In this document: positions 1 to 64,000 of the stretch, piece after piece | How positions within the stretch are numbered: the stretch's first letter is position 1 | Layout of the letters: each line of letters begins with the position of its first letter | Source of the DNA: an uncultured Syntrophomonadaceae bacterium | GTDB lineage: Bacteria > Bacillota > Dethiobacteria > DTU022 | Direction: 5' to 3' | Length of the DNA: 64,000 nucleotides | NCBI GenBank assembly: GCA_964436815.1 | Contig: CAYTER010000003.1 | Location: 14,808 to 78,807, forward strand | Position numbers and translations under genes: made by a program | The notes under the pieces: model-generated | The model's database searches: none | Told to the model about the DNA's origin: nothing | What the model saw: only the letters and a program-made list of their open reading frames with translations

Positions 1-1931
1 GGGTCACGAGCAGTGAAATCGTAGTGCGGCGCAGTGGTGAAGCGGATGGTCTTAACTACAGGATCAACGGCCGCACCTGTGAACGTTTCGAAGCTGAACA
101 GCAGGACTTCAGCCAGGGCCGGGGCCTCGATATATACTACCTGCAAAAGTTTAAGCGCTCCAACCAGGGTACCTGTATCAACCAACATCCAATTGTCGTC
201 CACGGTCAGCAGGTTAAAGCCGGTGAGGTCATTGCCGACGGTTCCTGCACCAGTTTTGGAGAACTGGCCCTGGGGCGCAATGTGCTGGTGGCCTTTATCC
301 CCTGGGAAGGTTACAACTACGAGGATGCGATTCTGATCAGCGAAAAACTGGTCAAAGAGGATGTTTTCACCTCGATTCATATTGAAGAATACGAATCCGA
401 AGCCCGCGATACCAAGTTGGGCCCGGAAGAGATAACCCGCGATATTCCAAATGTCGGGGAGGAAGCCTTAAAAGACTTAGATGGCCGCGGGATAATCCGC
501 ATCGGCGCCGAAGTCAGGGCCGGCGATATCCTGGTCGGCAAGGTCACCCCGAAAGGCGAAACCGAGCTGACTGCCGAAGAACGCTTACTGAGAGCTATTT
601 TCGGTGAGAAAGCCCGCGAAGTGCGTGATACTTCATTGCGTATTCCCCACGGTGAATCGGGAATTGTCGTGGATGTGAAGGTTTTTAACCGCGAAGATGG
701 CGATGAACTGTCACCCGGCGTCAATCAACTGGTCAGGGTTTATGTAGCCCAGAAACGGAAGATCTCCGAGGGGGACAAAATGGCCGGCAGGCACGGCAAC
801 AAAGGGGTCATTGCCCGCATATTGCCTGAAGAGGATATGCCTTTTCTGCCTGACGGCACCTCGCTTGATATTGTGCTTAACCCGCTTGGAGTTCCATCGC
901 GGATGAATATCGGACAGGTGCTGGAAACGCACCTTGGTTGGGCTTCAAAAACCCTGGGGCTCAAGATTGCCTCGCCCGTTTTTGACGGCGCGACCGAGGA
1001 AGATGTTTTTAACTGCCTGAAGGAGGCTTCCCTGCCGGCTAACGGAAAGACAATTCTCTTCGACGGCCGGACAGGAGAACAGTTTGATGAACCGATAACC
1101 GTCGGTTATGCCTATATGCTAAAACTGGCTCACCTGGTCGATGACAAGATTCATGCCCGTTCAACAGGCCCGTACTCACTTGTAACCCAGCAGCCGCTGG
1201 GTGGTAAAGCCCAGTTTGGCGGGCAGCGGTTTGGAGAGATGGAAGTCTGGGCTCTTGAAGCATACGGTGCGGCCTATACCCTGCAGGAAATCCTGACTGT
1301 TAAATCCGATGACGTTGTCGGCCGGGTTAAAACTTACGAAGCAATAGTCAAGGGAGAAAATATTCCTGAACCAGGAGTGCCGGAATCTTTCAAGGTTTTG
1401 GTCAAGGAACTGCAGAGCCTCTGCTTAGATGTCCGGGTGCTCAGCGATGAAACCGGCGAGGTTGAAATCAAGGAAGGTGATGATGATTCAGACTACCGCC
1501 GCCTTGATGTAAACATCGAAGGTATGGAGTCGGACGAAGATGATATCGATCGCTTTGTCTATCGCCGGGAGGAAAAGCCGGATTTGAGTACAGCTGATGA
1601 AGCGGATGACGATGAGGAATGCCTCGATGAAGAAGACGACGAAGGTGAAGAAGAAACTGAAGAACTCGATCTCGTCGAGGACGACGAAGAAGATAAAGCG
1701 CCGGTTGATCTTGTTGCTGAGACGGTACCGGCGGAAATAGATGAAGATGAAGTTGAAGAGGTTTCTTTAGATGAGCTTGAAGAAGAAGAGGCGGAAGCCG
1801 TTGATGAGGACGAAGAAGAGCTCGAGCTGAAGCCTAAGCGTTCAGCCAAGAAAAAGAAATCCAAAAGGGTTCGGGAAGAAGAGTATGAAGACTTGGGCGA
1901 CCTGGACGAGGACGAAGAAAGTATCTACTAG
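1..1931 (+). CDS. rpoB: DNA-directed RNA polymerase beta subunit, 3' partial (window starts inside the gene); ~170-aa acidic C-terminal extension
   Basis: Translation matches the conserved RpoB C-terminal half (…NQGTCINQ…[22 protein letters not shown]…[13 protein letters not shown]…[67 protein letters not shown]). The frame stays open to the TAA at 1929-1931. Confidence 0.95.
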
Positions 1932-1965
1932 TAGCACAGGATAACCCCTGGCGAAAGGAGAGATC

Positions 1966-4900
1966 TTGTTGTTGGATGTAAATAATTTTGATGCCCTGAA
2001 AATTGGTTTGGCGTCATCTGAACAAATTAGAGCCTGGTCGCGCGGTGAGGTTAAGAAACCGGAGACGATCAACTACCGAACTCTTAAGCCTGAGCGGGAA
2101 GGTCTGTTCTGCGAAAAAATATTCGGACCGCAAAAAGACTGGGAATGCCATTGCGGAAAATACAAAAGGGTTCGCTATCGCGGTATAGTCTGCGACCGGT
2201 GTGGGGTTGAGGTCACCAGGGCCAAGGTTCGTCGCGAAAGAATGGGCCACATTGAACTGGCCGCCCCGGTATCGCATATCTGGTATTTCAAGGGCATCCC
2301 CAGCCGTATGGGGCTTTTACTGGACATGTCGCCCCGCGCCCTTGAGAAGGTCCTTTACTTTGCAGCCTACGTGGTCATTGATCCCGGCGACACCTATTTA
2401 AGCAAGAAACAGCTATTAACCGAGGTTGAATACCGGGAGTATTTTGATAAATACCAGGCGCTGTTCAAGAGCGGTAAAGGGTTTAAAGCTGAAATGGGAG
2501 CTGAGGCGGTTAAAAAACTGCTGGCCGGCCTCGATCTGGACGAGATTGCCGAAGAACTGCGTGAAGAGCTGCTCAGTTCCAGCGGCCAGAAAAAAGTAAG
2601 GGCAATCCGCCGCCTTGAGGTGGTCGAAGCATTTCGCCAGTCAGGCAACAATCCTACCTGGATGATCCTTGATGCTATCCCTGTGATTCCGCCCGACCTG
2701 CGACCTATGGTGCAGCTCGACGGTGGCCGTTTTGCCACCTCCGACTTAAACGATCTCTATCGCCGGGTCATTAACCGTAATAACCGTTTAAAGCGGCTGT
2801 TAGATCTTGGCGCACCTGATATTATTGTCCGGAACGAAAAGAGAATGCTGCAGGAAGCGGTTGACGCCCTGATCGACAACGGCCGGCGCGGCCGTCCGGT
2901 AACCGGTCCGGGAAACCGCCCGCTAAAATCTTTAAGTGACATGCTCAAGGGAAAACAAGGCCGCTTTCGCCAGAACCTGCTTGGTAAACGCGTTGACTAC
3001 TCAGGCCGTTCCGTGATTGTGGTCGGTCCCGAACTTAAACTTTACCAGTGCGGATTACCGAAAGAGATGGCCTTAGAGCTCTTTAAGCCTTTTGTGATGA
3101 AGCGTTTGGTCCAGGAAGGTCTGGCGCATAATATCAAGAGCGCCAAGCGCATGGTTGAAAAAGTGCGTCCCGAAGTATGGGATGTGCTCGAAGAGGTAAT
3201 CAAGGATCATCCCGTACTGCTCAACCGGGCCCCGACCCTGCACCGCCTGGGGATTCAGGCTTTTGAGCCGGTGCTGGTTGAAGGGCGGGCAATTCAGATT
3301 CACCCGCTGGTTTGTGCTGCCTATAACGCCGATTTCGACGGCGACCAGATGGCTGTGCATGTGCCACTTTCGGCTGAAGCCCAGGCTGAAGCGCGCCTGC
3401 TGATGCTGTCGGCCCATAATATTCTTAACCCCAAAGACGGTCGTCCGGTAACCACCCCGACCCAGGACATGGTTCTCGGTTGTTACTACCTGACCCTGGA
3501 AAAAGACGGGGCACGCGGTGAAGGCAAAGTATTCGGTGATACGGAAGAAGCGGTTATGGCTTTCGAATTGGGTTACCTCGATCTGCACGCGCGTATTTTA
3601 ATCCGGGTGTCAGGTTTCAAAGGACGCGATTTTGTGCGTCGTAAAAAATATTTGCTCACAACTGTCGGCAAGGTAATCTTTAATGATGTTTTCCCGAAAG
3701 ATTTTCCTTATATGAATAATGCCGACTTTGCCAATTCACTGCCGGAGGAAAGTTTTGTACCGCTTAAAAATTTAGATCCTCAGAAGCTGTTAGCTTCACG
3801 TCCGCGCTACAAGGCGATTAAAAAAGATTTTCTCGCCGAGCTGATAGCCCGTTGTTACAGGATGTACGGCAATACCAAGACCGCGGAGATTTTAGATCAG
3901 GTTAAAAAGCTGGGCTTTCACTACGCTACGCGGGCCGGTGTTACCGTTGCGGTTGATGATATTGTCATCCCGCCGCAGAAAAAGGAGATTCTCTTATTGG
4001 CGGAGGAAAAGGTTGACAATACGGAGCAGCAGTATGCTCACGGTCTGATCACTGAAAAAGAGCGCTATGACCGGGTTATTGAGATCTGGGGCCAGGCCAA
4101 AGATGAGGTTTCAAAAGCACTGATGAGCGGCCTTGATGAACTCAACCCGATTTACATGATGGCCCACTCCGGCGCCCGCGGTAATGAATCGCAGATTACC
4201 CAGCTGGCCGGTATGCGCGGATTGATGGCTGACCCGACCGGCCGCATCATGGATATCCCGATCAAGGCCAATTTCCGCGAAGGCTTGACCGTTATTGAAT
4301 TCTTTATCTCCACTCATGGCGCCCGTAAGGGTTTGGCTGACACGGCTTTGAAGACGGCGAACTCAGGGTACCTGACCCGCCGTCTGGTTGACGTTGTGCA
4401 GGATGTAATCATCCGCGAAGACGACTGCGGAACCGGTCAGTCAATCGGTTTGAGCGAGTTTCTTGATAAGGAAGAGGACCTGGTAGATGCGGTTGTGCGC
4501 CTGGTTGGCCGTTATACCATGGAACCGGTTTATCATCCTGAAAGCGGCGAAGTGTTGATTGAAGCAGATACTTTGATCACCGAGGATTTGGCTGCCCAGG
4601 TAGCCGAGCTTGGTATAACCGAAGTACGCTTCCGCTCCGCCCTGACCTGTAAAACCCGTCACGGGGTATGTGTTAAATGTTACGGCCGTGACCTGGCCAG
4701 TGGCAATATTGTCAATGTCGGTGAAGCGGTGGGTATTATAGCTGCTCAGTCAATCGGCGAGCCCGGTACCCAGTTGACAATGAGAACATTTCATACCGGT
4801 GGAGTAGCCGGGGATGATATCACCCAGGGTCTGCCCAGGGTTGAAGAACTGTTTGAAGCGCGCAAACCAAAAGGCCAATCGCTGATTGCCGAAATTGCCG

Positions 4901-5673
4901 GCGAGGTTGAAGTTTTGGAAACACGCTACAAGCGTGAAATCCGCATTACCTCTGAACATGGCGATAACCGGGTTTATGCTATTCCTTACGGGGCGCGGAT
5001 TAAAGTTGAGAACGGTGAAAGTGTCAGCGCCGGTGACGAGCTAACTGAAGGTTCGATTAACCCCCATGAGCTGTTAAAAGTTAAAGGGGTGCGCGGTGTC
5101 CAGCTCTACCTCCTAAAAGAGGTCCAGTGGGTTTACAAGATGCAGGGTGTCGATATCAACGATAAACATATTGAAATTATCGTTCGCCAGATGCTGAAGA
5201 AAGTAAAAGTCGAAGATCCCGGTGATACCGATCTTCTGCCCGGAGGTATGTTGGACAGCTACCTTTTTGAAGAAATCAATGCTGGAACAGTAGAGGCAGG
5301 AGGTCGTCCGGCTTTAGCCCGTCCGCTCCTGCTCGGAATCACCAAAACATCACTGGCTACTGAATCGTTTCTGTCCGCCGCATCCTTCCAGGAGACAACC
5401 CGTGTGCTGACTGAGGCATCGATTAAAGGTCGTAAGGATCACCTGCTCGGCTTGAAGGAAAACGTGATCATCGGCAAACTGATTCCGGCCGGCACAGGAA
5501 TGAACCGTTACCGCAGTATCGAGGTTCATCCGGAAGGTTATGAACCGGAAGCGGAACCGGAGGAAGCACTTGAAGTAGATTTAGGTTTGGATATCGAAGA
5601 AACAGCAATTGCCGCCGCGGCCGATCAGAGGCCTGAGCGGGTTGAAGAAGATCCCGAAATCTTTGAGGATTAA
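1966..5673 (+). CDS. rpoC: DNA-directed RNA polymerase beta' subunit
   Basis: TTG start at 1966 with GGAGAG 5 nt upstream. Contains the N-terminal zinc-binding Cys motif, the NADFDGDQM catalytic loop and the conserved trigger loop/jaw regions. 1235 aa with an acidic tail. Confidence 0.96.
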
Positions 5674-5687
5674 TCAGGATCTTTTAA

Positions 5688-5716
5688 TTGACAAGGTTCT
5701 CAGACGGTGATAGAAT
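5688..5716 (+). promoter_or_regulatory. Sigma-A type promoter: TTGACA-17 bp-TAGAAT with TG extension (str operon promoter)
   Basis: TTGACA at 5688-5693, a 17-nt spacer, and tgaTAGAAT at 5708-5716. The L7Ae-like gene starts about 60 nt downstream. Confidence 0.6.
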
Positions 5717-5780
5717 CTTAAGGTGCGCCTGAAGGGCGTGCTCAATTAAGCTTGTAGATAAGGGATGGTGTAACTTCCCG

Positions 5781-6029
5781 TTGGAAGAGCTGATCAGCAG
5801 CGCCCGGCAGAAAGTGGTCGGGGCCAAGCAAACCATTAAAGCCCTTGAAAAGGGAGAAGCTCTCCATGTTTTTGTGGCTGCGGATGCAGAAGATAAGGTA
5901 ACAAGACCGGTACTCCAAATCTGCGAAACGAATGGCATCAAGCCTCATTATGTCGATACGATGCAGCAGCTAGGCAAAATGTGTGGAATAAAGGTTAAAG
6001 CAGCTGTAGCTGCCATTACAGAAGAATAA
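5781..6029 (+). CDS. ybxF: Ribosome-associated L7Ae-like protein (YbxF/RplGB family)
   Basis: 82 aa, similar to B. subtilis YbxF (…[14 protein letters not shown]…[12 protein letters not shown]) and sits in the conserved position between rpoC and rpsL. TTG start. Confidence 0.85.
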
Positions 6030-6042
6030 AGGAGGTGGACTG

Positions 6043-6420
6043 ATGCCGACAATCAACCAGTTAGTGCGGAAAGGCCGCCAGCAGATTACCAAGAAATCGT
6101 CTGCACCGGCCCTCGATCGTTCCCCGCAAAAAAGAGGAGTATGCACGAGAGTATCGACCACTACACCGAAGAAACCGAACTCTGCCCTACGTAAAATTGC
6201 CAGAGTCCGCCTGACCAATGGAGTCGAAGTGACTGCCTATATCCCCGGAATCGGGCATAACCTGCAGGAACACTCAGTGGTTCTGGTCAGGGGTGGCAGG
6301 GTTAAAGACTTGCCCGGTGTCCGCTATCACCTGGTACGGGGCGCTCTCGATTCTGCCGGCGTTGAAAACCGGTCGCAGGGACGTTCGAAGTACGGCACAA
6401 AGCGGCCGAAGAAGCAGTAA
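6043..6420 (+). CDS. rpsL: 30S ribosomal protein S12
   Basis: [12 protein letters not shown]… opening and the [10 protein letters not shown] motif. AAGGAGG RBS. Confidence 0.97.
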
Positions 6421-6915
<495 letters not shown>

Positions 6916-7012
6916 ATCTTAGCGAACAGTTATTATTAAAGATAGAGGCGCAGATTTTAAAGGTTTTTAATTTTAACAGCCGCTAATCTTCGCTTTTGAA
7001 AGGAGGGAAGAA

Positions 7013-9091
7013 ATGAGCAAGGAAGCACAGTTGGAGCAGATCAGGAATATTGGTATTGCCGCTCATATTGATGCCGGTAAGACGACCACCACAGAACGGA
7101 TTTTATTTTACACCGGTCGCCTGCACAAACTCGGTGAAGTTCATGATGGCAATGCAACCATGGACTGGATGGTTCAGGAGCAGGAACGCGGTATAACCAT
7201 TACCAGCGCTGCTACATCATGCCGGTGGAGAGAAAGTTTAATTAATATTATCGATACACCCGGACACGTGGACTTTACGGTCGAGGTTGAACGTTCACTC
7301 AGAGTGTTGGATGGCATGATTGCTATCTTCTGTGCCAAAGGTGGGGTTGAGCCTCAGTCTGAAACAGTATGGCGACAGGCAGACCGCTACCATGTCCCGC
7401 GTTTGGCCTATATCAACAAGATGGATATGGTCGGGGCCGATTTCTTTAACGTTTTACGCCAGCTGCAGGAAAGACTCCATGCTCAGGCCCTTCCCCTGCA
7501 ACTGCCAATCGGATCGGAAAGCGAGTTTTCCGGAGTAGTTGATCTGATTACCGAGCGGGCCATTGTCTATGAAGACGATCTGGGGACGCACAGCACGGAA
7601 ACTGATATCCCCGAGACCATGAAAGAACAGGTTGCCGATTACCGGGAGAAGATCCTTGAACTGGTTGCCGATTATGACGATACCGTAATGGAAAAGTATT
7701 TTAATGGTGAAAAAATCAGCCCCGAGGAATGTTACCGGGCTTTGCGCAAGGCCACTATTTATCACAACCTGGTCCCGGTGCTCTGCGGATCTTCATATAA
7801 GAATAAAGGTGTGCAGCCGCTGCTTGATGCTGTAGTACATTACCTGCCTTCACCAATCGATGTCGGCGCGGTTAAGGGGTTTAACCCGCATAACGGGGAA
7901 GAGGATTTTCGCCTGCCGGCAGTTGATGCTCCCTTCGCGGCATTGGTCTTTAAGATCATGGTTGATCCATTCGTTGGTAAACTGGCTTTTGCCCGCATTT
8001 ATTCAGGTTCCCTGGAGAAGGGCTCAGTTGTCCTTAATGCCGCTCGCCAGAAAAGACAACGCATCAGCCGTCTGATCCGGATGCATGCCAACTTCAGGGA
8101 AGAGATCGACCGGGCTCAGACTGGCGACATTCTGGCCATTATCGGGCCGAAAGAGATCAGCACCGGCGACACCCTGTGCGCTCTCGACAAACCGATCATT
8201 TTAGAAAATATTCAGTTTCCGGAACCGGTTATCTCGGTAGCCATTGAGCCGAAAACCAAGGCCGACCAGGATAAAATGTCTTTGTCCATGCAGCAGTTAG
8301 CTGAAGAAGATCCTACTTTCCAGGTTCACAGCGATCAAGATACGGGGCAGACAATTATCTCCGGTATGGGCGAGCTGCACCTGGAGATAATCGTTGACCG
8401 CCTGCTGCGTGAATTTAAGGTACAGGCCAATGTCGGTAAACCGCAGGTGGCTTATAAGGAAACAATTTTAAGCGAAACCAAAGCTGAAGGACGATTTGTC
8501 CGTCAGTCCGGAGGACGCGGCCAGTTCGGCCATGTGGTAATTGAGCTTTCGCCGCTGGAACCTGGCGGAGGTTTTGCCTTTGAGAGTAAAATTGTTGGCG
8601 GAGTTATTCCCAAAGATTTCATTCCCGCAGTGGAATCAGGTCTGAAAGAAGCGGCTCTTAACGGCATTCTAGCCGGATACCCGGTTATTGACATTAAGGC
8701 GACCCTGGTAGACGGTTCATACCATGAGGTTGACTCGTCTGAACTGGCCTTCAAAATTGCTGCTTCCAAAGCCCTGAAAGCAGCGCTTGCCAAGGCTAAG
8801 CCGGTGCTGTTGGAACCGGTAATGAAAGTGGAAGTATCTGCTCCGGAAGAATATCTGGGTGATATTATCGGTGATTTTACCGGACGGCGCGGCCGGATCC
8901 TCGGCACGGAAATGAAAAGCGGTCAGCAGGTGGTCAGGGGAGTTGTTCCCCTGAATGAAATATTTGGTTACGCCACGGAACTGCGTTCGCACACCCAGGG
9001 CCGCGGAGTTTATAATATGGAGTTTTACCGTTACGAAGAGGTACCACAGAGCATCGCTCAGAAAATAATCACTCAAAGTGTTACTTATTAA
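7013..9091 (+). CDS. fusA: Elongation factor G
   Basis: 692 aa. G domain motifs [17 protein letters not shown] and NKMD are present, with EF-G domains II-V following. Confidence 0.96.
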
Positions 9092-9110
9092 TTTTGGAGG
9101 TGTAATTTAA

Positions 9111-10313
9111 TTGGCTAAGAAGAAGTTTGAGCGGACGAAGCCGCACGTAAACGTAGGGACGATTGGTCACGTGGACCACGGCAAGACGACACTGACGGCG
9201 GCGATGACAGCATGTTTATCGAGTGCCGGACTGGCAAATAAGACCTCGTTTGACGAGATCGACAAGGCGCCGGAAGAAAAAGAAAGAGGCATAACCATTG
9301 CGACAGCGCACGTGGAATATGAAAGTGAAAACCGCCACTATGCGCACGTAGACTGCCCCGGGCACGCTGACTATGTGAAGAACATGATCACCGGAGCGGC
9401 GCAGATGGACGGAGCGATCCTGGTTGTATCGGCTGCGGACGGCCCGATGCCGCAGACCCGGGAACACATTTTACTTTCCCGTCAGGTAGGCGTTCCCTAT
9501 ATTATTGTCTTTTTGAACAAAGCCGATATGGTGGACGACCCTGAACTCTTAGAATTAGTCGAGATGGAAGTAAGAGACCTCTTAAGCGAATATGAATTCC
9601 CCGGAGACGACACCCCGGTGATTACCGGTTCAGCCCTTAAAGCAGGCGAATGCGGCTGCGGTGGTAAAGACTGCGAATGCTGCAAACCGATCTGGGACTT
9701 AGTAGACGCGCTTGACAACTATATTCCGATGCCCGAGCGTGAAAAAGACAAGCCCTTCTCCATGCCGATCGAAGACGTCTTTTCGATTACCGGCCGCGGC
9801 ACCGTGGTCACCGGCAGAGTGGAAAGAGGCCAGATTAAAGTTGGCGATGAAGTCGAAATCGTCGGTTTTGAAGAAAAGCCGCGCAAAACCGTAGCCACCG
9901 GTGTGGAAATGTTCCGCAAGCTGATGGATTACGCTGAAGCAGGCGACAACATTGGTGTCCTCTTACGCGGGATAGACCGTGAATCGGTAGAGCGGGGTCA
10001 GGTCTTGGCCAAGCCCGGCACGATCAAGCCGCACACTGACTTTAAAGCCGAAGTCTACGTGCTGAAGAAAGAAGAAGGCGGCCGCCACACCCCGTTTTTC
10101 CAGGGTTACCGTCCGCAGTTCTACTTCCGCACCACCGATGTTACCGGCAATATCAACCTGCCTGAAGGTATGGAGATGGTCATGCCCGGTGACAACGTGA
10201 ACATGGATATTCAGCTGATCACCCCGATCGCGATCGAGGAAGGCGTGCGTTTCGCGATTCGCGAAGGCGGCCGGACCGTCGGCGCCGGAGTGGTCACCGC
10301 TGTCAAAGAGTAA
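9111..10313 (+). CDS. tuf: Elongation factor Tu; Cys-rich insertion ([11 protein letters not shown]) in domain 1
   Basis: TTG start with GGAGGTG RBS. Motifs [14 protein letters not shown] and NKAD are present. 400 aa. Confidence 0.96.
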
Positions 10314-10348
10314 GCGATGCAGCAAACCAGCGATGAAGTAGAAGGTTG

Positions 10349-10373
10349 CCGGGTTACTGCCCGGGGAATTTTT
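10349..10373 (+). terminator. Weak candidate intrinsic terminator/attenuator between tuf and rpsJ
   Basis: CCGGG-ttactg-CCCGG hairpin followed by ggaaTTTTT. Confidence 0.3.
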
Positions 10374-10417
10374 ACGGAGCAGCTCTGATTGAATCAGGCG
10401 ATAAGGAGGATTCATTA

Positions 10418-10726
10418 ATGGCTAGTCAAAAAATCAGGATTAGATTAAGAGCCTTTGATCATCATTTACTGGACCAGTCTGCCGGTAAAATAGTAGAAAC
10501 GGCGCGCCGGACGGGAGCAGATGTTTCCGGGCCGGTACCTTTACCGACAGAGAGAAGCTTATATACAGTTATCAGGGCGCCGCATAAATACAAAGACTCC
10601 CGGGAGCAATTCGAAATGCGCACTCATAAGCGTCTGATTGACATTCTGGAACCAACCCCGAAAACAATCGACGCTTTGATGAGGCTTGATTTGCCTGCCG
10701 GTGTGGACATTGAGATTAAGCTCTAG
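10418..10726 (+). CDS. rpsJ: 30S ribosomal protein S10
   Basis: A canonical [15 protein letters not shown] start with AAGGAGGA 7 nt upstream. The ORF extension back to 10346 has no support. Confidence 0.95.
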
Positions 10727-10753
10727 TTGATAGGCGGGAGGTGCAATTAGAAA

Positions 10754-11383
10754 ATGACAAAAGCAATACTGGCGAAAAAAGTTGGAATGACCCAGATTTA
10801 CGACGAACAGGGACGTGTCATGCCGGTAACCGTTTTGGAGGCCGGACCCTGTCGCGTGGTCCAGGTTAAAAATGAGGAAACAGACGGCTACAACAGTATC
10901 CAGATTGGTTTTATCGATAAGAAGGAGCAGCGGGTAAACCGGCCTCTGAAAGGGCACTTTCAGAAAGCCAACCTAAAACCGCTGCGTTACCTGCGCGAAT
11001 TCAGGATTGATGATCCGGCTGCTTACAAGTCAGGTCAGGAGATCAAGGCAGATTGTTTTTCAGCCGGCGATTACGTTGATATCAGCGCTATCGCCCGGGG
11101 AAAAGGGTTTGCCGGTTCAATTAAAAAGATGGGGTTCAGCAGGGGTCCGAAAACACACGGTTCACATTATCATCGTGGTCCGGGTTCTCTGGGCGCTGTT
11201 GCTCCGGCTCGGGTCTTTAAAGGTCGCAGGTTGCCAGGACGCATGGGTGGCTGGAGACGTACAGTTCAGAGCCTGCGCGTCGTTGAAGCTGACGCCGCTA
11301 AGAATCTAATTCTGGTCAGGGGTTCCGTCCCCGGACCAAGAGGCGGCCTGGTAGAAATTAAAGAGTCGGTTAAACGCCGGTAA
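10754..11383 (+). CDS. rplC: 50S ribosomal protein L3
   Basis: MTKAILAKKVGMTQIYD… L3 signature. Confidence 0.96.
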   Translation: MTKAILAKKVGMTQIYDEQGRVMPVTVLEAGPCRVVQVKNEETDGYNSIQIGFIDKKEQRVNRPLKGHFQKANLKPLRYLREFRIDDPAAYKSGQEIKADCFSAGDYVDISAIARGKGFAGSIKKMGFSRGPKTHGSHYHRGPGSLGAVAPARVFKGRRLPGRMGGWRRTVQSLRVVEADAAKNLILVRGSVPGPRGGLVEIKESVKRR

Positions 11384-11416
11384 ACGGAAAGCCTATAGAA
11401 AGGAGAAACCCTGAAG

Positions 11417-12043
11417 ATGCCAAAACTATCGCTTTATAATAAAGACGGCGAACAGGTCGATCAAATCGAAGCACAGGATGCAATTTTTGCCGCCCCGATA
11501 AAACCGGCTGCAATGCATCAGGCAGTAGTGTCACAGGCAGCCAGAAAACGTCTCGGCACAGCATCAAGCAGAGACCGCGGTGAAATCAGAGGCGGCAGCA
11601 GTAAACCGTGGCCGCAAAAAGGGACAGGCCGTTCACGTCACGGCAGTACCAACTCGCCGATCTGGACTGGCGGCGGTGTTGCTTTCGGTCCGCAGCCGCG
11701 GGATTATGATCCGAAGATGCCGAAGAAAATGCGGCGCGCGGCACTAAAATCTGCGTTGAGCGACAAGGTCAATGAAGGCAAACTGCTTGTGGTTGATGAG
11801 TTTGTTTTCGATGCACCGCAGACAAAAATAATGGCCGGCCTGCTAAAAAAACTTAATGTCAGTGATGGGGCCCTGATTGTCAGTGATCAACCCGATCTGA
11901 ACATGATTAAAGCAGCCCGTAACCTGCCCCGGGTAAAAACTATTTTAGCCAGGCAGTTGAATGTCCTTGATGTGCTGACCTATGATCATCTGGTGATGAG
12001 CAAAGCGGCACTCAAAGAGGTCGAGGAGGTGTTCGGCGGATGA
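11417..12043 (+). CDS. rplD: 50S ribosomal protein L4
   Basis: L4 family sequence in the conserved S10 operon order. Confidence 0.95.
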
Positions 12044-12333
12044 AAGATGCAAGAGATATCATCATTCGTCCTTTGATCAGTGAGAAGTCTTCCGACCTGA
12101 TGGAGGAGCTGAAGTACACTTTCGTAGTTTCCAAAAGCGCGAATAAGATTGAAATAAAGCGTGCCCTGGAAGAGATTTTCGGCGTTAAAGTTAAGGCAGT
12201 GAATACTGCAAACTTCAAGGGCAAAAGAAAGCGACTTGGACGCTATCCGATGGGCAAACAGCCCAGCTGGAAAAAAGCGGTTATTACACTGGCCGATGGC
12301 AGCAAACCGATTGAGCTGTTTGAAAGCCGCTAA
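12040..12333 (+). CDS. rplW: 50S ribosomal protein L23
   Basis: 97 aa L23 that overlaps the rplD stop (ATGA). Confidence 0.95.
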
Positions 12334-12352
12334 GAGAAGGAGGGAGCATTAA

Positions 12353-13183
12353 ATGGCAGTTAAACGTTTTAAACCCACTTCGCCGGGGCGGCGGTTTGCT
12401 ACCGTATCGACTTTTGAAGAGATCACCAAAACGGAACCGGAGAAATCGCTACTGGCCCCCTTGAGCAAGAAAGCCGGTCGCAATAACTATGGTCGAATCA
12501 CTGTCCGTCACCAGGGCGGGGGTCATAAGCGCGCCTACCGGATTATTGACTTTAAAAGGAACAAGGACGATATTCCGGCAAAAGTTGCCGGTATTGAATA
12601 CGACCCGAACCGCACGGCAAATATTGCCCTGCTTCATTATAGCGACGGCGAAAAACGCTACATTCTGGCCCCCCTGGGCTTGCGTGTCGGTCAAACCGTT
12701 GTGTCGGGGATAAAAGTTGAAGTAAGGCCGGGTAATGCCATGCCGCTTCGTTCAATACCGACGGGCACCTTTGTCCATAATATTGAAATGAAACTCGGCC
12801 ATGGCGGGCAGTTAGCCCGTTCGGCGGGCGCTGCGGCTCAGCTGGCAGCCAAGGAAGGCGAAACAGCCTTTATCCGCCTGCCTTCCGGAGAACTCCGCCT
12901 GGTTCCGATCGACTGCCGGGCAACGGTTGGTCAGATCGGTAATATTGAACATGAAAACCTGACAATCGGCAAAGCCGGTCGCAGCCGCTGGCTGGGCCGC
13001 AGGCCGACAGTGCGCGGTTCGGTTATGAACCCCTGCGACCATCCCCACGGTGGTGGCGAAGGAAGAGCGCCGATTGGGCTAAAACGACCGGTTACCCCCT
13101 GGGGTAAACCGACTCTCGGGTATAAAACCCGTAAGAAAAACAAAGCTTCGGATAAGCTCATTATCCGCCGCCGTAAGAAGTAG
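12353..13183 (+). CDS. rplB: 50S ribosomal protein L2
   Basis: 276 aa with the GGGHKR and SAGA motifs of uL2. Confidence 0.96.
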
Positions 13184-13255
13184 CCGCGATCAGGATCGGT
13201 TCTGCCATGTTCGGCAGAAGGTTCTGGTTTCGTCTGAAAGGGAGGTAGTCATAAA

Positions 13256-13540
13256 TTGTCGCGTTCACTGAAAAAAGGCCCCTATATTGAGGCCAGCTTA
13301 ATGAAGAAAATTGAGCAGATGAACGAAAAGGGAGATAAAAAGGTTATTAAAACCTGGTCCCGCCGTTCGACCATCTTCCCCGATATGGTCGGTCATACTA
13401 TTGCCGTTCATGACGGTCGCAGGCATGTGCCGATATATATCAGTGAAGATATGGTCGGTCATAAACTGGGAGAATTTGCCCCAACCCGGACATTCAGGGG
13501 GCACGGTCACCATACCGAACGCTCTACCTCTTTGAAGTAG
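13256..13540 (+). CDS. rpsS: 30S ribosomal protein S19
   Basis: TTG start with AAGGGAGG RBS. S19 family sequence (…HNGKKHVPIYI…-like). Confidence 0.94.
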
Positions 13541-13563
13541 GGCTTAAGGAGGCACGATATTTG

Positions 13564-13905
13564 ATGGAAGCAAGAGCTCAGGCACGCTACGTGCGTCTGG
13601 CGCCGCGAAAGGCGAGAGATGTAGTAAATTTAATTCGCAATAAGGATGTAGATGAAGCGATCAGCATCCTGCGCTACACTCCCCGCCGCGCTGCAGAACC
13701 AGTGGCAAAAGTGGTAAAATCAGCGGCAGCCAATGCTGAGAATAACCTGGAAATGAAACGTGGTCTCTTATACATCGACCAGGCCTATGTCGATGAGGGC
13801 CCGACCCTGAAACGTGTTCAACCGCGGGCCAGGGGCAGACGTTTTCTGATTTTAAAAAGGACCAGCCATATTACGGTTGTAGTCAAAGAAAGAAAGGGGG
13901 TCTAG
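13564..13905 (+). CDS. rplV: 50S ribosomal protein L22
   Basis: An [18 protein letters not shown]… L22 N-terminus begins at 13564. TTG at 13561 is an alternative start. Confidence 0.94.
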
Positions 13906-13907
13906 TT

Positions 13908-14588
13908 GTGGGACAAAAAGTCAGCCCCATCGGATTTCGAATCGGTGTAATACGCGACTGGGATGCACGCTGGTTTGCCGGTAAAAATTATAAGGAACTG
14001 CTGCATGAAGATCTGCAGATCAGGGATTATATCCAGAAAAACCTGGCTATAGCTTCTGTTTCGCGGATCGAGATTGAACGCGCTGCCAATAACCTGCGTA
14101 TTAATATCCATACTGCCAAGCCCGGCATGGTTATCGGCCGTGGCGGCACCGGTGTTGAAAACTTGCGTAAAACGCTCGAAGAGATGTCCGGTAAGAAAGT
14201 ACACTTAAATATTATTGAAATTAAGAAACCCGAGCTTGACGCATTTTTGGTGGCCGAAAGCGTTGCTTTGCAGCTTGAAAGGCGTATCGCCTTCAGGAGA
14301 GCGATGAAGCAGGCGGTCTTTCGCACCATGCGCAATGGAGCACAGGGGATTAAAATTGCCTGCAGCGGTAGACTGGGCGGTTCAGAGATGGCTCGTAATG
14401 AGACTTATAACGAAGGAACCGTGCCACTGCAGACTCTACGCGCCGACATCGATTATGGTTTTGCTGAAGCAAAAACCACCTACGGCAGGATCGGCGTAAA
14501 GGTTTGGATCTACAAAGGTGAGATACTGCCTTCCAAACCGAGTAAAGAACAACCTGCGGAGGAGGTAGAAACCAATGTTAATGCCTAA
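13908..14588 (+). CDS. rpsC: 30S ribosomal protein S3
   Basis: GTG start. KH domain and the S3 C-terminal domain are present. Confidence 0.95.
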
Positions 14589-15003
14589 GCGGGTTAAGTT
14601 CCGCCGTCAGCATCGCGGCCGGATGAAAGGCAAAGCGAAGGGCGGCACAGTAGTGCAATTCGGCGAATTCGGCATGATGGCTTTGGAGCCTTCGTGGATT
14701 AGCAGCCAGCAGATCGAAGCAGCCCGTATTGCCATGACCAGGTTTATCAAAAGGGGCGGTAAAGTTTGGATCCGGATTTTCCCTGATAAACCGGTTACAG
14801 AGAAACCAGCCGAAACCAGGATGGGTAAAGGTAAAGGTTCTCCCGAGTACTGGGTAGCCGTAGTCAAGCCGGGTCGGATCATGTTTGAACTGGCCGGTGT
14901 TAATGAAGAGATTGCCAAAGAGGCAATGCGTCTGGCAGCTAATAAACTGCCAATCAAGACCAAGTTTGTGAAAAGAACTGAAGCGGGTGGTGTATCCGAA
15001 TGA
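14575..15003 (+). CDS. rplP: 50S ribosomal protein L16
   Basis: A canonical [11 protein letters not shown] start. Confidence 0.96.
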
Positions 15004-15191
15004 AAATAACAGAGGTTCGTGAACTAAATGAGCAGGAGCTGGAAGAAAAAGAAAAAGCCCTGAAAGAGGAGCTTTTCAACCTGCGTTTCCAGGAAGCCAC
15101 CGGTCAGTTGGAAAATGTGATGCGTATTAAAGAGGTCCGCCGCGGCATTGCCCGGGTAAAAACTGTGCTCAGGGAACGGGCCCTTAGCTGA
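15000..15191 (+). CDS. rpmC: 50S ribosomal protein L29
   Basis: 63 aa L29. Confidence 0.94.
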
Positions 15192-15219
15192 ATCTGATGA
15201 TGAAGGGAGGCCCATCGAT

Positions 15220-15477
15220 TTGCAGACTGTAAAAGGAAAAGTTCGCAGCGGCAAGGTGGTCAGCGACAAGATGGATAAAACCAGAGTTGTTCTGGTTGAA
15301 AGAACAACCAAGCATCCACTCTACGGCAAGATCATCCGCCGGTCGAAGAAGTTTAAGTTTCATGATGAGAATAATGAATCCCGAGTAGGAGATATCGTTA
15401 AGATCATGGAAACCAGGCCGCTTAGCAAGGATAAAAGGTGGCGCCTGGTGGAGATTGTTCAGCGGTCGCAGCTGTAG
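15220..15477 (+). CDS. rpsQ: 30S ribosomal protein S17
   Basis: TTG start. [10 protein letters not shown] motif. Confidence 0.94.
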
Positions 15478-15527
15478 ATTCTCTCTCCGGATAGCCTGCC
15501 GGAAGGGGAATGAAAGGAGAGGCAAAG

Positions 15528-15896
15528 ATGATTCAAAGCGAGACAATCTTAAACGTAGCTGACAACTCGGGAGCCAAAAAGATCCTTTGTATCAGGGTCT
15601 TGGGTGGATCGAAGCGCAAATCAGGCCGTATCGGTGATCTAATTGTAGCTTCAGTAAAAGAAGCCACCCCGGGTGGAGTTGTTAAAAAAGGAGAAGTGGT
15701 CAGGGCTGTGATCGTGCGGACCAAGAGTCGGCTCAACCGCAAGGACGGCTCGCATATCCACTTCGACGATAATGCAGCAGTGATTATCAATGAACAGAAT
15801 AATCCGCGCGGGACCCGTATTTTCGGGCCTGTTGCCCGTGAGCTGAGAGAAAAGGAATTTATGAAAATTGTTTCCCTCGCCCCGGAAGTGATTTAG
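15528..15896 (+). CDS. rplN: 50S ribosomal protein L14
   Basis: A canonical [17 protein letters not shown] start at 15528 with GGAGAGG RBS. Confidence 0.95.
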
Positions 15897-15940
15897 TGGT
15901 TCATTTTGGAGGTGGCAAAGAACCGGTGGAAGTGAAAAAG

Positions 15941-16255
15941 ATGTCTGTTCGACGGGGAGATAAGGTGTTAGTTCTCTCCGGGAAAGATAAAGGTAAAAAA
16001 GGCAAGATCATTGCCACTTTTCCCCGTATGGGCAAGGTTAAGGTGGAAGGTGTCAATATGATCAAAAAGCACGCCAAACCAACCCGCAAGGTCCCCCAGG
16101 GTGGAATCAGGGAGATGGAAGCGGCCATGCCGGCGTCTAAGGTGATGGTAATTTGCCCGGCATGCAGCAAACCGTCGCGGATCGCCAAGAAAGTTCTTCC
16201 TGATGAACGCCGGGTTCGCATCTGTCGGAAGTGCGGCGAATCGCTGGATAAGTAA
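15941..16255 (+). CDS. rplX: 50S ribosomal protein L24 (uL24) with a C-terminal CxxC…CxxC zinc-ribbon-like extension
   Basis: The [24 protein letters not shown] domain starts at ATG 15941. The C-terminal region reads …CPACSKP…CRKCG. Confidence 0.92.
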
Positions 16256-16275
16256 GGAGGGTTAAAGCAGAGAAG

Positions 16276-16818
16276 ATGTCACGAATGAAGCAGAAATATC
16301 TTGAAGAAGTTAGACCCGCCCTCGTCAAGCGGTTTGCCTATAAAAGCATTCTACAGGCTCCGCGGATCGATAAAGTTGTGATCAACATGGGATTGGGTGA
16401 AGGGAAAGAAAACCCGAAAATACTGGATGCAGCGGTTAACGACCTTTCGATTATTGCCGGTCAGCGACCGGTTATAACCAGGGCGCGTCGTTCAGTGGCC
16501 AGTTTTAAAGTCCGTGAAGGGATGCCGATCGGCTGTAAACTTACCCTGCGCGGTATCCGGATGTATGACTTTCTGGACAAATTTTTTAATATTGCCTTGC
16601 CCAGGGTCAGGGATTTCCGGGGTATATCACCCCATTCGTTTGACGGCCGTGGTAACTTTACCATCGGTATCAAGGAACAGTTGATTTTTCCCGAAATTGA
16701 ATACAGTCAAGTGGAAAAAGTTCTCGGTATGGACATTACTATCGTGACCACCGCCGGAACTGATGAAGAAGCCCGCGAACTTCTGACCCTGATGGGGTTG
16801 CCTTTTAAAACGGCCTAA
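16276..16818 (+). CDS. rplE: 50S ribosomal protein L5
   Basis: [12 protein letters not shown]… shows high similarity to Bacillus L5. Confidence 0.96.
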
Positions 16819-16853
16819 GCAGAAGCGATCGCGCAAGTTTAAGGAGGGAAAGG

Positions 16854-17039
16854 ATGGCCAAGAAATCGTTAATCGCCAAGGCCAAAAGAGAGCCAAAATT
16901 CTCAGTCCGCCATTATAATCGCTGCCATATCTGCGGCCGACCGAGGGCTTATTTGCGTAAATTCGGCCTGTGCCGCCTTTGCTTTCGTCATCTGGCCAAC
17001 GAGGGAAAAATACCTGGAATCAAAAAAGCCAGCTGGTAG
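16854..17039 (+). CDS. rpsN: 30S ribosomal protein S14 type Z (zinc-binding)
   Basis: 61 aa with CxxC…CxxC. Confidence 0.95.
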
Positions 17040-17068
17040 GATGATGAAAGAATGAGAGGAGGTTGTGA

Positions 17069-17470
17069 TTGCCAATGATGACAGATCCGATTGCCGATAT
17101 GCTGACAAGAGTGCGTAATGCCAATAATGTCAGGCATAAATCAGTAGAAATCCCTGCTTCGAACGTCAAGCGTTCAATCGCGGCGATCATGAAGCAGGAA
17201 GGGTTCATCAAGGATTACGAACTGATCAAAGATAACAAGCAGGGCATTTTACGACTGCATCTGAAATACGGGCCGAATCAGGAAAGAATAATCAGCGGCC
17301 TGAAGAGGATCAGCAAACCCGGATTAAGGGTTTACGTGAAAAAGGATGAACTGCCCAAGGTCCTTGGCGGGTTGGGAATAGCAGTTATCTCAACTTCGCA
17401 GGGATTGATGAGCGATCGCCAGGCCCGTGAAACGGGTAGTGGCGGAGAAGTTTTATGCTATATCTGGTAG
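17069..17470 (+). CDS. rpsH: 30S ribosomal protein S8
   Basis: TTG at 17069 with GGAGG 6 nt upstream. A conserved [13 protein letters not shown]-terminus begins at 17075, which is an alternative start. Confidence 0.94.
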
Positions 17471-17490
17471 CATAGCGAGGAGGTTTAGCC

Positions 17491-18027
17491 ATGTCTCGAA
17501 CCGGTAGAAAACCTGTCATCGTGCCCGACAAAGTCGATGTACAGATTGACGGTTACAATATTACGGTTAAAGGCCCGAAAGGGCAGCTATCACGGGAGCT
17601 CCCCCGTGAAATGATTATCGAACGGGAAGATGGCCAGATTCTGGTTAAAAGACCAACTGACAGCCCACCGCACAGGGCTTTACACGGTCTGACCCGCACC
17701 CTGATCGACAATATGGTTGTCGGTGTAACCGAAGGTTTCAGCCGCAACCTTGAATTGGTTGGTGTCGGTTATAAGGCCGCCCTGCAGGGCAAGAAGCTGG
17801 TTCTCAACGTGGGATATTCTCATCCTGTTGAATTCGATCCCGGAACCGATATGGAAATCGAAGTCCCCAGCCCGACTAAAATTGTGGTCAAAGGTATCGA
17901 TAAGCAAAAGGTCGGTAATCTGGCAGCAGTGATCCGCAGAACATTCCCGCCGGAGCCGTACAAGGGTAAGGGGATTCGATATGAAAATGAAACAGTCCGC
18001 CAGAAAGTCGGTAAAGCGGGCAAATAG
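17491..18027 (+). CDS. rplF: 50S ribosomal protein L6
   Basis: 178 aa L6. Confidence 0.95.
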
Positions 18028-18047
18028 TCGCCTGGAGGTGAATTTTA

Positions 18048-18416
18048 ATGGATAAGGCAAATTTACGATTTATCAGCCGGAGAAAGCGTCACCAAAGGGT
18101 CCGCAACAAGATCAGCGGCACTGCGGAGCGCCCGCGTCTTAACGTGTTCCGCAGCAGCAAACATATTTATGCCCAGGTGATCGATGATCATTCCGGACAC
18201 ACCCTGGTTGCCGCCTCCAGCCTTGATCCGACGCTGCGTGCTGAAATCCCTAACGGGGGTAATAAGGAAGCAGCAAGGAAAGTAGGAGCTCTAGTAGCCC
18301 AACGCGCAGTTGATAAAGGGATTAAAGAAGTTGTATTTGACCGTGGTGGATACCTTTATCACGGCCGGGTTAAAGAGCTGGCGGAAGGCGCCCGCGAGAA
18401 CGGGTTAAACTTTTAG
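18048..18416 (+). CDS. rplR: 50S ribosomal protein L18
   Basis: L18 family (RKRHQRVR…[10 protein letters not shown]). Confidence 0.95.
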
Positions 18417-18425
18417 AAAGGGGGA

Positions 18426-18932
18426 ATGGCAAGGGTGTCAAAGATCGAACCATCACAGGAGTTAGTTGAAAAGGTCGTCCAGGTAAACCGGGTTGCCAAG
18501 GTCGTAAAGGGCGGACGTCGGTTTAGCTTTAGCGCGCTGGTCGTAGTCGGTGATCAGAACGGAGTAGTCGGTTCTGGTATGGGCAAAGCCGGTGAAGTGC
18601 CCGAGGCGATTCGTAAAGGGATCGAAGAAGCGAAGAAAAATCTGATCCGTGTCCCGATGGCCGGGACAACCATCACCCATCCGATTATTGGACGTTTCGG
18701 AGCCGGAAGGGTTATGCTTAAACCTGCTTCCGAAGGTACAGGTGTGATTGCCGGCGGTCCGGTCCGGGCGGTATTGGAACTGGCCGGAGTCCGGGATATC
18801 CTCACCAAATCTCTCGGCTCATCTAATGCGATCAATATTGTCGGAGCTACGATTGAAGGATTGAAATCGCTGAAACGGGCGGAAGAAGTAAGCGCGGTGC
18901 GCGGAATAGAACTTGAAAAGCTGCTCGGTTAA
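18426..18932 (+). CDS. rpsE: 30S ribosomal protein S5
   Basis: S5 dsRBD and C-terminal domain ([14 protein letters not shown]). Confidence 0.95.
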
Positions 18933-18946
18933 GGAGAATTAAAGTT

Positions 18947-19132
18947 ATGGCAAAGAAAATATCAATAACCCTTGTTCGCAGCCCGCTGTCCTGCAAACCC
19001 AGCCATCGCCGTACGGTGAAGGCCCTCGGTTTGAAGAAAGTTGGCCAGACAGTCATCCACGATGCAACTGATCCGATCAGGGGTATGGCCAAAACCATAA
19101 ATTATCTGGTTAATGTTGAAGAAGTCAAGTAA
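18947..19132 (+). CDS. rpmD: 50S ribosomal protein L30
   Basis: 61 aa L30. Confidence 0.93.
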   Translation: MAKKISITLVRSPLSCKPSHRRTVKALGLKKVGQTVIHDATDPIRGMAKTINYLVNVEEVK

Positions 19133-19164
19133 TTAGAAGCGTGGCATTATGGGAGGTGTAACCG

Positions 19165-19605
19165 ATGCGTTTACACGAATTAAGGCCTCCTGAGGGAGCC
19201 AGTAAAGCGCCTAAACGTAAAGGAAGAGGTATGTCTTCGGGGCTGGGCAAAACTGCCGGCCGCGGCCAGAAAGGGCAGAAATCACGGACGGGTTCCGGCA
19301 TTCGCCGCGGATTTGAAGGTGGACAGATGCCTTATTTCCAGCGCCTGCCGAAGCGGGGATTTACCAATATCTTTAAGCAGAGATGGAACATTGTTAATGT
19401 CAGTGACCTGACTGCTTTTGAGGCGGGAACTGTTATTACCCAGGAAATACTCCTGGAAGCAGGTTTAATCAGAAACTTGCGCGATCCGCTTAAAGTTTTA
19501 GGTAACGGTGAGTTGGATCGCAAATTGGAGATCAAAGCTCATCGTTTCAGTAAGCAAGCGGTTGAAAAAATTGAAACAGCCGGTGGGAAGGCAGAGGTGA
19601 TCTAA
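19165..19605 (+). CDS. rplO: 50S ribosomal protein L15
   Basis: 146 aa L15 with a Gly/Lys/Arg-rich N-terminus. Confidence 0.95.
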
Positions 19606-19606
19606 G

Positions 19607-20863
19607 TTGCTGGAAACAGTACGCACTGCATGGCGGATTAAAGAATTAAGACAACGTATCCTATTTACCCTGGCCATGTTTGTGGTCTTCCGGGTCGGTT
19701 CGGCTATCCCCGTTCCCGGGGTTGATCCTTCCCGCCTGGCGGAGTTTTTCCAGTCGGATACAATCTTTGGCTTTGTCAATATTATCGGCGGCGGCAACTT
19801 GGAGAACTTTACTATATTTGCCCTGGGGATTATGCCGTATATTAACGCTTCGATTATCATGAACCTGTTGACAATCGTTATCCCCAAGCTGAAAGAGTGG
19901 AGTCAGGAAGGCCCCGAAGGGCGTAAGAAAATATCGCAGATCACCCGTTACGGAACGGTGGTGATTGCCGTGATTCAGGCCCTTGGGCTTTCAACTTTAA
20001 TTGCCGGCGAAGCGGTTCTTGACAGGACAGTTCTTTCTTATGTTACGATCATCATTTCGATGACAGCCGGAACAGCATTCCTGATGTGGATGGGTGAACT
20101 GATTACCGAGAAGGGGATTGGCAACGGTATATCGCTGATCATCTTTGCCGGAATCGTAGCCGGATTCCCGATCGGGGTGGCGATGGCAGCCGAACAGTAT
20201 CGTTTTGGACAGATCAACATGCTGATCATCGGTGTCGTTCTCCTGGTCCTGCTGGGTCTGATAGTGGGCATTATCGGCCTCGATCAGGGGCAACGCCGGA
20301 TCAATGTTCAGTATAGTAAGCGCGTGGTCGGCCGGAAGATGTACGGCGGTCAGGCAACGCACATTCCGATGAAAGTAAACCAGGCCGGGGTTATTCCGGT
20401 AATCTTTGCCTCGGTGCTGCTCAGTTTTCCGCAGACGATGGTCAGCTTTATACAGCATCCGATTGCCCAGAGGCTGGCCGACATGCTTAGATGGGGCAGC
20501 AACCTGAACCTGGTTTTATATATTGTCCTGATTATACTCTTTACCTATTTCTACACCGCGGTGCAGTTTGATCCGTTCCAGGTGGCCAGCAACATCAAGA
20601 AGTATGGCGGATTTATTCCGGGCCTGCGACCGGGACGTCCGACTGCCGAGTATCTGGCCCGGGTAACATCAAGACTGACGACAGCCGGAGCATTCTCTCT
20701 TGCTTTTATTGCCGTCTTCCCGATTGTTCTGGAGAGGATTACCGGCATGAATATTGTTTTTGGTGGAACGGGCCTGATTATTGTGGTCGGTGTTGTGCTT
20801 GAAACCTTTAAACAGATTGAGAGCCATATGCTGATGCGCAGTTATCGCGGCTTCATGAAATAG
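19607..20863 (+). CDS. secY: Preprotein translocase subunit SecY
   Basis: TTG start. 418 aa with 10 TM segments and the SecY signature. Confidence 0.95.
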   Translation: MLETVRTAWRIKELRQRILFTLAMFVVFRVGSAIPVPGVDPSRLAEFFQSDTIFGFVNIIGGGNLENFTIFALGIMPYINASIIMNLLTIVIPKLKEWSQEGPEGRKKISQITRYGTVVIAVIQALGLSTLIAGEAVLDRTVLSYVTIIISMTAGTAFLMWMGELITEKGIGNGISLIIFAGIVAGFPIGVAMAAEQYRFGQINMLIIGVVLLVLLGLIVGIIGLDQGQRRINVQYSKRVVGRKMYGGQATHIPMKVNQAGVIPVIFASVLLSFPQTMVSFIQHPIAQRLADMLRWGSNLNLVLYIVLIILFTYFYTAVQFDPFQVASNIKKYGGFIPGLRPGRPTAEYLARVTSRLTTAGAFSLAFIAVFPIVLERITGMNIVFGGTGLIIVVGVVLETFKQIESHMLMRSYRGFMK

Positions 20864-20872
20864 AGACTATCT

Positions 20873-21628
20873 ATGATTAAGTTAAAATCGAAACGGGAAA
20901 TCAGTTTAATGAGGGAAGCAGGCAAGATTGTTGCCTCGGTGCTTGCAGAGCTTGAAAAAGTAATCAAAGCCGGCATAACCACCGCAATGCTGGACAAGAT
21001 TGCTGAAAAAGAGATTCGCAGGCATAAAGCAGAGCCGGCTTTCCTCGGGTACCATAATTTCCCCGCATCGATTTGCACCTCTGTTAATGAACAGGTGGTG
21101 CATGGCATACCCGGGTTGCGCAGGCTTGAAGAGGGCGATATAATCAGCATTGATGTCGGGGTTCGCCTCAAAGGCTACTACGGCGATGCTGCCGCTACTT
21201 TTCCGGTAGGCGTGATTGATCAAAAAGCCCGGAAATTGATTGATGTTACCAGAACCTCTTTGCAGAAGGCTGTTGAGGCGATGCGCTCCGGCGCCAGACT
21301 CTCCGATCTTTCTCATGCGGTCCAGACTTACGTTGAGGAGCACTCCCTAGCGGTAGTGCGTAACTACGTCGGTCATGGGATCGGGGAAGAGATGCATGAA
21401 GAGCCGCAGGTGCCAAATTTCGGGTTGCCGGGACGCGGCCCCGTATTGCAACCGGGAATAGTGCTCGCCATCGAGCCGATGGTTAACATCGGCACCTGGG
21501 AAGTACAGGTGCTGGAAGATCAGTGGACAGTTGTAACTGCCGACGGTAGCCTTTCCGCTCATTTTGAGCATACGGTGGCACTGGGTGAAAACGGACCCGA
21601 AGTACTGACCTCTTCCAACCTTGGTTAA
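20873..21628 (+). CDS. map: Methionine aminopeptidase type I
   Basis: 251 aa MetAP1 with metal-binding D, D, H, E, E residues. It directly follows secY with no adk gene between them. Confidence 0.94.
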   Translation: MIKLKSKREISLMREAGKIVASVLAELEKVIKAGITTAMLDKIAEKEIRRHKAEPAFLGYHNFPASICTSVNEQVVHGIPGLRRLEEGDIISIDVGVRLKGYYGDAAATFPVGVIDQKARKLIDVTRTSLQKAVEAMRSGARLSDLSHAVQTYVEEHSLAVVRNYVGHGIGEEMHEEPQVPNFGLPGRGPVLQPGIVLAIEPMVNIGTWEVQVLEDQWTVVTADGSLSAHFEHTVALGENGPEVLTSSNLG

Positions 21629-21641
21629 AGGGGGAGAAGCA

Positions 21642-21929
21642 ATGGTTGAGCTAAAACCGGGACAGCTGGTCCGTTCTCTGGCCGGACGGGATAAAGGTAA
21701 ACACTACCTGGTTCTTCAGGAGCTGGATTCGCGAAATGTGCTCCTGGTTGACGGGCGCAGCCGAACCCTGGCCAAACCGAAGAAGAAGAATAAGGCTCAC
21801 CTTCAGCACTATGATCGCAGAGCCGATCTGGGAGAACAGGACGGAACGGAAAAATTCAGCGACAGTCTCTTAATCAGGTTACTGAAAGAAATGGTTCCGG
21901 TTGAGGGTTTTCCCGACAAGGAGGTTTAA
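21642..21929 (+). CDS. KOW domain-containing RNA-binding protein
   Basis: A 95-aa product starting at ATG 21642 with a GGGGGAG RBS. It sits in the Clostridia-typical position between map and infA. Confidence 0.8.
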
Positions 21930-21936
21930 AGTCAGA

Positions 21937-22158
21937 ATGAGCAAGAAAAAAGATGTGGTTGAAGTTGAAGGCACGGTAGTAGAACCGTTACCTAATGCCA
22001 TGTTCAGGGTCGAACTCAAAAATGGACACCGGGTTTTGGCTCATGTATCCGGCAAAATCAGGATGAACTTTATCCGTATCCTGCCGGGTGACCGTGTGTT
22101 GGTAGAATTATCGCCTTACGATTTAACTCGGGGGCGCATTACCTATCGTTACAAGTAA
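21937..22158 (+). CDS. infA: Translation initiation factor IF-1
   Basis: [16 protein letters not shown]…RITYRYK is nearly identical to known IF-1. The ORF extension to 21901 has no support. Confidence 0.95.
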
Positions 22159-22173
22159 GGAGGCTGATCAGCT

Positions 22174-22287
22174 ATGAAGGTGAGGCCCTCAGTAAAAAAA
22201 ATGTGCGAGAAATGTAAAATCATCAGGCGTAAGGGCAGAGTTGTGATTATCTGCCAGAATCCTAAACATAAACAACGTCAGGGTTAA
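22174..22287 (+). CDS. rpmJ: 50S ribosomal protein L36 (zinc-binding C+ form)
   Basis: A 37-aa product, [37 protein letters not shown], too short for the ORF track. AAGGAGG RBS. Confidence 0.93.
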
Positions 22288-22326
22288 CGCCAGGGAGGGC
22301 ATTAAAACTAAGGAGGTGTTACTCGA

Positions 22327-22698
22327 TTGGCCAGAATTTCAGGTGTAGACTTACCGCGTGACAAGAGAGTGGAAGTTGCGCTGAGCTATATTTACGGCAT
22401 CGGCAGCAACCGGGCGCGTGATATTCTTGAGCATACCGGGGTCAATCCCGATACGCGGGTCAAGGATTTGACAGAAGACGAACTGGGCCGCTTGCGCGAG
22501 TATATCGACAAGAACTATTCTGTCGAAGGTGATTTAAGGCGGGAAGTGGCTCTTAACATCAAGCGTTTAGTTGAAATTGGCTGCTATCGCGGCATCAGAC
22601 ATCGTCGCGGGATGCCGGTCCGGGGGCAGAAAACCAAGAATAACGCCCGCACCCGTAAAGGACCCCGTAAGACTGTTGGTGTCCGCCGTAAGAGCTAA
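22327..22698 (+). CDS. rpsM: 30S ribosomal protein S13
   Basis: TTG start with [22 protein letters not shown]… N-terminus. Confidence 0.95.
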
Positions 22699-22730
22699 GC
22701 AGATGCCAGGAAGGGAGGAAGTAGCGAAAA

Positions 22731-23123
22731 TTGGTCAAGAAAAAAGTTACCCGCACCAAGCGGCGTGAAAGAAAAAATATTGAGCGCGGAGTTGCGCATA
22801 TTAAGTCTACTTTTAACAATACTTTTATCAGTATTACAGATGTTGACGGTAATGCCATCTCCTGGTCCAGCGCCGGTAATGTCGGTTACAAGGGTTCCCG
22901 TAAATCGACGCCGTTTGCTGCCCAGCTGGCTGCTGAAGCAGCGGCCAAGGTGGCCATGGAGCACGGCATGAGACAGGTTGAGGTCTTTGTCAAAGGCCCG
23001 GGAGCCGGTCGTGAAGCGGCGATCCGCTCACTGCAGGCCACAGGTCTCGAAGTCAATGCCATCAAAGATGTAACGCCTATACCGCACAATGGCTGCCGCC
23101 CACCAAAGAGGCGGAGAGTTTAA
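22731..23123 (+). CDS. rpsK: 30S ribosomal protein S11
   Basis: TTG start. The C-terminal [13 protein letters not shown] is the canonical S11 C-terminus. Confidence 0.95.
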
Positions 23124-23159
23124 TATTTATTTTTAAAGGAGGTGTAACATTAAACTAAA

Positions 23160-23786
23160 ATGGGACGCCACACTGAAGCAGTATGCCGTTTATGCCGCAG
23201 AGAAAAAGATAAGCTTTACCTGAAAGGGGATCGCTGTTATACCGATAAATGTGCTGTTGTTCGCCATGCTTATCCGCCTGGAGAGCACGGCCAGGGACGC
23301 CAGAAATTTTCCGAATACGGACAGCAGCTGCGCGAAAAACAGAAAGCCCGCCGGATTTACGGGGTGTTCGAAAGACAGTTCCGTCGCTATTTCAAGGAGG
23401 CTGATCGCCGTCGTGGAGTTACCGGTGAAATTCTTCTGCAGTTACTGGAAAGCCGTCTGGATAGTGTAGTTTATCGCATGGGACTGGCCAGGTCGCGCTC
23501 GGAAGCAAGGCAGCTTATTAATCATGGTCATTTTCAGGTCAACGGCCGGAAGGTTGATATTCCTTCATTCCTGACCAGGATCGGCGATGAGGTTGCCGTG
23601 CGCGAGAAAAGCAGGGCTAAGCCGGTGTTCAAGCAGATTATCGAGGAACACGACCAGCAGGGAATAGTGGACTGGCTGGAAGTAGATTATGAAAAATTGC
23701 AGGGTAAAGTGATCAGGATTCCACAGCGTGAAGAAATCGATGTGCCGGTAACCGAGCACCTGATCGTTGAACTTTATTCCCGTTAA
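23160..23786 (+). CDS. rpsD: 30S ribosomal protein S4 (Thermus-type with N-terminal Cys4 zinc finger)
   Basis: [23 protein letters not shown] motif, then the S4 domain. Confidence 0.95.
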
Positions 23787-23838
23787 GTAATCTGTTAACC
23801 CTCAATATATCAAGCGAGGAGGGTAAATCTGAAGAGCT

Positions 23839-24786
23839 ATGATAGAAATTGAAAAGCCGAAAATAGAACTCGAAGAGAAAGACGAACAGAATAATTACGG
23901 ACGTTTTGTCGTAGAGCCCCTGGAGAGAGGCTATGGAACAACGTTGGGTAATGCCCTGCGCCGGATCCTCCTGTCCTCACTGCCGGGTGCGGCCATAACC
24001 AATGTCAAGTTTGACGGTGCCCTGCATGAATTTTCCAATCTGCCGGGTGTGCTGGAAGATACCATTGAGATTATTCTTAATCTGAAAGCCATCTCGCTGA
24101 AAATTCACAGCGATGATCCGCAGACCCTGGTAGTAGAAACAGAGCGGGCCGGTGCAATTAAAGCCAAAGACATCAAGATTCCTTCGGATGTTGAAATTCT
24201 TAATGAAGATCAGCTCATCTGCACGCTTGAGGAAAACGGCCGCCTTTACATGGAGATGACTGCCGTTAACGGACGCGGTTATGTGCCGGCGGAGCGCAAT
24301 AAGCTGCCACAGCAGCCAATCGGCGTTATTCCTGTCGATTCCATGTTTTCACCAATCCGTAAAGTTAATTACCAGGTTGAGAATACCAGGGTTGGTCAGA
24401 AAACTGACTATGATAAACTGACTATTGAAGTCTGGACCGACGGCAGTATCAGGCCGGATGAAGCGATCAGCCTGGCAGCTAAAGTATTAAGTACCCACAT
24501 CGCCCTTTTTGTTAACCTGACTGAACAGGTTGATGATGTTGAAATCGCTTCTGATCGTCATGAAGAGGAACGAGAGCGGATCATGGACTTAACGATCGAA
24601 GAGCTTGATCTTTCGGTTCGTTCTTACAACTGCCTGAAACGGGCTGGGATTAACACTGTCGGCGAGCTGGTTCGCAAGACCGAAGACGAAATGATGAAAG
24701 TACGCAACCTGGGCAAGAAATCGCTGGAAGAAGTTGAACATAAGCTTGATGAGCTGGGTTTCAGCTTCAACAAGAGCGGAGAGTAA
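23839..24786 (+). CDS. rpoA: DNA-directed RNA polymerase alpha subunit
   Basis: 315 aa with alpha NTD and CTD (…[19 protein letters not shown]…). Confidence 0.96.
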
Positions 24787-24808
24787 GCCTGCAAGGAGGA
24801 TAATAAGC

Positions 24809-25153
24809 ATGCCATACCAGAAGCTGAGTCGAAAAAGCGGCCCCAGGCGAGCCCTGTTGCGCGGCCTGGTTACTTCATTTTTAAAAGCGGGTAAGATCGA
24901 GACTACAGCAGCAAGAGCTGCGGCAATCCGTCCGATTGCCGAAAAGATGGTCACTCTGGCTAAAAGAGGCGATCTGCACTCCCGCCGCCAGGCCTTAGCT
25001 TACCTGCTGGACGAAGATGTAGTTACCAAGCTTTTTGAAAAGATCGGCCCCAAGCTGGAAGCACGTGAAGGCGGTTATACCCGCACCGTGCCGATCGGGC
25101 CCCGCAGGGGCGATAGCGCCCCGATGGTAATCCTGGAACTGCTGTCAGAATAA
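24809..25153 (+). CDS. rplQ: 50S ribosomal protein L17
   Basis: A conserved [18 protein letters not shown] start at ATG 24809 with CAAGGAGGA 8 nt upstream. The upstream ORF extension is not supported. Confidence 0.94.
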
Positions 25154-25155
25154 AA

Positions 25156-26004
25156 ATGGCAGTTGCAAAACCTGAAATTATTATTCAAGCAAGAAAGCTT
25201 GGTTACAGTTATGCAGGAGAGGATGGAATTCGCTCTCCTGCCCTGACCGGTGTCGATCTTGAGATAGGTAAAGGTGAATACCTTGCTCTTCTCGGACCAA
25301 ACGGCTCCGGAAAAACGACATTGCTGAAACTCTTTAATGCCCTGCTAATTCCCTCACAAGGAGAGGTTTTGGTTAAGGGCATTTCCACCTTTGAAACAGA
25401 TTTACTTGATCAGGTCCGTCAAACCTGCGGGATGATTTTTCAAAACCCCGACAATCAGATCGTCGCAACTACCGTTGAAGAGGATATCGCCTTCGGGTTG
25501 GAAAACCTTGCTTTACCGACAGCCGAGATCCGTTTACGGGTGGATCAGGTCGCGGAAAGGCTCGGTCTTTCTGCATTGCTGCAGCATCCACCGCATCTGT
25601 TATCTGGTGGAGAAAAACAGAGAACTGCAATTGCCGGGATTTTAGCCATGCACCCGGACTGTATCCTGATGGATGAGCCGACGGCAATGCTCGATCCGGC
25701 CGGCCGGCGGGATGTGCTGAATACTGTGCGTGATCTGAATCAGAGAGAATCAATTGCCGTGGTTCACGTAACCCACAGCCCTGAAGAAGCGGCGTTGGCC
25801 GATCGGGTCGTTGTCCTTGAGAGAGGCAGGATTGTTGCTGACGGAAAGCCGGAAAAGATATTAACTGATCTTAATGCGCTGCATAAACTTGGCCTGCAGG
25901 GGACGGTTGCAGCCGAACTGGCGCAACTGCTGAGGCAGGACGGTTTTGATTTGCCGCCAAATATCCTAAGTAACCGGGAGTTGGTAGAGAATCTGTGTTT
26001 ATAG
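25156..26004 (+). CDS. ecfA1: Energy-coupling factor transporter ATPase EcfA1
   Basis: Walker A GPNGSGKTT, the LSGGEKQR signature, Walker B and H-loop. Confidence 0.9.
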   Translation: MAVAKPEIIIQARKLGYSYAGEDGIRSPALTGVDLEIGKGEYLALLGPNGSGKTTLLKLFNALLIPSQGEVLVKGISTFETDLLDQVRQTCGMIFQNPDNQIVATTVEEDIAFGLENLALPTAEIRLRVDQVAERLGLSALLQHPPHLLSGGEKQRTAIAGILAMHPDCILMDEPTAMLDPAGRRDVLNTVRDLNQRESIAVVHVTHSPEEAALADRVVVLERGRIVADGKPEKILTDLNALHKLGLQGTVAAELAQLLRQDGFDLPPNILSNRELVENLCL

Positions 26005-26855
26005 GAACAGATAAAGTATCCCATATCTATATGCCGGGAACCCCTTTTGCCGCCGAAGCACTCAGCGAGGTTTCTTTTAAACTGGAAAAGGGTAGCTTTA
26101 CCCTGCTAATCGGTCCCAGTGGATCGGGAAAAACCACACTCATTCAGCATCTAAATGGCCTGCTTAAGCCAACGGATGGAGAAGTTTATTTTGAAGATCG
26201 GCGGATCGGAGCTGAAAAAAATTCGCTGTTAGCTTTAAGGAGAAGGGTCGGCCTTGTCTTCCAGATGCCTGAAGACCAGTTTTTTTCTGAAACTGTATAC
26301 GATGAAGTAGCTTTTGCTCCCCGTAACCTCGGCTGTAATGAAGTGGAAGTCGAGTTGAGAGTATCGAAAGCCATGGCCAGGGTTGGTCTGTCAGAGGCAG
26401 ATTTGCTGAAAAGGCATCCTTTCCAGCTCAGCGCCGGACAGAAGAGGTTAATCGCATTCGCCGCAGTTCTTGCTATTGAACCCGAAGTGCTTATTTTAGA
26501 TGAGCCGGCAGCGGGGCTCGATCCGCAGGGAAAACAAAAACTTTTTACCCTGCTGGCCAGGCTGAACTGTGAAGAAAATTTGACAATCCTGGTTTCTACT
26601 CACCACTTAGACGAGATTGCCGCACTTGCCGATCATGTGCTGGTTTTAAACCGCGGCAGGCAGGTGATGTTCGGCACAACAGATCAGGTGCTGGCCAGGC
26701 GGGATGAATTAAATGCGCTTGGTTTGGCTTTACCTCAGGTTACAGAAATCATGATCGAACTGGCAGCCAGAGGCCTGCCGGTTAGCTGCAGCTGTTACTC
26801 GCTCCGGGAAGCGAGGGATGAGCTTATAAAACTGAAAAGGTCTGATCCAAGATGA
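25995..26855 (+). CDS. ecfA2: Energy-coupling factor transporter ATPase EcfA2
   Basis: GTG start that overlaps the ecfA1 stop. Walker A GPSGSGKTT and the LSAGQKRL signature. Confidence 0.9.
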   Translation: MFIGTDKVSHIYMPGTPFAAEALSEVSFKLEKGSFTLLIGPSGSGKTTLIQHLNGLLKPTDGEVYFEDRRIGAEKNSLLALRRRVGLVFQMPEDQFFSETVYDEVAFAPRNLGCNEVEVELRVSKAMARVGLSEADLLKRHPFQLSAGQKRLIAFAAVLAIEPEVLILDEPAAGLDPQGKQKLFTLLARLNCEENLTILVSTHHLDEIAALADHVLVLNRGRQVMFGTTDQVLARRDELNALGLALPQVTEIMIELAARGLPVSCSCYSLREARDELIKLKRSDPR

Positions 26856-27655
26856 GCCGGAGCATAACCCTCGGCCACTACTTGCCGGGAGACTCGTTTA
26901 TCCATAATCTTAATCCGCGGATTAAGGTTCCGGTGCTGATCATTTTACTGGCCATATTGTTTCTGTTCGAATCGTTTAGCGGCCTCCTGGGAATTCTGGC
27001 ATTTGCGCTGCTAATGATCATTTTGGCGCGGGTCCCTCTGAGTTATTTTGTCAGAGGCCTAAGACCAATTCTTTATATTGCCCTTTTTGCCCTGATCATC
27101 TTCCTCTTTTTTACCAAGGGCGGGGTAGTTCTTTTCAGATTAGGGCCAGTGACCATTGAGTCCGATGGTCTATGGGAAGGTCTTTTTGTCATAACCCGCC
27201 TGGTTACCCTGGTTCTGTTTTCGCTCTTGTTGACTCTGACCACCACCCCACTATCCCTGACCCACGGGCTGGGCTATTTTTTAAAACCTTTCAGCCGCTT
27301 AGGTCTGCCAACGGAAGAAGTTGTGATGATCATGGCCATTGCCCTGCGTTTCATACCGACATTGATTGAAGAAAGCCAACGGTTAATGCGGGCGCAGGTT
27401 TCCAGGGGAGCTGATTTTGAAACAGGTTCTGTTTTTCGCAAGGCTAAAAATATGGTGCCGCTGATTGTCCCGTTATTCGTAAGTGCTTTCAGAAGAGCAG
27501 ACGAGCTGGCACTGGCTATGGAAGCTCGCGGTTACAGGCTTGGTGCCAGACGTACCAGGCTGAAAGATGATCATATTAATACCCGGGACTGGCTTGTTCT
27601 GGTTATTGTCCTGTTAAGCCTGGTTGTGGTTTTATATTTTAAATATATTAGGTGA
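26852..27655 (+). CDS. ecfT: Energy-coupling factor transporter transmembrane subunit EcfT
   Basis: Polytopic membrane protein that overlaps the ecfA2 stop. CbiQ/EcfT family. Confidence 0.88.
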   Translation: MSRSITLGHYLPGDSFIHNLNPRIKVPVLIILLAILFLFESFSGLLGILAFALLMIILARVPLSYFVRGLRPILYIALFALIIFLFFTKGGVVLFRLGPVTIESDGLWEGLFVITRLVTLVLFSLLLTLTTTPLSLTHGLGYFLKPFSRLGLPTEEVVMIMAIALRFIPTLIEESQRLMRAQVSRGADFETGSVFRKAKNMVPLIVPLFVSAFRRADELALAMEARGYRLGARRTRLKDDHINTRDWLVLVIVLLSLVVVLYFKYIR

Positions 27656-27665
27656 GGCAGCAGTC

Positions 27666-28412
27666 ATGCAAAACATCATGATCCGGATCAGTTACGATGG
27701 AACCGGCTACAGCGGATTTCAAATCCAGGCCAATGCACGAACGATCCAGGAAGAAATTGAAAAAGCCCTGGCTGTGATCTACAAACAGCCGGTCAGGATA
27801 GCCGGTGCAGGTAGAACGGATGCCGGCGTCCATGCCCGCGGTCAGGCGGCCAACTACCTGGCGCCATTTAAGATTGAGACTGACAAACTGCCTCTGGCGC
27901 TTAACTCTCTCTTGCCCGAGGCGATTGTAGTCACCGGTGCCAGAGAAGTAGCCAAAGCTTTTCATGCCCGTTTTGATGCAGATGGTAAAATATACAGTTA
28001 CACGATCGATTTGGCTCAATACCCACAGGTTCTAAAACGCCTCTATAGCTGGCATCTACCTGATCCCCTGGATCTAGAGGCCCTGGCCGAAGCAGCGAAA
28101 AAGTTTGAAGGTGAACATGATTTTGCTCCTTTTCGGGCTGCCGGAAGCCCAATAACCGATACAACCCGTGTCCTCAGGCGGGTTCAGCCTGTTTATTTGC
28201 CGGAAGAAAGATTACTGACGATCTTTTTTGAAGGCAGCGGCTTCCTTTATCGCATGGCTCGGCTGATTACCGGCACCCTGGTCAGGGTTGGGAAGAAGGA
28301 GCTGGAGATTAGGCGGGCAGAGTTAGCGCTAAAAGGACTTGATCAGGCAGCAGTCGGACCGACTGCTCCAGCCCGGGGTTTATGCCTCGAAGGGGTTATT
28401 TATAATCAATAG
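27666..28412 (+). CDS. truA: tRNA pseudouridine(38-40) synthase TruA
   Basis: MQNIMIRISYDGTGYSGFQIQ… with catalytic Asp in RTDAGVHA. Start at ATG 27666 with AGGTGAGG RBS. Confidence 0.92.
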   Translation: MQNIMIRISYDGTGYSGFQIQANARTIQEEIEKALAVIYKQPVRIAGAGRTDAGVHARGQAANYLAPFKIETDKLPLALNSLLPEAIVVTGAREVAKAFHARFDADGKIYSYTIDLAQYPQVLKRLYSWHLPDPLDLEALAEAAKKFEGEHDFAPFRAAGSPITDTTRVLRRVQPVYLPEERLLTIFFEGSGFLYRMARLITGTLVRVGKKELEIRRAELALKGLDQAAVGPTAPARGLCLEGVIYNQ

Positions 28413-28467
28413 CAATTTTTGAAGATATTTAACAGATCCGATCAGCAAAAAAAGGCGTACCCCAGCC

Positions 28468-28496
28468 TTGACAGGGCTGGTTCGGTATATTAGAAT
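28468..28496 (+). promoter_or_regulatory. Sigma-A type promoter TTGACA-17-TAGAAT for rplM-rpsI
   Basis: TTGACA at 28468-28473, a 17-nt spacer, TAGAAT at 28491-28496, about 45 nt before rplM. A short hairpin ccagcc/ggctgg overlaps the -35. Confidence 0.55.
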
Positions 28497-28540
28497 GTAG
28501 GTTGTGGCTTTATCGGATGAGATTAAAGGAGAGGGTATAA

Positions 28541-29011
28541 ATGCGGACTACATACATGGCTAAACCCCATGAAATAAAACGCCGCTGGTATATAATTGAT
28601 GCCGCGGGACACCCATTGGGCAGGATTGCAACAGAAGCTGCCCGATTATTAAGGGGAAAACACAAACCGGAATTTACTCCCCATTTGGATACCGGCGATC
28701 ATGTTGTTATTCTGAATGCCGGTCAGGTCGTATTAACGGGGCGTAAGCTGGAGCAAAAATTTTATTACAGGCATTCCGGTTATCCTGGCGGTTTGAAAAA
28801 GGTCGATTATGCCACACTGATGGATAAAAAACCCGAACAGGCTGTTTATATGGCTGTACGCGGGATGCTGCCCCATAATAAACTGGGGCGGGCGATGCTT
28901 AAAAAGCTTCGTGTATATAGAGACGACCAGCACTCGCACCAGGCTCAGAACCCTCAAACCTGGGAAGGCAAAGTGACTGATGTTCAGACGGAAGGAGGTC
29001 CTGACTCTTGA
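28541..29011 (+). CDS. rplM: 50S ribosomal protein L13
   Basis: [21 protein letters not shown]… L13 signature. Confidence 0.95.
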
Positions 29012-29400
29012 GTGAAGTACAATACTTAGGCACAGGACGCCGCAAGGAATCGGTAGCAAGGGTTCGCCTGTTACCAGGCAGCGGTCGTATTGTGATTAAC
29101 GGCAAAGAGATGGATCAGTATTTTGGCCTCGAAACCCTTAAGCTTATTGTCAGGCAACCCCTGGTTACCACTGAAACCGATGGCCGTTTTGATGTAATTG
29201 CCAAGGTTGAGGGCGGAGGATTCTCCGGCCAGGCCGGAGCTATCAGGCACGGTATAGCCCGCGCTTTGTTGCAGGCTGACGGCGAATACAGGCCGGCTCT
29301 TAAAAAGAATGGCTACTTAACCCGCGATCCGCGGATGAAAGAAAGAAAGAAATACGGCTTGAAGAAAGCCCGCCGCGCACCTCAGTTTTCCAAGCGGTAA
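29008..29400 (+). CDS. rpsI: 30S ribosomal protein S9
   Basis: TTG start with GAAGGAGG RBS. The C-terminal …[12 protein letters not shown] is canonical S9. Confidence 0.95.
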
Positions 29401-29425
29401 TTTCCTGAAAATTATTTTGTGTTCG

Positions 29426-29469
29426 AACCCGCTTCAGGGATAGGTTAACTAATCGTGAAGCGGGTTTTT
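29426..29469 (+). terminator. Rho-independent terminator after rpsI
   Basis: An 11-bp stem AACCCGCTTCA…TGAAGCGGGTT followed by TTTTT. Confidence 0.8.
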
Positions 29470-29535
29470 CGTACTTATGACACCAGTAAGCTATGTTCAT
29501 GATTATTGGCAGAGTTCTCAGGAGTGGATTTAGTG

Positions 29536-30408
29536 ATGAAAGAAATCAGACCGGGAATCTGGTTCGTCGAGGGGGAAAATCGCGGGCGCTACCCATATGC
29601 CCATTCCCTGTTTATAGAAGGGGAGGAGAGTCTGCTGATTGATACCGGAGTTGGTCCGGCGCTCGAAGCCCTGGCGCCGAAGACCAGGCAGGTGGTTTTG
29701 AGCCATTTTCACCGTGATCATGTTGCCCGCAACCATATTTTTGCGGATGCCCGGTTTGCCATGCATCGGGCTGATGCCCCCGGGGTCGAAACAGCCGAAG
29801 GTTTTTACAGCCTGAGCGGTTTGAATCAATTTAATATTGAAGCCTATTGGAAGATCGTAAATCAGATTAAATTTAAGCCAACCAAAATTGATCGTTACCT
29901 TGAAGAGGGCGACTTGCTCGATACCGGTCAAATCACCGTTAAGATATTACACCTGCCCGGGCATACTCCCGGTCATTGTGGTTACCTGGTTGAAAAATAC
30001 GGCTTCATTTTTGCCACCGACATTGACTTAACCGATTTTGGTCCCTGGTATGGCAATCCCGGTTCTGATCCCGGGCAGTTTAGGAGTTCAATCCAAAAGA
30101 TTCGGGCTTTAAAACCGGAGATGATCGCTACCGGTCACAGCACCCCGACGATAAAAGAGATTGACCGGAAACTGGCGAGATACGAAGAATTCCTGGATCG
30201 GCGTGATCAGAAAATCATGGGAGCCCTGAAAGCGAAGCCGCTGACCCTGGCAGAGCTGACCGATAAGAAGTATATATACAGAAGGCATTTCGGGCAGGAA
30301 GTCCTGCGCTATTTTGAAGAACAGATGGTCCTCAAGCACTTAAATAACCTGGTTGCGCAGGGGCTGGTTGTTAACCCGGCAGAAAACCTCTATGCCCTTA
30401 GAACATAG
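29536..30408 (+). CDS. MBL-fold metallo-hydrolase
   Basis: HFHRDH (HxHxDH) motif. About 290 aa. Start at ATG 29536 with AGGAGTGG RBS; GTG 29533 and TTG 29506 are alternatives. Confidence 0.8.
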   Translation: MKEIRPGIWFVEGENRGRYPYAHSLFIEGEESLLIDTGVGPALEALAPKTRQVVLSHFHRDHVARNHIFADARFAMHRADAPGVETAEGFYSLSGLNQFNIEAYWKIVNQIKFKPTKIDRYLEEGDLLDTGQITVKILHLPGHTPGHCGYLVEKYGFIFATDIDLTDFGPWYGNPGSDPGQFRSSIQKIRALKPEMIATGHSTPTIKEIDRKLARYEEFLDRRDQKIMGALKAKPLTLAELTDKKYIYRRHFGQEVLRYFEEQMVLKHLNNLVAQGLVVNPAENLYALRT

Positions 30409-30433
30409 GCTTAATACAGCACTGGCGGGCAAG

Positions 30434-30462
30434 TTGTCAAACGCGGAAAACTAAATTATAAT
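30434..30462 (+). promoter_or_regulatory. Promoter TTGTCA-17-TATAAT upstream of the pcrB-like gene
   Basis: TTGTCA at 30434-30439, a 17-nt spacer, TATAAT at 30457-30462. A roughly 100-nt leader contains an AACAG…CTGTT hairpin. Confidence 0.5.
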
Positions 30463-30568
30463 AGCCTTAGTTATCAGTAATAAAACAGGAGGAGAAACTG
30501 TTTCCTGAAGAACTTGCCGATAATATTTTATGCAGTTAATGTCTTGGCGATAAGAGAAGGTAGTAACC

Positions 30569-31303
30569 ATGAAAATTAAATCATACCTGGATCAGAAATT
30601 AAATGAAGGAGCAGTTCATGTCACTCTTATTGATCCGGCTCGTCAGGCCCCCGAAGCAGCCGGTAGATTAGCCGAAACAGCCCAGGAAGTGGGCAGTGAC
30701 CTGATTTTTGTCGGTGGCTCTTCCGGGGTTAACCAGAACACGCTATCGGAAACAGCTGAATTTGTTAAGCAGAGATCCTCTTTGCCGGTAATCTTTTTCC
30801 CGACAGGAAGCGACTCGATCAGTTTAAACCTCGATGCTTTTTTATTCCTCAGCCTTCTAAACTCGCGCAATTCGAAGTTTATCAGCGGGACACAGGCCAA
30901 AGTGGCGCCGGTTTTAAAAAGACTTGACGTTGAAGTTCTCTCGGTCGGCTTTATCCTTGTTGAACCGGGGATGAAACTGGGTGAAATCGGTGAGGCTGAT
31001 TTGGTGGCCCGCGATAATTTCTGGCAGGCAATCGGTTATGCCCTTACTGCCCAGTATATGGGGATGTCCTATGTCTACCTGGAAGCAGGTAACGGAGCTG
31101 CGCAACCGGTTCCGGCCGGGATGATCCGGGCTGTCAAAAGAGAGATTAACGTACCTTTGATCGTTGGCGGTGGAATCCGTACCGCCATAGATGCCCGTCG
31201 TGTCAGACAGGCTGGCGCCGATATCGTAGTTACCGGAACGGTTATCGAAACTGCCGGTTACCGCGAACGCTTGCGTTCGATCCTCAGCGCGCTCAAAGAC
31301 TAG
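30569..31303 (+). CDS. pcrB: (Hepta/geranylgeranyl)prenylglyceryl phosphate synthase, PcrB/GGGPS family TIM barrel
   Basis: 244 aa with FVGGSSGV and LIVGGGIRT glycerol-phosphate binding motifs typical of PcrB/GGGPS. Confidence 0.8.
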   Translation: MKIKSYLDQKLNEGAVHVTLIDPARQAPEAAGRLAETAQEVGSDLIFVGGSSGVNQNTLSETAEFVKQRSSLPVIFFPTGSDSISLNLDAFLFLSLLNSRNSKFISGTQAKVAPVLKRLDVEVLSVGFILVEPGMKLGEIGEADLVARDNFWQAIGYALTAQYMGMSYVYLEAGNGAAQPVPAGMIRAVKREINVPLIVGGGIRTAIDARRVRQAGADIVVTGTVIETAGYRERLRSILSALKD

Positions 31304-32217
31304 TGCCTGGCACATTCTCCCCCGCGCCCGCTTACCGTTTCCAGGGCATGATCAATAACCGGGGTTAATACTGCCAGGCATTCAGCTACCGCTTTCGGAC
31401 TACCCGGTAAATTGACGATCAAGGTTTTAGCGCTGATCCCGGCGACCCCCCGGGATAACATCGCCTTCGGGGTCGCTGCCGCAGTTTCCCGGCGTATAGC
31501 CTCGGCTATACCGGGCACCAGGCGATCGACCACCTCTAATGTCGCTTCAGGAGTAACATCACGGGGGCTCATACCGGTGCCGCCAGTTGTAAATACAGCA
31601 TCCAGTTCCTTTTGGACCATGGCTCTCATGGTCGTAGCCAGTTGATTCTTTTCATCGGGAACAATAACGGATTCAACCACATCACCCCATGGTAGCAGGA
31701 TTTCTGCGATTGCCGGACCGCTTAAATCTTCACGCTCACCGCAAGATCCCTTATCACTGGCAGTGATTACGCCGAAGCGGTAAGCAGGTCGGATTTCAAG
31801 CGGGTCGCCAACCTTGACCTTTCCCTCAAGCAATACTTCAGCAAAAATGCCCTCACGCGGCATCACACAATCGCCGGCCTGGTAATAGATTGCACAGCGG
31901 TTGTGGCATTCCTTGCCGATTTGAGTCACCCGTAAAATTGCTTTATTGCCGGCCTGCAGCCGGGTACCTACCGGCAGGCTGACGAGGTCGATACCCCTGG
32001 TGGTCAGGTTTTCAGCAAAATCACCCGGCCCAACATCCAGTCCCTTTTCGATCATCTTTGCAATGCTCTCTTCAGCCAATAGACTGACCTGACGATGGGC
32101 GAAACCGGCATGGGCATCGTTTTCGAGCCCTAAATTCTTTAAAAGCAGCGCTTCGCCTACGTTAGATTTGCGTTCGCCTTTTTTGGCACTGGTGCAAACT
32201 GCGATTATTTCAGCCAT
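31300..32217 (-). CDS. mogA: MOSC domain fused to MogA/MoaB-type molybdopterin adenylyltransferase domain
   Basis: The N-terminal half resembles the MOSC beta-barrel with a conserved Cys (…KECHNRCAIY). The C-terminal half has MogA motifs (GVITASDKGS…TTGGTGMSPRD). Its stop overlaps the pcrB stop (CTAG). Confidence 0.8.
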   Translation of the reverse strand: MAEIIAVCTSAKKGERKSNVGEALLLKNLGLENDAHAGFAHRQVSLLAEESIAKMIEKGLDVGPGDFAENLTTRGIDLVSLPVGTRLQAGNKAILRVTQIGKECHNRCAIYYQAGDCVMPREGIFAEVLLEGKVKVGDPLEIRPAYRFGVITASDKGSCGEREDLSGPAIAEILLPWGDVVESVIVPDEKNQLATTMRAMVQKELDAVFTTGGTGMSPRDVTPEATLEVVDRLVPGIAEAIRRETAAATPKAMLSRGVAGISAKTLIVNLPGSPKAVAECLAVLTPVIDHALETVSGRGGECARH

Positions 32218-33215
32218 TAGATCTGCTCCCGGCGGTAGTGCCCTGAGCGTCCTCCCTTCTTCTCCAGCAACCGTATATTGCCGATAATCATCTTTTTATC
32301 AACTGCTTTGCACATATCGTAAATGGTTAAAGCGGCAACGCTTACTCCGGTCAGCGCTTCCATTTCCACCCCGGTCTGACCGGTTAATTTAACCCGGACC
32401 CCAATCTCAATTTTGGGTTCGGGCTGGTCGATTAGATTAAAATCAACCTCGACCCCGGAAATACCGAGTGGATGAGCCATCGGGATCAGGCGTCCGGTTT
32501 CTTTAACTGCCTGCACAGCCGCTACCTGGGCTACAGCCAGAACATCCCCTTTGGCCATTTGACCGGATCTGATCTTTTGTAGAGTCCCGGCAGTCATCAA
32601 AATTTCACCGCGGGCATAGGCTTCGCGCAAGCTCATTTCTTTCGCCGAAACATCAACCATTCGAGGCCTGCCGGATTGATCAAAGTGAGTTAATTCATTG
32701 TTATGCATGTTATTTCCCCTCCTGTCCGGAAAGAAAAGGCTAATTATTAAGTCAGCCTGGGCTTGTGGGTCGTTTAAGTCAATGATAGGCAGTTCAGACG
32801 GGATATTTTTAAGATCGCTGAATAGCGCCACGGTATTCTCCGGCAAAAGCGGCTGCGTGCTAATCGCACTGCGGACTATTTCAATCTTAGGATTAGCGCT
32901 TTTTTTATGACCCTCGATGACAATCAGGTCCAAGTCGCGAAGCAGACCGGCGGCCTGATCAACCCCGCTGGCCAGTTCAGATTTACCATGCAGCAGAAAT
33001 CCGTTGGGAGTAGTAAAGCCGGCTACTTCGGCACCTGCCTGGGCATAACGCCAGCTGTCCTTACCGGGCAGGTCGAGATCATGATGATGCAGGTTTCCCT
33101 TAAGGGCGGCAACCCGCAGTCCTCTTAGTTTTAGTTCGGGCAGCAGTTTTTCAATCACCGTGGTCTTACCGGTGTCTGATTGAGCGGCCACCAAATTTAT
33201 AACCACCGGGGTCAT
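32217..33215 (-). CDS. moaC: MobB (MGD synthesis GTP-binding protein) fused to MoaC (cyclic pyranopterin monophosphate synthase)
   Basis: The N-terminus has a P-loop SDTGKTT (MobB). The C-terminal ~160 aa match MoaC (…GRPRMVDVSAK…MAHPLGISGVEVDF…ALTIYDMCKA). Confidence 0.82.
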   Translation of the reverse strand: MTPVVINLVAAQSDTGKTTVIEKLLPELKLRGLRVAALKGNLHHHDLDLPGKDSWRYAQAGAEVAGFTTPNGFLLHGKSELASGVDQAAGLLRDLDLIVIEGHKKSANPKIEIVRSAISTQPLLPENTVALFSDLKNIPSELPIIDLNDPQAQADLIISLFFPDRRGNNMHNNELTHFDQSGRPRMVDVSAKEMSLREAYARGEILMTAGTLQKIRSGQMAKGDVLAVAQVAAVQAVKETGRLIPMAHPLGISGVEVDFNLIDQPEPKIEIGVRVKLTGQTGVEMEALTGVSVAALTIYDMCKAVDKKMIIGNIRLLEKKGGRSGHYRREQI

Positions 33216-33219
33216 CTGA

Positions 33220-34215
33220 TTAACCTCCCGTTTTGGACATAGTGCGCATGGCGCCCGGCTTAATGGATCCGCAGGAACCGTCGGCAGCCATCTGATGTTC
33301 GACCGGCTTACCGCTCAAAACCGTTTTGATCAACTCTTTTAAGGCATCGTGGTCGTTGATGACCGGTTTAACCGAATACTCGTCCTGCCAATATAGGCAG
33401 GCTTTCAGGTTACCCTCCGCAGTCAGACGCAGCCGGTTGCATTTATCACAGAAATGCCTGCTAATCGGGTGAATCAGGCCGATGGTTCCTCTGCCGCCTT
33501 TGATCGTATAAGATTCAGCCGGTCCGGCTCCACCGGGAAGCGGAGCGGGAGATAACGGCAATCCGGCATTTAATGCGGTTTCTTCGACAAAAGTGAGGGG
33601 CAGGTAATGGTCAAGGTATTTCTGATCGTGATCGCCAATCGGCATGTATTCAATAAAGCGGACATGCAGCGGTTTTTCTAAGGTCAGCCTGATAAAATCC
33701 ATCACTTCGTTGTCATTTATACCTTTCATCAGGACGATATTGATCTTAACCGGGTGCAATCCAAGGGCGAGAGCTGCTTCAATTCCGGCTAAAACCTGTT
33801 CCAGCTCACCGCAGCGGGTGGTTTGGCGATATACTTCAGGTTTTAAACTGTCCAGGCTGATATTGACGCGATCCAGGCCGGCTTCTTTTAGGGCAGCTGC
33901 CTGCTGAGGCAGTAGAATGCCATTCGTGGTCAGAGCCAGGTCCTTGATTCCGGGGATAGCTTTAATTTTGTCAACCAGGTCGGCTAAATTTTTACGGACT
34001 AAGGGTTCGCCACCGGTCAGGCGTATTTTTGAGATACCGAGCTCCGCTCCTGCCCGGACCACAGCGGTGATTTCCTCATAGCTGAGAATATCCCGATGTG
34101 ATACCTGGGCGATGCCGTCCTCTCCCATGCAGTAAAGACAACGCAGGTTACAGCGGTCAGTAACCGATATCCTTAAATAATCGTGAGTTCTTCCGTGTTG
34201 ATCGATAAGTGTCAT
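33220..34215 (-). CDS. moaA: GTP 3',8-cyclase MoaA (radical SAM)
   Basis: CNLRCLYC radical-SAM motif, plus the C-terminal Cys cluster CDKCNRLRLTAEGNLKAC. Confidence 0.92.
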   Translation of the reverse strand: MTLIDQHGRTHDYLRISVTDRCNLRCLYCMGEDGIAQVSHRDILSYEEITAVVRAGAELGISKIRLTGGEPLVRKNLADLVDKIKAIPGIKDLALTTNGILLPQQAAALKEAGLDRVNISLDSLKPEVYRQTTRCGELEQVLAGIEAALALGLHPVKINIVLMKGINDNEVMDFIRLTLEKPLHVRFIEYMPIGDHDQKYLDHYLPLTFVEETALNAGLPLSPAPLPGGAGPAESYTIKGGRGTIGLIHPISRHFCDKCNRLRLTAEGNLKACLYWQDEYSVKPVINDHDALKELIKTVLSGKPVEHQMAADGSCGSIKPGAMRTMSKTGG

Positions 34216-34225
34216 CGCGGTCTCC

Positions 34226-36139
34226 TTAAACCTTTTCTATTCCGGTTATGGTGCCTGCTTCACGCATACTGTAACCTCCGAGGGCTTCAACCTTGTTTTG
34301 AAATGCCGGATCAGCGATAATCCTGAGCAGCGATGAAGCTTCCGGACTTTTTAAAAAATCATTGTTTAGCAGCAGGTCATACCTTTCTTCGACCAGCGGT
34401 ATAAAATCAAGGTTAAAAGCCCTGGCGGCGGACAGGATGCCAAGACCAGCTGAAGCTGTTCCGGCGGCCACAGCGGCAGCAACATTAAGATGAGTATATT
34501 CTTCCCGTTCATAGCCTTTGATCTGGGCCGGGTTTAAACCTGCTTCTTTCAGAAGGTGATCGAATAGCAGACGCGTACCGGCGCCCCTCTGGCGGTTAAT
34601 GAAACCATTAGTCGTCTGTGCCAGGTCGCTAATCGATTTGATTCCTTCCGGATTTCCTGCCGGGACGATCCAACCCTGCATCCTGTATGCCAGGTTAACC
34701 AGGCTAAGATCATGATCCGGCAACATTTTCCTGATGTACGGGATATTGTAATCACCGGTTTCCGGATCAAAGAGATGGACTCCGGCCAGGTGTGCCTGAC
34801 CCTTGCCAATAGCCATTATCCCTCCCATACTGCCCAGATGAGCTGAAGAAAGATTAAGGCTTGAATCTTCCTGCTTAAGAGCCGTGGCCAGCAAATCGAT
34901 GATCAAATCGTGGCTTCCGGCTGCCAGTAAATTATGGCGCAGTTCGCTTTCCGGTTTGTAGAGCTCAACCTCAACCTCTTCATCTTGCTCATATCCCAGT
35001 GAGTTTTCGGGGATGACCAGCAGGCCATCAGCCCTCACCAGGGACATGGTTACGCCGGCGCCACGGGTCAGCGGATTGGCTAGATAACGGTTATTCACGT
35101 AGCCGATAGTCATCCGTACATGTTCCTCAACTCCCATTTCTGATACAACGCGGCGGCCGAGAGTTACTTTCAGCCGGGGGCGCTCAGGAACAGGCAGGCC
35201 AAGGTAACGGCAGATCAGCGGCAGAGCGAACCACTCAAGACTTAAGTAAGCAGATACAGGGTAACCGGGCAGTCCGATTACCGGTTTGTTCTTAACCCGG
35301 CCAAGGATTGTTGGCTTTCCGGGCCTGGTAGCCACCCCATGTAAAAAAACTTCACCCAATTCCTCAATCACCATTGAGGTATAATCCTTTTCTCCGGCCG
35401 ACGACCCGGCATTTATGATCACAATATCGGCAGAATCCAAGGCGTCCAGCAGGGCCTGCTTTATTTTCTCCGGTTCATCCGGCACTATGGGTTTAACCAG
35501 AGGAACAGCACCCCACTGCTCTAAATAAGCAGCGATTACTGTGCTATTGAAGTCGGGCACCTGCCCGTGCTCTCGCCTGTCACTTGGTCCTATAAGGTCG
35601 GAGCCGCTGGGGATAACTGCAACTACCGGTTTTGCCAGAACCTTTATTTCGGTATCCCCCCCAGCCAGTATAGCGCCAAGATCCGGTGGTTTCAGCAGGT
35701 GACAACCAGGAACAATCAGCTCACCGGCCACAATATCCTCACCCACGGCGCGCACATGCTGCCAGGGAGTGGCCGGAGACAGCAGCTCCGCCCTGCCATC
35801 AGTCAACATGTGCAGGTCTTCTATCTTTGCCACGGCATTGAAACCCGGCGGCAGAGGATTGCCGGTGTTTACTGGTATAAAGCCCTGCTGCGGTTCGAGC
35901 GCCAGCGGATTTTGATCGGATGCGCTGAAAGTATCTTCGGCTTTGACGGCGATACCATCCATGGCAGCAGAATGGAAGGCCGGCATTGATAACCGGGCAA
36001 AAACCGGTTCTGCCGTAACCCGATCCAGAGCTTCACCCACAGGGATAGTTTCCACCCGGCGGGGTATGCCGGTTCTTTCCAGGAAGATCTTTAACGCTTC
36101 TGGTCTCGCTGTGTTACTGAGATAAACTTTGCGCATCAC
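34226..36139 (-). CDS. moeA: Molybdopterin molybdo/tungsto-transferase MoeA fused to a C-terminal periplasmic-binding-protein-like (PBP-like) domain
   Basis: The N-terminal ~400 aa have the MoeA fold (…GLPGYPVSAYLS…). The C-terminal ~230 aa have PBP-like/substrate-binding features (…LAYRMQGWIVPAGNPEGIKSISDL…). Confidence 0.8.
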   Translation of the reverse strand: MMRKVYLSNTARPEALKIFLERTGIPRRVETIPVGEALDRVTAEPVFARLSMPAFHSAAMDGIAVKAEDTFSASDQNPLALEPQQGFIPVNTGNPLPPGFNAVAKIEDLHMLTDGRAELLSPATPWQHVRAVGEDIVAGELIVPGCHLLKPPDLGAILAGGDTEIKVLAKPVVAVIPSGSDLIGPSDRREHGQVPDFNSTVIAAYLEQWGAVPLVKPIVPDEPEKIKQALLDALDSADIVIINAGSSAGEKDYTSMVIEELGEVFLHGVATRPGKPTILGRVKNKPVIGLPGYPVSAYLSLEWFALPLICRYLGLPVPERPRLKVTLGRRVVSEMGVEEHVRMTIGYVNNRYLANPLTRGAGVTMSLVRADGLLVIPENSLGYEQDEEVEVELYKPESELRHNLLAAGSHDLIIDLLATALKQEDSSLNLSSAHLGSMGGIMAIGKGQAHLAGVHLFDPETGDYNIPYIRKMLPDHDLSLVNLAYRMQGWIVPAGNPEGIKSISDLAQTTNGFINRQRGAGTRLLFDHLLKEAGLNPAQIKGYEREEYTHLNVAAAVAAGTASAGLGILSAARAFNLDFIPLVEERYDLLLNNDFLKSPEASSLLRIIADPAFQNKVEALGGYSMREAGTITGIEKV

Positions 36140-36154
36140 AAACCTCCACTATGC

Positions 36155-37387
36155 TTACTCCCATAAATAAACCTCGACAGTCTCCCCGGCGCTTAACCCT
36201 TCCTTCTCCGGGGGCACAACCAGCAGTCCGTCTGCGGCGGCCAGGGTCCGCAGCATCCCTGAACGGCCAAAGACCGGGACTGCGCTAAGTCCTCCGGTGG
36301 ACGGGTCTGGTTCCAGTTTAATCCTTATGTAATCAGTACGCCCGGTCCGGGAAGCCACATTGCGGGCCAGGCTGGCCTTTAAGGTCGGGGTCAGCCTTTT
36401 TTTAAGGCGTCCGGAAAGTTGCTCGATGATCGCCCGTCCGAAAAGGGAAAAGATATTGAGGGCAGAAACCGGATGGCCTGGTAATCCAAGCACAGGTTTC
36501 TCGCCGCATTTTGCGACTAAAGTCGGTTTGCCGGGCTGGATGGCAATGCCTTCGATCAGCAGCCCCGGTTGACCCAGCTCTTGCATGGTGCGGGCAGTAA
36601 AATCGCGGCTGCCGACAGAGCTGCCGCCGGAAAAAACTAAAAAATCAACTTTGACCAATAGTTCACGGCTTTTTGCCAGAAAAACATCAAATTGATCAGG
36701 CAGGATGCCACCATACCTGAAACCAGCCCCGTATTGTTCGGCCAGGTAAAGCAGAGCTGGAGCGTTACTGTCCCTGATTTGCCCGGGCTTAAGTTCCCCT
36801 GATTCGTAAGGAACCAATTCATCGCCACTGGAAAAAAAACCGACCAGCGGCTTCCGGTGAACGGCTACCGCTGACGAACCGATTGAAGCGAGCAGGCCAA
36901 TCTCAGGCGCCCGAAGGAAATGTCCCGCTTCAAATACGACGTCTCCGGCTTTTAAGTCCTCGCCACGGTGAATGACATTTTCACCGGGGGCAACCTGCCG
37001 GTAACTGTTGACAATATTACCGGCCACTTCAGTATCTTCAATCATGATTACAGCATCGGCATTATCTGGCAGCATCCCACCGGTGTGAACCAGGCAGCAT
37101 TGCCCGTCAGAAATGGGAGGAGCGCTTTTGCCCATCAGCACTTCTCCGACCAGTTCAAACATGGCCGGCATACTTTCACTGGCACCGAAAGTTTCGCGGG
37201 CGTTCACAGCATAACCGTCAACTGTTGAGCGGTTAAAACCGGGCACATCTTCCGGTGACCTGATCTTTTCAGCCAGATAGCGCCCTCCGGCCTGTTCAAT
37301 AACAATTATTTCAGCGGGCAGGGCTTTAAACTCACTGGCAATAAGCTTATTAACAGCAACCGGGTCGCTTACCCGCATTAATTTCAT
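36155..37387 (-). CDS. moeA: Molybdopterin molybdotransferase MoeA (second paralog, stand-alone)
   Basis: 410 aa with MoeA domains (…GLPGHPVSALNIF…). It is the first gene of the operon and has a GAGGTG RBS. Confidence 0.88.
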   Translation of the reverse strand: MKLMRVSDPVAVNKLIASEFKALPAEIIVIEQAGGRYLAEKIRSPEDVPGFNRSTVDGYAVNARETFGASESMPAMFELVGEVLMGKSAPPISDGQCCLVHTGGMLPDNADAVIMIEDTEVAGNIVNSYRQVAPGENVIHRGEDLKAGDVVFEAGHFLRAPEIGLLASIGSSAVAVHRKPLVGFFSSGDELVPYESGELKPGQIRDSNAPALLYLAEQYGAGFRYGGILPDQFDVFLAKSRELLVKVDFLVFSGGSSVGSRDFTARTMQELGQPGLLIEGIAIQPGKPTLVAKCGEKPVLGLPGHPVSALNIFSLFGRAIIEQLSGRLKKRLTPTLKASLARNVASRTGRTDYIRIKLEPDPSTGGLSAVPVFGRSGMLRTLAAADGLLVVPPEKEGLSAGETVEVYLWE

Positions 37388-37407
37388 TTTTGCACCTCAC
37401 AGAATAG

Positions 37408-37563
37408 AAAAAGCCGTGCTTCCGTATCAAGGAAAGCATGGCCCTCTAGGCATTATCTCCTTTCCAAGAACGGGAGGCGGGGGGATTTCTCCCCCAACCC
37501 TGGCCTGCCACCGTAGCCGGATTGGGCTGTAGGTGGAAAGGCTCGGAGTTAGTTATTATTGTA
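37408..37563 (-). ncRNA. Candidate Moco/Tuco riboswitch (aptamer ~37450-37560) with terminator-type expression platform (37408-37443) in the 5' leader of the moeA operon
   Basis: A ~175-nt structured leader sits between an extended -10 promoter and moeA. It contains AACUCCGAGCCUUUCC…GGAAAGGAG long-range pairing, a GGGGGA-GAAA-UCCCCC tetraloop hairpin, a CCACC…AGCC-caaucc-GGCU…GGUGG hairpin and a CCUCCC element. It ends with GCCAUGCUUUCC-uugauac-GGAAGCACGGC followed by UUUUU. Its position upstream of Moco biosynthesis genes matches the known Moco RNA motif context. Confidence 0.5.
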
Positions 37564-37570
37564 CGACCTG

Positions 37571-37605
37571 ATTATATCATAATCGCCCGCAGATAACCAT
37601 GATTT
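37571..37605 (-). promoter_or_regulatory. Extended -10 promoter (TGaTATAAT) for the Moco biosynthesis operon
   Basis: The minus strand reads …atggttatctgcgggcgattaTGaTATAATcaggtcg. The -35 is weak (TGGTTA). Confidence 0.45.
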
Positions 37606-37649
37606 GATTATCCGTACCATAGGCCGGATCAAATTATCTGATGCGATCA

Positions 37650-39584
37650 TCAAAGCAAATTGTAATAAAAAAGCAGCCAAACGATGATTAGTGAACCGGC
37701 TGTGATTAACGAATAGTGCAGCCGGCCGCTTACGTTCCAGTACTTCTTATACCAGCTTAGAACGGTTAAGATGACCATCAGCCCGGAGGCAATTGTAATC
37801 AGCAGGGGCAGGATCATCAGGGAGTTAAAAGCCTCTGTCTCGCCGAAGAAGATTTGAGGCACGCCGAAAGCCGGGTTGATGTCACCCATGACTCTTAAAA
37901 AGCCCAGAACAAAGCTCAAGGAAAGAACACCACAGCTAACAGCAACCAGGCGGGCGAAAAGGGAAAGGATCGGTGCTTTGAACCCTTCACGCCTGAAGAT
38001 GCGACCTATCGAGGAGATTAGCCAGCCAACGGCAGCCGAAAGCAGCAGAATTAAAGCTATTCCCAGCAATACCCCTGTCGCAGCGCTGGTTCCATACCAG
38101 GGTGCTTTGATAAATGGCATTGGCCCTGCCGGGCTCATCAGGATACGTCCGTCTTCCTGCTGAACAAATACAACTACCTTTGAAAATCTTGTGCCGGAAG
38201 TCTCACGATTGTGAAACACACCGGGATCAACCTCGGCAAACTGCATGGTCATGCCATATAAATTTACAACCAGATAACCTTCGTCATTTAAAGTCACCCT
38301 GGCAGTCTGCAAGAGAGAAAGCATTTTTTCCATGGTTGAATAATTAGTGCGAGCCGGCAGGTATTCACCGATTAGCTGCATTAGCGCTTCCCGCCGATTT
38401 TCAAGCGGTTTTGGTTCCGGAGGTTGTTTTTCCGGATAATAGCGGTCCATAAAAAGTTGAACCAGGTTAGCCCACTCGGTCCCTAATCCTCCGTTATAGG
38501 AGACAAAGATCCCCAGGTCGAGTTCGGGAATCAGGTACAATCCGGTATTGAAAAGCAGGGTATTACCGCTGTGGCCGATTGCCCGATAACCGTTAAAGGT
38601 CTCTTCGATAAAACCGTGGGCCATCCCGATCTGGGCTGGATGGTGAGTAAAAAGGCGGCTGTGCATTGTTTCAGCGGTTTGCTTCTGTAAAATCAGGTTA
38701 TCACCGTAACGCCCGTCATTAAGGTGAGCAATCATAAACTTGGCCATATCTTCAGCCGTGCTGCTCATACTGCCGGCCGGCAGGGCAGATATGTACTCAA
38801 AGCTACCCTGATAATAGCGGCCTCCCTGGTAACCGTAGCCTTCAGCCATTCTTCCGGTAAGGGCTGCAGGCAGCGGTTGGATGACTGTGCTGTTTTTCAT
38901 ATCCAGGGGAGCGAAAATATTGATCTCAACGTATTCAGCAAATGGCAGCCCGGATACCCGCTGGACAATATAACCGGCTAAAGCTGCCCCATAATTGGAA
39001 TAGGCCATGATCGTTCCCGGCTCATAAATCCGGGCCGGGATGTTATGCTTCAAGTATTCTTCAAGTGTAACCACCTGGTCTGGTTCGAGTACAAATAGGC
39101 CTTCCCCCTGATCTTCGAACCCCGGTGTATGGGTCAGCAGGTGCGCCAGGGTTACCGGTTCGGCTTGGGTGCCCCGGGGAGAGTTGATCAGTCCGGTGGG
39201 AATTTCAAAATCGATGTAGCTGTTTACATCCGCATTCAGGTCAAGTTTTCCTGCTTCAACCAACTGCATTACTGCAGTCCAGGTAATTAATTTTGCCGTT
39301 GAACCGATCCGGAAAAGGGTCTGTCGCGGGTCGACCGGAATCTGTTTTTCCAAATCAGCGTATCCGTAACCTTTAAGCAGGATTATATCTTCTCCCTGGA
39401 CTACAGAGAGAGTCACACCGGGGATGTGTTGTTCATCCATCTGGGTTTTTATCACGCCATCGAGATAAGCTTCGAGCAACAGCGGATCAAGTTTCTCAGT
39501 TTCTGCGGCAATGGCGTTGCTGCCTGGTACGGCACAAAATAAGATAATCATGATTAACATGATTGATTTAAAAAGATTCTTCAT
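37650..39584 (-). CDS. Serine hydrolase (beta-lactamase/class C-like) with N-terminal signal peptide and C-terminal 4-TM membrane domain
   Basis: S-x-x-K motif in RIGSTAKL, a YxN-like region and a ~350-aa beta-lactamase fold. The C-terminal ~150 aa contain four hydrophobic helices. Confidence 0.8.
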   Translation of the reverse strand: MKNLFKSIMLIMIILFCAVPGSNAIAAETEKLDPLLLEAYLDGVIKTQMDEQHIPGVTLSVVQGEDIILLKGYGYADLEKQIPVDPRQTLFRIGSTAKLITWTAVMQLVEAGKLDLNADVNSYIDFEIPTGLINSPRGTQAEPVTLAHLLTHTPGFEDQGEGLFVLEPDQVVTLEEYLKHNIPARIYEPGTIMAYSNYGAALAGYIVQRVSGLPFAEYVEINIFAPLDMKNSTVIQPLPAALTGRMAEGYGYQGGRYYQGSFEYISALPAGSMSSTAEDMAKFMIAHLNDGRYGDNLILQKQTAETMHSRLFTHHPAQIGMAHGFIEETFNGYRAIGHSGNTLLFNTGLYLIPELDLGIFVSYNGGLGTEWANLVQLFMDRYYPEKQPPEPKPLENRREALMQLIGEYLPARTNYSTMEKMLSLLQTARVTLNDEGYLVVNLYGMTMQFAEVDPGVFHNRETSGTRFSKVVVFVQQEDGRILMSPAGPMPFIKAPWYGTSAATGVLLGIALILLLSAAVGWLISSIGRIFRREGFKAPILSLFARLVAVSCGVLSLSFVLGFLRVMGDINPAFGVPQIFFGETEAFNSLMILPLLITIASGLMVILTVLSWYKKYWNVSGRLHYSLITAGSLIIVWLLFYYNLL

Positions 39585-39727
39585 TACGTCACCTCCAACA
39601 TATTAATGTTCAATTTTTTTGGTACCAATACCTTTACCCTGGTGATCAGTTGCCGGCCTTGCGACTTCCTGCCGGGCAGATGATTATAGGATATAATGAA
39701 CTTTAATTCTAGAAGCGGAGGTTTCAG

Positions 39728-40273
39728 ATGCGCAGATGCCTGACTAGACCTTTTTTATGGATGACTGTCATATTGATTATTCTGGTCTTCCTGAGCGGTT
39801 GTATCTTCTTTCCGGCGCAGACGGCCGATGGACTTGAGCTGACCAGGGTCAGGGTAACCAGGGTTGTTGATGGCGATACGATTTATATCCGTTTCAACAC
39901 AGGGGTTGAGGAAAAACTGCGTCTGATTGGGGTTGACGCCCCTGAAATCAACCACCCGACTAAGGGAGAAGAGTTTTTCGGGATTGAGGCGGCCGAATAT
40001 ACCGATAATAACCTGAATAGTACCGTTGTTTGGGTCGAGTTTGATCTTGGAGAACGCGATCAGTATGGCCGCATGCTGGCCTATATCTGGCTGGAAAAAC
40101 CGGAGCAGGTTAATGAAGCAGAAATCCGGAAGAAAATGTTCAATGCCCGCCTGCTCCTTGACGGTTATGCCAGGCAGGTGATTTTTCAACCCAATATAAA
40201 GTATGTCGAATACTTTTCGGCATTTGTGGCTGAAGCTCGCCAGGCAAAAAGAGGTCTGTGGGCTGAAGATTAA
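39728..40273 (+). CDS. Thermonuclease (SNase-like) family lipoprotein
   Basis: LSGC lipobox, then the SNase fold (…VVDGDTIY…RLIGVDAPE…YGRMLAYIW…). Confidence 0.8.
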   Translation: MRRCLTRPFLWMTVILIILVFLSGCIFFPAQTADGLELTRVRVTRVVDGDTIYIRFNTGVEEKLRLIGVDAPEINHPTKGEEFFGIEAAEYTDNNLNSTVVWVEFDLGERDQYGRMLAYIWLEKPEQVNEAEIRKKMFNARLLLDGYARQVIFQPNIKYVEYFSAFVAEARQAKRGLWAED

Positions 40274-40314
40274 AATTCTGAAGATCGATTATTATATATG
40301 TTGTTTACCATTAA

Positions 40315-40809
40315 TTACCTCAACCGGTTCTCGATTTCTTCCAGCGATTGATTAATTGAACTGACTGTCTCCGGGGGCAGTGAAATCTCAACCGGTATAA
40401 CTGCCTGTAAATGGTATTCTGTTGAGATAGGCAGGTTAAGCCGGACCGGGATCTCAACTACAGTGTTTACCGGAATAGTGCCGCGAATTGGAACAGCGAT
40501 CTGCTGCGACCCGACCAGCGGTAAATTAACTGCAGTATTGACGATTGTGTCCAGCTCATAGTTAAAGGACAGCGGGAAAGTGATCGTTTCATTGATTGGC
40601 ACCACGAGATCAAGGGGTAAAACCTGGTCGACCTGGACTTCCATGTTAAATGAATCGGCGCTGATCCGGCCAAACCCCTCACGGGCGCTGGCAACGGTGT
40701 CCAAAGCTCCGGAGCGCACATTTGAAAGGCTGTAAATGATTAATAAATTCAGCAGCAGTGACAGGGTCAGGCCTGCCGCCAGGATAATGATCGCAGTTTT
40801 TTGCTTCAT
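40315..40809 (-). CDS. Hypothetical membrane-anchored protein (N-terminal TM, beta-rich repeats)
   Basis: Start at ATG 40809 with GGAGG 7 nt upstream. An N-terminal TM helix and repeated (I/L)P(V/I)xT-like segments. No family recognised. Confidence 0.5.
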   Translation of the reverse strand: MKQKTAIIILAAGLTLSLLLNLLIIYSLSNVRSGALDTVASAREGFGRISADSFNMEVQVDQVLPLDLVVPINETITFPLSFNYELDTIVNTAVNLPLVGSQQIAVPIRGTIPVNTVVEIPVRLNLPISTEYHLQAVIPVEISLPPETVSSINQSLEEIENRLR

Positions 40810-41101
40810 ATTGTATTCCTCCAGTCTTTTACCCCTGCCAAACAGGATTAAACCCACAGCTAGAAGATCAATTTTAGCAGGCTGTTAATCAACAATAACA
40901 TTTTACCGGCAGGCAGGCAAAGACCCTGCCTGATCATTTATTGAAGCAGCCGGCAGGAATTGAACAGTTGAATAGTAAATATTAAATAAAATCCGAAAAA
41001 TGCCTTTTTCTTTACCCCTTAAAACACGCAGTGATTAAAGAGTGGGTTGAAGAACAGGCATCCCAAATGGGGCAGGCAGATTATTAAGGGGAGGTAAGCC
41101 A

Positions 41102-41965
41102 GTGAAAATTGGAGAGGTTAAAAAAATCTGTGTCACCGGTGCCGGCAACATGGGGCACCAGATTGCCTTGCTCTGCGCCCTTTCAGGTTTCGAAACATTC
41201 TGTTTTGATGTCAGTGCCGAGCAGGTCGGCAAGGCGGAAGCCTTTGCCAATCAATACCTGCCGGAGAGAGTGTCCAAGGGCAAGCTGAGCCAGGAACAGG
41301 CCGAGGCAGCTGCCGGCAGGATTAAATTTACTACCGTTCTGGAACATGCAGCCTCCGAAGCAGATTTTGTAATCGAAGCGATTATTGAAAAGTTGCAGCC
41401 GAAGCGGGAACTCTTTGAAAAGCTGGGACAGCTCTGCCCGCCTCACGCGATACTGGCCACCAACAGTTCATTTATAGTCAGTTCGCAGCTTGCCGATGTA
41501 ACCGGCCGTCCGGGCCAGGTTTGCAACATGCACTTTTTTAACCCCGCTTTGGTAATGAAATGCGTTGAAGTGGTTAAGGGTCCCCACACTACTGCAGAAA
41601 CAGCCTCGACAACTATGGAACTTGCCCACCGGTTGGGCAAAACGCCGGTTCTCCTGCAGAAAGAAATCTACGGTTTTCTGGTTAACCGCATCCTGGCCAA
41701 AATTACCGAGGAGGCTTTGTTCCTTCTCGATACGGGAGTAGCGTCGGCAGAAGACATAGACAGCGCAGTGGTCAATGCCCTTGGCCATCCCCTCGGTCCA
41801 TTCCGGTTGATGGATTTGACCGGTGTTGACCTCACTTACCATATTAATATGGAACGATACATGGAAACGCTCGACCCGAAAGAGAAGCCTTCACCCACCA
41901 TCGTTGAAAAATATGTTAAGGGCGAATGGGGGCGCAAGAAAGGCAAAGGCTTCTACCAGTACTGA
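41102..41965 (+). CDS. hbd: 3-hydroxyacyl-CoA / 3-hydroxybutyryl-CoA dehydrogenase
   Basis: GTG start with GGGGAGG RBS. N-terminal Rossmann motif VTGAGNMG. 287 aa HCDH family. Confidence 0.88.
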   Translation: MKIGEVKKICVTGAGNMGHQIALLCALSGFETFCFDVSAEQVGKAEAFANQYLPERVSKGKLSQEQAEAAAGRIKFTTVLEHAASEADFVIEAIIEKLQPKRELFEKLGQLCPPHAILATNSSFIVSSQLADVTGRPGQVCNMHFFNPALVMKCVEVVKGPHTTAETASTTMELAHRLGKTPVLLQKEIYGFLVNRILAKITEEALFLLDTGVASAEDIDSAVVNALGHPLGPFRLMDLTGVDLTYHINMERYMETLDPKEKPSPTIVEKYVKGEWGRKKGKGFYQY

Positions 41966-41979
41966 TCAAAGGAGAAATG

Positions 41980-42810
41980 ATGACCAAATCATTGGCGAAA
42001 GCGGAAAAAGCATATAAAAATATGGAGTTCTTGAACAGCCATGATGCCAGGGTGATTCGCATCCTGGCTGAGTACCTTGAACCACAATGGCGGCTGCGTA
42101 ATGCCGGGGTGGAAGATACGGTTGTCTTTTTCGGTTCAGCCCGTACCAAGCCGTTGCAGGAGGCGAAGGCGATCCTTGCCGAACTGGAAAAAGAAGCTGT
42201 TAATTCTTCAGACACAGCCAGGGTTGAGCTGCAGCAGAAATTGGAGGAAGCCCGCAACGAGCTTTTTATTTCCAGGTACTATCAGGATGCAGTGGATCTG
42301 GCCGCAAAGATTACTATCTGGTCAAAAGGGCTCGGTTCGCATCACCGCTTTATTATCTGTTCCGGTGGTGGTTTCGGGATGATGGAAGCTGCCAATAAGG
42401 GAGCAGCAGAGGCAGGCGGCAAGTCGATTGGCTTAAATATCAGTATACCTTTAGAACAGGTTCCCAATCAGCACATTACACCTGAGCTGAACTTTGAATT
42501 TCATTATTTTTTCATGCGCAAGTATTGGTTTATATACATGGCTAAAGCCCTGGTCATTTTTCCCGGTGGTTTCGGAACATTAGATGAGCTTTTCGAGGTT
42601 TTGACCCTGATTCAGACTAAAAAACTGGAAAAAGTGCTGCCGATCGTTGTCTATGGATCCGAGTACTGGAACCAGGTGATTAACTTTGAAACCCTGGCCA
42701 AATACGGAACGATCAGCCGGGAGGATTTAAACCTGCTTCACTTCAGCGATTCAGTGGATGATGCATTTGACTATCTGAAAGGGGAGTTAACCAGGCTTTA
42801 CCTTGGTTGA
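41980..42810 (+). CDS. LOG-family protein (TIGR00730 Rossmann-fold nucleotide 5'-monophosphate nucleosidase)
   Basis: PGGFGTLDEL motif, the GGGxGxMEA region, and a ~90-aa N-terminal extension. Start at ATG 41980 with AAAGGAG RBS. Confidence 0.8.
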   Translation: MTKSLAKAEKAYKNMEFLNSHDARVIRILAEYLEPQWRLRNAGVEDTVVFFGSARTKPLQEAKAILAELEKEAVNSSDTARVELQQKLEEARNELFISRYYQDAVDLAAKITIWSKGLGSHHRFIICSGGGFGMMEAANKGAAEAGGKSIGLNISIPLEQVPNQHITPELNFEFHYFFMRKYWFIYMAKALVIFPGGFGTLDELFEVLTLIQTKKLEKVLPIVVYGSEYWNQVINFETLAKYGTISREDLNLLHFSDSVDDAFDYLKGELTRLYLG

Positions 42811-42853
42811 GTTACTGTTTACCTTCGCTTGTAATAAAAATTAGCGGTAAAAG

Positions 42854-42892
42854 CACTCCTCATCTACCGGCGTTGCGGGGAGTGTTTTTTAT
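42854..42892 (+). terminator. Rho-independent terminator after the LOG-family gene
   Basis: CACTCCTC…GGGGAGTG stem followed by TTTTTTATTT. Confidence 0.7.
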
Positions 42893-42970
42893 TTATTGGC
42901 ACGGTTGATTTTTGCTGAACCTGGTGAAATAATAAAGCCGGAAATCAGTTTGGATGAATGGAGCAGGAGA

Positions 42971-43540
42971 ATGGAATATATCCTTAGTTTTCTGATTGGC
43001 ATCAGTTTAAGCGCTACCAGTGGCTTCAGGGTGTTTGTGCCTCTTTTGGTAATCAGCATTGCGTCGTTAGCCGGTTGGCTGGAGTTAAACCCGGTTTTTG
43101 CCTGGGTAGGAACCTATCCGGCCCTGGTTGCCCTTGGTGTCGCAGCACTGCTGGAAGTTGCCGGCTATTATTTCCCTTACATTGATAATTTACTCAGCAG
43201 CATTGCAGTTCCGGTCAGCCTGGTTGCCGGGACATTAATCACTGCCGCTGTATTGGTGGACTTTCCTCCGGTTCTGGCCTGGGCGCTGGCAATTATCGCC
43301 GGCGGGGGAGCTGCTCTCGGCGGAAGCGTGATCAGCAACTCGATTCATACCGGATCGACAATGACCACCGCCGGCGCAGGTAATCCCCTGGTTTCTTTAA
43401 TCGAATCGTTTTTTTCTGTTTTCATGTCTCTGCTGGCCGTATTGCTGCCGGTTATTGCGTTTTCATTCTTTGCGTTAATCCTTTGGTTCGTATATAAATT
43501 TTTTCGAAGAGGTAAACACACCAGGCCTGATCTGCAATAA
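42971..43540 (+). CDS. Integral membrane protein (DUF4126-like, Gly/Ala-rich TM helices)
   Basis: 189 aa from ATG 42971, with GGAG 7 nt upstream and 4-5 TM helices. The upstream TTG extension has no support. Confidence 0.6.
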   Translation: MEYILSFLIGISLSATSGFRVFVPLLVISIASLAGWLELNPVFAWVGTYPALVALGVAALLEVAGYYFPYIDNLLSSIAVPVSLVAGTLITAAVLVDFPPVLAWALAIIAGGGAALGGSVISNSIHTGSTMTTAGAGNPLVSLIESFFSVFMSLLAVLLPVIAFSFFALILWFVYKFFRRGKHTRPDLQ

Positions 43541-43566
43541 AAACAGCCTCTCCTGACGAGAGGCTG
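43537..43566. terminator. Hairpin terminator, likely bidirectional, with a T-tract for the convergent minus-strand gene
   Basis: CAGCCTCTC-ctgac-GAGAGGCTG, a 9-bp stem. On the minus strand it is followed by TTTTTATT. It overlaps the stop codon of the plus-strand gene. Confidence 0.6.
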
Positions 43567-43593
43567 CCGTACGTTAATTTAGGTTAGTTGCTT

Positions 43594-43887
43594 TCAGGAT
43601 ATGATCATTTTAAAAATATAAATTACAAATAATACTGTCAATAAACTGCTGAAAATTCTTAACTTCTGAGCAAAATTGCTCTTTACCTCCGATGTGTTTC
43701 GTTTAGAGGGAACAGCCTGAAATTTATAGATATTTAAAGGTTTATAGCTTTTATTTGGTGTTCCTTTTGAAAATAGTTCTTCAAAAGCGCTCGTATCAAC
43801 TTCAGGCCGGCGAACTTCAATGCCAAAAAGCTCCAAATCATCTAATGTTTGATGCTGGTCTTCTGAAACCTTTTTACTGCAATCCAT
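43594..43887 (-). CDS. Small hypothetical protein with C-terminal transmembrane tail anchor
   Basis: 97 aa with a GGAGGG RBS. The hydrophilic N-terminal ~75 aa are followed by a hydrophobic C-terminal helix (LLTVLFVIYIFKMII). No recognised family. Confidence 0.45.
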   Translation of the reverse strand: MDCSKKVSEDQHQTLDDLELFGIEVRRPEVDTSAFEELFSKGTPNKSYKPLNIYKFQAVPSKRNTSEVKSNFAQKLRIFSSLLTVLFVIYIFKMIIS

Positions 43888-44490
43888 CAAAAAAGGCCCT
43901 CCTTCCGGGGGACCGACAAAGAAAAATTTATAAACTGTCTCGGTAGCCAGGCTGCCGTAGCTTTTTTAGCTTTAGGTCCTTGGCTTTGCGTCCCTGCCTT
44001 TAAACAGGTTTGCCTTTGTCGGTCAGGTGTGTTGTTGTCATGAATCCTAGGAGTAGCTCTTAACACCTAATAATTTCTCCGTAACCACCGTCCTTATATC
44101 TCAGTTTTTAAGCTTTATATTTATCATAGCGATATTTGACATAATGTCAAGGACATTTTTGTTTTATGTTTAAAAATTTAATAGTATCTTTCAGGGATGT
44201 TTATTGTTGATCCGGTCATAGTGCAGAATTATTAAGGGGATCAACAGGTTAATATTGAAGCTCCGATAATAGTTGAATTAAAACAAGCTGTGGAAAAAGA
44301 ACTAAACCATCTGTAAAATTAGAATCTGCTTATTGGGATAAAAGATATATAGAATATCACGTTATATAAAGATCCGGACAATTTAACGCGAAAGACTTTG
44401 AAGGGTCTGAAATGAAAGATAGCGGTGTTAGGCAGATGTGATGTGCTCTTTCCTGCAATTGCTAGACGAGATCCCGATAAATCAATATAA

Positions 44491-44519
44491 TTGACATAGT
44501 AAATAGAATATTATAGAAT
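44491..44519 (+). promoter_or_regulatory. Sigma-A type promoter TTGACA-17-TAGAAT upstream of the GntR-family gene
   Basis: TTGACA at 44491-44496, a 17-nt spacer, TAGAAT at 44514-44519, about 35-45 nt before the start codon. Confidence 0.55.
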
Positions 44520-44562
44520 TTATCTTGTAATGACAGGATAACAACATGAAGGGATGAATTTA

Positions 44563-45390
44563 ATGGAAGGCAAAAATAGTAGCAGATATATCGACAAAAA
44601 TAGTGTTATTCCATATTATTACCAGCTAAAAGAACAATTAAAATCATTTTTTGAAGAAAACAATATGAAAGAAGGTGAGCAGATACAGTCAGAAGCTGAG
44701 TTGTGCAGGACTTATGGTGTAAGTCGGACTGTGGTGAGACAGGCAATTGCTGATCTGGTTAATGAGGGTTTGCTTTTCCGTCAGAAGGGTAAAGGAACTT
44801 TTATTGCAAAACCAAAAATTATTGGTAGTCTAATGCAAAATTTGAATGGTTTTTATAAAGATATGATGGTTAAAGAATTCAAAACAAAATCTGAAATCCT
44901 TGATTTTTCTATAGTTGCTGCACCAAAGAAGATCGCCTACAGACTCCAGCGTGAAGAGGGAGAGAAATTATTTAAAATTGACCGACTTCGCTTTGTCAAC
45001 GATGAACCAATTGTTTGTGTTATATCTTACATCCCCTTTAGTCTCTGCCCCGAACTAATTAATGAAGACCTAACCAATCAATCACTCTACGCAGTAATGG
45101 AGGAAAAGTATAATTTAAAAATTGCTTCTAGCCGCCGATCGATTGAAGCAGTTGGGGCGACTGAGGAAATCGCTGCCCTTCTGGGCATTGAACACTGCGC
45201 ACCAATATTTTTACTCAAAAGTATTAGTTATCTGGAAAACGGAATGCCGGTTGAATATTACGAAGCAAAGCACCGGGGTGATCGAATGGGTTTCGAAGTT
45301 GAAATAATTAATCAAAAAAAATCAAACCATCTCGACAGTGTTGATCTGAGTTTTCAAGTAATGAACCTTTCAGGACACAAGCAAGTATAG
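44563..45390 (+). CDS. GntR-family transcriptional regulator, HutC subfamily (UTRA effector domain)
   Basis: N-terminal wHTH (…LCRTYGVSRTVVRQAIADLVNEGLL…) and a C-terminal UTRA-like domain. Start at ATG 44563 (SD AAGGGA 9 nt upstream); ATG 44554 is an alternative. Confidence 0.85.
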   Translation: MEGKNSSRYIDKNSVIPYYYQLKEQLKSFFEENNMKEGEQIQSEAELCRTYGVSRTVVRQAIADLVNEGLLFRQKGKGTFIAKPKIIGSLMQNLNGFYKDMMVKEFKTKSEILDFSIVAAPKKIAYRLQREEGEKLFKIDRLRFVNDEPIVCVISYIPFSLCPELINEDLTNQSLYAVMEEKYNLKIASSRRSIEAVGATEEIAALLGIEHCAPIFLLKSISYLENGMPVEYYEAKHRGDRMGFEVEIINQKKSNHLDSVDLSFQVMNLSGHKQV

Positions 45391-45510
45391 ATAGTAGCAC
45401 CAAGCTGGTATCGCAAAGGGGGTGCTCGATGAATTAGTGATGGGTAGATAAGAGTTTAAGAACAACTAAGTTAGTTGGGCAGTAAGTATCATAAAGAGGA
45501 GGAGAATAGT

Positions 45511-46680
45511 GTGAAAAGAAAGTGCAATATTTTAATGCTGATTTTTGTTGTTATGATATCCGGGTTTCTGGTAATCGGCTGTGCGCCGAGTACCCCTGCC
45601 GAACCACCGGCAGAGGATGGTGAGTTAGTTTTAGAGAAAATAGTTATTGGCTGGACTCCCCCCGACATAACAGGGGTGTTCCAGACTGCAACTGAGTACT
45701 TCGAGCTGGCTGCTGAAGATGCCGGTAAAAGTGGTATTGAGGTTGAGGTGATTTCACGCTCCCCAGCTACCCACGTTGCTTTTGCCGACCAGGTAGCCAT
45801 TATTGAAGATTACATTACCATGGGTGTTGATGTAATCGCTATTTCGCCCACTGAGGTAGAAGTAGTCAAACCAGCGCTCCAGCAGGCTAACGCTGCGGGG
45901 ATCCCTATTATTATGGTTAACCTGTTAGAGCCAATTGATGGCGTGGATATCGCCTGTTATATCGGGTTCGACAACTTTGATGGCGCAGCCATCACAGCCT
46001 ATTCATTAGTAGATTACTTCGGTGGTCCCGGGGTCTTAGGTGAGGGTGATAAAGTTGACGCGACACCTGAAACTTATCTTGACCTGGCCTGGTGGGAAGA
46101 TGTTTATGCCGGTGTTGATCCTGCAGCATCGGGTATCGAAGCGCGCGGTGCGATTATTGAAGGCGTAGCTGGAGGCTTTTTCTCCGTTACCCGTGTGGAA
46201 GGCTTCCGCTCAGTAATCGACGAGTACCCGGGTATAGTTGAAGTAATGGAGCCAATTCCAGCTGACTGGAACAGAGAAAAAGGTATTGCAGCTGCAGAAG
46301 ATATCCTGGCAGCCAACCCTGAAGGAACCCTGGACTGGATCTGGGCAGCCTCTAATGAAATGGGTATGGGAGCCAGGCTTGCCTGTGAATCTGCAGGCAG
46401 GACCGAAGTTGCAGTATTTACAAATGACGTAACACCAGAATCAGTTCTTGAATTTATCAATAAAGATCGCATAGTGGCAGAAACAACTCACGGCTTTCCT
46501 GATTGGGGATGGTTTGGAACGAAGTATGCTGTAATGTTGGCACTTGGGTTGGATGTACCGCAATTTGAAGACATTCGCCCACGTACTGCTTACAAAGATA
46601 ACAGCTTCATGTTCTACCCAGAACCTGTATTACCACCAATTGATTGGGATGAAATTTTGGTCAATGCAGGTTTGAAGTAA
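45511..46680 (+). CDS. Sugar ABC transporter substrate-binding lipoprotein (CUT2/RbsB-like type I PBP)
   Basis: GTG start with AAGAGGAGGAG RBS and a VIGC lipobox. Periplasmic sugar-binding fold, about 390 aa. Confidence 0.82.
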   Translation: MKRKCNILMLIFVVMISGFLVIGCAPSTPAEPPAEDGELVLEKIVIGWTPPDITGVFQTATEYFELAAEDAGKSGIEVEVISRSPATHVAFADQVAIIEDYITMGVDVIAISPTEVEVVKPALQQANAAGIPIIMVNLLEPIDGVDIACYIGFDNFDGAAITAYSLVDYFGGPGVLGEGDKVDATPETYLDLAWWEDVYAGVDPAASGIEARGAIIEGVAGGFFSVTRVEGFRSVIDEYPGIVEVMEPIPADWNREKGIAAAEDILAANPEGTLDWIWAASNEMGMGARLACESAGRTEVAVFTNDVTPESVLEFINKDRIVAETTHGFPDWGWFGTKYAVMLALGLDVPQFEDIRPRTAYKDNSFMFYPEPVLPPIDWDEILVNAGLK

Positions 46681-46891
46681 CCAACGGTAAGGGGGGGGGA
46701 TAATCTACCCCCCTCCCTTACACTACCTGCCACTCAGCTTGATAGCTGAGTTTAGCAGCATACACATGTTTATTGTACATCAAATTTATTATCTTAAAAA
46801 GACCATCATAAAAACACATGCTATTACATAATGTTATAGTAACAGCCTTGCAGTTCACATATCAGCAAGTTTGTGCAAAGGAGAGTCGGGT

Positions 46892-48397
46892 ATGGTTCAA
46901 ACACCGCTACTCGAGCTGAAGGGTTTAAATAAAAGCTATCCTGGTGTTCAGGCTTTAAAGGGAGTTGATTTCGATCTACATTCCGGTGAAGTGCACTTTT
47001 TGCTTGGTGAAAATGGAGCCGGAAAGTCTACATTGCTGAAAATTCTAAGTGGTTCAGTACAAAAAGACAGCGGTACAATTCTGCTTGAAGGAGTTCCAAT
47101 CGAGATTAACAACCCGGCTGATTCGCGACATCATAAGATTGCCATGGTTTATCAAGAACTGAGTTTACTACCATCTCTTACAGCAGCAGAAAATATATTC
47201 CTGGGTGAGCTTCCCCTAAAGAGATGGAGTAAAACTGTTGATTGGAAAAAAGTTTACAACGAAACAGAGGCCGCATTAAAAACAGTCGGATTAAATATAA
47301 CGCCACAGAAATTGGTTAATGAACTTTCTGTTGGCGAGAAACAACTGGTGGAGATAGCCAAAGCAATGTCACGAAAAGCTCGGATTCTGCTTCTTGACGA
47401 ACCGACTTCTGCGTTGACAGGAGAAGAATCTGACAAGCTTTTTACTCTGATAAAAGAGTTACAGGCAAAAGGTATTGCCATCCTCTATATCTCCCATCGC
47501 TTGGCTGAATTGCCCAAAATAGCTCAGCGGGTTACTGTTCTCCGCGATGGCGAAAAGATGGGGACCTTTCCTGTAGACGATGTTGAAGAAAAAGATCTGA
47601 TCAGAATGATGGTGGGTCGGGAAATTGAAGAAAAATATCCAAAAGAAAAAATTGCAATCGGAGAGCCTCTGCTGGAGGTAATCAACCTTAACCTGAAAAA
47701 CCGTATCAAGGGTTTAAACCTGACGGTGAGAAATGGAGAAATTGTCGGTGTTTTCGGGTTAATGGGTGCAGGAAGAACCTCACTGGCCAATGTTCTCTTT
47801 GGTATTGAAAAACCGGACAGTGGGCTAGTCAAAGTTAACGGCAGTAATGTTAGCATTAATAACCCCTGGGATGCAATTCGTGCTGGTTTTGGGTATATCA
47901 CGGAAGATCGGCGCGGCAGTTTAGCTCCGCGTATGAGCATAGCGGCAAATATAACCCTGCCCAATCTCAAGCGCCTTTTATTGTGGGGTTTCCTGAGCTT
48001 ATTTAAAGAAAAGCTCCTGGTTCAGAACTTTGTAGACGAGTTGAAGATCGCCACACCGAACTTGCAGCAGCTCTGTGAGTTTCTTAGCGGGGGTAATCAG
48101 CAAAAGGTAGTGCTGGCACGCTGGATTTGTGCGAATTCAAAGATTTTGTTATTGGATGAGCCGACAAGAGGTATAGATGTTGGCTCAAAAGTTGAAGTAT
48201 ACCGCTTAATGGGTCGGTTAGCGAAAGAGAATGCGGCTATATTGATGTTCAGTTCAGAGCTTCCTGAAGTAATGGCTGTCAGCGATCGCATACTGGTAAT
48301 GTGTGAAGGAGAAATTGCTGCATCTTTCAATCAAAATGAGACAACCCCGGATGAAATCATGTTGTATGCAACGGGACGGAGGAAAGCGTGTGGATAA
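46892..48397 (+). CDS. Sugar ABC transporter ATP-binding protein with duplicated ABC domains (RbsA/MglA/XylG-like)
   Basis: Two nucleotide-binding domains (GENGAGKST; LSGGNQQK; LDEPT). Start at ATG 46892 with AAAGGAGAG RBS. Confidence 0.88.
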   Translation: MVQTPLLELKGLNKSYPGVQALKGVDFDLHSGEVHFLLGENGAGKSTLLKILSGSVQKDSGTILLEGVPIEINNPADSRHHKIAMVYQELSLLPSLTAAENIFLGELPLKRWSKTVDWKKVYNETEAALKTVGLNITPQKLVNELSVGEKQLVEIAKAMSRKARILLLDEPTSALTGEESDKLFTLIKELQAKGIAILYISHRLAELPKIAQRVTVLRDGEKMGTFPVDDVEEKDLIRMMVGREIEEKYPKEKIAIGEPLLEVINLNLKNRIKGLNLTVRNGEIVGVFGLMGAGRTSLANVLFGIEKPDSGLVKVNGSNVSINNPWDAIRAGFGYITEDRRGSLAPRMSIAANITLPNLKRLLLWGFLSLFKEKLLVQNFVDELKIATPNLQQLCEFLSGGNQQKVVLARWICANSKILLLDEPTRGIDVGSKVEVYRLMGRLAKENAAILMFSSELPEVMAVSDRILVMCEGEIAASFNQNETTPDEIMLYATGRRKACG

Positions 48398-49436
48398 TAA
48401 TAAAATAGCTCAAGTAACTGCTCTACAGGAAAAGTTGAAAGTAAAGCTAACTGCCTCAGACTATTTGCGAAAAGCAGTAGCCATGGGTGGCCCGGTTATT
48501 GCTCTAGCGTTGCTGATGACCTATTTTAGTATAGCTTCGCCTTTCTTTGCCACCAGCGGAAATATCATCAATATTACCCGTCAATCTTCCATAAATATAA
48601 TGTTAGCTACCGGTCAGAGTTTAGTGATTCTATCAGGTGGTATCGATCTTTCGGTCGGAGCGATAATGGCGCTGGCTGCTTCTGTTTCAACTGTTGCCAT
48701 GACCTATCATGGTATCAATGTTTGGCTGGGTATGCTGCTTAGTCTGGGTGTAGGATCTTTTGCCGGTTTCATAAACGGGTTGGTTATAGCCAAAGGTAAG
48801 GTGCCTGACTTTATCGCCACCCTTGGTATGATGACCGTAGCACGAGGAGTGGCCTTGCTTGTCACCGGTGGCCTTCCTGTTCCGTCGCATCGGATTGCCC
48901 ATGAAGTTGTAGCTCACATCCCCGATCAATTGTTATGGCTTGGCGGAGGCAAACTTTTTGGTATACCAACCGCACTGCTGGCAGCTATTGGGATTGTTCT
49001 TTTAGGCTGGTTCATCACCCGTTATACAAGATTGGGACGTTCATTATATGCAGTAGGCGGAAACAAAGAAGCAGCCCGAGTATCCGGAATAAACATTGAA
49101 CGCACCAAAATAGCCGTCTATACCATATCCGGGGCTTTTGCCGGAATAGCAGCTTTAGTCCTGACGGGACGTATGAACTCCGCCAATGCACTAATGGGTG
49201 AAGGAGCAGAGCTGCAGTCTATTGCAGCTGTGGTTATCGGTGGTTCTAATCTATACGGTGGTGAAGGCGGTGTCGGAGGCACCCTAGTCGGAGCGCTTAT
49301 TATGGGTGTTCTGAATAATGGTTTGAACCTGATTAATGTTTCTGCATTCTGGCAGAGAGTTATTCTGGGTTCAGTACTGATCACTGTAGTAATCTTTGAT
49401 CAATGGCGTCGCCGGCGTCTTTCGGTTACACACTAG
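48390..49436 (+). CDS. Sugar ABC transporter permease (RbsC/XylH-like, BPD type-2)
   Basis: GTG start that overlaps the ATPase stop, with CGGAGG RBS. About 10 TM helices. Confidence 0.85.
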   Translation: MDNNKIAQVTALQEKLKVKLTASDYLRKAVAMGGPVIALALLMTYFSIASPFFATSGNIINITRQSSINIMLATGQSLVILSGGIDLSVGAIMALAASVSTVAMTYHGINVWLGMLLSLGVGSFAGFINGLVIAKGKVPDFIATLGMMTVARGVALLVTGGLPVPSHRIAHEVVAHIPDQLLWLGGGKLFGIPTALLAAIGIVLLGWFITRYTRLGRSLYAVGGNKEAARVSGINIERTKIAVYTISGAFAGIAALVLTGRMNSANALMGEGAELQSIAAVVIGGSNLYGGEGGVGGTLVGALIMGVLNNGLNLINVSAFWQRVILGSVLITVVIFDQWRRRRLSVTH

Positions 49437-49488
49437 CAAGGGTAAGCGACATTTGACAGCAAAGCTATTATTCCAGGGAGGTTCGGTA

Positions 49489-50250
49489 ATGAATTTTAAC
49501 GGCAAAGTAGTTATTGTTACCGGCAGTGGAGAAGGCATTGGCCGTGCGACTGCCATTGCTTTTGCCCAAAAAGGAGCCCGCGTGGCAATTGCTGACGCCG
49601 CTCCTCTGAAGGGAAAAGATACTGTTGCATTAATTGAAGCCAGTGGTGGCGAGGCAATGTTTGTTGAAGTGGATGTTTCCAATAATGAAAGTGTAGGCCA
49701 AATGGTTGGTAATGTGATTCAAGTTTTTGGTACTATAAATATCCTTGTCAATAATGCTGGTATACACGCTCAGGGTGATGTGGTGAAAACTTCTGAAGAT
49801 GCATGGGATAAGATTATGGCCGTGAATCTGAAAGGAGTTTACCTATGTTCACATCATGTGATCCCGGTGATGATTGAAAAAGGAAGCGGTGTGATCGTTA
49901 ACGTTGCTTCAGAAGCGGGAATGGTCGGCATAAAAGGACAGGTGGCTTATAACGTATCCAAGGCGGGTGTAATTTCTCTTACTCAAAGCATGGCCGTTGA
50001 TTTTGCTGCCAGAGGAATCCGGGTAAATGCTGTCTCGCCCGGAACAACAGAGACACCCTTGGTAATGAAAATACTGGATGAAGCGGATAATCCTGAAGAA
50101 ATCCGCAAGAATCTTGAAGGGTCTCGTCCCTTAAATAGGCTTGGCAGAATGGATGAAATAGCTGCAGCAATCATGGCAATGGCTTCAGAAGAGTTGGGCT
50201 ATGCTACAGGTTCTGTTTTGACAATTGATGGTGGTTATACAGCCCAGTAA
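49489..50250 (+). CDS. SDR-family oxidoreductase (KduD / gluconate 5-dehydrogenase-like)
   Basis: TGSGEGIG Rossmann motif, NNAG, and the catalytic YxxxK (YNVSK). Confidence 0.85.
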   Translation: MNFNGKVVIVTGSGEGIGRATAIAFAQKGARVAIADAAPLKGKDTVALIEASGGEAMFVEVDVSNNESVGQMVGNVIQVFGTINILVNNAGIHAQGDVVKTSEDAWDKIMAVNLKGVYLCSHHVIPVMIEKGSGVIVNVASEAGMVGIKGQVAYNVSKAGVISLTQSMAVDFAARGIRVNAVSPGTTETPLVMKILDEADNPEEIRKNLEGSRPLNRLGRMDEIAAAIMAMASEELGYATGSVLTIDGGYTAQ

Positions 50251-50292
50251 CCATCATCATATTCAGTTCACATCAGGCTGGAGGGTTTGTGT

Positions 50293-51165
50293 ATGTTCAA
50301 ATATGCAGTGAGTAACTGGATCTATGGCGAGGAAGAATTGGAGACGACCTGTAAAAGACTGCATCGTTTTGGGTATGATGCGATAGAGCTGGTAGGAGAG
50401 CCTGAACGATACAATCTGGATCAAATAAAAAGACTAACACTAAAATATAATTTAGAGGTTTCTTCTGTTTTAAGCTGGTGCCTTTGGCCTTTGGAAGATC
50501 GGGATCTGGCGCATCCAAACCATGAATATCGTGCACAGGCAGTAAATTATATCATGCGTAATGTTGATCTGGCGGTAGAGGTTGGTGCACCGATTGTGAT
50601 TATAATTCCAGCACCATCAGGGAGACCGGCACCACATCGAAATCCGACCGTAGCGGCAGATTGGCAAAATGCAGCGAAGGAAGAATGGGAGCTGGCGGTC
50701 ATTTCTGTTCGAGAAGTTGCTTCGTATGCACAGAAGAATAATATTTCTATATCGGTCGAGCCAATAAATCGGTTTGAGACATTTCTGATCAATAGCGTTG
50801 ATCAGGGGTTAAATTTTGTTGAAGATGTAGGTTTTAGAAATGTAAAGCTCCACCTGGATACATTTCACATGAATATCGAAGATGTCAATCTGGGCCAAGC
50901 CATAGTGAAAGCAGGATCGCTTTTAACAAGTATGCACCTGTCTGACAGCAACAGATGTGCTATTGGGCGGGGGCATATTGATTTCAAACAAATTATGAAG
51001 AGTTTAGCAGAAATTAATTTTCAGGGTTCATTAATTCTGGAGCCTCTTCCTCTTCATCCCAATCCATTTATTGCTGCCGATCTTGAAGAATTTCGTTCAA
51101 CCTGGGATAGCGACCTTGAAAGTAGCATCGGTGTACTGAGAGAATTGGAATCATGCTGCAGCTGA
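50293..51165 (+). CDS. Sugar phosphate isomerase/epimerase (xylose isomerase-like TIM barrel; Hyi/IolE-like), paralog 1
   Basis: AP-endonuclease-2/XI-like TIM barrel (…EPINRFETFLIN…HLDTFHMNIED…). Start at ATG 50293 with GGAGGG RBS. Confidence 0.8.
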   Translation: MFKYAVSNWIYGEEELETTCKRLHRFGYDAIELVGEPERYNLDQIKRLTLKYNLEVSSVLSWCLWPLEDRDLAHPNHEYRAQAVNYIMRNVDLAVEVGAPIVIIIPAPSGRPAPHRNPTVAADWQNAAKEEWELAVISVREVASYAQKNNISISVEPINRFETFLINSVDQGLNFVEDVGFRNVKLHLDTFHMNIEDVNLGQAIVKAGSLLTSMHLSDSNRCAIGRGHIDFKQIMKSLAEINFQGSLILEPLPLHPNPFIAADLEEFRSTWDSDLESSIGVLRELESCCS

Positions 51166-51188
51166 AATAAAAGGTTAGGAGGATTTTC

Positions 51189-53009
51189 ATGTTTAGTGGA
51201 GCATACTTGCAGAAAATTTTACGGATTAATTTAACTACTGAGCAATATTCTGAAGAAGTTGTGCCCGAGGAACTATACCGCAGATATCTTGGTGGACGGG
51301 GGATCGCAGCATATTACTACTACCAAGAAATTGGCGCCGATACCGATCCCCTTTCTGAAGATAACAAACTGATCTTTTTCACCGGCCCACTGACCGGATT
51401 ACCGCTTCCCTCAACCACAAAGTTTCAGTGTGCTACCCGCTCGCCGGAGACAGGCGTCTACCTGTGTAGCAACAGTGGTGGAGAAGTTGGCCCTTATTTA
51501 AAACGCAAGGGTTATGACGGTTTAGTCATTGAAGGGCGGGCGAAGCGCCTGCTCTATCTGGTGATCAGTCAGGATGGGGTTGAATTCAAGGATGCTGCTG
51601 GAATGAAAGAGCTTAAGACTAGTGTAATGATAAAAACGGTCCGCGAGCAATTAGGGCAACCAAGGTTAGCGGTAATGGTTGCCGGACCTGCTGCTTTTAA
51701 CGGCGTCCACTATGCAAATATCATGGTTAAAGATCGGAGTTTTGGCCGTGGCGGAGCGGGTGCGGTGATGGCTTCAAAGAATTTAAAAGCAGTTGCAGTC
51801 AGCCCTTCTGGTGTTATACCGGTAGCTGATGCTGAACGAATAAAGGCTATTAATCCAGAAGCAGTGATTAAAGCTAAAGAAGGTAAGCGCGAACATAATC
51901 TATATGGTACCAACCAGTATACTGAAGTAATGAACGAACTGGGTTGTTACTCTGTAAAAAACTTTACCACGGGCAAGCTGAAGGGTTATGAAACCCTAAG
52001 CAAAGACTATGTAACTGAACATTACAAAGAGAAGAGCATTGCCTGTTTCCGCTGCCCGGTGGCCTGTGCTCAGCTATGTACAGTAAAAGAAAATGGACCC
52101 TATAAAGGGATGCGTTCTGATCCTGAGTATGAAACAGTTGGAACCCTGGGGGGTGTGTGTGGTGTAACTGACTTTGCTGCAGTTATTGCCGGTAACTACC
52201 TCTGTGATGAGTATGGCATTGATACAATGACAGTGGGCGATATAATTGGTTATGCCATGGAGTGTTTTGAAACAGGCCTGTTCAGTCTGGATGATACCGG
52301 AGGCCTCGAACTTCGTTTCGGCGATGGTGATGCTATGGTTGAAATGATCAGGCAGATTGGAGAAGGTGTAGGTTTTGGAGCAGTCTTAGGGAAAGGTTTT
52401 CGTTTAATGGCTAAAGATTACCCCCAGACAATTAATAAAATGATGCATGTTAAATGGATGCCTTTTGCTGCATATGAGCCTCGCGGTTTTTATGGAATGG
52501 CTTTAGCCTACGGCACATCCAGCCGGGGTGCCTGCCATAATGTTGGGGGTTGGACTATTCGTGACGAACTCCTTACAAAGAATTACGATCGTTTTTCCCT
52601 TCATGGTAAAGGAGAACTTGTTAAACGACTCCAGGACACAAGGGCTTATATTGACTGCCTGGGTATTTGTACAGTTGTTCGCAGCGCTCTTGGCTTTACC
52701 GATACCCCGGAAGGAGACGTGCTCCAAGCTGCAACTGGAGTAAACTTTACACCGGATCTGATGAAGATCGGCGAGAGGATAAATACACTTGAACGTTTGA
52801 TTTTAATTCGGGAGGGTATTGGCCGTGGAAATGACTATCCACCGGAAAGGACATTAAGCGAGCCGCTTCCAGAAGGGCCGGCAAAGGGGAAAATTCTAAC
52901 CAGGGAAATGTATGATCTCATGCTTGATGAATATTACCGACTGAGACTCTGGGATAAAAATGGAATACCTACCAAAAAAGGACTCAAAGCTCAGGAGGTC
53001 TTATTTTGA
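51189..53009 (+). CDS. aor: Aldehyde:ferredoxin oxidoreductase (tungsten-containing AOR family)
   Basis: 606 aa with the AFOR N- and C-domains and the Cys-x2-Cys-x3-Cys [4Fe-4S] motif (CFRCPVAC). AGGAGG RBS. Confidence 0.88.
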   Translation: MFSGAYLQKILRINLTTEQYSEEVVPEELYRRYLGGRGIAAYYYYQEIGADTDPLSEDNKLIFFTGPLTGLPLPSTTKFQCATRSPETGVYLCSNSGGEVGPYLKRKGYDGLVIEGRAKRLLYLVISQDGVEFKDAAGMKELKTSVMIKTVREQLGQPRLAVMVAGPAAFNGVHYANIMVKDRSFGRGGAGAVMASKNLKAVAVSPSGVIPVADAERIKAINPEAVIKAKEGKREHNLYGTNQYTEVMNELGCYSVKNFTTGKLKGYETLSKDYVTEHYKEKSIACFRCPVACAQLCTVKENGPYKGMRSDPEYETVGTLGGVCGVTDFAAVIAGNYLCDEYGIDTMTVGDIIGYAMECFETGLFSLDDTGGLELRFGDGDAMVEMIRQIGEGVGFGAVLGKGFRLMAKDYPQTINKMMHVKWMPFAAYEPRGFYGMALAYGTSSRGACHNVGGWTIRDELLTKNYDRFSLHGKGELVKRLQDTRAYIDCLGICTVVRSALGFTDTPEGDVLQAATGVNFTPDLMKIGERINTLERLILIREGIGRGNDYPPERTLSEPLPEGPAKGKILTREMYDLMLDEYYRLRLWDKNGIPTKKGLKAQEVLF

Positions 53010-53266
53010 TTGTCATTTCAGTTAAATACACTGGTTTGCTCAGGAGTGAAGCCGGTAACAGCGAAGAAAAATGGCCGCTAAAAGAAGGTGCCACTCTGGA
53101 AAAGCTACTGGCAGAAGTTGCATTGAAGTACAATGTGCAATTAGATGACCACGCTAAGTTTATTATTGTCTTTAACGACCATGGTATCAAATTTGAACAG
53201 TGGTCTAAACAGGTTCTCCGGAATAATGATCAGGTGCTTATCCTACCGTCAATTTCGGGAGGTTGA
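53006..53266 (+). CDS. MoaD/ThiS-family ubiquitin-like sulfur-carrier protein (C-terminal Gly-Gly)
   Basis: 86 aa ending …ISGG. TTG start with CAGGAGG RBS, overlapping the aor stop. Confidence 0.75.
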   Translation: MIVISVKYTGLLRSEAGNSEEKWPLKEGATLEKLLAEVALKYNVQLDDHAKFIIVFNDHGIKFEQWSKQVLRNNDQVLILPSISGG

Positions 53267-53268
53267 GA

Positions 53269-54273
53269 ATGGTAAAAAACAGAGTGCTGATTACCCCTCG
53301 CTCGTTTGCCCGTTTAAACGATAAACCGTTAATTTACTTACAAGAAGCTGGTTGTCTGATTGAAAGAAATAATAAGCAGGCGCCTTATAGCGAAGAAGAG
53401 TTGGCAGAGGCAATATCAGGAGTTGATGCCTTGCTTGTAGGCCTTGATCCTGTAACGGAAAAAGTGCTGGCAGCTGCACCAAGGCTTAAAGTAGTATCCA
53501 AATATGGCGCCGGCTTAGATAATATAGACCTTGCTGCAGCAACACATTATGGTGTAGTTGTTACTTATACCCCCGGAGCAAATACCGAAGCGGTTGCAGA
53601 TCTAACCTTTGGACTGATGCTGGCGGTTGGCAGGCGAATTGTTGAAGCGCACGAAGCAGTCAAATCAGGTTTATGGGAGCCATTTTTAGGCGTGGACTTA
53701 TGGGGCAAAACCCTGGGTATTATTGGCACAGGACGGATCGGCAGAGCGGTAGCCTCTAGGGCCAGGGGTTTTAATATGCAGATTCTTTCCTATGACTGTA
53801 ATCCTGATCACAGTTGGGCTGAAAACTGTGGAGCCAGTTGTGTCAGTCTAGAAGATGTAATGAGGCAAAGTGATTTTGTAACGGTTCACCTGCCCTTAAC
53901 AGAAGAAACAGGGGGTTTAATTGGTAGTGAGTTGTTAAGGCTAATGAAACCTTCAGCCATTCTGGTAAATACATCAAGGGGTGGAATTGTAGATGAAACC
54001 GCCCTGGTTGAAATACTGAAACAGGGTAAAATATTCGGGGCTGCGTTGGATGTTTATAGCATAGAACCACTTGAAAACAAAGATTTATTATCTTCGCCGA
54101 GACTTATAACCACACCCCACATCAGTGCGCACAGTAGCGATGCTCTTCTTGAAATGGGTATGATGGCAGTAGAGAACCTGACCCGGGTGCTTCGAAATTT
54201 GCGGCCAGAACATGTGGCTAATCCGGCAGTGTACAACACAATCAAGGAAGGTGAAAGCAGTGAAGGCAAATGA
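53269..54273 (+). CDS. D-isomer-specific 2-hydroxyacid dehydrogenase (glycerate/hydroxypyruvate/phosphoglycerate dehydrogenase family)
   Basis: NAD-binding GIIGTGRIGRAV and the catalytic R/E/H residues. ATG 53269 with GGGAGG RBS. Confidence 0.85.
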   Translation: MVKNRVLITPRSFARLNDKPLIYLQEAGCLIERNNKQAPYSEEELAEAISGVDALLVGLDPVTEKVLAAAPRLKVVSKYGAGLDNIDLAAATHYGVVVTYTPGANTEAVADLTFGLMLAVGRRIVEAHEAVKSGLWEPFLGVDLWGKTLGIIGTGRIGRAVASRARGFNMQILSYDCNPDHSWAENCGASCVSLEDVMRQSDFVTVHLPLTEETGGLIGSELLRLMKPSAILVNTSRGGIVDETALVEILKQGKIFGAALDVYSIEPLENKDLLSSPRLITTPHISAHSSDALLEMGMMAVENLTRVLRNLRPEHVANPAVYNTIKEGESSEGK

Positions 54274-55279
54274 TTTGGTTGGCGTGGGAGTAATTGGAAC
54301 GGGACGAGCTGGTATGGTTCATATAGCTAACTTTGCAGAGAATGTGCCTCGTGCCCGTTTAGTAGCAGTTTGCGATTTAGATGAAAAAAGCGTACAGGAA
54401 ACGGCCAATAAATGGAATGCAGATCCATATACAAACCCCGAAGATTTTTTAATGCACCCTTTACTTGATGCTGTGGTTATTGCCGCGCCAACCTTTGTCC
54501 ATGCAGAACTGGTTATTGCAGCTGCAGAAGCGAAAAAGGCAATTCTCTGTGAGAAACCTTTAACTATAACTGAAGAAGAAGCAGCGAGAATGGATAAAGC
54601 GGTGAAACAAAACAAAGTGCCCTTTTTGATGGGTTTTATGCGCCGCTTCGATCAAAGTTTTATTCGTGCACGGGAGATAATACAAAGTGGTGACATCGGA
54701 GAACCTTTGATGATTAAATCAACCGGTAAAGGTCCTGGTCTTCCGCCAGCTTGGAATCTTGATATTGATAGAAGTAATGGTATGTTGGCAGAAGTAAACA
54801 GCCATGATTTTGATTGTGTCCGTTTTTTATCCGGTGAGGAGTATAAGTGGGTATTTGCCACTGCCCGTAACAATAAATGTCCGGATTATAAGACGGAATA
54901 CCCTCAATTTTACGATACTGCTATCGTTACTTTCGGCATGACCGGTAAAGTGATAGGTACTATTGACGGCTCTTGCCCGGCTGACTACGGCTATGATGCC
55001 AGGGTTGAAATCCAGGGCGCTGATGGCGTTCTTTTTATTGGCAACATAGCTAAAAAGGGAGTCGTTGTTGGTCGCAAGGGTAAAGGTGTGGCAGAAGAGA
55101 TCGTTGACAGCTGGCGCTCACTTTTTCGCGAGGCTTACCTGGCGGAAGATCGCTGCCTTATCAATTCTTTGCTAAAGGGAATAGAACCGCCTTCGACTCT
55201 AAAAGATGGCTGGCAGGCGTTAAAGGCAGTTCGAGCTTCAAACCGTTCGATTCGCAGTGGAAAGGTTGAAGAGGTATGA
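54260..55279 (+). CDS. Gfo/Idh/MocA-family oxidoreductase (sugar / inositol dehydrogenase-like)
   Basis: N-terminal Rossmann motif VGVIGTGRAG and the EKP motif (LCEKPL). GTG start at 54260; GTG 54251 is an alternative. Confidence 0.82.
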   Translation: MKANDLVGVGVIGTGRAGMVHIANFAENVPRARLVAVCDLDEKSVQETANKWNADPYTNPEDFLMHPLLDAVVIAAPTFVHAELVIAAAEAKKAILCEKPLTITEEEAARMDKAVKQNKVPFLMGFMRRFDQSFIRAREIIQSGDIGEPLMIKSTGKGPGLPPAWNLDIDRSNGMLAEVNSHDFDCVRFLSGEEYKWVFATARNNKCPDYKTEYPQFYDTAIVTFGMTGKVIGTIDGSCPADYGYDARVEIQGADGVLFIGNIAKKGVVVGRKGKGVAEEIVDSWRSLFREAYLAEDRCLINSLLKGIEPPSTLKDGWQALKAVRASNRSIRSGKVEEV

Positions 55280-55296
55280 ATGAAGGAATAGAAAAA

Positions 55297-56358
55297 ATGA
55301 AAGCAGCAGTATTTTGTGACGGAATTATTAAAGTTAAAAATATTCCCCGGCCACAGCCAAAAGAAAACGAAATGGTTATAAAAGTGGAAGCTGCAGCTAT
55401 ATGCGCTACCGATCTGAAGATTTGGAAAAGAGGGCACCGCAATATTGCCTCTGGAAGTGAGACTATTCTGGGTCATGAGGTGGTCGGTATTGTATTTGAG
55501 GTTGGCTCAGAGATCGATAATAATTGGTTAGGGAAAAGAGTTGTCATACCACCCAATGTAGGTTGTGGCTTTTGTCCGGCCTGTGAGGCAGGATGGGATA
55601 GTTATTGTCCCACGTACAAAGCCTATGGCGTCGGCCTGCCGGGAAGCTTTGCTGAATATATGTTGGTAAGAGCACCGTCAGATAGATCGGAAACGCTGAT
55701 CACTGTAGCGGGTCATATCCCTACAAAAATTGCAGTTTTGGCCGAAGCAGTATCCTGTTGTTACCGCGGCTTGTATGATTGTAACCTGAAGCCTGAAGAA
55801 AAAGTTTTAATTATGGGAGCAGGCCCAATGGGGATACTTAGCGTCGTTACTGCCAAAGCAATGGGTGCTTCAACAATTATAAGCGCTGATTTTCTTGAAG
55901 AACGCAGGGATGCAAGCGAAAAATTTGGCACAACGTATGCTTTGAATCCGGCAGAAGATCATTTTGTCGAAGCAGTGAAAGAAGTAAGCGATGGCTGGGG
56001 CGTTGATGTGGTCATGGTCACTGCTCCTTTCGCAAAGGCGCAACTCCAGGGTATCATGGCTGCTGCTGTGGGAGGTCGGATTAATCTTTTTGCCGGACTT
56101 TCTCCGGATGATCGATTTGATGATTTTCCCTCAAACCTGGTTCACTACCGTGGTTTGAAAGTTCTCGGAAGCACAGGGACTACTTCGCAAGTCATGCAGA
56201 CTGTGGTAAATATGATGACTGAAGGGCATCTTGAGATCTTGCAAGAGGCGGTAACAGCAGTTTATGCGTTAGAAGATATGGAAAAAGCGTTAGATAAGGC
56301 CGGAAGCGGTAAGGAAATAAAAGTTATGGTAGTGCCTGACAGTAAGATGATAGTGTAA
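55297..56358 (+). CDS. Zinc-dependent alcohol/polyol dehydrogenase (MDR family, sorbitol/threonine DH-like)
   Basis: GHEVVG zinc motif, structural-zinc Cys cluster (CGFCPACEAGWDSYC) and GAGPMG Rossmann. Start at ATG 55297; ATG 55276 is the longest-ORF alternative. Confidence 0.85.
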   Translation: MKAAVFCDGIIKVKNIPRPQPKENEMVIKVEAAAICATDLKIWKRGHRNIASGSETILGHEVVGIVFEVGSEIDNNWLGKRVVIPPNVGCGFCPACEAGWDSYCPTYKAYGVGLPGSFAEYMLVRAPSDRSETLITVAGHIPTKIAVLAEAVSCCYRGLYDCNLKPEEKVLIMGAGPMGILSVVTAKAMGASTIISADFLEERRDASEKFGTTYALNPAEDHFVEAVKEVSDGWGVDVVMVTAPFAKAQLQGIMAAAVGGRINLFAGLSPDDRFDDFPSNLVHYRGLKVLGSTGTTSQVMQTVVNMMTEGHLEILQEAVTAVYALEDMEKALDKAGSGKEIKVMVVPDSKMIV

Positions 56359-56395
56359 CAAACTATTTCCTGTTTGTATTAGGAGAGGATCAAAT

Positions 56396-57943
56396 ATGGG
56401 CAAGACTTATTTACTGGGGATTGATTTAGGCACCATGGGAACTAAGGCAGCTCTTTACGATCTGGAAGGTAAAGCCCTGGCAGAGGCGTACGAGGAATCA
56501 ATACTTCGCTATCCGAAAATAGGCTTTGTAGAACAAGATTTTGAAGAAATATATAGCTCAGCAGTTAATTGTATTAAAGAAGTGTTAGAGAAAAGCGGCA
56601 TCGAAAGTGGTGATGTGGCGGCGCTAGCGTTCAGCAGTCAAATGTCAGGTATAGGGATGATTGATAAAGATTGGACACCGGCAGCCCATTATGACAGCTG
56701 GCTCGATACACGTTGTGAGTCAGCTTTCTCCTTAATGGAGCCTTTTTGCAATGATTTTACGGCAAGTAGTGGCTGTCCGCCTACATACGCTCATGCAGCG
56801 AAAATTATCTGGTGGAAGAATAACCAACCGGAAGTATTTAAAAACACAGCTCGATTTATAGTGCCCCTTGCCTACGTTGCAGGTAAGATGGCTGGATTAA
56901 AAGCTGAAGAAGCCTATATTGACCTCACATGCCTGCATTTCTCAGGGTTTAGCAATACCGGGGAGTCGAAGTGGTCAGAAGAGTTGCTTAATAAATTTGA
57001 AATACCAGCAGAGAAAATGCCGCGAATAATATCTCCGACAGAGATTATCGGAAAAGTTAATCGTGGAGCGGCTCGGGCAACCGGTTTAAAAGAAGGCACA
57101 CCAATTGCTGCCGGGGCAGGGGATCAGGCAGCAGCATCTTTAGGCGCAGGAGTGGTTGAACCGGGAGATGTTTTTGATAGTGCCGGGACCGCATCCGTAT
57201 TTTCTGTCTGTGTAAAAAGTTTTTTGCCTGACGTTAGGAATAAAGTTGTCCTGGCAACTCATGGTGTCATACCCGGCACTTACTATGCCCTTTCATTTAT
57301 CAACGGTGGCGGTTTAAATTTACGATGGTTCCGTGATACTTTTGGTCTTCAGGAAAAAAACGAGGCAGCGTCAACCGGTAAAGAAGTTTATCAGATATTT
57401 GATCAAATGGCTGCTCAATCCCCTGCAGGTTCAGGGGGCACAATATTTATTCCTCACCTGCAAGGCAGAGTTGTTCCACCGGATGCTTCTTTACGAGGTC
57501 TCTGGGCTGGCTTCACCTGGTCGCATAACCGTGGCCACCTGTTCAGGGCGATGATGGAAGGTGTCGCTTATGAGTACGCATACTATTTGCAGATAGAAAA
57601 AGAGCTTCACCCTGAACTTGAATGTCGGGAAGTAAGGGTGATAGGTGGTGGTGCGTCAAGCGATCTGTGGAATCAGATCAAAAGTGATGTTTTAGATATA
57701 CCATATTGCCGAATAAACCGATCTGAGGTCGGAACCTGGGGATGTGCTATGATTGCCGGCAAAGCTGTTGGGATTTTTGACGATTTAAGAATAGTTGCTA
57801 AAGAATCAACGCAGATCAGCCACCGACTTGATCCGCGACCTCACTATTCCCAGTTTTACCAGCCTTATGTAGACATTTACAGGCAGATTATCGAGGGATA
57901 CGCTGAAATTTTTAATGGTTTAAATGAGCTGCCTTTGGAGTAA
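56396..57943 (+). CDS. FGGY-family carbohydrate kinase (xylulokinase/glycerol kinase-like)
   Basis: N-terminal LGIDLGTMGTKAAL and C-terminal GGGASSDLWNQI FGGY signatures. Confidence 0.88.
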   Translation: MGKTYLLGIDLGTMGTKAALYDLEGKALAEAYEESILRYPKIGFVEQDFEEIYSSAVNCIKEVLEKSGIESGDVAALAFSSQMSGIGMIDKDWTPAAHYDSWLDTRCESAFSLMEPFCNDFTASSGCPPTYAHAAKIIWWKNNQPEVFKNTARFIVPLAYVAGKMAGLKAEEAYIDLTCLHFSGFSNTGESKWSEELLNKFEIPAEKMPRIISPTEIIGKVNRGAARATGLKEGTPIAAGAGDQAAASLGAGVVEPGDVFDSAGTASVFSVCVKSFLPDVRNKVVLATHGVIPGTYYALSFINGGGLNLRWFRDTFGLQEKNEAASTGKEVYQIFDQMAAQSPAGSGGTIFIPHLQGRVVPPDASLRGLWAGFTWSHNRGHLFRAMMEGVAYEYAYYLQIEKELHPELECREVRVIGGGASSDLWNQIKSDVLDIPYCRINRSEVGTWGCAMIAGKAVGIFDDLRIVAKESTQISHRLDPRPHYSQFYQPYVDIYRQIIEGYAEIFNGLNELPLE

Positions 57944-57987
57944 TCATCAACAATTAAGGGGATAAAACAGAGAGAAGGTGCAAAAAC

Positions 57988-58641
57988 ATGATCTCCAAGG
58001 TAAAAAATTTTAATCGTATTTATAAAGCCGGAATTATAGCTGTTGTTAGAGCTGATTCGTTCGAACAGGCGCTGGCGACATCAGAAGCCTTAAAAAATGG
58101 CGGAGTAGATGTTATTGAGATTACTCTGACTGTTCCCGGCGCTATAGATGTAATTAAAGAGCTGGCAAAAACATATCGGCACGGTGAAATACTACTTGGG
58201 GCAGGAACGGTACTCGATTCTGAGACCGCCCGCATCTCTCTGATGGCAGGAGCTGAATTTATTGTCAGCCCGTCTCTTAATCTAGATGTAATAAAGCTTT
58301 GCAATCGCTATCAAAAAATTTGTATGCCTGGATGCATGACAGTTACAGAGATTGTTTCTGCACTTGATGCCGGCGCGGATTTAATTAAACTTTTTCCTGG
58401 TAATTTTTTTGGCCCTTCAATAATAAAGACTTTAAAAGGGCCTTTACCCCAGGCTGATTTTGTTCCTACCGGAGGTGTTACCCTTGAGAATATTCAGGAT
58501 TGGATTAACAACGGATGCATTGCAGTTGGTATTGGAGGCGAGCTGACCAAAGGTGCTGCTGATGGGGATTACCATCGAATCACAGAAACAGCCCGACAAT
58601 TTGTAGAGCAAATCCGTGCAGTACGCCATTTAGAAGGATAA
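57988..58641 (+). CDS. eda: KDPG/KHG aldolase (Eda family)
   Basis: 217 aa TIM-barrel aldolase with Schiff-base lysine context (…DLIKLFPG…). Confidence 0.88.
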   Translation: MISKVKNFNRIYKAGIIAVVRADSFEQALATSEALKNGGVDVIEITLTVPGAIDVIKELAKTYRHGEILLGAGTVLDSETARISLMAGAEFIVSPSLNLDVIKLCNRYQKICMPGCMTVTEIVSALDAGADLIKLFPGNFFGPSIIKTLKGPLPQADFVPTGGVTLENIQDWINNGCIAVGIGGELTKGAADGDYHRITETARQFVEQIRAVRHLEG

Positions 58642-58665
58642 TAATGCCAGGAGGTTTGAGAGTTG

Positions 58666-59538
58666 ATGAAATATGCTATCAGCAGTTGGATTTATGGAGA
58701 CGAGAGTTTAGAGTTAATTTTTATGCGACTGGCAAGATACGGATACGATGCAGTTGAGCTGGAAGGTGAACCGGATAAGTACGATGTAAAAGAAATCTTA
58801 GAGTTATGTCGCCGGTACAGCATTTCTATATCAGGAATTGCCGGGATGTATCCATGGCCGACTGGGGAGAGGGACCTAGCTTCACCAGATCCAGAGATTA
58901 GAAAAAAGGCAGTAAAGTATTTGCTTTCCTGCATTGATTTTGCCCATGATCTGTCAGCACCGCTGGTGATAGTAGTCCCTTCTGCTGTGGGGAAAACCAT
59001 GCCTTTTCCAATCTTGAACGGAGAAGCGGATATATCAGCATGGGATGAAACGGTAGATAGGGAATGGGCTTATGCACAGGATTCAGTTGGTAAATGTTCT
59101 GAAGCTGCCAGCGAAAAAGGAATCATTCTGGCTGTCGAACCAATTAACCGATACGAAACTTTTCTTATTAATACCTGTAGCCAAGGTTTGCAGTTTATTT
59201 CACCATTTGACAAGAAAACTGTAAAAATTCATCTTGATACATTTCATATGAATATAGAGGAAAAAAGCCTGAATCAGGCTATCCTTGAGGCAGGAGACTT
59301 GCTTGCTAATCTACACGTAGCTGACAGTAATCGTCAGGCGGTTGGAAAAGGACACACAGATTTCAACGAAATAATTCGCAGTCTCAAAAGTATAAGTTAT
59401 ACAGGAGTTATTTCTTTGGAACCACTTCCGCCGGTTCCTAATCCTTATGTGGCCATGAAACTTGATCGCTATAAAGATATGCGAGATGATATAGCTCGTG
59501 AAAGTATCGAAACGCTGAAGAAAATCGCAGGATATTAG
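58666..59538 (+). CDS. Sugar phosphate isomerase/epimerase (xylose isomerase-like TIM barrel), paralog 2
   Basis: Clear paralog of 50293-51165 (MKYAISSWIYG…EPINRYETFLIN…HLDTFHMNIEE). Confidence 0.8.
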   Translation: MKYAISSWIYGDESLELIFMRLARYGYDAVELEGEPDKYDVKEILELCRRYSISISGIAGMYPWPTGERDLASPDPEIRKKAVKYLLSCIDFAHDLSAPLVIVVPSAVGKTMPFPILNGEADISAWDETVDREWAYAQDSVGKCSEAASEKGIILAVEPINRYETFLINTCSQGLQFISPFDKKTVKIHLDTFHMNIEEKSLNQAILEAGDLLANLHVADSNRQAVGKGHTDFNEIIRSLKSISYTGVISLEPLPPVPNPYVAMKLDRYKDMRDDIARESIETLKKIAGY

Positions 59539-59591
59539 ATAAGCACTTGCTGATTATTCAGAGGTTAATTAAGCATATAGGAGGTTTTGCT

Positions 59592-60161
59592 ATGCAAGAA
59601 ATAAAAATTATGGATCCTTTTTTCGTGGAAATTAGCTGTGAAGACGGTAACGTATCGCCTCCGGCAAGACTAATTAGGCGCAGGCTTAGCGATCTGGCTG
59701 GTCTGTTTTATGATCAGGATGCTTATAACAGTGCTCTGGCAGATGACGACCCAGTTCTCTATGAGGTTTATGAGGTTCGGGTGCCGGAAGAAGAAGGTCA
59801 TCTTCTATCATGTACAACAGTTATTTACCCAGGGAAAGTAGGAAAAGAATACTATTTTACCAAAGGACATTTCCACGTTCTAGAAAACCGGGCTGAAATA
59901 TATACATGTTTACGGGGGCAGGGTTATCTTTTAATGACCACCAGAGCTGGCAGAAGTCACAGCATAGCCATGAGGCCAGGAGTTTCTGCCTATATTCCGC
60001 CATACTGGTCACACCGTACACTAAACTGTGGAGAAGAACCCTTTATTTTTTATGGAGTATGGCCGGGAGATGCTGGTCATGATTATGAAAGTATTGTAGA
60101 GCAAGAGTTTCCACTGCGAGTTTTTGAAGAAAATGGGCAGCCGGCAGTTAAAAAATCATAG
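59592..60161 (+). CDS. Cupin-type glucose-6-phosphate isomerase family protein (archaeal-type cPGI)
   Basis: 189 aa from ATG 59592 with GGAGGT RBS. His/Glu metal-site motif TKGHFHxxxxxxE…YIPPYWSHRT, as in archaeal cupin PGIs. Confidence 0.75.
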   Translation: MQEIKIMDPFFVEISCEDGNVSPPARLIRRRLSDLAGLFYDQDAYNSALADDDPVLYEVYEVRVPEEEGHLLSCTTVIYPGKVGKEYYFTKGHFHVLENRAEIYTCLRGQGYLLMTTRAGRSHSIAMRPGVSAYIPPYWSHRTLNCGEEPFIFYGVWPGDAGHDYESIVEQEFPLRVFEENGQPAVKKS

Positions 60162-60434
60162 ATGATAGTTTGAACATCAAAACATTTTAATACATGCTAT
60201 TATAGAAAAGGTTTTGGATTTCATCACTTTACCTACCCAACAATTGCTTGATGCGATCAATCCGGCAGCTTAATTTGTTATTTACTGTTTCGGATGTTAT
60301 AGTACATAAAAAGTACTCAATCTGCATAAATCCTTATATTAGATAGAGCAGGATTCCGTCAATATTTCAAGTAAAATTTGCAATTGCGAACAGGCAATTA
60401 CTCCTTTTAACGTACAATAAAAGGAGGCAGGGTC

Positions 60435-61904
60435 TTGCGAGATCTTTTATTGGACGGAGAAAGGTTTCTTAATGCCCTCCGTGAAGCGGTTTTCAGACTT
60501 AAAGCCAACAGAATCACTATTAACCGCATCAACTTTTTCCCTGTTCCCGACGGCGATACAGGCAATAATATGCTGGCTACAATCGAAGCAGCTTTACTTG
60601 AGGCCGAAAACTGCGGCAGTACCCTTTTGGGAGAACTGGCCGAAGCTGCAGCCGATGGAGCGCGGGGCAGCTCTTCAGGCAGCTCAGGGGCAATACTTTC
60701 GCAGTACCTGGCTGGTTGGGCTTCAGTACTATCTGGAATTGAAACAGCTGCGGCGGAAATTATTGCCCGGGCATTATGTGAAGGAGCAAAGAGAGCATAC
60801 CGGGCGGTTGTAAAACCGGTTGAAGGAACGATTCTGACTGTGGCCCGGGAAGCGGCTCAGGCAGCGGAAAACACTGCTTTAGATCATAATGTTACAGCAA
60901 CTCTCTTTGCTGCCCATCAGCAAGCTAAAAAAACCCTGATTAACACCAGCAAAGTCGTATCGACGCTGAACTCTCAAAAAGTGGTTGATGCCGGAGGGCT
61001 CGGCCTTTTTATTTTCTTCTCGGCTTTACTTTCTGCAATGGGTAAAGAGGTGCGAGAGGAACAGTTTGCCGGTCTGATGGAGTTTACTCTCAATCATCAT
61101 GAGCAGCTAATGCAAATAGATGATCCTTATGATGTGGAGCTGACCATAGATTCAAAAGAACTTGATGAAGAGGCGATCAAGCGACTGCTGGATCAGGAAG
61201 GCTCAGAATTAATCGTGCAGGCAAATAATCAATGCTGTCATATCCACATCCATACCCGACAGCCGCTTGAGGTTCTCGAAAAAGCCGCGCAGCAAGCCCC
61301 GGTTTCGGGAGTTGTGATCCGGGACATGCGCAGGCAGTTTAATGCAGCTCATGGGGATTCAGATTCTAAAGGATTGGTTGCTTTAGCTCTGGGAGTTAAT
61401 CCTGGTTTTCTGGCACTCTTCAGCCTGGCCGGAGCGGAAGTAGCCCTGAGCCTGACAGAAACGAAGAAGATTAATCGCTTTATTGAAGAGCTGGGCGTTG
61501 AACGGGTTATCCTGCTCAGTCCGGAACCGTTAGATCATCTTAAACCAATTATTGCGAATGCCAACCTGATCGTAGTAGATGATGAGGCAAGGATTCTGGC
61601 AGCATTACTGGCAGTTTCAGACGGAGAGGCTATAAACCCCGGATCCCTGGTTCAAACAGCCCACGAGCTGCGGGTTGCAAAAATAGTAAAAGTTAGAGAT
61701 AGCATTATGCCGAGTATGGTCAAAACAATCAAGGCTTTGGGACCTGCACCGGGAGACTTGCTTACCCTGTACTACGGTAGAAATCTCTCGCGGGTAAAAA
61801 TAGAAGAGAGTCTGCCTGAGTTGGAAGAGAAGTTGCCTTTACTGGGCGGGATTGAGATTTATTTCGGCGGCCAGGTAGAGCCGTTGATCATTACCCTTGA
61901 GTAG
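60435..61904 (+). CDS. DAK2 domain-containing protein (YloV/FakA-like fatty-acid kinase catalytic subunit)
   Basis: TTG start with AAAGGAGG RBS. Dak2 motif FPVPDGDTGNNM. 489 aa. Confidence 0.8.
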   Translation: MRDLLLDGERFLNALREAVFRLKANRITINRINFFPVPDGDTGNNMLATIEAALLEAENCGSTLLGELAEAAADGARGSSSGSSGAILSQYLAGWASVLSGIETAAAEIIARALCEGAKRAYRAVVKPVEGTILTVAREAAQAAENTALDHNVTATLFAAHQQAKKTLINTSKVVSTLNSQKVVDAGGLGLFIFFSALLSAMGKEVREEQFAGLMEFTLNHHEQLMQIDDPYDVELTIDSKELDEEAIKRLLDQEGSELIVQANNQCCHIHIHTRQPLEVLEKAAQQAPVSGVVIRDMRRQFNAAHGDSDSKGLVALALGVNPGFLALFSLAGAEVALSLTETKKINRFIEELGVERVILLSPEPLDHLKPIIANANLIVVDDEARILAALLAVSDGEAINPGSLVQTAHELRVAKIVKVRDSIMPSMVKTIKALGPAPGDLLTLYYGRNLSRVKIEESLPELEEKLPLLGGIEIYFGGQVEPLIITLE

Positions 61905-62002
61905 CGGTCATTGAACTTTGAATATGAGAGGAAAGTATTCTTGCATTTAATCAATCATGAATCATTTTCCATTCCTGAATTCAAGCTTGGAGGAGTGAAC
62001 CT

Positions 62003-62872
62003 GTGAACAGAATCGGTATTGTCACCGACAGCTGTGCCATTTTATCACCGGCTTTTATCAAAGAAAATCCGGTAACTGTTGCCCCATTAACCCTTAACTG
62101 GGAAGGCAGGGAATACCGGGACGGGATCGATCTTGCGGCAGAAGAATTTTATGAGAAACTAAAAAGTTGCACTGAACTTCCTTCAACCTCGCATGTTAAA
62201 GAAATATATTTTATTGCTGCTGCTGAGTTGTTAGTAGAAAGAGGTTATCATGAAGTTATATTTCTCCCGATGGCAAAAAACCTTGGTTTTACTTACCAGG
62301 CAGCATTGAATGCCTGTTCTGAACTGCTTGAAAATAAAACAGTCGAACAGGCGGTTGTGATTGACAGCCAGGCAGCTGCCGGTTCACTATATTTGTTGGT
62401 CCATTATGCCTGCAGCCTGGTCAGGGAAGGGTTAAGTCTGCCCGCAGTAGTGAAGAAGATAGAATCGGCAACAGCCGGATTGCGTCTTTATGCAACATTT
62501 GAAACCCTGGAGTACCTGGTCCGGGGAGGCCGGGTCGGCAAAGCTGCCATGTTGGTAGCCAGTGCCGCCAATATCAAGCCCCTGATTTGTCTGAAGGATG
62601 GAGAGGTATTACCGGCCGGTCAAACCCTGGGACGTAGCAGGTCGATCAAGCTGATCCTCAAACATGTCGCTGAGGAGCTCGATCAGACCACAAAACACCC
62701 CCTGATGGTAATGCATGCTGCCGCCGCGGCGGAAGCTGAAAAAATCGCCGGTTTGTTGAACAACAACTATCCGGACAGGGAAATCCTGATCAACTATTTC
62801 AGTCCGGTTATGGGCACGCATACCGGTCCGGGTTTGATTGCCGTTAGTTTTTGGGCAAAAGGATCGGATTAG
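62003..62872 (+). CDS. DegV-family fatty-acid-binding protein (FakB-like)
   Basis: IGIVTDSCAIL N-terminus and DegV fold. 289 aa. Confidence 0.85.
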   Translation: MNRIGIVTDSCAILSPAFIKENPVTVAPLTLNWEGREYRDGIDLAAEEFYEKLKSCTELPSTSHVKEIYFIAAAELLVERGYHEVIFLPMAKNLGFTYQAALNACSELLENKTVEQAVVIDSQAAAGSLYLLVHYACSLVREGLSLPAVVKKIESATAGLRLYATFETLEYLVRGGRVGKAAMLVASAANIKPLICLKDGEVLPAGQTLGRSRSIKLILKHVAEELDQTTKHPLMVMHAAAAAEAEKIAGLLNNNYPDREILINYFSPVMGTHTGPGLIAVSFWAKGSD

Positions 62873-62957
62873 CCCAGGCTCAAACTAGAATAAACTTTGA
62901 AAATACTTTTTTAAACAACATGGTGAACTCGCAGATCTTAAAGGAGGATGAGCAGGG

Positions 62958-63419
62958 GTGCCGCAAGTGGAACTGAATACCGAAGCGCCGGATTTTATAC
63001 TCGATGATTTTCGCGGTAAAGCATTCCGGCTTTCGGATTACCGGGGCGAAAAAAATATTTTACTGGTGCTAAACCGTGGGTTTTTTTGACCTTTCTGCCG
63101 CGCGCACCTGGCGCAGTTGCGCCGCGATCATGATCAGTTTGCTGAACGAGATACCCTGGTTGTTACTATCGGCCCGGAAGGAAGTAAAGCCTTCAGCCGC
63201 TACTGGGAAGAAAACGATCTGCCCTTCATCGGCCTGCCGGATGAGCATCACCGGGTATTAAAACTTTATGGACAACAGGTTAAACTGTTTAAATTCGGAC
63301 GCCAACCGGCCCAGATGTTGATCGATAAAAATGGCCTGCTGCGTTATGTTCATTATGGGCATTCGATGCAGGACATTCCTTCTACAAAAGAGATGACTGA
63401 TCTGCTGGATAACCTTTAA
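62958..63419 (+). CDS. Peroxiredoxin-like (AhpC/TSA / redoxin) thiol peroxidase, candidate selenoprotein with in-frame UGA (Sec) at 63087-63089
   Basis: GTG start with AAGGAGG RBS. The N-terminal 43 codons (…APDFILDDFRGKAFRLSDYRGEKNILLVLNRGFF) and the C-terminal 110 codons (PFCRAHLAQL…) are both Prx-like and share one frame. Only a single TGA interrupts them, at the catalytic Cys position (FF-U-PFC). A GC-rich hairpin follows 6-38 nt downstream. Confidence 0.6.
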
Positions 63420-63498
63420 ACCGGGTTCATACAGTGATTTAATATCAGTCCTGATTGGCAACAACTGCCCATCAGGCACTAATAGGGGGTAAGAAAAG

Positions 63499-63852
63499 AT
63501 GAAAATTGCCAAACTGATTGCCTGGCTGGGGTTTCTGGGGATGACTGCTGTTTTGTTGAATGGATTTATAAACGGCAGCTTTGGCGCTGACGGAGCTGAA
63601 CTGATGGCCAACCCCTGGGGAATTGTATCAATTGTTGATCTTTACGCCGGTTTTGCCCTCTTTTCGCTCTGGATTGCCTTCCGTGAAAAAAAACTGGCCA
63701 GTGCAGTGATCTGGATTATGCTGATGCTGGTGCTCGGATTTTTTGCCGGCAGCCTGTATGTTTTAATAAACCTGCATCGAAGCCGGGGCGACTGGCTTGA
63801 ATTTTTCCTCGGTGGTCGAAAGGATGCGTTGATTTCCAATCTTGGCCATTAA
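63499..63852 (+). CDS. Small integral membrane protein (DUF1475-like)
   Basis: 117 aa with 3-4 TM helices and an AAGAAAAG-like weak RBS. Family assignment is tentative. Confidence 0.55.
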   Translation: MKIAKLIAWLGFLGMTAVLLNGFINGSFGADGAELMANPWGIVSIVDLYAGFALFSLWIAFREKKLASAVIWIMLMLVLGFFAGSLYVLINLHRSRGDWLEFFLGGRKDALISNLGH

Positions 63853-63915
63853 TTGATACAGTATGATATGATAACAGGCAGATTGAAGTAGACCTTTTCA
63901 ACAGGGAGTGAAGAA

Positions 63916-64000
63916 ATGGCAAAGGTAGCAATAGTCTGCGACAGCTCGGCCAGTATCCCCGAATATTTGCAATCTGATCTTAAAATCAGGGTGGTACCGA
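63916..64000 (+). CDS. DegV-family protein, 5' partial (runs off window end)
   Basis: MAKVAIVCDSSASIPEYLQSDLKIRVVP matches the DegV N-terminus. GGGAGTG RBS. Confidence 0.7.
   Translation, partial: MAKVAIVCDSSASIPEYLQSDLKIRVVP

What the first reader, a model, noticed from the sequence alone, without database searches (positions are those of the whole stretch)
9630..9700. Cysteine cluster [11 protein letters not shown] inserted in EF-Tu domain 1
Canonical EF-Tu reads …[29 protein letters not shown]… at this point. Here it reads …[34 protein letters not shown]…, with five Cys in 11 residues and about 5 extra residues. This looks like a metal-binding knuckle and is not a general feature of EF-Tu. 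Other translation proteins in this cluster are also zinc-ribbon forms.
Basis: seen in the sequence. Interest (0 to 1): 0.55.

Follow-up and report, generated by a model that had tools for sequence, protein, structure and literature searches.

The report
EF-Tu with conserved four-cysteine metal loop
The main translation elongation factor EF-Tu of this bacterium carries a short four-cysteine loop, most likely a structural zinc site, that model-organism EF-Tu and every solved EF-Tu structure lack, yet it is conserved in EF-Tu of more than fifteen bacterial phyla and seems never to have been described.

Summary
The str-operon tuf gene (9111-10313, +) encodes GSALKAGE-C181-G-C183-GGKD-C188-E-C190-C191-KPIW. 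This is 5 residues longer than E. coli-type EF-Tu at that point. Only four of the five Cys form the conserved unit, C-x-C-G-x3-C-x2-C. Cys190 replaces the usual Trp and is specific to the window's clade.

The motif is not an artefact and not local. 117 of the 120 closest homologues keep it. These came from Bacillota, Desulfobacterota, anammox Planctomycetota, Nitrospirota, Aquificota, Patescibacteria, Actinomycetota and other phyla. About 4 % (5/120) of an untargeted metagenomic EF-Tu sample has it.

Cys codons vary synonymously, spacers vary, and rare substitutions are Asp or His. An AlphaFold model places the loop confidently (pLDDT about 90) between two helices just after the G5 (SAL) guanine-binding motif. 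No solved EF-Tu structure has the motif, and seven literature searches found no description.

Best reading: a structural Zn(Cys)4 loop, a "C+" form of EF-Tu, lost repeatedly in evolution. The canonical DAEWEAKI loop aligns with the second half of the knuckle. Metal binding is inferred and untested. A remote Cys35 co-occurs with the loop and is unexplained.

The parts
9111..10313 (+). tuf, elongation factor Tu (400 aa, TTG start), the canonical fusA-tuf-rpsJ copy
   Evidence: ORF and translation. TIGR00485 737.9 bits against cut-off 522.4. 72-79 % identity to solved EF-Tu structures. EF-G lies upstream at 7013-9091 and S10 downstream at 10415-10726.
9630..9638 (+). G5 guanine-base motif S174-A175-L176, immediately upstream of the Cys loop
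   Evidence: Read from the sequence. Invariant in alignment A1 and in 114 Cys4 EF-Tu genes.
9651..9683 (+). Cysteine loop C181-G-C183-G-G-K-D-C188-E-C190-C191. The conserved ligand set is C181, C183, C188 and C191; Cys190 is a clade-specific extra at the usual Trp position.
   Evidence: Codons read directly. Four Cys invariant or nearly so in 117/120 close homologues and in 113 EF-Tu genes from many phyla. AF2 model: helix 175-181, loop 182-191, helix 192-204, with block pLDDT 92/89/92.
9651..9665 (+). First half of the knuckle (C-G-C-G-G, residues 181-185), the five residues absent from E. coli-type EF-Tu
   Evidence: A 5-residue gap at this position in HMMER alignments to PDB EF-Tu. 59 of 77 Cys-less EF-Tu have gaps at columns 181-183.
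9669..9695 (+). Second half of the knuckle and start of helix F (D-C188-E-C190-C191-K-P-I-W), positionally homologous to the canonical D-A-E-W-E-A-K-I-L of short-loop EF-Tu
   Evidence: Column-by-column comparison of Cys4 and Cys-less sequences. The decayed intermediate L161 (KIDGEWFNSVIKL) is next to the Cys4 sequence L009 (KPDCEWCGPIIKL).
9213..9215 (+). Cys35 in helix A, a remote cysteine that co-occurs with the Cys4 loop
   Evidence: Cys at this column in 27/61 Cys4 EF-Tu, from 8 of 16 independent clades, against 1/77 Cys-less EF-Tu. Fisher p = 8.6e-11 on raw counts. Its role is unknown.

Best explanation
This is the organism's housekeeping EF-Tu in a 'C+' form. Four cysteines (C181, C183, C188, C191) in a 10-residue loop probably bind one structural Zn(II) tetrahedrally. 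The loop joins the short helix after the G5 (SAL) guanine-binding motif to the long helix that leads to domain 2. The metal would staple the ends of these two helices, so a metal cross-link replaces the compact helix-turn-helix of E. coli-type EF-Tu. This would stabilise the base-binding side of the G domain, and with it the fold, possibly thermal stability, and perhaps nucleotide affinity. The core GTPase and tRNA-delivery cycle would not change. The form is old and widespread. Many lineages appear to have lost it by deleting the first half-knuckle (CGCGx) and replacing C188 and C191, leaving the canonical ...[11 protein letters not shown]... loop. This parallels the zinc-binding (C+) and zinc-free (C-) forms of ribosomal proteins. 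Shown here: the motif, its conservation, its distribution, its position in the predicted fold, and its positional homology to the short loop. Inferred: metal binding, zinc as the metal, the stabilising role, and the direction of evolution.
For: (1) The four Cys are invariant while the residues between them vary. 117/120 closest homologues at 83-96 % identity keep C-x-C-G-x3-C-x2-C. In 114 EF-Tu genes from many phyla, position 186 is R/E/D/K/A/P, 189 is E/P/Q/A and 190 is W/N/K/A/S, and each Cys codon is a TGC/TGT mixture. (2) The few substitutions seen are other metal ligands: Asp at C183 (P0161, P0169) and His at C181 (P0005). This fits a metal site, not disulfides. (3) The AF2 model gives pLDDT of about 90 for residues 171-200 although the model is mediocre overall. 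Each Cys pair sits at the end of a helix flanking a 10-residue loop. (4) The same gene cluster encodes Cys4/Cys3His forms of S14, L36, S4 and L24, so the organism uses zinc-type translation proteins generally. (5) It is the canonical fusA-tuf-rpsJ gene here and in most other carriers, so it must be a fully functional EF-Tu. (6) The Cys4 class is almost as diverse as all EF-Tu (mean distance 0.27 against 0.32) and appears in at least 12 places on a loop-masked tree. Cys-less nearest neighbours show decayed versions of the loop.
Against: No metal was measured, and model coordinates could not be inspected, so tetrahedral geometry is unverified. The first pair is C-x-C rather than the usual C-x-x-C, and four ligands within 11 residues is unusually compact. 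The segment C183-x4-C188-x2-C191 also matches the spacing of the plant-type [2Fe-2S] ferredoxin loop (my own knowledge). The co-occurring Cys35, and Cys190 in this window, are not explained by a simple Zn(Cys)4 site. The direction of evolution (loss or gain) is not rooted. The genome scan required all four Cys, so it cannot show how often ligands are lost. The Asp/His evidence rests on three sequences.
Confidence: 0.65

Rival explanations
1. Redox switch. The thiolates of the loop, with or without zinc, are oxidised under oxidative or thiol stress. Zinc is released or disulfides form, the region next to G5 is distorted, and EF-Tu is reversibly inactivated. Translation elongation would then be coupled to redox state, in the manner of the C-x-C / C-x-x-C zinc centre of Hsp33.
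For: The C-x-C plus C-x-x-C pairing is the Hsp33-type arrangement (my own knowledge). The extra cysteines Cys190 and Cys35, the latter strongly associated with the loop across 8 clades, suggest thiol chemistry beyond four ligands. Redox control of EF-Tu exists elsewhere: PDB 8yly and 8ym3 are titled 'Structural basis of Elongation factor Tu in regulating photoinhibition in Synechococcus'. Many cultured carriers are strict anaerobes, namely Moorella, Desulforudis, Caloramator, Thermosulfurimonas, Desulfocarbo and anammox bacteria.
Against: Carriers also include MAGs labelled as lineages I take to be largely aerobic (Thermoleophilia, Gemmatimonadota, Acidobacteriota, Sulfobacillus) (lifestyle is my own knowledge, untested). 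A regulatory site would not be expected to be lost so often without replacement. Conservation alone cannot tell a structural site from a switch. No partner or regulon evidence was found.
Confidence: 0.15
2. An iron site. The loop binds an Fe-S cluster (for example [2Fe-2S], using the C-x4-C-x2-C segment plus C181 or C35) or a rubredoxin-like Fe(Cys)4 centre. EF-Tu would then be sensitive to oxygen or iron.
For: The C183-x4-C188-x2-C191 spacing equals that of the plant-type ferredoxin cluster loop (my own knowledge). A remote fifth Cys (Cys35) co-occurs. Carriers are enriched in anaerobic lineages.
Against: EF-Tu is among the most abundant cell proteins, so stoichiometric Fe-S loading would be very costly (my own knowledge). 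The motif is found in aerobes too. Cys35 is absent from 34/61 carriers. The other Cys-bearing proteins in the same cluster (S14, L36, S4) belong to families known as zinc forms.
Confidence: 0.07
3. No metal. The cysteines form one or two disulfides, or simply pack as small residues, to rigidify a longer loop, for instance for thermostability, as the 10-residue insertion at the same site in Thermus-type EF-Tu may do.
For: This site varies in length in all EF-Tu. The L176-Y204 spacing runs from 20 to 32 residues in the untargeted sample, including a Thermus-like long loop in L215. Several cultured carriers are thermophiles.
Against: The cytoplasm is reducing, especially in anaerobes. Asp and His replacements cannot form disulfides. 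Four strictly invariant Cys with fixed spacing over more than 15 phyla is the signature of a metal site, not of packing.
Confidence: 0.05
4. A sequencing, assembly or annotation artefact, or a degenerate paralogue.
For: None found.
Against: The frame is intact and all G motifs are present. 95-96 % identical proteins occur on many independent contigs. The motif is present in isolate genomes such as Moorella mulderi DSM 14980, Desulforudis sp. Tu-874 and Caloramator sp.. The str-operon context is canonical.
Confidence: 0.01

Closest known systems
Canonical bacterial EF-Tu (E. coli, Thermus, Thermotoga-like and reconstructed ancestral proteins; PDB 1efc, 1exm, 5w75, 6i8r)
   Same: 72-79 % identical. 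It has the same three domains, the same G1-G5 motifs and the same operon position. The second half of the loop (D-C-E-W-C-G-K-I) aligns residue for residue with the canonical D-A-E-W-E-A-K-I.
   Different: None of the solved EF-Tu sequences has the Cys cluster. E. coli-type proteins lack the five residues C-G-C-G-x. The 5w75 protein has a loop of nearly the same length (APDDPNHEAYKPI) but no Cys. Thermus-type proteins have a different 10-residue insertion at the same site (Thermus from my own knowledge; a Thermus-like loop is seen in L215).
C+ (zinc-binding) versus C- (zinc-free) forms of bacterial ribosomal proteins (S14, S18, L28, L31, L32, L33, L36)
   Same: A Cys4-type motif in a core translation protein. 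It is present in some lineages and lost in others, through Cys replacement and loop shortening, without loss of the core function. C+ S14 and L36 sit in the same gene cluster. For the concept, see the abstracts of PMC13343924 and PMC9825181.
   Different: Those are small zinc-ribbon proteins, often with a Zur-regulated C- paralogue in the same genome. Here the site is a short loop inside a GTPase domain. No C- paralogue was seen: both tuf copies of one related genome are Cys4 (P0208 and P0209). EF-Tu is not on the published lists I know of.
Zinc knuckle in the G domain of archaeal/eukaryotic initiation factor 2 gamma (a/eIF2-gamma), a paralogue of EF-Tu
   Same: It is a four-Cys metal site grafted onto the G domain of an EF-Tu-family translational GTPase, and is regarded as structural (my own knowledge).
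   Different: As I recall, it is inserted after switch 1, between strands beta2 and beta3, and uses CxxC pairs, so the location and origin differ. This was not tested here, because the papers I opened do not describe it.
Adenylate kinase LID-domain zinc site (Gram-positive Cys4 form versus Gram-negative zinc-free form)
   Same: A housekeeping nucleotide-binding enzyme that exists in a Cys4-zinc form and a zinc-free form in which the Cys are replaced by hydrogen-bonding residues. The zinc is structural and stabilising (my own knowledge).
   Different: Unrelated fold position and C-x2-C...C-x2-C/D spacing. No adk gene lies between secY and map in this window.
Hsp33 redox-sensitive zinc centre (C-x-C ... 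C-x-x-C)
   Same: It combines a C-x-C pair and a C-x-x-C pair around one zinc (my own knowledge).
   Different: In Hsp33 the two pairs are about 30 residues apart in a dedicated C-terminal domain and act as a switch. Here they are 4 residues apart, and there is no evidence of switching.

Membership tests
Elongation factor Tu (TIGR00485 equivalog) | Whole-protein score above the curated cut-off | tested here: met
   737.9 bits against a cut-off of 522.4. PRK12735 scores 754.8 against 479.
Elongation factor Tu (TIGR00485 equivalog) | G1-G5 GTPase motifs intact | tested here: met
   GHVDHGKT (19-26), RGITI with T62, DCPGH (81-85), NKAD (136-139) and SAL (174-176), read in the translation. All are invariant in A1.
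Elongation factor Tu (TIGR00485 equivalog) | Three-domain architecture and EF-Tu fold | tested here: met
   Close homologues carry PF00009 + PF03144 + PF03143. All top Foldseek hits are EF-Tu (E about 1e-52). Global TM is only about 0.55, because the domain arrangement of the model is poor (mean pLDDT 66).
Elongation factor Tu (TIGR00485 equivalog) | Housekeeping str-operon context (fusA-tuf-rpsJ) | tested here: met
   EF-G at 7013-9091, tuf at 9111-10313, S10 from 10415.
Structural Cys4 zinc site (short zinc-binding loop / knuckle) | Four ligand residues (Cys/His/Asp) in two closely spaced pairs | tested here: met
   C181-x-C183 and C188-x2-C191.
Structural Cys4 zinc site (short zinc-binding loop / knuckle) | Ligands conserved while spacers vary; substitutions restricted to other ligands | tested here: met
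   The Asp and His replacements are (only three cases).
Structural Cys4 zinc site (short zinc-binding loop / knuckle) | Four thiols converge to tetrahedral geometry in 3D | not tested
   The model is confident locally (pLDDT about 90), but the tools do not expose coordinates, so S-S distances could not be measured.
Structural Cys4 zinc site (short zinc-binding loop / knuckle) | Bound Zn(II) at about 1 per monomer | not testable with these tools
   Needs ICP-MS, a PAR assay or anomalous diffraction on purified protein.
   The first pair is C-x-C. DSSP on the model shows no strand between residues 173 and 215, only helix-loop-helix. The EF-Tu element should therefore not be called a zinc ribbon.
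C+/C- paralogue system regulated by zinc (Zur) | A Cys-less paralogue of the same protein in the same genome | tested here: inconclusive
   There is no second tuf in the 64-kb window. In one related genome both tuf copies (P0208 and P0209, same 3.54-Mb contig) are Cys4. Whole genomes could not be scanned.
a/eIF2-gamma G-domain zinc knuckle | Insertion at the same point of the G domain | not tested
   From memory it lies after switch 1, not after G5. No a/eIF2-gamma sequence was aligned here.
Plant-type [2Fe-2S] cluster loop | C-x4-C-x2-C plus a fourth Cys, in a beta-grasp ferredoxin fold | tested here: not met
   The spacing of C183, C188 and C191 matches, but the host fold is a P-loop GTPase helix-loop-helix. 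The cofactor itself is not testable here.

The most novel reading that the evidence does not exclude
The Cys4 loop, together with the co-evolving Cys35, could be a metal- or redox-sensing module on the most abundant cytoplasmic protein. If zinc-loaded at one per molecule, EF-Tu would be the largest zinc pool of these cells. It could act as a buffer or reservoir and as a thiol-based brake on elongation under oxidative stress or zinc starvation. If the loop was present in early bacterial EF-Tu, the canonical textbook EF-Tu would be a zinc-free derivative, and published ancestral EF-Tu reconstructions would have missed a metal site.
Probability: 0.15. Interest if true: 0.85.

Novelty: new variant of a known kind. 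Interest (0 to 1): 0.62.

Why it matters
EF-Tu is one of the best-studied and most abundant proteins in bacteria, at several copies per ribosome (my own knowledge). Despite this, no solved structure and no paper in the searchable library deals with a cysteine or metal site in its G domain.

A stoichiometric zinc site would change estimates of the cellular zinc quota in the organisms that carry it. These include anammox bacteria, acetogens, syntrophs, sulfate reducers and CPR bacteria, among others. It would also extend the idea of the translation apparatus as a zinc reservoir from ribosomal proteins to a factor.

The repeated replacement of the loop by the canonical short loop gives a natural experiment on how a metal cross-link is exchanged for packing interactions next to the guanine-binding G5 motif. 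It also bears on ancestral-sequence reconstructions of EF-Tu, which are this protein's best PDB matches and lack the loop.

The question is directly testable with one recombinant protein.

Tried and rejected
(1) The fragment query to the protein database returned mostly partial proteins. It was useful for finding motif variants but not for taxonomy. The full-length query gave only close relatives.

(2) The structure prediction from a shallow alignment of close relatives gave mean pLDDT 66 and a poor domain arrangement. Only the local confidence and secondary structure around the loop were used. The tools return no coordinates, so thiol-thiol distances and the Cys35-to-loop distance could not be measured. 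A second prediction was not run, because it would not have changed this.

(3) The fold search against the PDB returned only EF-Tu structures and said nothing about the loop.

(4) Seven literature searches found nothing on a Cys/Zn EF-Tu. One used literal motif strings such as ECGCGK, and one used phrases such as 'zinc-binding EF-Tu'. An eighth search, which sought sources on the a/eIF2-gamma knuckle rather than on EF-Tu, was over-constrained and returned nothing.

(5) Two papers were opened to document the a/eIF2-gamma zinc knuckle. Neither describes it, so that comparison rests on memory.

(6) The 401-aa ORF at 45475-46680 was checked as a possible second tuf. It is not one; it looks like a solute-binding lipoprotein.

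(7) The first S10 context search used an off-by-one slice and failed. It was corrected.

(8) The nearest-neighbour comparison of Cys4 and Cys-less sequences is confounded by unequal sampling: a dense genome set against a sparse metagenome set. It is used only qualitatively. The NJ tree is not rooted reliably, so no ancestral state is claimed as shown.

(9) I considered an antibiotic-binding or toxin-target site and rejected it. The known EF-Tu antibiotic sites lie at the domain 1-3 interface or in domain 2, not in this loop (my own knowledge).
Full report
**1. The observation**

The ORF at 9111-10313 (+; TTG start; 400 aa) reads ...[51 protein letters not shown].... The Cys codons are at 9651, 9657, 9672, 9678 and 9681, giving C181, C183, C188, C190 and C191. 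The protein is an unambiguous EF-Tu (TIGR00485, 737.9 bits against a curated cut-off of 522.4). It has all G motifs and lies between fusA (7013-9091) and rpsJ, in a long rpoB-rpoC-rpsL-rpsG-fusA-tuf-S10-spc-alpha cluster. HMMER alignments to solved EF-Tu structures open a five-residue gap exactly at C181-G185. By chance such a cluster is expected about 2e-3 times in a window of this size.

**2. Conservation**

The 120 closest full-length homologues are 83-96 % identical. The named ones are Dethiobacteria, 'Candidatus Darwinibacter acetoxidans' and unclassified Bacillota MAGs. Nearly all of them keep C-x-C-G-x3-C-x2-C.
- Two have Asp at the second Cys, and one lacks the loop.
- A partial protein from the fragment search has His at the first Cys (P0005).
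- The fifth Cys of the window (C190) sits where most carriers have Trp (CEWC). It is Cys in only about 25 of the 120 relatives, and in 1 of 61 in the broad set.

The conserved unit therefore has four Cys.

**3. Taxonomic spread**

114 hits in 113 loci lie in EF-Tu genes with the expected flanks; two of these genes are frameshifted in their assemblies. Five hits are false positives.

By record title the carriers include:
- Bacillota: Moorella, Pelotomaculum, Syntrophomonas, Desulforudis, Caloramator, Sulfobacillus, Tepidanaerobacteraceae, Negativicutes and Dethiobacteria.
- 'Deltaproteobacteria'/Desulfobacterota, Binatota, Deferrisomatales and Thermodesulfobacteriota (Thermosulfurimonas).
- Nitrospirota, Aquificota and anammox Planctomycetota (Kuenenia, Scalindua, Jettenia).
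- Omnitrophota, Patescibacteria/Saccharibacteria and Actinomycetota (Thermoleophilia).
- Chloroflexi, Armatimonadia, Acidobacteriota, Gemmatimonadota, Chitinophagales, Leptospiraceae, WOR-3 and Coatesbacteria.

In these genes every Cys position mixes TGC and TGT, and the spacer residues vary widely. That is residue-level purifying selection. Where the context is visible, the Cys4 gene is usually the fusA-tuf-rpsJ copy: 48 loci have both neighbours, and 27 more have one neighbour plus a contig end.

**4. Prevalence**

An untargeted sample of EF-Tu genes from metagenome contigs was drawn with a universal downstream pattern, P-F-x-x-P-[IV]-E-D-V-F. It gave 120 EF-Tu genes from many different samples. 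Five of them (L121, L136, L174, L203, L207) have the full motif, which is about 4 %. The spacing from L176 to Y204 ranges from 20 to 32 residues in that sample, with modes at 22 and 24. The window's value is 27. The site is thus a general hot spot for length variation, and the Cys4 loop is one long-loop solution.

**5. Evolution**

I masked the loop and analysed 363 columns of 138 full-length sequences. The Cys4 class is nearly as diverse as all EF-Tu: mean distance is 0.27 within Cys4, 0.32 within Cys-less and 0.31 between them. On an NJ tree the state needs 12 changes, against about 45 for shuffled labels. It forms lineage-coherent clades:
- 21 Bacillota sequences including the window;
- a clade of 10 MAGs, mostly labelled Binatus/Binataceae or delta-/Deltaproteobacteria;
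- a clade of six, mostly labelled delta-/Deltaproteobacteria or Desulfobacteraceae, that includes the isolate Desulfocarbo indianensis;
- five sequences mostly labelled Thermoleophilia or Actinomycetes, one of them (L077) labelled Deltaproteobacteria;
- a clade of five that mixes three Planctomycetota-type sequences (L034, L109 and the untitled metagenome contig L174) with two Bacillota/Firmicutes-labelled MAGs (L063, L093);
- two Saccharibacteria sequences.

There are many singletons as well.

Some Cys4 proteins have a Cys-less protein as their nearest neighbour (L009, L117, L072, L042). The clearest pair is Leptospiraceae L009 (ECG-CGKPDCEWCGPIIKL) and L161 (EEVEAKKIDGEWFNSVIKL). L161 is a decayed copy of the same loop.

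The canonical short loop aligns as [12 protein letters not shown] against ALECGCGKRDCEWCGKI. D187, E189, W190, K and I are shared, C188 and C191 are replaced, and the first half-knuckle is missing. The motif is nearly identical across phyla, which argues for one origin. One early origin with repeated loss, possibly with some transfer, is the simplest reading. The tree is unrooted, however, so the direction of change is an inference.

**6. Structure**

No solved EF-Tu structure carries the cluster. The best local match, 5w75, has a Cys-free loop of almost the same length. An AlphaFold2 model built from 32 close relatives is mediocre overall (mean pLDDT 66) but confident from residue 131 to 210. 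Block means for residues 171-200 are 92, 89 and 92. It predicts strand 170-172, helix 175-181, loop 182-191 and helix 192-204. C181 and C183 therefore end the short helix that follows the G5 SAL motif, and C188 and C191 start the long helix that leads to domain 2. This is a helix-loop-helix with two Cys at each end, not a beta-hairpin zinc ribbon. Foldseek returned only EF-Tu structures. The tools do not expose coordinates, so the geometry of the four thiols was not checked.

**7. An unexpected correlate**

Outside the loop, the columns most associated with the Cys4 state cluster at the C-terminal end of helix A (positions 34, 35, 38, 39, 40 and 42). Position 35 is Cys in 27 of 61 Cys4 proteins, spread over 8 of the 16 independent Cys4 clades. 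It is Cys in only 1 of 77 Cys-less proteins. That one is L161, the decayed-loop neighbour of L009. Fisher p is 8.6e-11 on raw counts, which overstates independence. The window has Cys35.

In P-loop GTPases the first helix packs beside the last helix (my own knowledge), so Cys35 may lie next to the site. It cannot be an obligatory ligand, because 34 of 61 carriers lack it. Its role is unexplained.

**8. Mechanism**

The most likely reading (about 0.65) is a structural Zn(Cys)4 loop. It would clamp the two helices on the base-binding side of the G domain and stabilise the fold without altering the EF-Tu cycle. The protein would be a 'C+' form of EF-Tu. In support:
- the conservation pattern (section 2);
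- the Asp and His substitutions;
- the confidently predicted loop;
- the fact that this is the housekeeping gene;
- the same cluster encoding Cys-bearing S14 (16854-17039), L36 (22174-22287), S4 (23160-23786) and L24 (15896-16255).

The rivals are a redox switch (0.15), an iron or Fe-S site (0.07), a metal-free rigid loop (0.05) and an artefact (about 0). The extra cysteines, the C-x-C pair and the ferredoxin-like C-x4-C-x2-C spacing keep the first two rivals alive.

**9. Comparison with what is known**

The protein is a member of the EF-Tu family by every feature tested. The loop works like the structural zinc sites of C+ ribosomal proteins and of Gram-positive adenylate kinase. It recalls the zinc knuckle of a/eIF2-gamma, but as far as I remember that knuckle sits elsewhere in the G domain; I did not test this. 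It is not a zinc ribbon: that feature was tested and not met. No C- paralogue arrangement was seen. Both tuf copies on one related 3.54-Mb contig are Cys4.

Seven searches of the held literature, including literal motif strings, found no description. The library lacks most subscription journals, so an older mention cannot be excluded.

**10. Verdict**

The feature is real, strongly conserved, phylogenetically widespread and apparently undescribed. It is a variant of a textbook protein. I rate it a new variant of a known kind, with interest about 0.6. The chemistry (which metal, and whether the site is structural or a switch) is open and can be tested directly with one recombinant protein.

Noticed in passing
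window 9213-9215 (Cys35 of EF-Tu); loci L006, L009, L012, L026, L042, L056, L109 and others: A remote cysteine in helix A (Cys35) occurs in 27/61 Cys4-type EF-Tu, from 8 independent clades, but in only 1/77 Cys-less EF-Tu. Neighbouring positions 34 and 38-42 also track the Cys4 state. It may pack against the metal loop or take part in its chemistry.
   Followed up: partly
window 15896-16255 (+): Ribosomal protein uL24 ends in ...[35 protein letters not shown], a CxxC...CxxC pair that looks like a C-terminal zinc ribbon. uL24 is not among the classical C+/C- ribosomal proteins that I know of. The annotated GTG start probably lies upstream of the true start (MSVRRGDKV...).
   Followed up: no
window 16854-17039, 22174-22287, 23160-23786 (+): S14 is the short 61-aa Cys4 form (CHICG...CRLC). 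L36 has CxxC...CxxxxH. S4 has an N-terminal CxxC-x12-CxxxxC cluster. The cluster as a whole uses zinc-type translation proteins.
   Followed up: partly
window 19607-21628 (+): secY (19607-20863) is followed directly by map (20873-21628). No adenylate kinase gene lies between them, unlike the usual secY-adk-map order in many bacteria.
   Followed up: no
window 21621-21929 (+): A 102-aa ORF of unknown identity ([31 protein letters not shown]..., KOW-like start) sits between map and infA.
   Followed up: no
P0001; L087; L077: Probable mislabelled or contaminant records. An 84-aa 'Klebsiella pneumoniae' partial EF-Tu is 87 % identical to the window's loop region and includes the CECC motif. A 2.6-kb contig binned as 'Candidatus Woesearchaeota archaeon' carries an anammox-like bacterial Cys4 EF-Tu. 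A 'Deltaproteobacteria' MAG contig (L077) groups with Thermoleophilia EF-Tu.
   Followed up: no
L024 and L035: Two MAG assemblies have frameshifts inside the Cys4 tuf gene just after the loop. These are probably assembly errors, not pseudogenes.
   Followed up: no
L126, L143, L154, L162, L184, L191 and others: A separate long-loop EF-Tu class without the Cys4 motif (…STSTDPNAPEY-K-C-I-W/F-E-L…) carries a single conserved Cys just before the Ile at the start of helix F (column 193). 12 of 77 Cys-less sequences have Cys there.
   Followed up: no
window 45475-46680 (+): A 401-aa ORF of the same length as EF-Tu is not EF-Tu. It has a lipoprotein-like N-terminus and resembles a periplasmic sugar-binding protein.
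   Followed up: partly

What the first reader, a model, noticed from the sequence alone, without database searches (positions are those of the whole stretch)
37388..37605. Candidate Moco/Tuco riboswitch with intrinsic-terminator expression platform upstream of the moeA-moeA/PBP-moaA-mobB/moaC-MOSC/mogA operon
An extended -10 promoter (TGaTATAAT) on the minus strand is followed by a ~175-nt leader with nested GC-rich helices. These include AACUCCGAGCCUUUCC pairing with GGAAAGGAG, a GAAA-tetraloop hairpin and a CCACC/GGUGG hairpin. The leader ends in a terminator hairpin plus U5 just before the moeA RBS. Leaders of molybdopterin biosynthesis operons in many bacteria carry the Moco RNA motif. Organisms that use tungsten AOR carry the Tuco variant.
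Basis: partly seen in the sequence, partly recalled or inferred. Interest (0 to 1): 0.6.

Follow-up and report, generated by a model that had tools for sequence, protein, structure and literature searches.

The report
Moco/tungsten-cofactor riboswitch before moeA operon
The leader in front of this molybdopterin-cofactor biosynthesis operon is a clear, conserved example of the already-described Moco RNA riboswitch, in its P3-lacking form proposed to sense the tungsten cofactor, and it most likely shuts the operon off by premature transcription termination; it is an ordinary member of a known class.

Summary
The finding is confirmed. Rfam RF01055 (Moco RNA motif) matches window 37441-37560 (-) end to end at 76.8 bits (gathering score 36, E 8e-17). 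The P3 hairpin is cleanly absent, which is the form Regulski et al. 2008 proposed as a tungsten-cofactor (Tuco) sensor. An extended -10 promoter (TGATATAAT, 37579-37571) lies 22 nt upstream of P1. A terminator hairpin with U5 (37443-37408) lies 10 nt before the RBS of moeA. The same P3-less RNA with a terminator precedes the same five-gene operon in 11 of 12 related Bacillota/Syntrophomonadaceae loci. Across 12 sequences the aptamer has 9 base pairs with compensatory changes, and 0 of 500 shuffles reach that. An alternative GGAAAG:CUUUCC pairing between the aptamer core and the terminator's 5' arm gives a plausible anti-terminator. The two folds lie within about 4 kcal/mol in the five leaders computed. 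The operon encodes a MoeA plus PBP-fused MoeA pair recently proposed to be tungsten-specific, and an AOR-family gene lies 14 kb away. Both fit tungsten, but ligand identity cannot be tested here and has never been shown biochemically. Verdict: new member of a known kind, low interest.

The parts
37571..37579 (-). Extended -10 promoter TGATATAAT (TG 37579-37578, TATAAT 37576-37571). No good -35 hexamer. The predicted transcription start near 37564-37562 is inferred.
   Evidence: Sequence. TGnTATAAT is conserved in 11 of 12 homologous leaders, 20-29 nt upstream of the P1 CUCC. The consensus promoter scan did not list it because the -35 is weak.
37441..37560 (-). Moco RNA motif aptamer (RF01055), P3-lacking form. 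P1 is 37550-37545 with 37460-37455. P2 is 37542-37532 with 37512-37503, and its distal hairpin is 37528-37515. The P3 site is only the dinucleotide CA at 37502-37501. P4 is 37500-37475 with a GAAA loop at 37489-37486. P5 is 37474-37464. The conserved junction plus 3' P1, GGAAAGGAGAU, is 37465-37455.
   Evidence: 76.8 bits, E 8e-17, model positions 1-135, with the 16 model positions that make up P3 and one adjoining junction base deleted. Unconstrained MFE of 120-145-nt transcripts reproduces the same topology. In 12 sequences 91.1% of cells are paired and 9 pairs have compensatory changes, with 0 of 500 shuffles as high.
37511..37533 (-). Tetraloop-receptor-like internal loop in P2 (CCUACA ... 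CUACGG), a presumed docking site for the P4 GAAA loop.
   Evidence: Regulski 2008 describes a GNRA tetraloop on P4 and a receptor centred in a P2 bulge. The Rfam consensus is cCUAag...uAuGg. The window has CCUACA...UACGG, and the relatives have UAUGG, UACGG or AAUGG. Docking itself is inferred.
37408..37443 (-). Intrinsic terminator: 5' arm GGCCAUGCUUUCC at 37443-37431, loop 37430-37424, 3' arm GGAAGCACGGCU at 37423-37412, U5 at 37412-37408.
   Evidence: Terminator scan. Fold energy is -16.5 kcal/mol for the 39-nt segment. A hairpin is present in 12 of 12 leaders at -11 to -24 kcal/mol, though the U-tract is interrupted in three of them (L008, L009, L011). Across the 12, 94.4% of cells are paired and 3 pairs have compensatory changes.
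37431..37465 (-). Candidate anti-terminator: GGAAAG (37465-37460: 3' half of P5, junction, first base of 3' P1) pairing with CUUUCC (37436-37431: terminator 5' arm).
   Evidence: This pairing is the MFE for 150-168-nt transcripts of the window and for transcripts ending just after the terminator's 5' arm in all 5 leaders tested. The P1+terminator fold and the anti-terminator fold lie within about 4 kcal/mol in all 5. In 12 sequences 95.8% of cells are paired, but the 5' strand is invariant so no covariation is possible. It is compatible with the data, not proven.
37385..37398 (-). RBS GAGGUG (37398-37393) and ATG (37387-37385) of the first moeA.
31300..37387 (-). Regulated operon: MoeA (36155-37387); MoeA fused to a PBP_like domain (34226-36139); MoaA (33220-34215); MobB+MoaC (32217-33215); MOSC+MoCF_biosynth, MogA/MoaB-like (31300-32217).
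   Evidence: Pfam and NCBIfam. The same gene order is found in L002 and L008-L016, with MobB not detected in L011 and L015.

Best explanation
This is a transcriptional OFF riboswitch of the Moco RNA motif family (RF01055), in the P3-lacking form. Transcription starts about 7-9 nt after an extended -10 promoter, almost exactly at the 5' end of the aptamer. When the pterin-based metal cofactor is abundant it binds the four-helix junction (P1, P2, P4, P5, with the P4 GAAA loop docked on the P2 receptor) and locks P1 and the GGAAAGGAG junction. The downstream CUUUCC segment is then free to pair with GGAAGC. This completes a terminator hairpin followed by U5, and RNA polymerase stops 10 nt before the moeA RBS. 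When the cofactor is scarce, GGAAAG of the unliganded aptamer pairs with CUUUCC as an anti-terminator. The terminator cannot form, and the five-gene operon is transcribed (two MoeA insertases, one of them PBP-fused, plus MoaA, MobB-MoaC and MOSC-MogA-like). Family membership, conservation, covarying aptamer helices, the terminator and the gene context are shown. The direction of control is inferred from architecture and from the E. coli precedent. The anti-terminator is inferred because it is compatible but cannot covary. Ligand identity is also inferred. I judge the tungsten form (Tuco) somewhat more likely than Moco, about 55:45, because P3 is absent, the operon carries the PBP-MoeA proposed to be W-specific, and an AOR-family enzyme is encoded nearby.
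For: RF01055 matches at 76.8 bits against a gathering score of 36, E 8e-17, full length with P3 deleted. The same RNA scores 62-77 bits upstream of the orthologous moeA in 11 of 12 related loci, and all are P3-less. Aptamer covariation in 12 sequences gives 9 compensatory pairs and 17 cells, with 0 of 500 shuffles as high; 91% of cells are paired against 34-64% when partners are slid. The terminator is found by scan, is present in 12 of 12 leaders, and is 94% paired with 3 compensatory pairs. Growing-transcript folding gives the Rfam topology first and then the GGAAAG:CUUUCC alternative. The two states are near-isoenergetic in 5 of 5 leaders. The operon is cofactor biosynthesis. Regulski 2008 shows that the E. 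coli member represses in response to Moco, that terminator platforms exist, that 58 of 176 members lack P3, and that these correlate with Tuco metabolism and MPT-biosynthesis genes. Megrian 2025 proposes PBP-fused MoeA as tungsten-specific and reports that it co-occurs with TupA. An AOR-family gene lies at 51189-53009.
Against: There is no experimental evidence for this instance. Direct binding of Tuco, or even Moco, to any member of the family was not found in the literature searched, and the Tuco assignment rests on gene-content correlation only. Deleting P3 from the E. coli RNA abolished regulation rather than switching specificity. The anti-terminator has no covariation support, and slid controls for it reach 79% because the strand is U-rich. 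The 11 related loci belong to one clade (PBP-MoeA 65-83% identical), so they are not independent evidence for a link between P3 absence and tungsten. AOR-family enzymes are not strictly tungsten enzymes (my own knowledge: E. coli YdhV is reported to bind Mo). No tungstate transporter is present in the 64-kb window.
Confidence: 0.85

Rival explanations
1. The RNA and the termination mechanism are the same, but the ligand is Moco, or a metal-independent feature of the pterin cofactor so that both Moco and Tuco are sensed. On this view P3 absence is a lineage trait and not a specificity determinant.
For: Tuco specificity of P3-less RNAs has never been shown. The 2008 paper itself lists exceptions: P3-less RNAs upstream of a molybdate transporter and of putative Moco enzymes, and 2 of 19 organisms without Tuco genes. 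The regulated genes make MPT and insert metal, steps shared by both cofactors. The operon has two MoeA paralogues, so it may serve both metals.
Against: The 2008 paper reports near-perfect segregation of P3-less RNAs with Tuco-related gene content, in 17 of 19 organisms. The operon contains the PBP-MoeA type that co-occurs with TupA. An AOR-family gene is present in the window.
Confidence: 0.4
2. Control is mainly translational. The anti-Shine-Dalgarno-like CCUCC of the aptamer (P4 3' strand and P5, about 37479-37474) pairs with the moeA RBS GAGGUG (37398-37393) in full-length mRNA, and the hairpin with U5 is only a minor pause or attenuation site.
For: The full-length MFE pairs GCCUCC... with ...GAGGUG across the terminator. 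Many Moco RNAs, including E. coli moaA, act on the RBS.
Against: In that MFE the aptamer's P1, P4 and P5 are disrupted, so the pairing is not obviously ligand-promoted. A canonical terminator hairpin is conserved in 12 of 12 leaders. In L010 and L012 the RBS lies about 170 nt beyond the terminator, so a fixed aptamer-RBS pairing is not conserved.
Confidence: 0.08
3. The element is a decayed or non-regulatory relic, or a leader bound by a protein, and only resembles the Moco motif.
For: One related locus, L013, has a leader whose 5' half has diverged so that it scores only 14.1 bits (E 1.1). Decay therefore does occur in this clade.
Against: The window copy scores 76.8 bits with every conserved junction nucleotide intact. 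Compensatory changes maintain its helices across relatives. Promoter, terminator and spacing are all conserved.
Confidence: 0.03

Closest known systems
P3-lacking Moco RNA motif representatives ('Tuco' class) of Clostridia such as Syntrophomonas wolfei, Moorella thermoacetica and Desulfitobacterium hafniense (Regulski et al. 2008, PMC2408646; Rfam RF01055)
   Same: The P1-P2-P4-P5 architecture is the same, with no P3, a GAAA loop on P4 and a receptor-like bulge in P2. The conserved junction (CUCCGAGCC ... CCUCCCG ... UGGAAAGGAG) is the same. It is located upstream of MPT/cofactor biosynthesis genes, is followed by an intrinsic terminator, and occurs in the same bacterial family, since the nearest relatives are Syntrophomonadaceae MAGs.
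   Different: It is a single copy rather than the tandem or triple arrangement described for one S. wolfei operon. This operon composition (MoeA, PBP-MoeA, MoaA, MobB-MoaC, MOSC-MogA) is not described in the sections of the 2008 paper that I read; I did not read its Table 1 or supplementary figures. The source is an uncultured organism not among the GTDB species representatives searched, where the best MoeA match is 80%.
Escherichia coli moaABCDE Moco riboswitch (149 moaA RNA)
   Same: It belongs to the same Rfam family and has the same conserved junction. It is an OFF switch for cofactor biosynthesis genes in response to the end-product cofactor.
   Different: The E. coli RNA has P3, and its RBS is embedded in the 3' strand of P1, so control is translational. 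It does not respond to tungstate or Tuco. It is additionally controlled by FNR, ModE and, from my own knowledge, CsrA. The window RNA lacks P3 and uses a terminator.

Membership tests
Moco RNA motif (Rfam RF01055) | Covariance-model score at or above the curated gathering score over the full model | tested here: met
   76.8 bits against 36, E 8e-17, model positions 1-135, not truncated.
Moco RNA motif (Rfam RF01055) | P1, P2, P4 and P5 helices around a highly conserved multistem junction, maintained by covariation | tested here: met
   In 12 homologous leaders 91.1% of cells are paired and 9 pairs carry compensatory changes, with 0 of 500 shuffles as high; slid controls give 34-64%. The junction nucleotides are invariant.
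Moco RNA motif (Rfam RF01055) | GAAA (GNRA) tetraloop closing P4 | tested here: met
   GAGAAAUC at 37491-37484, with the GAAA loop at 37489-37486, invariant in 12 of 12.
Moco RNA motif (Rfam RF01055) | Tetraloop receptor centred in a P2 bulge | tested here: inconclusive
   An internal loop is present at the right position, but it reads CCUACA/CUACGG rather than the consensus CCUAAG/UAUGG. Relatives vary (UAUGG, UACGG, AAUGG). Docking cannot be tested with these tools.
Moco RNA motif (Rfam RF01055) | Located in the 5' leader of genes for Moco/Tuco biosynthesis, molybdate/tungstate transport or cofactor-dependent enzymes, followed by an expression platform | tested here: met
   The aptamer ends 53 nt upstream of moeA. 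The operon is MoeA, MoeA-PBP, MoaA, MobB-MoaC, MOSC-MogA-like. A terminator with U5 lies between the aptamer and the RBS.
Moco RNA motif (Rfam RF01055) | Gene control responds to cofactor production | not testable with these tools
   This needs reporter or transcription assays. It has been shown only for E. coli moaA.
P3-lacking ('Tuco') subclass of the Moco motif (Regulski 2008) | Absence of the P3 stem between P2 and P4 | tested here: met
   P2 (…CAGGC) is joined to P4 (GGGUUGG…) by CA only. Sixteen model positions, P3 plus one junction base, are deleted. The same GGCC[A/U]GGG junction is found in all 12 leaders.
P3-lacking ('Tuco') subclass of the Moco motif (Regulski 2008) | Host carries genes indicative of tungsten-cofactor metabolism | tested here: inconclusive
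   An AOR-family gene (AFOR_N 227 bits, AFOR_C 382 bits) lies at 51189-53009, and a PBP-fused MoeA of the type proposed to be W-specific is in the operon. No tungstate transporter is in the window, the rest of the genome is unseen, and the metal of this AOR is unknown.
P3-lacking ('Tuco') subclass of the Moco motif (Regulski 2008) | Associated with MPT-biosynthesis genes or Tuco-dependent enzyme genes | tested here: met
   MoaA and MoaC (cPMP synthesis), a MogA/MoaB-like protein and MoeA lie downstream.
P3-lacking ('Tuco') subclass of the Moco motif (Regulski 2008) | Selective response to Tuco and not Moco | not testable with these tools
   I found no report of this for any member. A 2022 review cites only the 2008 correlation.

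The most novel reading that the evidence does not exclude
The P3-less aptamer is a true tungsten-cofactor-specific sensor that gates a tungsten-dedicated maturation operon, built around the PBP-fused MoeA. This compact single-copy leader with a clean terminator would then be a good model for the first biochemical demonstration of Tuco sensing by RNA and of how an RNA tells W from Mo in otherwise identical cofactors.
Probability: 0.5. Interest if true: 0.5.

Novelty: new member of a known kind. Interest (0 to 1): 0.2.

Why it matters
As an annotation it explains how this syntroph-like Bacillota organism feedback-controls its pterin-cofactor pathway. It also adds a conserved set of 12 sequences, with promoter, aptamer and terminator defined, to a family whose tungsten-sensing subclass is still supported only by gene-content correlation. 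The one modestly useful new point is the link between the P3-less RNA and an operon headed by the MoeA/PBP-MoeA pair that a 2025 study proposed to be tungsten-specific. Two independent bioinformatic hypotheses about tungsten therefore converge on one locus that could be tested with a simple termination assay. It does not change what is known about riboswitches.

Tried and rejected
Only P1 (ACUCC:GGAG) holds, and the CUUUCC part belongs to covariation-supported P2 and is not conserved in relatives.
(2) A sigma-70 -35/-10 consensus scan did not find the promoter. It was accepted instead on conservation of the extended -10.
(3) A PDB sequence search with the PBP-like domain, meant to identify its oxyanion-binding relatives, returned only designed Kelch-like repeat proteins matching a short stretch and was uninformative.
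(4) An exact-sequence look-up of the window's MoeA found nothing. The PBP-MoeA has a 100% identical match on an ENA metagenome contig, so the source is an uncultured organism.
(5) With only the 5 closest leaders, covariation was too weak to say anything. Sampling homologues at 65-83% identity solved this for the aptamer and partly for the terminator.
(6) I used 'PBP-MoeA operons carry P3-less RNAs' as a hoped-for independent test of the tungsten link. The sampled loci all belong to one clade, so the 11-of-12 association is not phylogenetically independent, and I do not count it as evidence for ligand identity.
(7) I looked for a second Moco RNA in the window, for example before the AOR gene, and found none even at E<=1.
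(8) A literature search for direct Tuco or Moco binding studies found none in the held library.

Full report
OBSERVATION. On the minus strand the intergenic region between a beta-lactamase-family gene (37650-39584) and the first moeA (36155-37387) reads as follows. There is an extended -10 promoter, TGATATAAT (TG 37579-37578, TATAAT 37576-37571). A leader of about 177 nt follows. Then come a hairpin plus UUUUU (37443-37408), the RBS GAGGUG (37398-37393) and the ATG (37387).

IDENTITY. A scan of the whole window against Rfam 15 gives a full-length match to RF01055, the Moco RNA motif, at 37441-37560 (-). It scores 76.8 bits against a gathering score of 36, with E 8e-17. It is the only Moco-motif match in the window, even at E<=1. 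The alignment shows P1, P2 (with its internal loop and distal hairpin), P4 closed by GAAA, P5 and the conserved junction CUCCGAGCC / CCUCCCG / UGGAAAGGAG. The 16 model positions that make up P3 and one junction base are deleted, so P2 and P4 are joined by CA only (37502-37501). Unconstrained folding of 120-145-nt nascent transcripts reproduces the same topology without any constraint.

CONSERVATION AND COVARIATION. The nearest MoeA relatives in a species-representative genome collection are uncultured Syntrophomonadaceae MAGs at 80% and 75% identity. Two more relatives come from metagenomes. Homologues of the PBP-fused MoeA at 65-83% identity are numerous in Bacillota MAGs, and eight of their genomic contexts show the same five-gene operon.
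- RF01055 is found directly upstream of the first moeA in 11 of the 12 related loci, at 62-77 bits.
- All of these copies are about 120 nt long and have the junction GGCC[A/U]GGG, so none has P3.
- The twelfth locus, L013, has a leader whose 5' half has diverged and scores 14.1 bits, E 1.1.
- In a 12-sequence MAFFT alignment (A2) the aptamer helices are 91.1% paired. Nine pairs show changes on both sides (17 cells), and 0 of 500 shuffles reach that. Slid controls give 34-64%.
- With only the five closest sequences the signal was too weak to judge.
- TGnTATAAT is conserved in 11 of 12 leaders, 20-29 nt upstream of the P1 CUCC. This places the transcription start almost at the 5' end of the aptamer.

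EXPRESSION PLATFORM. The terminator-like hairpin, found independently by the pattern scan, folds at -16.5 kcal/mol in the window. A hairpin followed by a U-rich tail is present in 12 of 12 leaders at -11 to -24 kcal/mol, although the U-tract is interrupted in L008, L009 and L011. Its arms are 94.4% paired with three compensatory pairs, against 46-60% for slid controls.

The 5' arm contains CUUUCC (37436-37431). This is complementary both to GGAAGC of the 3' arm and to GGAAAG (37465-37460), which spans the 3' half of P5, the A-rich junction and the first base of the 3' strand of P1. For transcripts of 150-168 nt the MFE switches from the aptamer fold to this GGAAAG:CUUUCC pairing. In all five leaders examined, transcripts ending just after the terminator's 5' arm adopt it. 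In those five leaders the 'P1 + terminator' and 'anti-terminator' folds differ by no more than about 4 kcal/mol. Across 12 sequences the pairing is 95.8% maintained. Because GGAAAG is invariant aptamer core there can be no covariation, and slid controls reach 79%. The anti-terminator is therefore a well-fitting inference, not a demonstrated structure.

MECHANISM. The architecture is that of a transcriptional OFF switch. Ligand binding stabilises P1 and the junction, which leaves CUUUCC free to complete the terminator. Without ligand the anti-terminator forms and the operon is read through. The direction of control matches the E. coli moaA member, which represses in response to Moco production, and terminator platforms were already noted for the family. 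An alternative translational layer, with aptamer CCUCC pairing to the RBS as seen in the full-length MFE, is unlikely to be primary. It is not obviously ligand-promoted, and the distance from aptamer to RBS is not conserved: L010 and L012 have about 170 extra nt.

WHICH LIGAND. Regulski et al. 2008 found that 58 of 176 Moco RNAs lack P3. These segregate almost perfectly with tungsten-cofactor gene content (17 of 19 organisms). They lie upstream of MPT-biosynthesis or Tuco-enzyme genes. The authors proposed that these RNAs sense Tuco. They also noted exceptions, and found that deleting P3 from the E. coli RNA simply kills regulation. S. wolfei, from the same family as the relatives found here, has at least 15 copies.

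The window's RNA meets the structural criterion and the gene-association criterion. Two further observations fit tungsten. First, the operon begins with a contiguous MoeA plus PBP-fused MoeA pair. Megrian et al. 2025 describe this arrangement in some anaerobic bacteria, report that it co-occurs with the tungstate-specific TupA, and propose it to be W-specific. A 2026 study shows genetically that MoeA paralogues can be metal-dedicated. Second, an AOR-family gene lies at 51189-53009.

Against over-reading these points:
- No direct Tuco-binding or tungstate-response experiment for any P3-less RNA was found, and a 2022 review still cites only the 2008 paper.
- The related loci form one clade, so they are not independent evidence.
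- No tungstate transporter is in the window.
- AOR-family enzymes are not exclusively tungsten enzymes (my own knowledge).
I put Tuco against Moco, or both, at roughly 55:45.

One helix was mis-assigned. AACUCCGAGCCUUUCC does not pair as a block with GGAAAGGAG. Only ACUCC:GGAG is P1, and GCCUUUCC is the 5' strand of P2. The CUUUCC that matters for switching is the one in the terminator, not the one in P2.

NOVELTY AND SCORE. The family, the P3-less subclass, terminator platforms and occurrence in Syntrophomonadaceae are all published, and the element is found by the standard Rfam model at twice its threshold. This copy comes from an uncultured organism: a 100% PBP-MoeA match lies on an ENA metagenome contig, and the best match among GTDB species representatives is 80%. 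It is therefore a new member of a known kind. The only mildly new point is the convergence of the P3-less RNA with the PBP-MoeA operon. Interest is 0.2.

Noticed in passing
window 43939-44024 (-): There is a strong c-di-GMP-I riboswitch (RF01051, 78 bits against a gathering score of 35). The only downstream minus-strand ORF is a 98-aa protein (43594-43890, TTG start) with a hydrophobic C-terminus, and I did not search any family for it. What this riboswitch controls is unclear.
   Followed up: partly
window 44554-62872 (+), AOR at 51189-53009: The AOR-family gene sits inside a GntR/UTRA-regulated sugar or sugar-acid cluster. The cluster has a sugar-binding protein, ABC ATPase, permease, SDR, two xylose-isomerase-like TIM barrels, a 2-hydroxyacid dehydrogenase, GFO/IDH/MocA, a Zn-ADH, an FGGY kinase, a KDPG/KHG aldolase, a cupin-type GPI and a DAK2 protein. 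This suggests a semi- or non-phosphorylative Entner-Doudoroff-like route in which AOR oxidises the aldehyde released by the aldolase, which would be unusual for a bacterium.
   Followed up: no
window 34226-37387 (-): The operon starts with a contiguous MoeA plus MoeA-PBP_like pair. The second protein matches NCBIfam NF011068 at 726 bits against a cutoff of 534. This is the arrangement Megrian et al. 2025 interpret as an archaeal-type, possibly horizontally acquired, tungsten-specific insertase pair. In this clade it is under P3-less riboswitch control.
   Followed up: partly
L013 3536-3673 (+): One related operon has a divergent leader. The 3' half (P4-like stem, CCUCCCGUGCUUGGAAAG and the terminator) is retained. 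The P1 3' strand is GAAG, with a possible CUUC partner upstream. The GAAA loop and the P2 region are not recognisable, and RF01055 scores only 14.1 bits (E 1.1). It is either a decaying copy or a variant outside the current model.
   Followed up: partly
L009, L010, L011, L013, L014 at about 1700-3560 (+), immediately upstream of the riboswitch: In five of the eight relatives sampled through the PBP-MoeA search, a pair of half-size Chromate_transp (ChrA-like) genes lies just upstream of the riboswitch-moeA operon. It is preceded by a MarR-family regulator in four of the five, and L012 has the MarR gene alone. Chromate, molybdate and tungstate are all tetrahedral oxyanions, so this could be a metal-oxyanion transporter linked to the pathway. 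It is absent from the window, where a beta-lactamase-family gene occupies that position.
   Followed up: no
L010 3530-3703 and L012 3500-3664 (+): In two relatives about 170 nt of extra sequence lies between the riboswitch terminator and the moeA start codon. No Rfam family matches it at gathering score. Its function is unknown.
   Followed up: no
window 10325-10404 (+): An S10-Clostridia ribosomal-protein leader (RF03136) scores 35.5 bits, just above its gathering score of 35.1. It lies at the head of the large ribosomal-protein cluster that fills window 1-29400.
   Followed up: no
window about 37597-37633 (-): There is an imperfect inverted repeat (AUUUGAUCCG ... CGGAUAAUCAAAU) just upstream of the -35 region of the moeA promoter. 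It has no U-tract and is not conserved in relatives. It could be a weak terminator remnant of the upstream gene or an operator.
   Followed up: no

What the first reader, a model, noticed from the sequence alone, without database searches (positions are those of the whole stretch)
44554..60161. Sixteen-gene catabolic island embedding a tungsten-type AOR and MoaD-like protein among sugar-acid enzymes; pathway not assignable
All sixteen genes are co-directional and tightly packed. They encode a HutC-type GntR regulator, a CUT2 monosaccharide ABC transporter, an SDR, a TIM-barrel isomerase, an aldehyde:ferredoxin oxidoreductase, a MoaD-like GG protein, a 2-hydroxyacid dehydrogenase, a Gfo/Idh/MocA oxidoreductase, a Zn-polyol dehydrogenase, an FGGY kinase, an Eda-type aldolase, a second TIM-barrel isomerase and an archaeal-type cupin PGI. 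An aldolase with a ferredoxin-dependent aldehyde oxidoreductase and a kinase resembles the non- or semi-phosphorylative Entner-Doudoroff logic of archaea (aldolase to glyceraldehyde, AOR to glycerate, kinase). Here it sits inside a bacterial ABC-transporter sugar operon with extra dehydrogenases. This combination matches no standard named pathway (Kdu, Uxa, Iol, Gnt) and may be a new route for a sugar, polyol or sugar acid.
Basis: inference. Interest (0 to 1): 0.75.

Follow-up and report, generated by a model that had tools for sequence, protein, structure and literature searches.

The report
Conserved anaerobe sugar operon with tungsten enzyme
This is a real, tightly packed 15-gene operon for importing and breaking down a still-unidentified neutral sugar or sugar alcohol; versions of it occur in many oxygen-free environments, and in this version a tungsten-type aldehyde-oxidising enzyme does a job that a relative living with oxygen gives to an ordinary aldehyde dehydrogenase.

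Summary
All are on the + strand, with gaps from -14 to 211 nt, and every family call was confirmed. The pathway stays unassigned: no enzyme except Eda reaches an NCBIfam cutoff and no paper describes the cluster.

New findings:
- The AOR belongs to a clade (at least 54% identical) found in 83 non-redundant loci from several phyla, usually beside the same gene families.
- A core of SDR, IolG-like Gfo, FGGY kinase, Zn-ADH and cupin PGI, with the same binding protein (66-70% identical), also occurs without any AOR.
- When present, AOR is often placed between Zn-ADH and cPGI. One lineage fuses AOR to cPGI. A Limnochordales cluster has an NAD(P) aldehyde dehydrogenase at that position.

So AOR is an integral but optional aldehyde-oxidising step, not an acid reductase and not a passenger gene.

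Eda is the least conserved member, the kinase pairs with the PGI, and no dehydratase is present. The pathway most likely exits at hexose-6-phosphate.

The substrate is unresolved: a cyclitol such as inositol is the leading guess, a hexitol or ketohexose the alternative.

The parts
44491..44519 (+). Best sigma-70-like promoter match (TTGACA-17-TAGAAT, 11/12), 35 nt before the GntR ATG
   Evidence: This is a consensus match only; the total number of such sites in the region does not exceed the shuffled expectation.
44554..45390 (+). GntR/HutC-type regulator (GntR HTH + UTRA effector domain)
   Evidence: Pfam PF00392 and PF07702. No NCBIfam cutoff reached. Orthologue at the head of the cluster in L003, L008, L014, L016 and L097.
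45511..46680 (+). Lipoprotein-type solute-binding protein of a CUT2 ABC transporter
   Evidence: Peripla_BP_4. More than 100 database clusters are 64-93% identical, from several phyla. The same SBP occurs in clusters without AOR. PDB relatives are only generic ribose, allose or polyol binders.
46892..48397 (+). ABC ATPase with two nucleotide-binding domains
   Evidence: ABC_tran x2. Resembles AraG, XylG and RbsA but stays below cutoffs.
48390..49436 (+). Single ABC permease
   Evidence: BPD_transp_2. Gene start taken from the database call in L001.
49489..50250 (+). Short-chain dehydrogenase/reductase
   Evidence: adh_short_C2. It passes only the broad subfamily model NF005559 (named glucose 1-dehydrogenase, 233 vs 215 bits). 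GolD/DthD- and gluconate-5-DH-like hits are below cutoff. Part of the conserved core.
50293..51165 (+). TIM-barrel enzyme no. 1, ketose-3-epimerase-like
   Evidence: AP_endonuc_2. IolO 164 bits and psicose epimerase 146 bits, both against a cutoff of 300. PDB best hits are D-psicose/D-tagatose 3-epimerases and T. maritima TM_0416.
51189..53009 (+). Aldehyde:ferredoxin oxidoreductase-family enzyme (metallopterin, presumably tungsten, plus a 4Fe-4S cluster)
   Evidence: AFOR_N and AFOR_C. Best PDB hit is P. furiosus AOR 1aor, E 5e-109. Four Cys (286, 289, 293, 494), which I take to be the cluster ligands, and the second-shell residues T241, E313, Y429 and H450 are invariant in the clade (residue roles from PMC12096430). 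Not a GAPOR: 34 bits against a cutoff of 1300.
53006..53266 (+). MoaD/ThiS-like 86-aa protein ending in GG; presumed cofactor-maturation partner of the AOR
   Evidence: PF02597, 48.7 bits. Its start overlaps the AOR stop. A small ThiS-like gene follows AOR in at least 43 of 83 loci. MoaD-like genes in an AOR operon are reported for Aromatoleum (PMC6365974).
53269..54273 (+). D-2-hydroxyacid dehydrogenase of the glyoxylate/hydroxypyruvate reductase and phosphoglycerate DH type
   Evidence: 2-Hacid_dh and 2-Hacid_dh_C. PGDH 291 bits and glyoxylate reductase 274 bits, both below cutoff. PDB best hits are Pyrococcus glyoxylate reductase and PGDH. It follows AOR(-MoaD) in most loci but also occurs without AOR.
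54260..55279 (+). Gfo/Idh/MocA oxidoreductase of the inositol-dehydrogenase clade
   Evidence: TIGR04380 IolG, 267.5 bits against a cutoff of 355. PDB best hit is 3ezy at 1e-51, followed by a run of inositol dehydrogenases. Other Gfo enzymes score 1e-20 or weaker.
55276..56358 (+). Zn-dependent medium-chain polyol-type dehydrogenase
   Evidence: ADH_N and ADH_zinc_N. Tdh 179.5 bits and IolM 179 bits, both below cutoff. GHE and Cys-rich motifs, which I read as the catalytic and structural Zn sites, are visible in the translation. Usually adjacent to Gfo.
56396..57943 (+). FGGY-family sugar kinase
   Evidence: FGGY_N and FGGY_C. XylB 266, GntK 216 and LsrK 194 bits, all below cutoff. PDB best hit is gluconate kinase 3gbt. 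Usually adjacent to cPGI in other loci.
57988..58641 (+). Eda-type class I KHG/KDPG aldolase
   Evidence: PF01081. NF005119 scores 291.7 bits against a cutoff of 238, the only curated cutoff passed apart from one broad SDR model. Present in only 7 of 16 well-flanked loci.
58666..59538 (+). TIM-barrel enzyme no. 2, ketose-3-epimerase-like; 44% identical to no. 1
   Evidence: AP_endonuc_2. IolO 166 bits and psicose epimerase 149 bits, below cutoff. The 44% paralogy comes.
59592..60161 (+). Cupin-type phosphoglucose isomerase
   Evidence: PF06560. E 2e-58 over the full length to P. furiosus cPGI structures, 49% identity. The metal, catalytic and phosphate-site residues are invariant between archaeal and cluster copies. 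Fused to the AOR in P0043.

Best explanation
Window 44554-60161 is one GntR-controlled operon of an uncultured, Syntrophomonadaceae-like anaerobe. It imports a neutral C6 sugar-like compound through a CUT2 ABC transporter and converts it to hexose-6-phosphate.

Core (inferred from conservation):
- An IolG-clade Gfo dehydrogenase, a Zn-ADH and an SDR oxidise and re-reduce hydroxyl groups.
- Ketose-3-epimerase-like TIM barrels adjust stereochemistry.
- An FGGY kinase phosphorylates the product.
- A cupin PGI, very probably a genuine one, passes it to fructose-6-phosphate.

Added module in this version:
- The AOR, matured with its MoaD-like partner, irreversibly oxidises a free aldehyde made at or after the Zn-ADH/PGI stage. 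Candidates are a 2-oxo-aldehyde or an open-chain sugar or sugar-phosphate aldehyde. The electrons go to ferredoxin.
- The GRHPR/PGDH-like 2-hydroxyacid dehydrogenase and, in this lineage, Eda handle acid products.

Shown here: gene content, synteny, the fusion, the in-situ replacement of AOR by ALDH, and the fact that AOR is dispensable.

Inferred: the direction of each step other than AOR, the exit at F6P, and the substrate. My leading guess for the substrate is a cyclitol such as myo- or scyllo-inositol (about 0.35-0.4). The next guess is a hexitol or rare ketohexose.
For: Operon structure:
- Overlapping or closely spaced genes on one strand.

Conservation:
- 83 non-redundant loci carry this AOR clade.
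- Of 16 loci with at least 5 kb on both sides: FGGY 14, 2HADH 13, Zn-ADH 13, Gfo 12, cPGI 12, SDR 8, TIM 8, Eda 7.
- Recurrent adjacencies are AOR-MoaD-2HADH, Gfo-ZnADH and FGGY-cPGI.

AOR is oxidative:
- Limnochordales contigs carry GntR-SBP (70% identical)-SDR-ABC-Gfo-ZnADH-Aldedh-cPGI-FGGY-2HADH. A non-acylating, SSADH-like ALDH sits exactly where AOR sits elsewhere.
- The second-shell residues conserved in aldehyde-oxidising AORs are present.

AOR is linked to the pathway:
- An AOR::cPGI fusion protein of 811 aa occurs on 3 contigs shown, out of 4 that carry it.

AOR is optional:
- Clusters with the same SBP (66-68% identical) lack AOR and ALDH.
- Two more clusters with related enzymes, in Anaerolineae and the cultured Desulfocucumis palustris, also lack them.

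Exit at hexose-6-phosphate:
- cPGI is 49% identical to the P. furiosus enzyme and every catalytic and phosphate-site residue is conserved.
- The minimal clusters contain no recognised C-C-cleaving enzyme.

Cyclitol lead:
- Gfo lies in the inositol-dehydrogenase clade.
- IolM-like and IolO-like hits, though below cutoff.
- Weakly shikimate-DH-like (AroE-like) genes sit in related clusters, and one also has an IMPase-family gene.
- Neomoorella thermoacetica carries a version of the cluster, and every M. thermoacetica isolate tested in one study grows on myo-inositol (PMC11328732).

Cofactor supply:
- A molybdopterin-cofactor biosynthesis cluster lies 7-13 kb upstream.
Against: - No enzyme except Eda reaches a curated equivalog or subfamily cutoff, so each specific activity is a guess.
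- For a cyclitol, a ring-opening enzyme is needed. No IolD-, IolE- or IolN-type protein, hydrolase or dehydratase is found in the AOR loci.
- From my own recollection, redox-neutral conversion of inositol to glucose-6-P is strongly uphill.
- The binding protein has no close liganded relative.
- The D. palustris version adds PfkB kinases and a class II aldolase. That points toward hexitol or ketohexose-phosphate chemistry rather than cyclitols.
- The role of the 2-hydroxyacid dehydrogenase is not tied to AOR, because it also occurs without AOR.
- Eda has no visible source of a 2-keto-3-deoxy acid.
- The M. thermoacetica link is circumstantial. I could not check whether that species also has classical iol genes.
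Confidence: 0.55

Rival explanations
1. One reading: a non- or semi-phosphorylative Entner-Doudoroff-like branch. Eda splits a 2-keto-3-deoxy sugar acid to pyruvate plus glyceraldehyde. AOR oxidises glyceraldehyde to glycerate. Glycerate is then phosphorylated, or oxidised by the 2-hydroxyacid dehydrogenase.
For: - Eda passes its curated cutoff.
- The ALDH that replaces AOR in Limnochordales is also similar to archaeal D-glyceraldehyde dehydrogenase (414 bits; PDB 5izd at 1e-111).
- The 2HADH's best structural relatives are glyoxylate/hydroxypyruvate (glycerate) reductases.
- From my own knowledge, glyceraldehyde oxidation by aldehyde oxidoreductases is known in archaeal ED variants.
Against: - Eda is the least conserved member and is absent from complete clusters.
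- No gluconate, 6PG or altronate-type dehydratase, no PfkB KDG kinase and no glycerate-kinase family member occurs in the cluster or in the AOR loci.
- The kinase is FGGY and pairs with cPGI.
- AOR is placed between Zn-ADH and cPGI and is fused to cPGI.
- The model leaves Gfo, Zn-ADH, SDR, both TIM barrels and cPGI unexplained.
Confidence: 0.15
2. Ferredoxin-linked oxidation of a hexose phosphate. cPGI delivers open-chain aldose-6-phosphate (glucose-6-P or an epimer) directly to AOR, which makes the 6-phospho-aldonate. The PGDH-like 2HADH and Eda, or enzymes elsewhere such as Gnd or Edd, take it further. This would be a ferredoxin-dependent entry into an ED- or pentose-phosphate-like route.
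For: - The AOR::cPGI fusion and AOR-cPGI adjacency.
- Conserved phosphate-site residues in cPGI.
- The 2HADH's top NCBIfam hit is phosphoglycerate dehydrogenase.
- From my own knowledge, oxidising an aldose phosphate and then applying a 2HADH has precedents in GAPN/GAPOR followed by SerA, and Epd followed by PdxB. By my estimate the 6PG/G6P couple lies near the ferredoxin potential.
- M. thermoacetica has a 6-phosphogluconate dehydrogenase (PMC5009329, abstract).
Against: - From my own knowledge, classical ALDHs need a free aldehyde and are not known to oxidise pyranose-forming hexose-6-phosphates. Yet an ALDH substitutes for AOR.
- No 6PG dehydratase is in any locus.
- 2-keto-6-phosphogluconate is not an Eda substrate.
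- cPGI is retained where AOR is absent, so its main role does not depend on AOR.
Confidence: 0.12
3. Salvage or detoxification module. AOR or ALDH removes reactive 2-oxo-aldehydes or short aldehydes, such as glyoxal, hydroxypyruvaldehyde or osones, that leak from the keto-sugar intermediates of the core pathway. The GRHPR-type 2HADH then reduces the resulting 2-oxo-acids. AOR would not be a main-line step.
For: - AOR and ALDH are optional while the core persists.
- The 2HADH is closest to glyoxylate/hydroxypyruvate reductases, which from my knowledge normally run in the reductive direction.
Against: - The fixed position and the translational coupling within the operon.
- A dedicated AOR clade co-inherited with the cluster across phyla.
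- A fusion to cPGI, which suggests a stoichiometric pathway role.
- The 2HADH also occurs without AOR.
Confidence: 0.13
4. Reductive use of AOR: a sugar acid such as 6-phosphogluconate is reduced with reduced ferredoxin to the aldose phosphate and passed by cPGI into glycolysis.
For: - The FGGY kinase's best PDB hit is a gluconate kinase.
- From my own knowledge, the 2HADH, SDR, Zn-ADH and TIM families have counterparts in the Kgu and Idn keto-aldonate pathways.
- AORs can reduce acids (PMC6365974).
- The fusion would place the two steps back to back.
Against: An NAD(P)-dependent, non-acylating ALDH occupies the AOR position in an otherwise equivalent cluster (same gene families and order, SBP 70% identical). 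From my own knowledge such an enzyme cannot reduce carboxylates. AOR-less clusters with the same SBP would have no outlet.
Confidence: 0.03

Closest known systems
Thermotoga maritima inositol pathway (IolG, IolM, IolN, IolO; Rodionova et al. 2013, cited in PMC3750489 and PMC5931981)
   Same: Gfo resembles IolG, and its best PDB hit is the T. maritima dehydrogenase 3ezy. A Zn-ADH scores like IolM. Two TIM barrels score like IolO/TM_0416. A kinase and an Eda aldolase lie downstream.
   Different: All hits are below the curated cutoffs. No protein in the cluster matched any hydrolase family such as IolN, and there is no UxaA-type dehydratase. The kinase is FGGY rather than PfkB. AOR, MoaD, 2HADH and cPGI have no counterpart in the Thermotoga pathway.
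Archaeal modified sugar catabolism using AOR-family enzymes and cupin PGI (Pyrococcus GAPOR and cPGI; glyceraldehyde oxidation in branched ED pathways)
   Same: A ferredoxin-linked AOR-family aldehyde oxidation sits inside sugar catabolism. The cupin PGI is 49% identical to the P. furiosus enzyme.
   Different: The AOR is of the AOR sensu stricto type, not a GAPOR (34 bits against a cutoff of 1300). The genes lie in a bacterial ABC-transporter operon with three or four NAD(P) dehydrogenases. AOR is optional and can be replaced by an ALDH.
Bacterial AOR operons with MoaD-like genes (Aromatoleum aromaticum aorABCDE; PMC6365974)
   Same: A small MoaD-like gene is co-transcribed with the AOR catalytic subunit and is presumed to serve cofactor maturation.
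   Different: No AorA (polyferredoxin) or AorC (FAD) subunit genes are present, so this looks like a single-subunit 'archaeal-type' AOR. The context is sugar catabolism, not catabolism of aromatic compounds or amino acids.
Keto-aldonate and idonate routes (E. coli IdnD/IdnO/IdnK; Pseudomonas KguE/KguK/KguD), recalled from my own knowledge
   Same: The same enzyme families appear: Zn-ADH, SDR, a 2HADH-type 2-keto-aldonate reductase, a TIM-barrel epimerase and a gluconate-type kinase.
   Different: This is a family-level resemblance only and was not tested. Those pathways end in Edd/Eda or Gnd and contain no AOR, cPGI or IolG-like enzyme.

Membership tests
AOR family, aldehyde-oxidising type (AOR sensu stricto) | AFOR_N plus AFOR_C domains; four Cys for the 4Fe-4S cluster; second-shell Thr243, Glu313, Tyr427 and His448 (P. 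furiosus numbering) | tested here: met
   Pfam 227 and 382 bits. 1aor E 5e-109. C286, C289, C293, C494, T241, E313, Y429 and H450 are invariant in alignment A1. Second-shell residue roles come from PMC12096430; the assignment of the four Cys as cluster ligands is from my own knowledge.
AOR family, aldehyde-oxidising type (AOR sensu stricto) | Tungsten (rather than Mo) cofactor and ferredoxin as redox partner | not testable with these tools
   The sequence cannot tell W from Mo. No ferredoxin or extra subunit gene is in the cluster. A cofactor biosynthesis cluster lies at 31300-37387.
GAPOR (glyceraldehyde-3-phosphate:ferredoxin oxidoreductase) | Match to the curated archaeal GAPOR model | tested here: not met
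   NF040818 scores 34.2 bits against a cutoff of 1300, over residues 44-153 only.
Cupin-type phosphoglucose isomerase | PF06560 fold with the metal ligands (His88, His90, Glu97, His136) and the substrate and phosphate contacts (Tyr52, Thr85, Gly87, Tyr99, His158, Tyr160) of the P. furiosus enzyme | tested here: met
   98.6 bits against a cutoff of 20.7. 2e-58 to 2gc0 and 1x7n. All listed residues are invariant in A2; only position 152 varies. Residue roles are from my own memory of the structural papers.
Cupin-type phosphoglucose isomerase | Catalyses G6P to F6P interconversion | not testable with these tools
   Inferred from 49% identity to the P. furiosus cPGI, whose characterisation I know from the literature, not from a test here.
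Classical Bacillus-type iol pathway | IolG plus IolE dehydratase, IolD (ThDP hydrolase), IolB, IolC (PfkB), IolJ (class II aldolase) and IolA | tested here: not met
   Only an IolG-like protein, below cutoff (267 against 355). The IolE model gives E 3e-6 for TIM1 only. No ThDP enzyme, KduI/IolB cupin, PfkB kinase, class II aldolase or acylating ALDH is in the cluster.
Thermotoga-type iol pathway | IolG, IolM, IolN hydrolase and IolO epimerase, all at equivalog level | tested here: inconclusive
   IolG-like 267/355, IolM-like 179/450, IolO-like 164 and 166/300. No hydrolase-type hit was seen for any of the 15 proteins at E 1e-5. I did not confirm that NCBIfam holds an IolN model.
Entner-Doudoroff variants (classical, semi- or non-phosphorylative) | A sugar-acid dehydratase (Edd or gluconate dehydratase), a KDG kinase or glycerate kinase, and a KD(P)G aldolase | tested here: not met
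   The aldolase is met (NF005119, 291.7 against 238). No dehydratase, PfkB kinase or glycerate-kinase family member is in the window cluster or in the gene families shared by the AOR loci.
Kdu/Uxa hexuronate pathways | UxaC or KduI isomerase, UxaB/UxuB reductase and UxaA/UxuA dehydratase | tested here: not met
   None of these families was detected.
MoaD/ThiS sulfur-carrier family | Beta-grasp ThiS-family domain with a C-terminal Gly-Gly | tested here: met
   PF02597, 48.7 bits against a cutoff of 22.5. The sequence ends ...PSISGG. It is below the MoaD_arch (32.5/49.5) and ThiS (27.2/37.45) equivalog cutoffs.

The most novel reading that the evidence does not exclude
The AOR clade is a dedicated sugar-aldehyde:ferredoxin oxidoreductase that works hand in hand with the cupin isomerase and, in one lineage, is physically fused to it. 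It would trap an otherwise unfavourable open-chain intermediate, for example the keto-aldose(-phosphate) formed by non-hydrolytic ring opening of an inosose, or nascent open-chain hexose-6-phosphate. That would define a previously unknown ferredoxin-coupled route for cyclitol or hexose breakdown, needing neither O2 nor a ThDP enzyme. The route would be widespread in uncultured anaerobes (Syntrophomonadaceae, Dethiobacteria, Chloroflexota) and in the acetogen Moorella.
Probability: 0.15. Interest if true: 0.85.

Novelty: new variant of a known kind. Interest (0 to 1): 0.62.

Why it matters
- A 2025 review of tungsten enzymes notes that many AOR-family clades are still purely hypothetical (PMC12096430). 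Here one clade gets a firm physiological context: a widely distributed sugar or polyol operon, a defined position in that operon, and a direction (oxidation).
- The oxygen-stable ALDH from the Limnochordales cluster could serve as a surrogate to find the AOR's substrate.
- The binding protein is 64-70% identical in more than 100 database clusters from several phyla. The unknown substrate is therefore probably a common carbon source in anoxic sediments, digesters and hot springs, so identifying it would annotate many genomes at once.
- Two cultured bacteria carry versions of the cluster: Moorella thermoacetica with AOR and Desulfocucumis palustris without. The question can be tested directly.

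Tried and rejected
- **Sixteenth gene.** I looked in the 46681-46890 gap and in 60162-60434. Nothing credible is there.
- **Acid-reducing AOR feeding 6PG to G6P to F6P.** This looked attractive on family analogies (GntK-, KguD-, IdnD- and IdnO-like enzymes) and on my own thermodynamic estimate. I rejected it once an ALDH was found in the AOR position.
- **AOR product as the obligatory 2HADH substrate.** This is weakened because the 2HADH occurs in clusters with neither AOR nor ALDH.
- **Sulfoquinovose-type substrate, with an anionic tail mimicking phosphate.** I considered this because of the SSADH-like ALDH, the PGDH-like 2HADH and a weak SftI-like isomerase hit. I dropped it because the minimal clusters have no recognised C-C-cleaving enzyme and no sulfoglycolysis markers were seen.
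- **C4 polyol route via erythrose-4-P.** This has a precedent (Epd then PdxB) but does not explain the IolG-clade Gfo or a PGI so close to the glycolytic enzymes.
- **The S. meliloti pSymB cupin PGI locus.** It turned out to have a different context.
- **Binding-protein PDB search.** It gave only generic ribose, allose and polyol binders.
- **Literature searches.** Searches for AOR with inositol, cupin PGI or MoaD, and for Moorella with inositol, found no description of the cluster. One search failed on syntax.
- **Promoter and terminator scans.** Hits were not above the shuffled expectation.

Full report
**1. What is in the window**

Between 44554 and 60161, all on the + strand, lie fifteen genes, not sixteen. 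The largest internal gap, 46681-46890, holds no credible ORF. The transporter has a single permease.

Gene starts come from database calls on an identical contig, where window coordinate = L001 coordinate + 43983. On that basis the gaps run from -14 to 211 nt. The AOR gene starts 23 nt after the first TIM-barrel gene. Its stop overlaps the start of the MoaD-like gene, which ends 2 nt before the 2-hydroxyacid dehydrogenase gene.

The best promoter-like site lies 35 nt before the GntR start, but such consensus sites are no more frequent than in shuffled sequence.

G+C drops from about 0.51 upstream to 0.39-0.46 across the cluster. Downstream come Dak2/FakA-like and DegV genes, which have no evident link to the cluster.

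**2. How specific are the annotations?**

Against NCBIfam (June 2026), the only specific model passed is that for Eda (NF005119, 291.7 bits against a cutoff of 238). The SDR passes one broad subfamily model. Everything else is sub-threshold:

| Protein | Best NCBIfam hits (bits / cutoff) |
|---|---|
| Gfo | IolG 267/355 |
| Zn-ADH | Tdh 179.5/458; IolM 179/450 |
| TIM barrels | IolO 164-166/300; psicose epimerase 146-149/300 |
| FGGY | XylB 266/380; GntK 216/649 |
| 2HADH | PGDH 291/454; glyoxylate reductase 274/455 |
| AOR | GAPOR 34/1300 |

Nearest solved structures agree with these family-level readings:
- P. furiosus AOR for the AOR.
- A T. maritima dehydrogenase (3ezy) and then a run of inositol dehydrogenases for Gfo.
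- Threonine-DH-type enzymes for the Zn-ADH.
- Ketose 3-epimerases and TM_0416 for TIM1.
- A gluconate kinase for FGGY.
- Pyrococcus glyoxylate reductase and PGDH for the 2HADH.
- P. furiosus cupin PGI, at 2e-58 over the full length, for the last gene.

In the AOR, four invariant Cys (which I take to be the Fe-S ligands) and the four second-shell residues conserved in aldehyde-oxidising AORs are all present (PMC12096430). In the cupin PGI, every metal, catalytic and phosphate-contact residue is invariant between archaeal glycolytic enzymes and the cluster-associated copies.

**3. Source and conservation**

The AOR protein occurs unchanged on two metagenome contigs that carry the same cluster.

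In one-genome-per-species GTDB contigs the closest relatives are uncultured Syntrophomonadaceae MAGs (89-93% AOR identity, full synteny). MAGs from Limnocylindrales, 'Firmicutes UBA995', Clostridiales UBA8125 and another Syntrophomonadaceae member follow at 68-75% identity.

A metagenome scan added 80 loci with AORs 53-71% identical. I clustered all ORFs from these loci. After removing near-duplicates, 83 loci remain. Of the 16 with at least 5 kb on each side of the AOR, the counts are:

| Family | Loci (of 16) |
|---|---|
| FGGY | 14 |
| 2HADH | 13 |
| Zn-ADH | 13 |
| Gfo | 12 |
| cPGI | 12 |
| SDR | 8 |
| TIM barrel | 8 |
| Eda | 7 |

Recurrent adjacencies are AOR-(MoaD)-2HADH, Gfo-ZnADH and FGGY-cPGI.

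No dehydratase, lactonase, hydrolase or ThDP enzyme is among the shared families. Minor recurrent extras are a FucI-like isomerase, a ureidoglycolate-lyase-like cupin, an unannotated 359-aa family that I did not scan, and a DeoC-like aldolase. Three loci of the clade carry the AOR with no sugar genes nearby.

**4. Three observations that define the AOR's role**

- **Fusion.** One lineage encodes an 811-aa protein with AOR joined to cPGI, set among SDR, ABC, TIM, Gfo, Zn-ADH and ThiS-like genes.
- **Replacement.** Limnochordales contigs carry GntR-SBP-SDR-ABC-Gfo-ZnADH-ALDH-cPGI-FGGY-2HADH. Their cPGI protein is indexed in 81 blocks of the collection. The binding protein is 70% identical to the window's. 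The ALDH is a non-acylating NAD(P) enzyme of the SSADH/GabD type and sits exactly where AOR sits in L016, L046, L076 and L087. An ALDH cannot reduce a carboxylate, so the AOR step is aldehyde oxidation. This removed my earlier favourite, reduction of 6-phosphogluconate.
- **Dispensability.** Complete clusters built around the same binding protein (66-68% identical) have neither enzyme. One is GntR-SBP-SDR-ABC-Gfo-FGGY-ZnADH-cPGI, followed by unrelated genes (GCA_900198705.1). Another, in Ca. Caldatribacterium saccharofermentans, adds a TIM barrel and a weakly shikimate-DH-like gene. Anaerolineae and the cultured Desulfocucumis palustris have versions without AOR that keep the 2HADH. D. palustris also keeps Eda and adds PfkB kinases, a class II aldolase and DeoC. 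A Shinella plasmid carries a more distant relative.

The conserved core is therefore SDR + Gfo + FGGY + Zn-ADH + cPGI. The AOR (or ALDH) is an insertion into it, and the 2HADH and Eda are frequent but separable companions.

**5. Most likely mechanism**

Shown:
- The genes form one co-inherited unit.
- AOR belongs to it.
- AOR oxidises an aldehyde.
- AOR is optional.

Inferred:
- The minimal clusters contain three NAD(P) oxidoreductases, a kinase, an isomerase and no recognised C-C-cleaving enzyme.
- The isomerase is indistinguishable at its active site from genuine PGIs.
- So the core most plausibly turns an imported neutral C6 compound into a hexose-6-phosphate that leaves as fructose-6-phosphate.
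- The AOR would drain a free aldehyde formed around the Zn-ADH and PGI steps into an acid while reducing ferredoxin. That would suit hydrogen-producing or syntrophic hosts.
- The MoaD-like protein is probably a cofactor-maturation factor, as proposed for aorD and aorE of Aromatoleum (PMC6365974).
- A molybdopterin-cofactor gene cluster lies 7-13 kb upstream.

**6. The substrate remains open**

A cyclitol is my leading guess, for four reasons:
- Gfo sits in the inositol-dehydrogenase clade.
- IolM- and IolO-like proteins are present.
- Weakly shikimate-DH-like genes, and in one case an IMPase-family gene, occur in related clusters.
- Every M. thermoacetica isolate tested in one study grows on myo-inositol (PMC11328732), and the species carries a version of the cluster.

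Against this, no ring-opening enzyme is recognisable. The D. palustris variant, the ketose-3-epimerase-like TIM barrels and the GatD-like Zn-ADH annotations point instead to a hexitol or ketohexose.

**7.

'No standard named pathway' and 'AOR is part of the sugar operon' both stand. The ED-like triad of aldolase, AOR and kinase is not supported:
- Eda is the least conserved member.
- There is no dehydratase to supply its substrate.
- The FGGY kinase travels with the PGI.
- The AOR is optional.

The model keeps some life only as a side branch. The replacing ALDH resembles glyceraldehyde dehydrogenases, and the 2HADH resembles glycerate dehydrogenases.

**8. Comparison with known systems**

The closest described pathway is the Thermotoga IolG/IolM/IolN/IolO route, but no hydrolase-type or dehydratase-type protein that could fill its remaining steps is present, and all similarities are sub-threshold.

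The use of an AOR-family enzyme and a cupin PGI in sugar catabolism recalls Thermococcales. Here, however, the AOR is of the broad-spectrum type, sits in a bacterial ABC operon, and is interchangeable with an ALDH.

I found no paper describing this cluster. A 2025 review of tungsten enzymes does not mention sugars at all and notes that many AOR clades remain hypothetical.

**9. Verdict**

This is a genuine, widely conserved and uncharacterised catabolic operon. I class it as a new variant of known kinds of system: a polyol or sugar ABC operon with an AOR-family aldehyde oxidation step.

The interest lies in three things:
- The defined context for an uncharacterised AOR clade.
- The natural AOR-PGI fusion.
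- The breadth of distribution.

The limitation is that neither the substrate nor the chemistry of the AOR step could be fixed by computation.

Noticed in passing
window 31300-37387 (- strand): A molybdopterin (Mo/W) cofactor biosynthesis cluster lies 7-13 kb upstream of the operon. It comprises a MOSC+MoCF_biosynth protein, a MobB-MoaC fusion, MoaA (radical SAM + Mob_synth_C), a MoeA fused to a PBP_like domain (possibly oxyanion-binding), and a second MoeA. No MoaD or MoaE was seen among the ORFs I scanned there, so the MoaD-like gene beside AOR may serve this pathway.
   Followed up: partly
window 43939-44024 (- strand): A c-di-GMP-I riboswitch (Rfam RF01051, 78 bits against a gathering score of 35, E 3e-14) lies just upstream of a 98-aa minus-strand ORF at 43594-43890. 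It sits in the spacer before the operon's GntR gene and faces away from the operon.
   Followed up: no
L011 9542-11977; also L012 and L013: A natural 811-aa fusion of an AOR (N-terminal) with a cupin PGI (C-terminal), followed by a ThiS-like gene, on JGI metagenome contigs. It is a Rosetta-stone link between the two enzymes.
   Followed up: partly
L097 8499-9944 (Limnochordales MAG GCA_035304545.1); L098: An SSADH/GabD-like NAD(P) aldehyde dehydrogenase occupies the AOR position in an otherwise equivalent cluster whose binding protein is 70% identical. It could serve as an oxygen-stable surrogate for finding the AOR's substrate.
   Followed up: yes
L105 (Desulfocucumis palustris GCA_002933875.1), about 120-15300: A cultured sulfate reducer carries a version without AOR. 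It adds a HAD phosphatase, two PfkB kinases, a class II (F_bP) aldolase and DeoC next to Eda and cPGI. This hints at a tagatose-6-phosphate-like or IolC/IolJ-like ending in that lineage.
   Followed up: no
L016 6507-7832; L014 1205-2527: A 440-aa protein with no Pfam family at significant level shows weak similarity to the L-fucose isomerase C-terminal domain (in the L016 copy) and to sulfoquinovose isomerase SftI (in both copies). It sits at the head of some clusters and recurs in 9 loci, with a second FucI-like family in 4 more.
   Followed up: partly
window 44001-46000 versus 1-42000: G+C falls from about 0.51 to 0.39 at the start of the operon and stays at 0.42-0.46 through it. Together with the cluster's spread across phyla and its 64-70% identical binding proteins, this suggests horizontal acquisition.
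   Followed up: no
window 37650-39584 (-), 41102-43540 (+), 60435-62872 (+): The flanking genes show no evident link to the operon. They are a 644-aa beta-lactamase-family protein, a 3-hydroxyacyl-CoA dehydrogenase, a Lysine_decarbox/LOG-like protein, DUF4126, a Dak2/FakA-like protein and DegV. The same upstream neighbours appear on contig L002.
   Followed up: no
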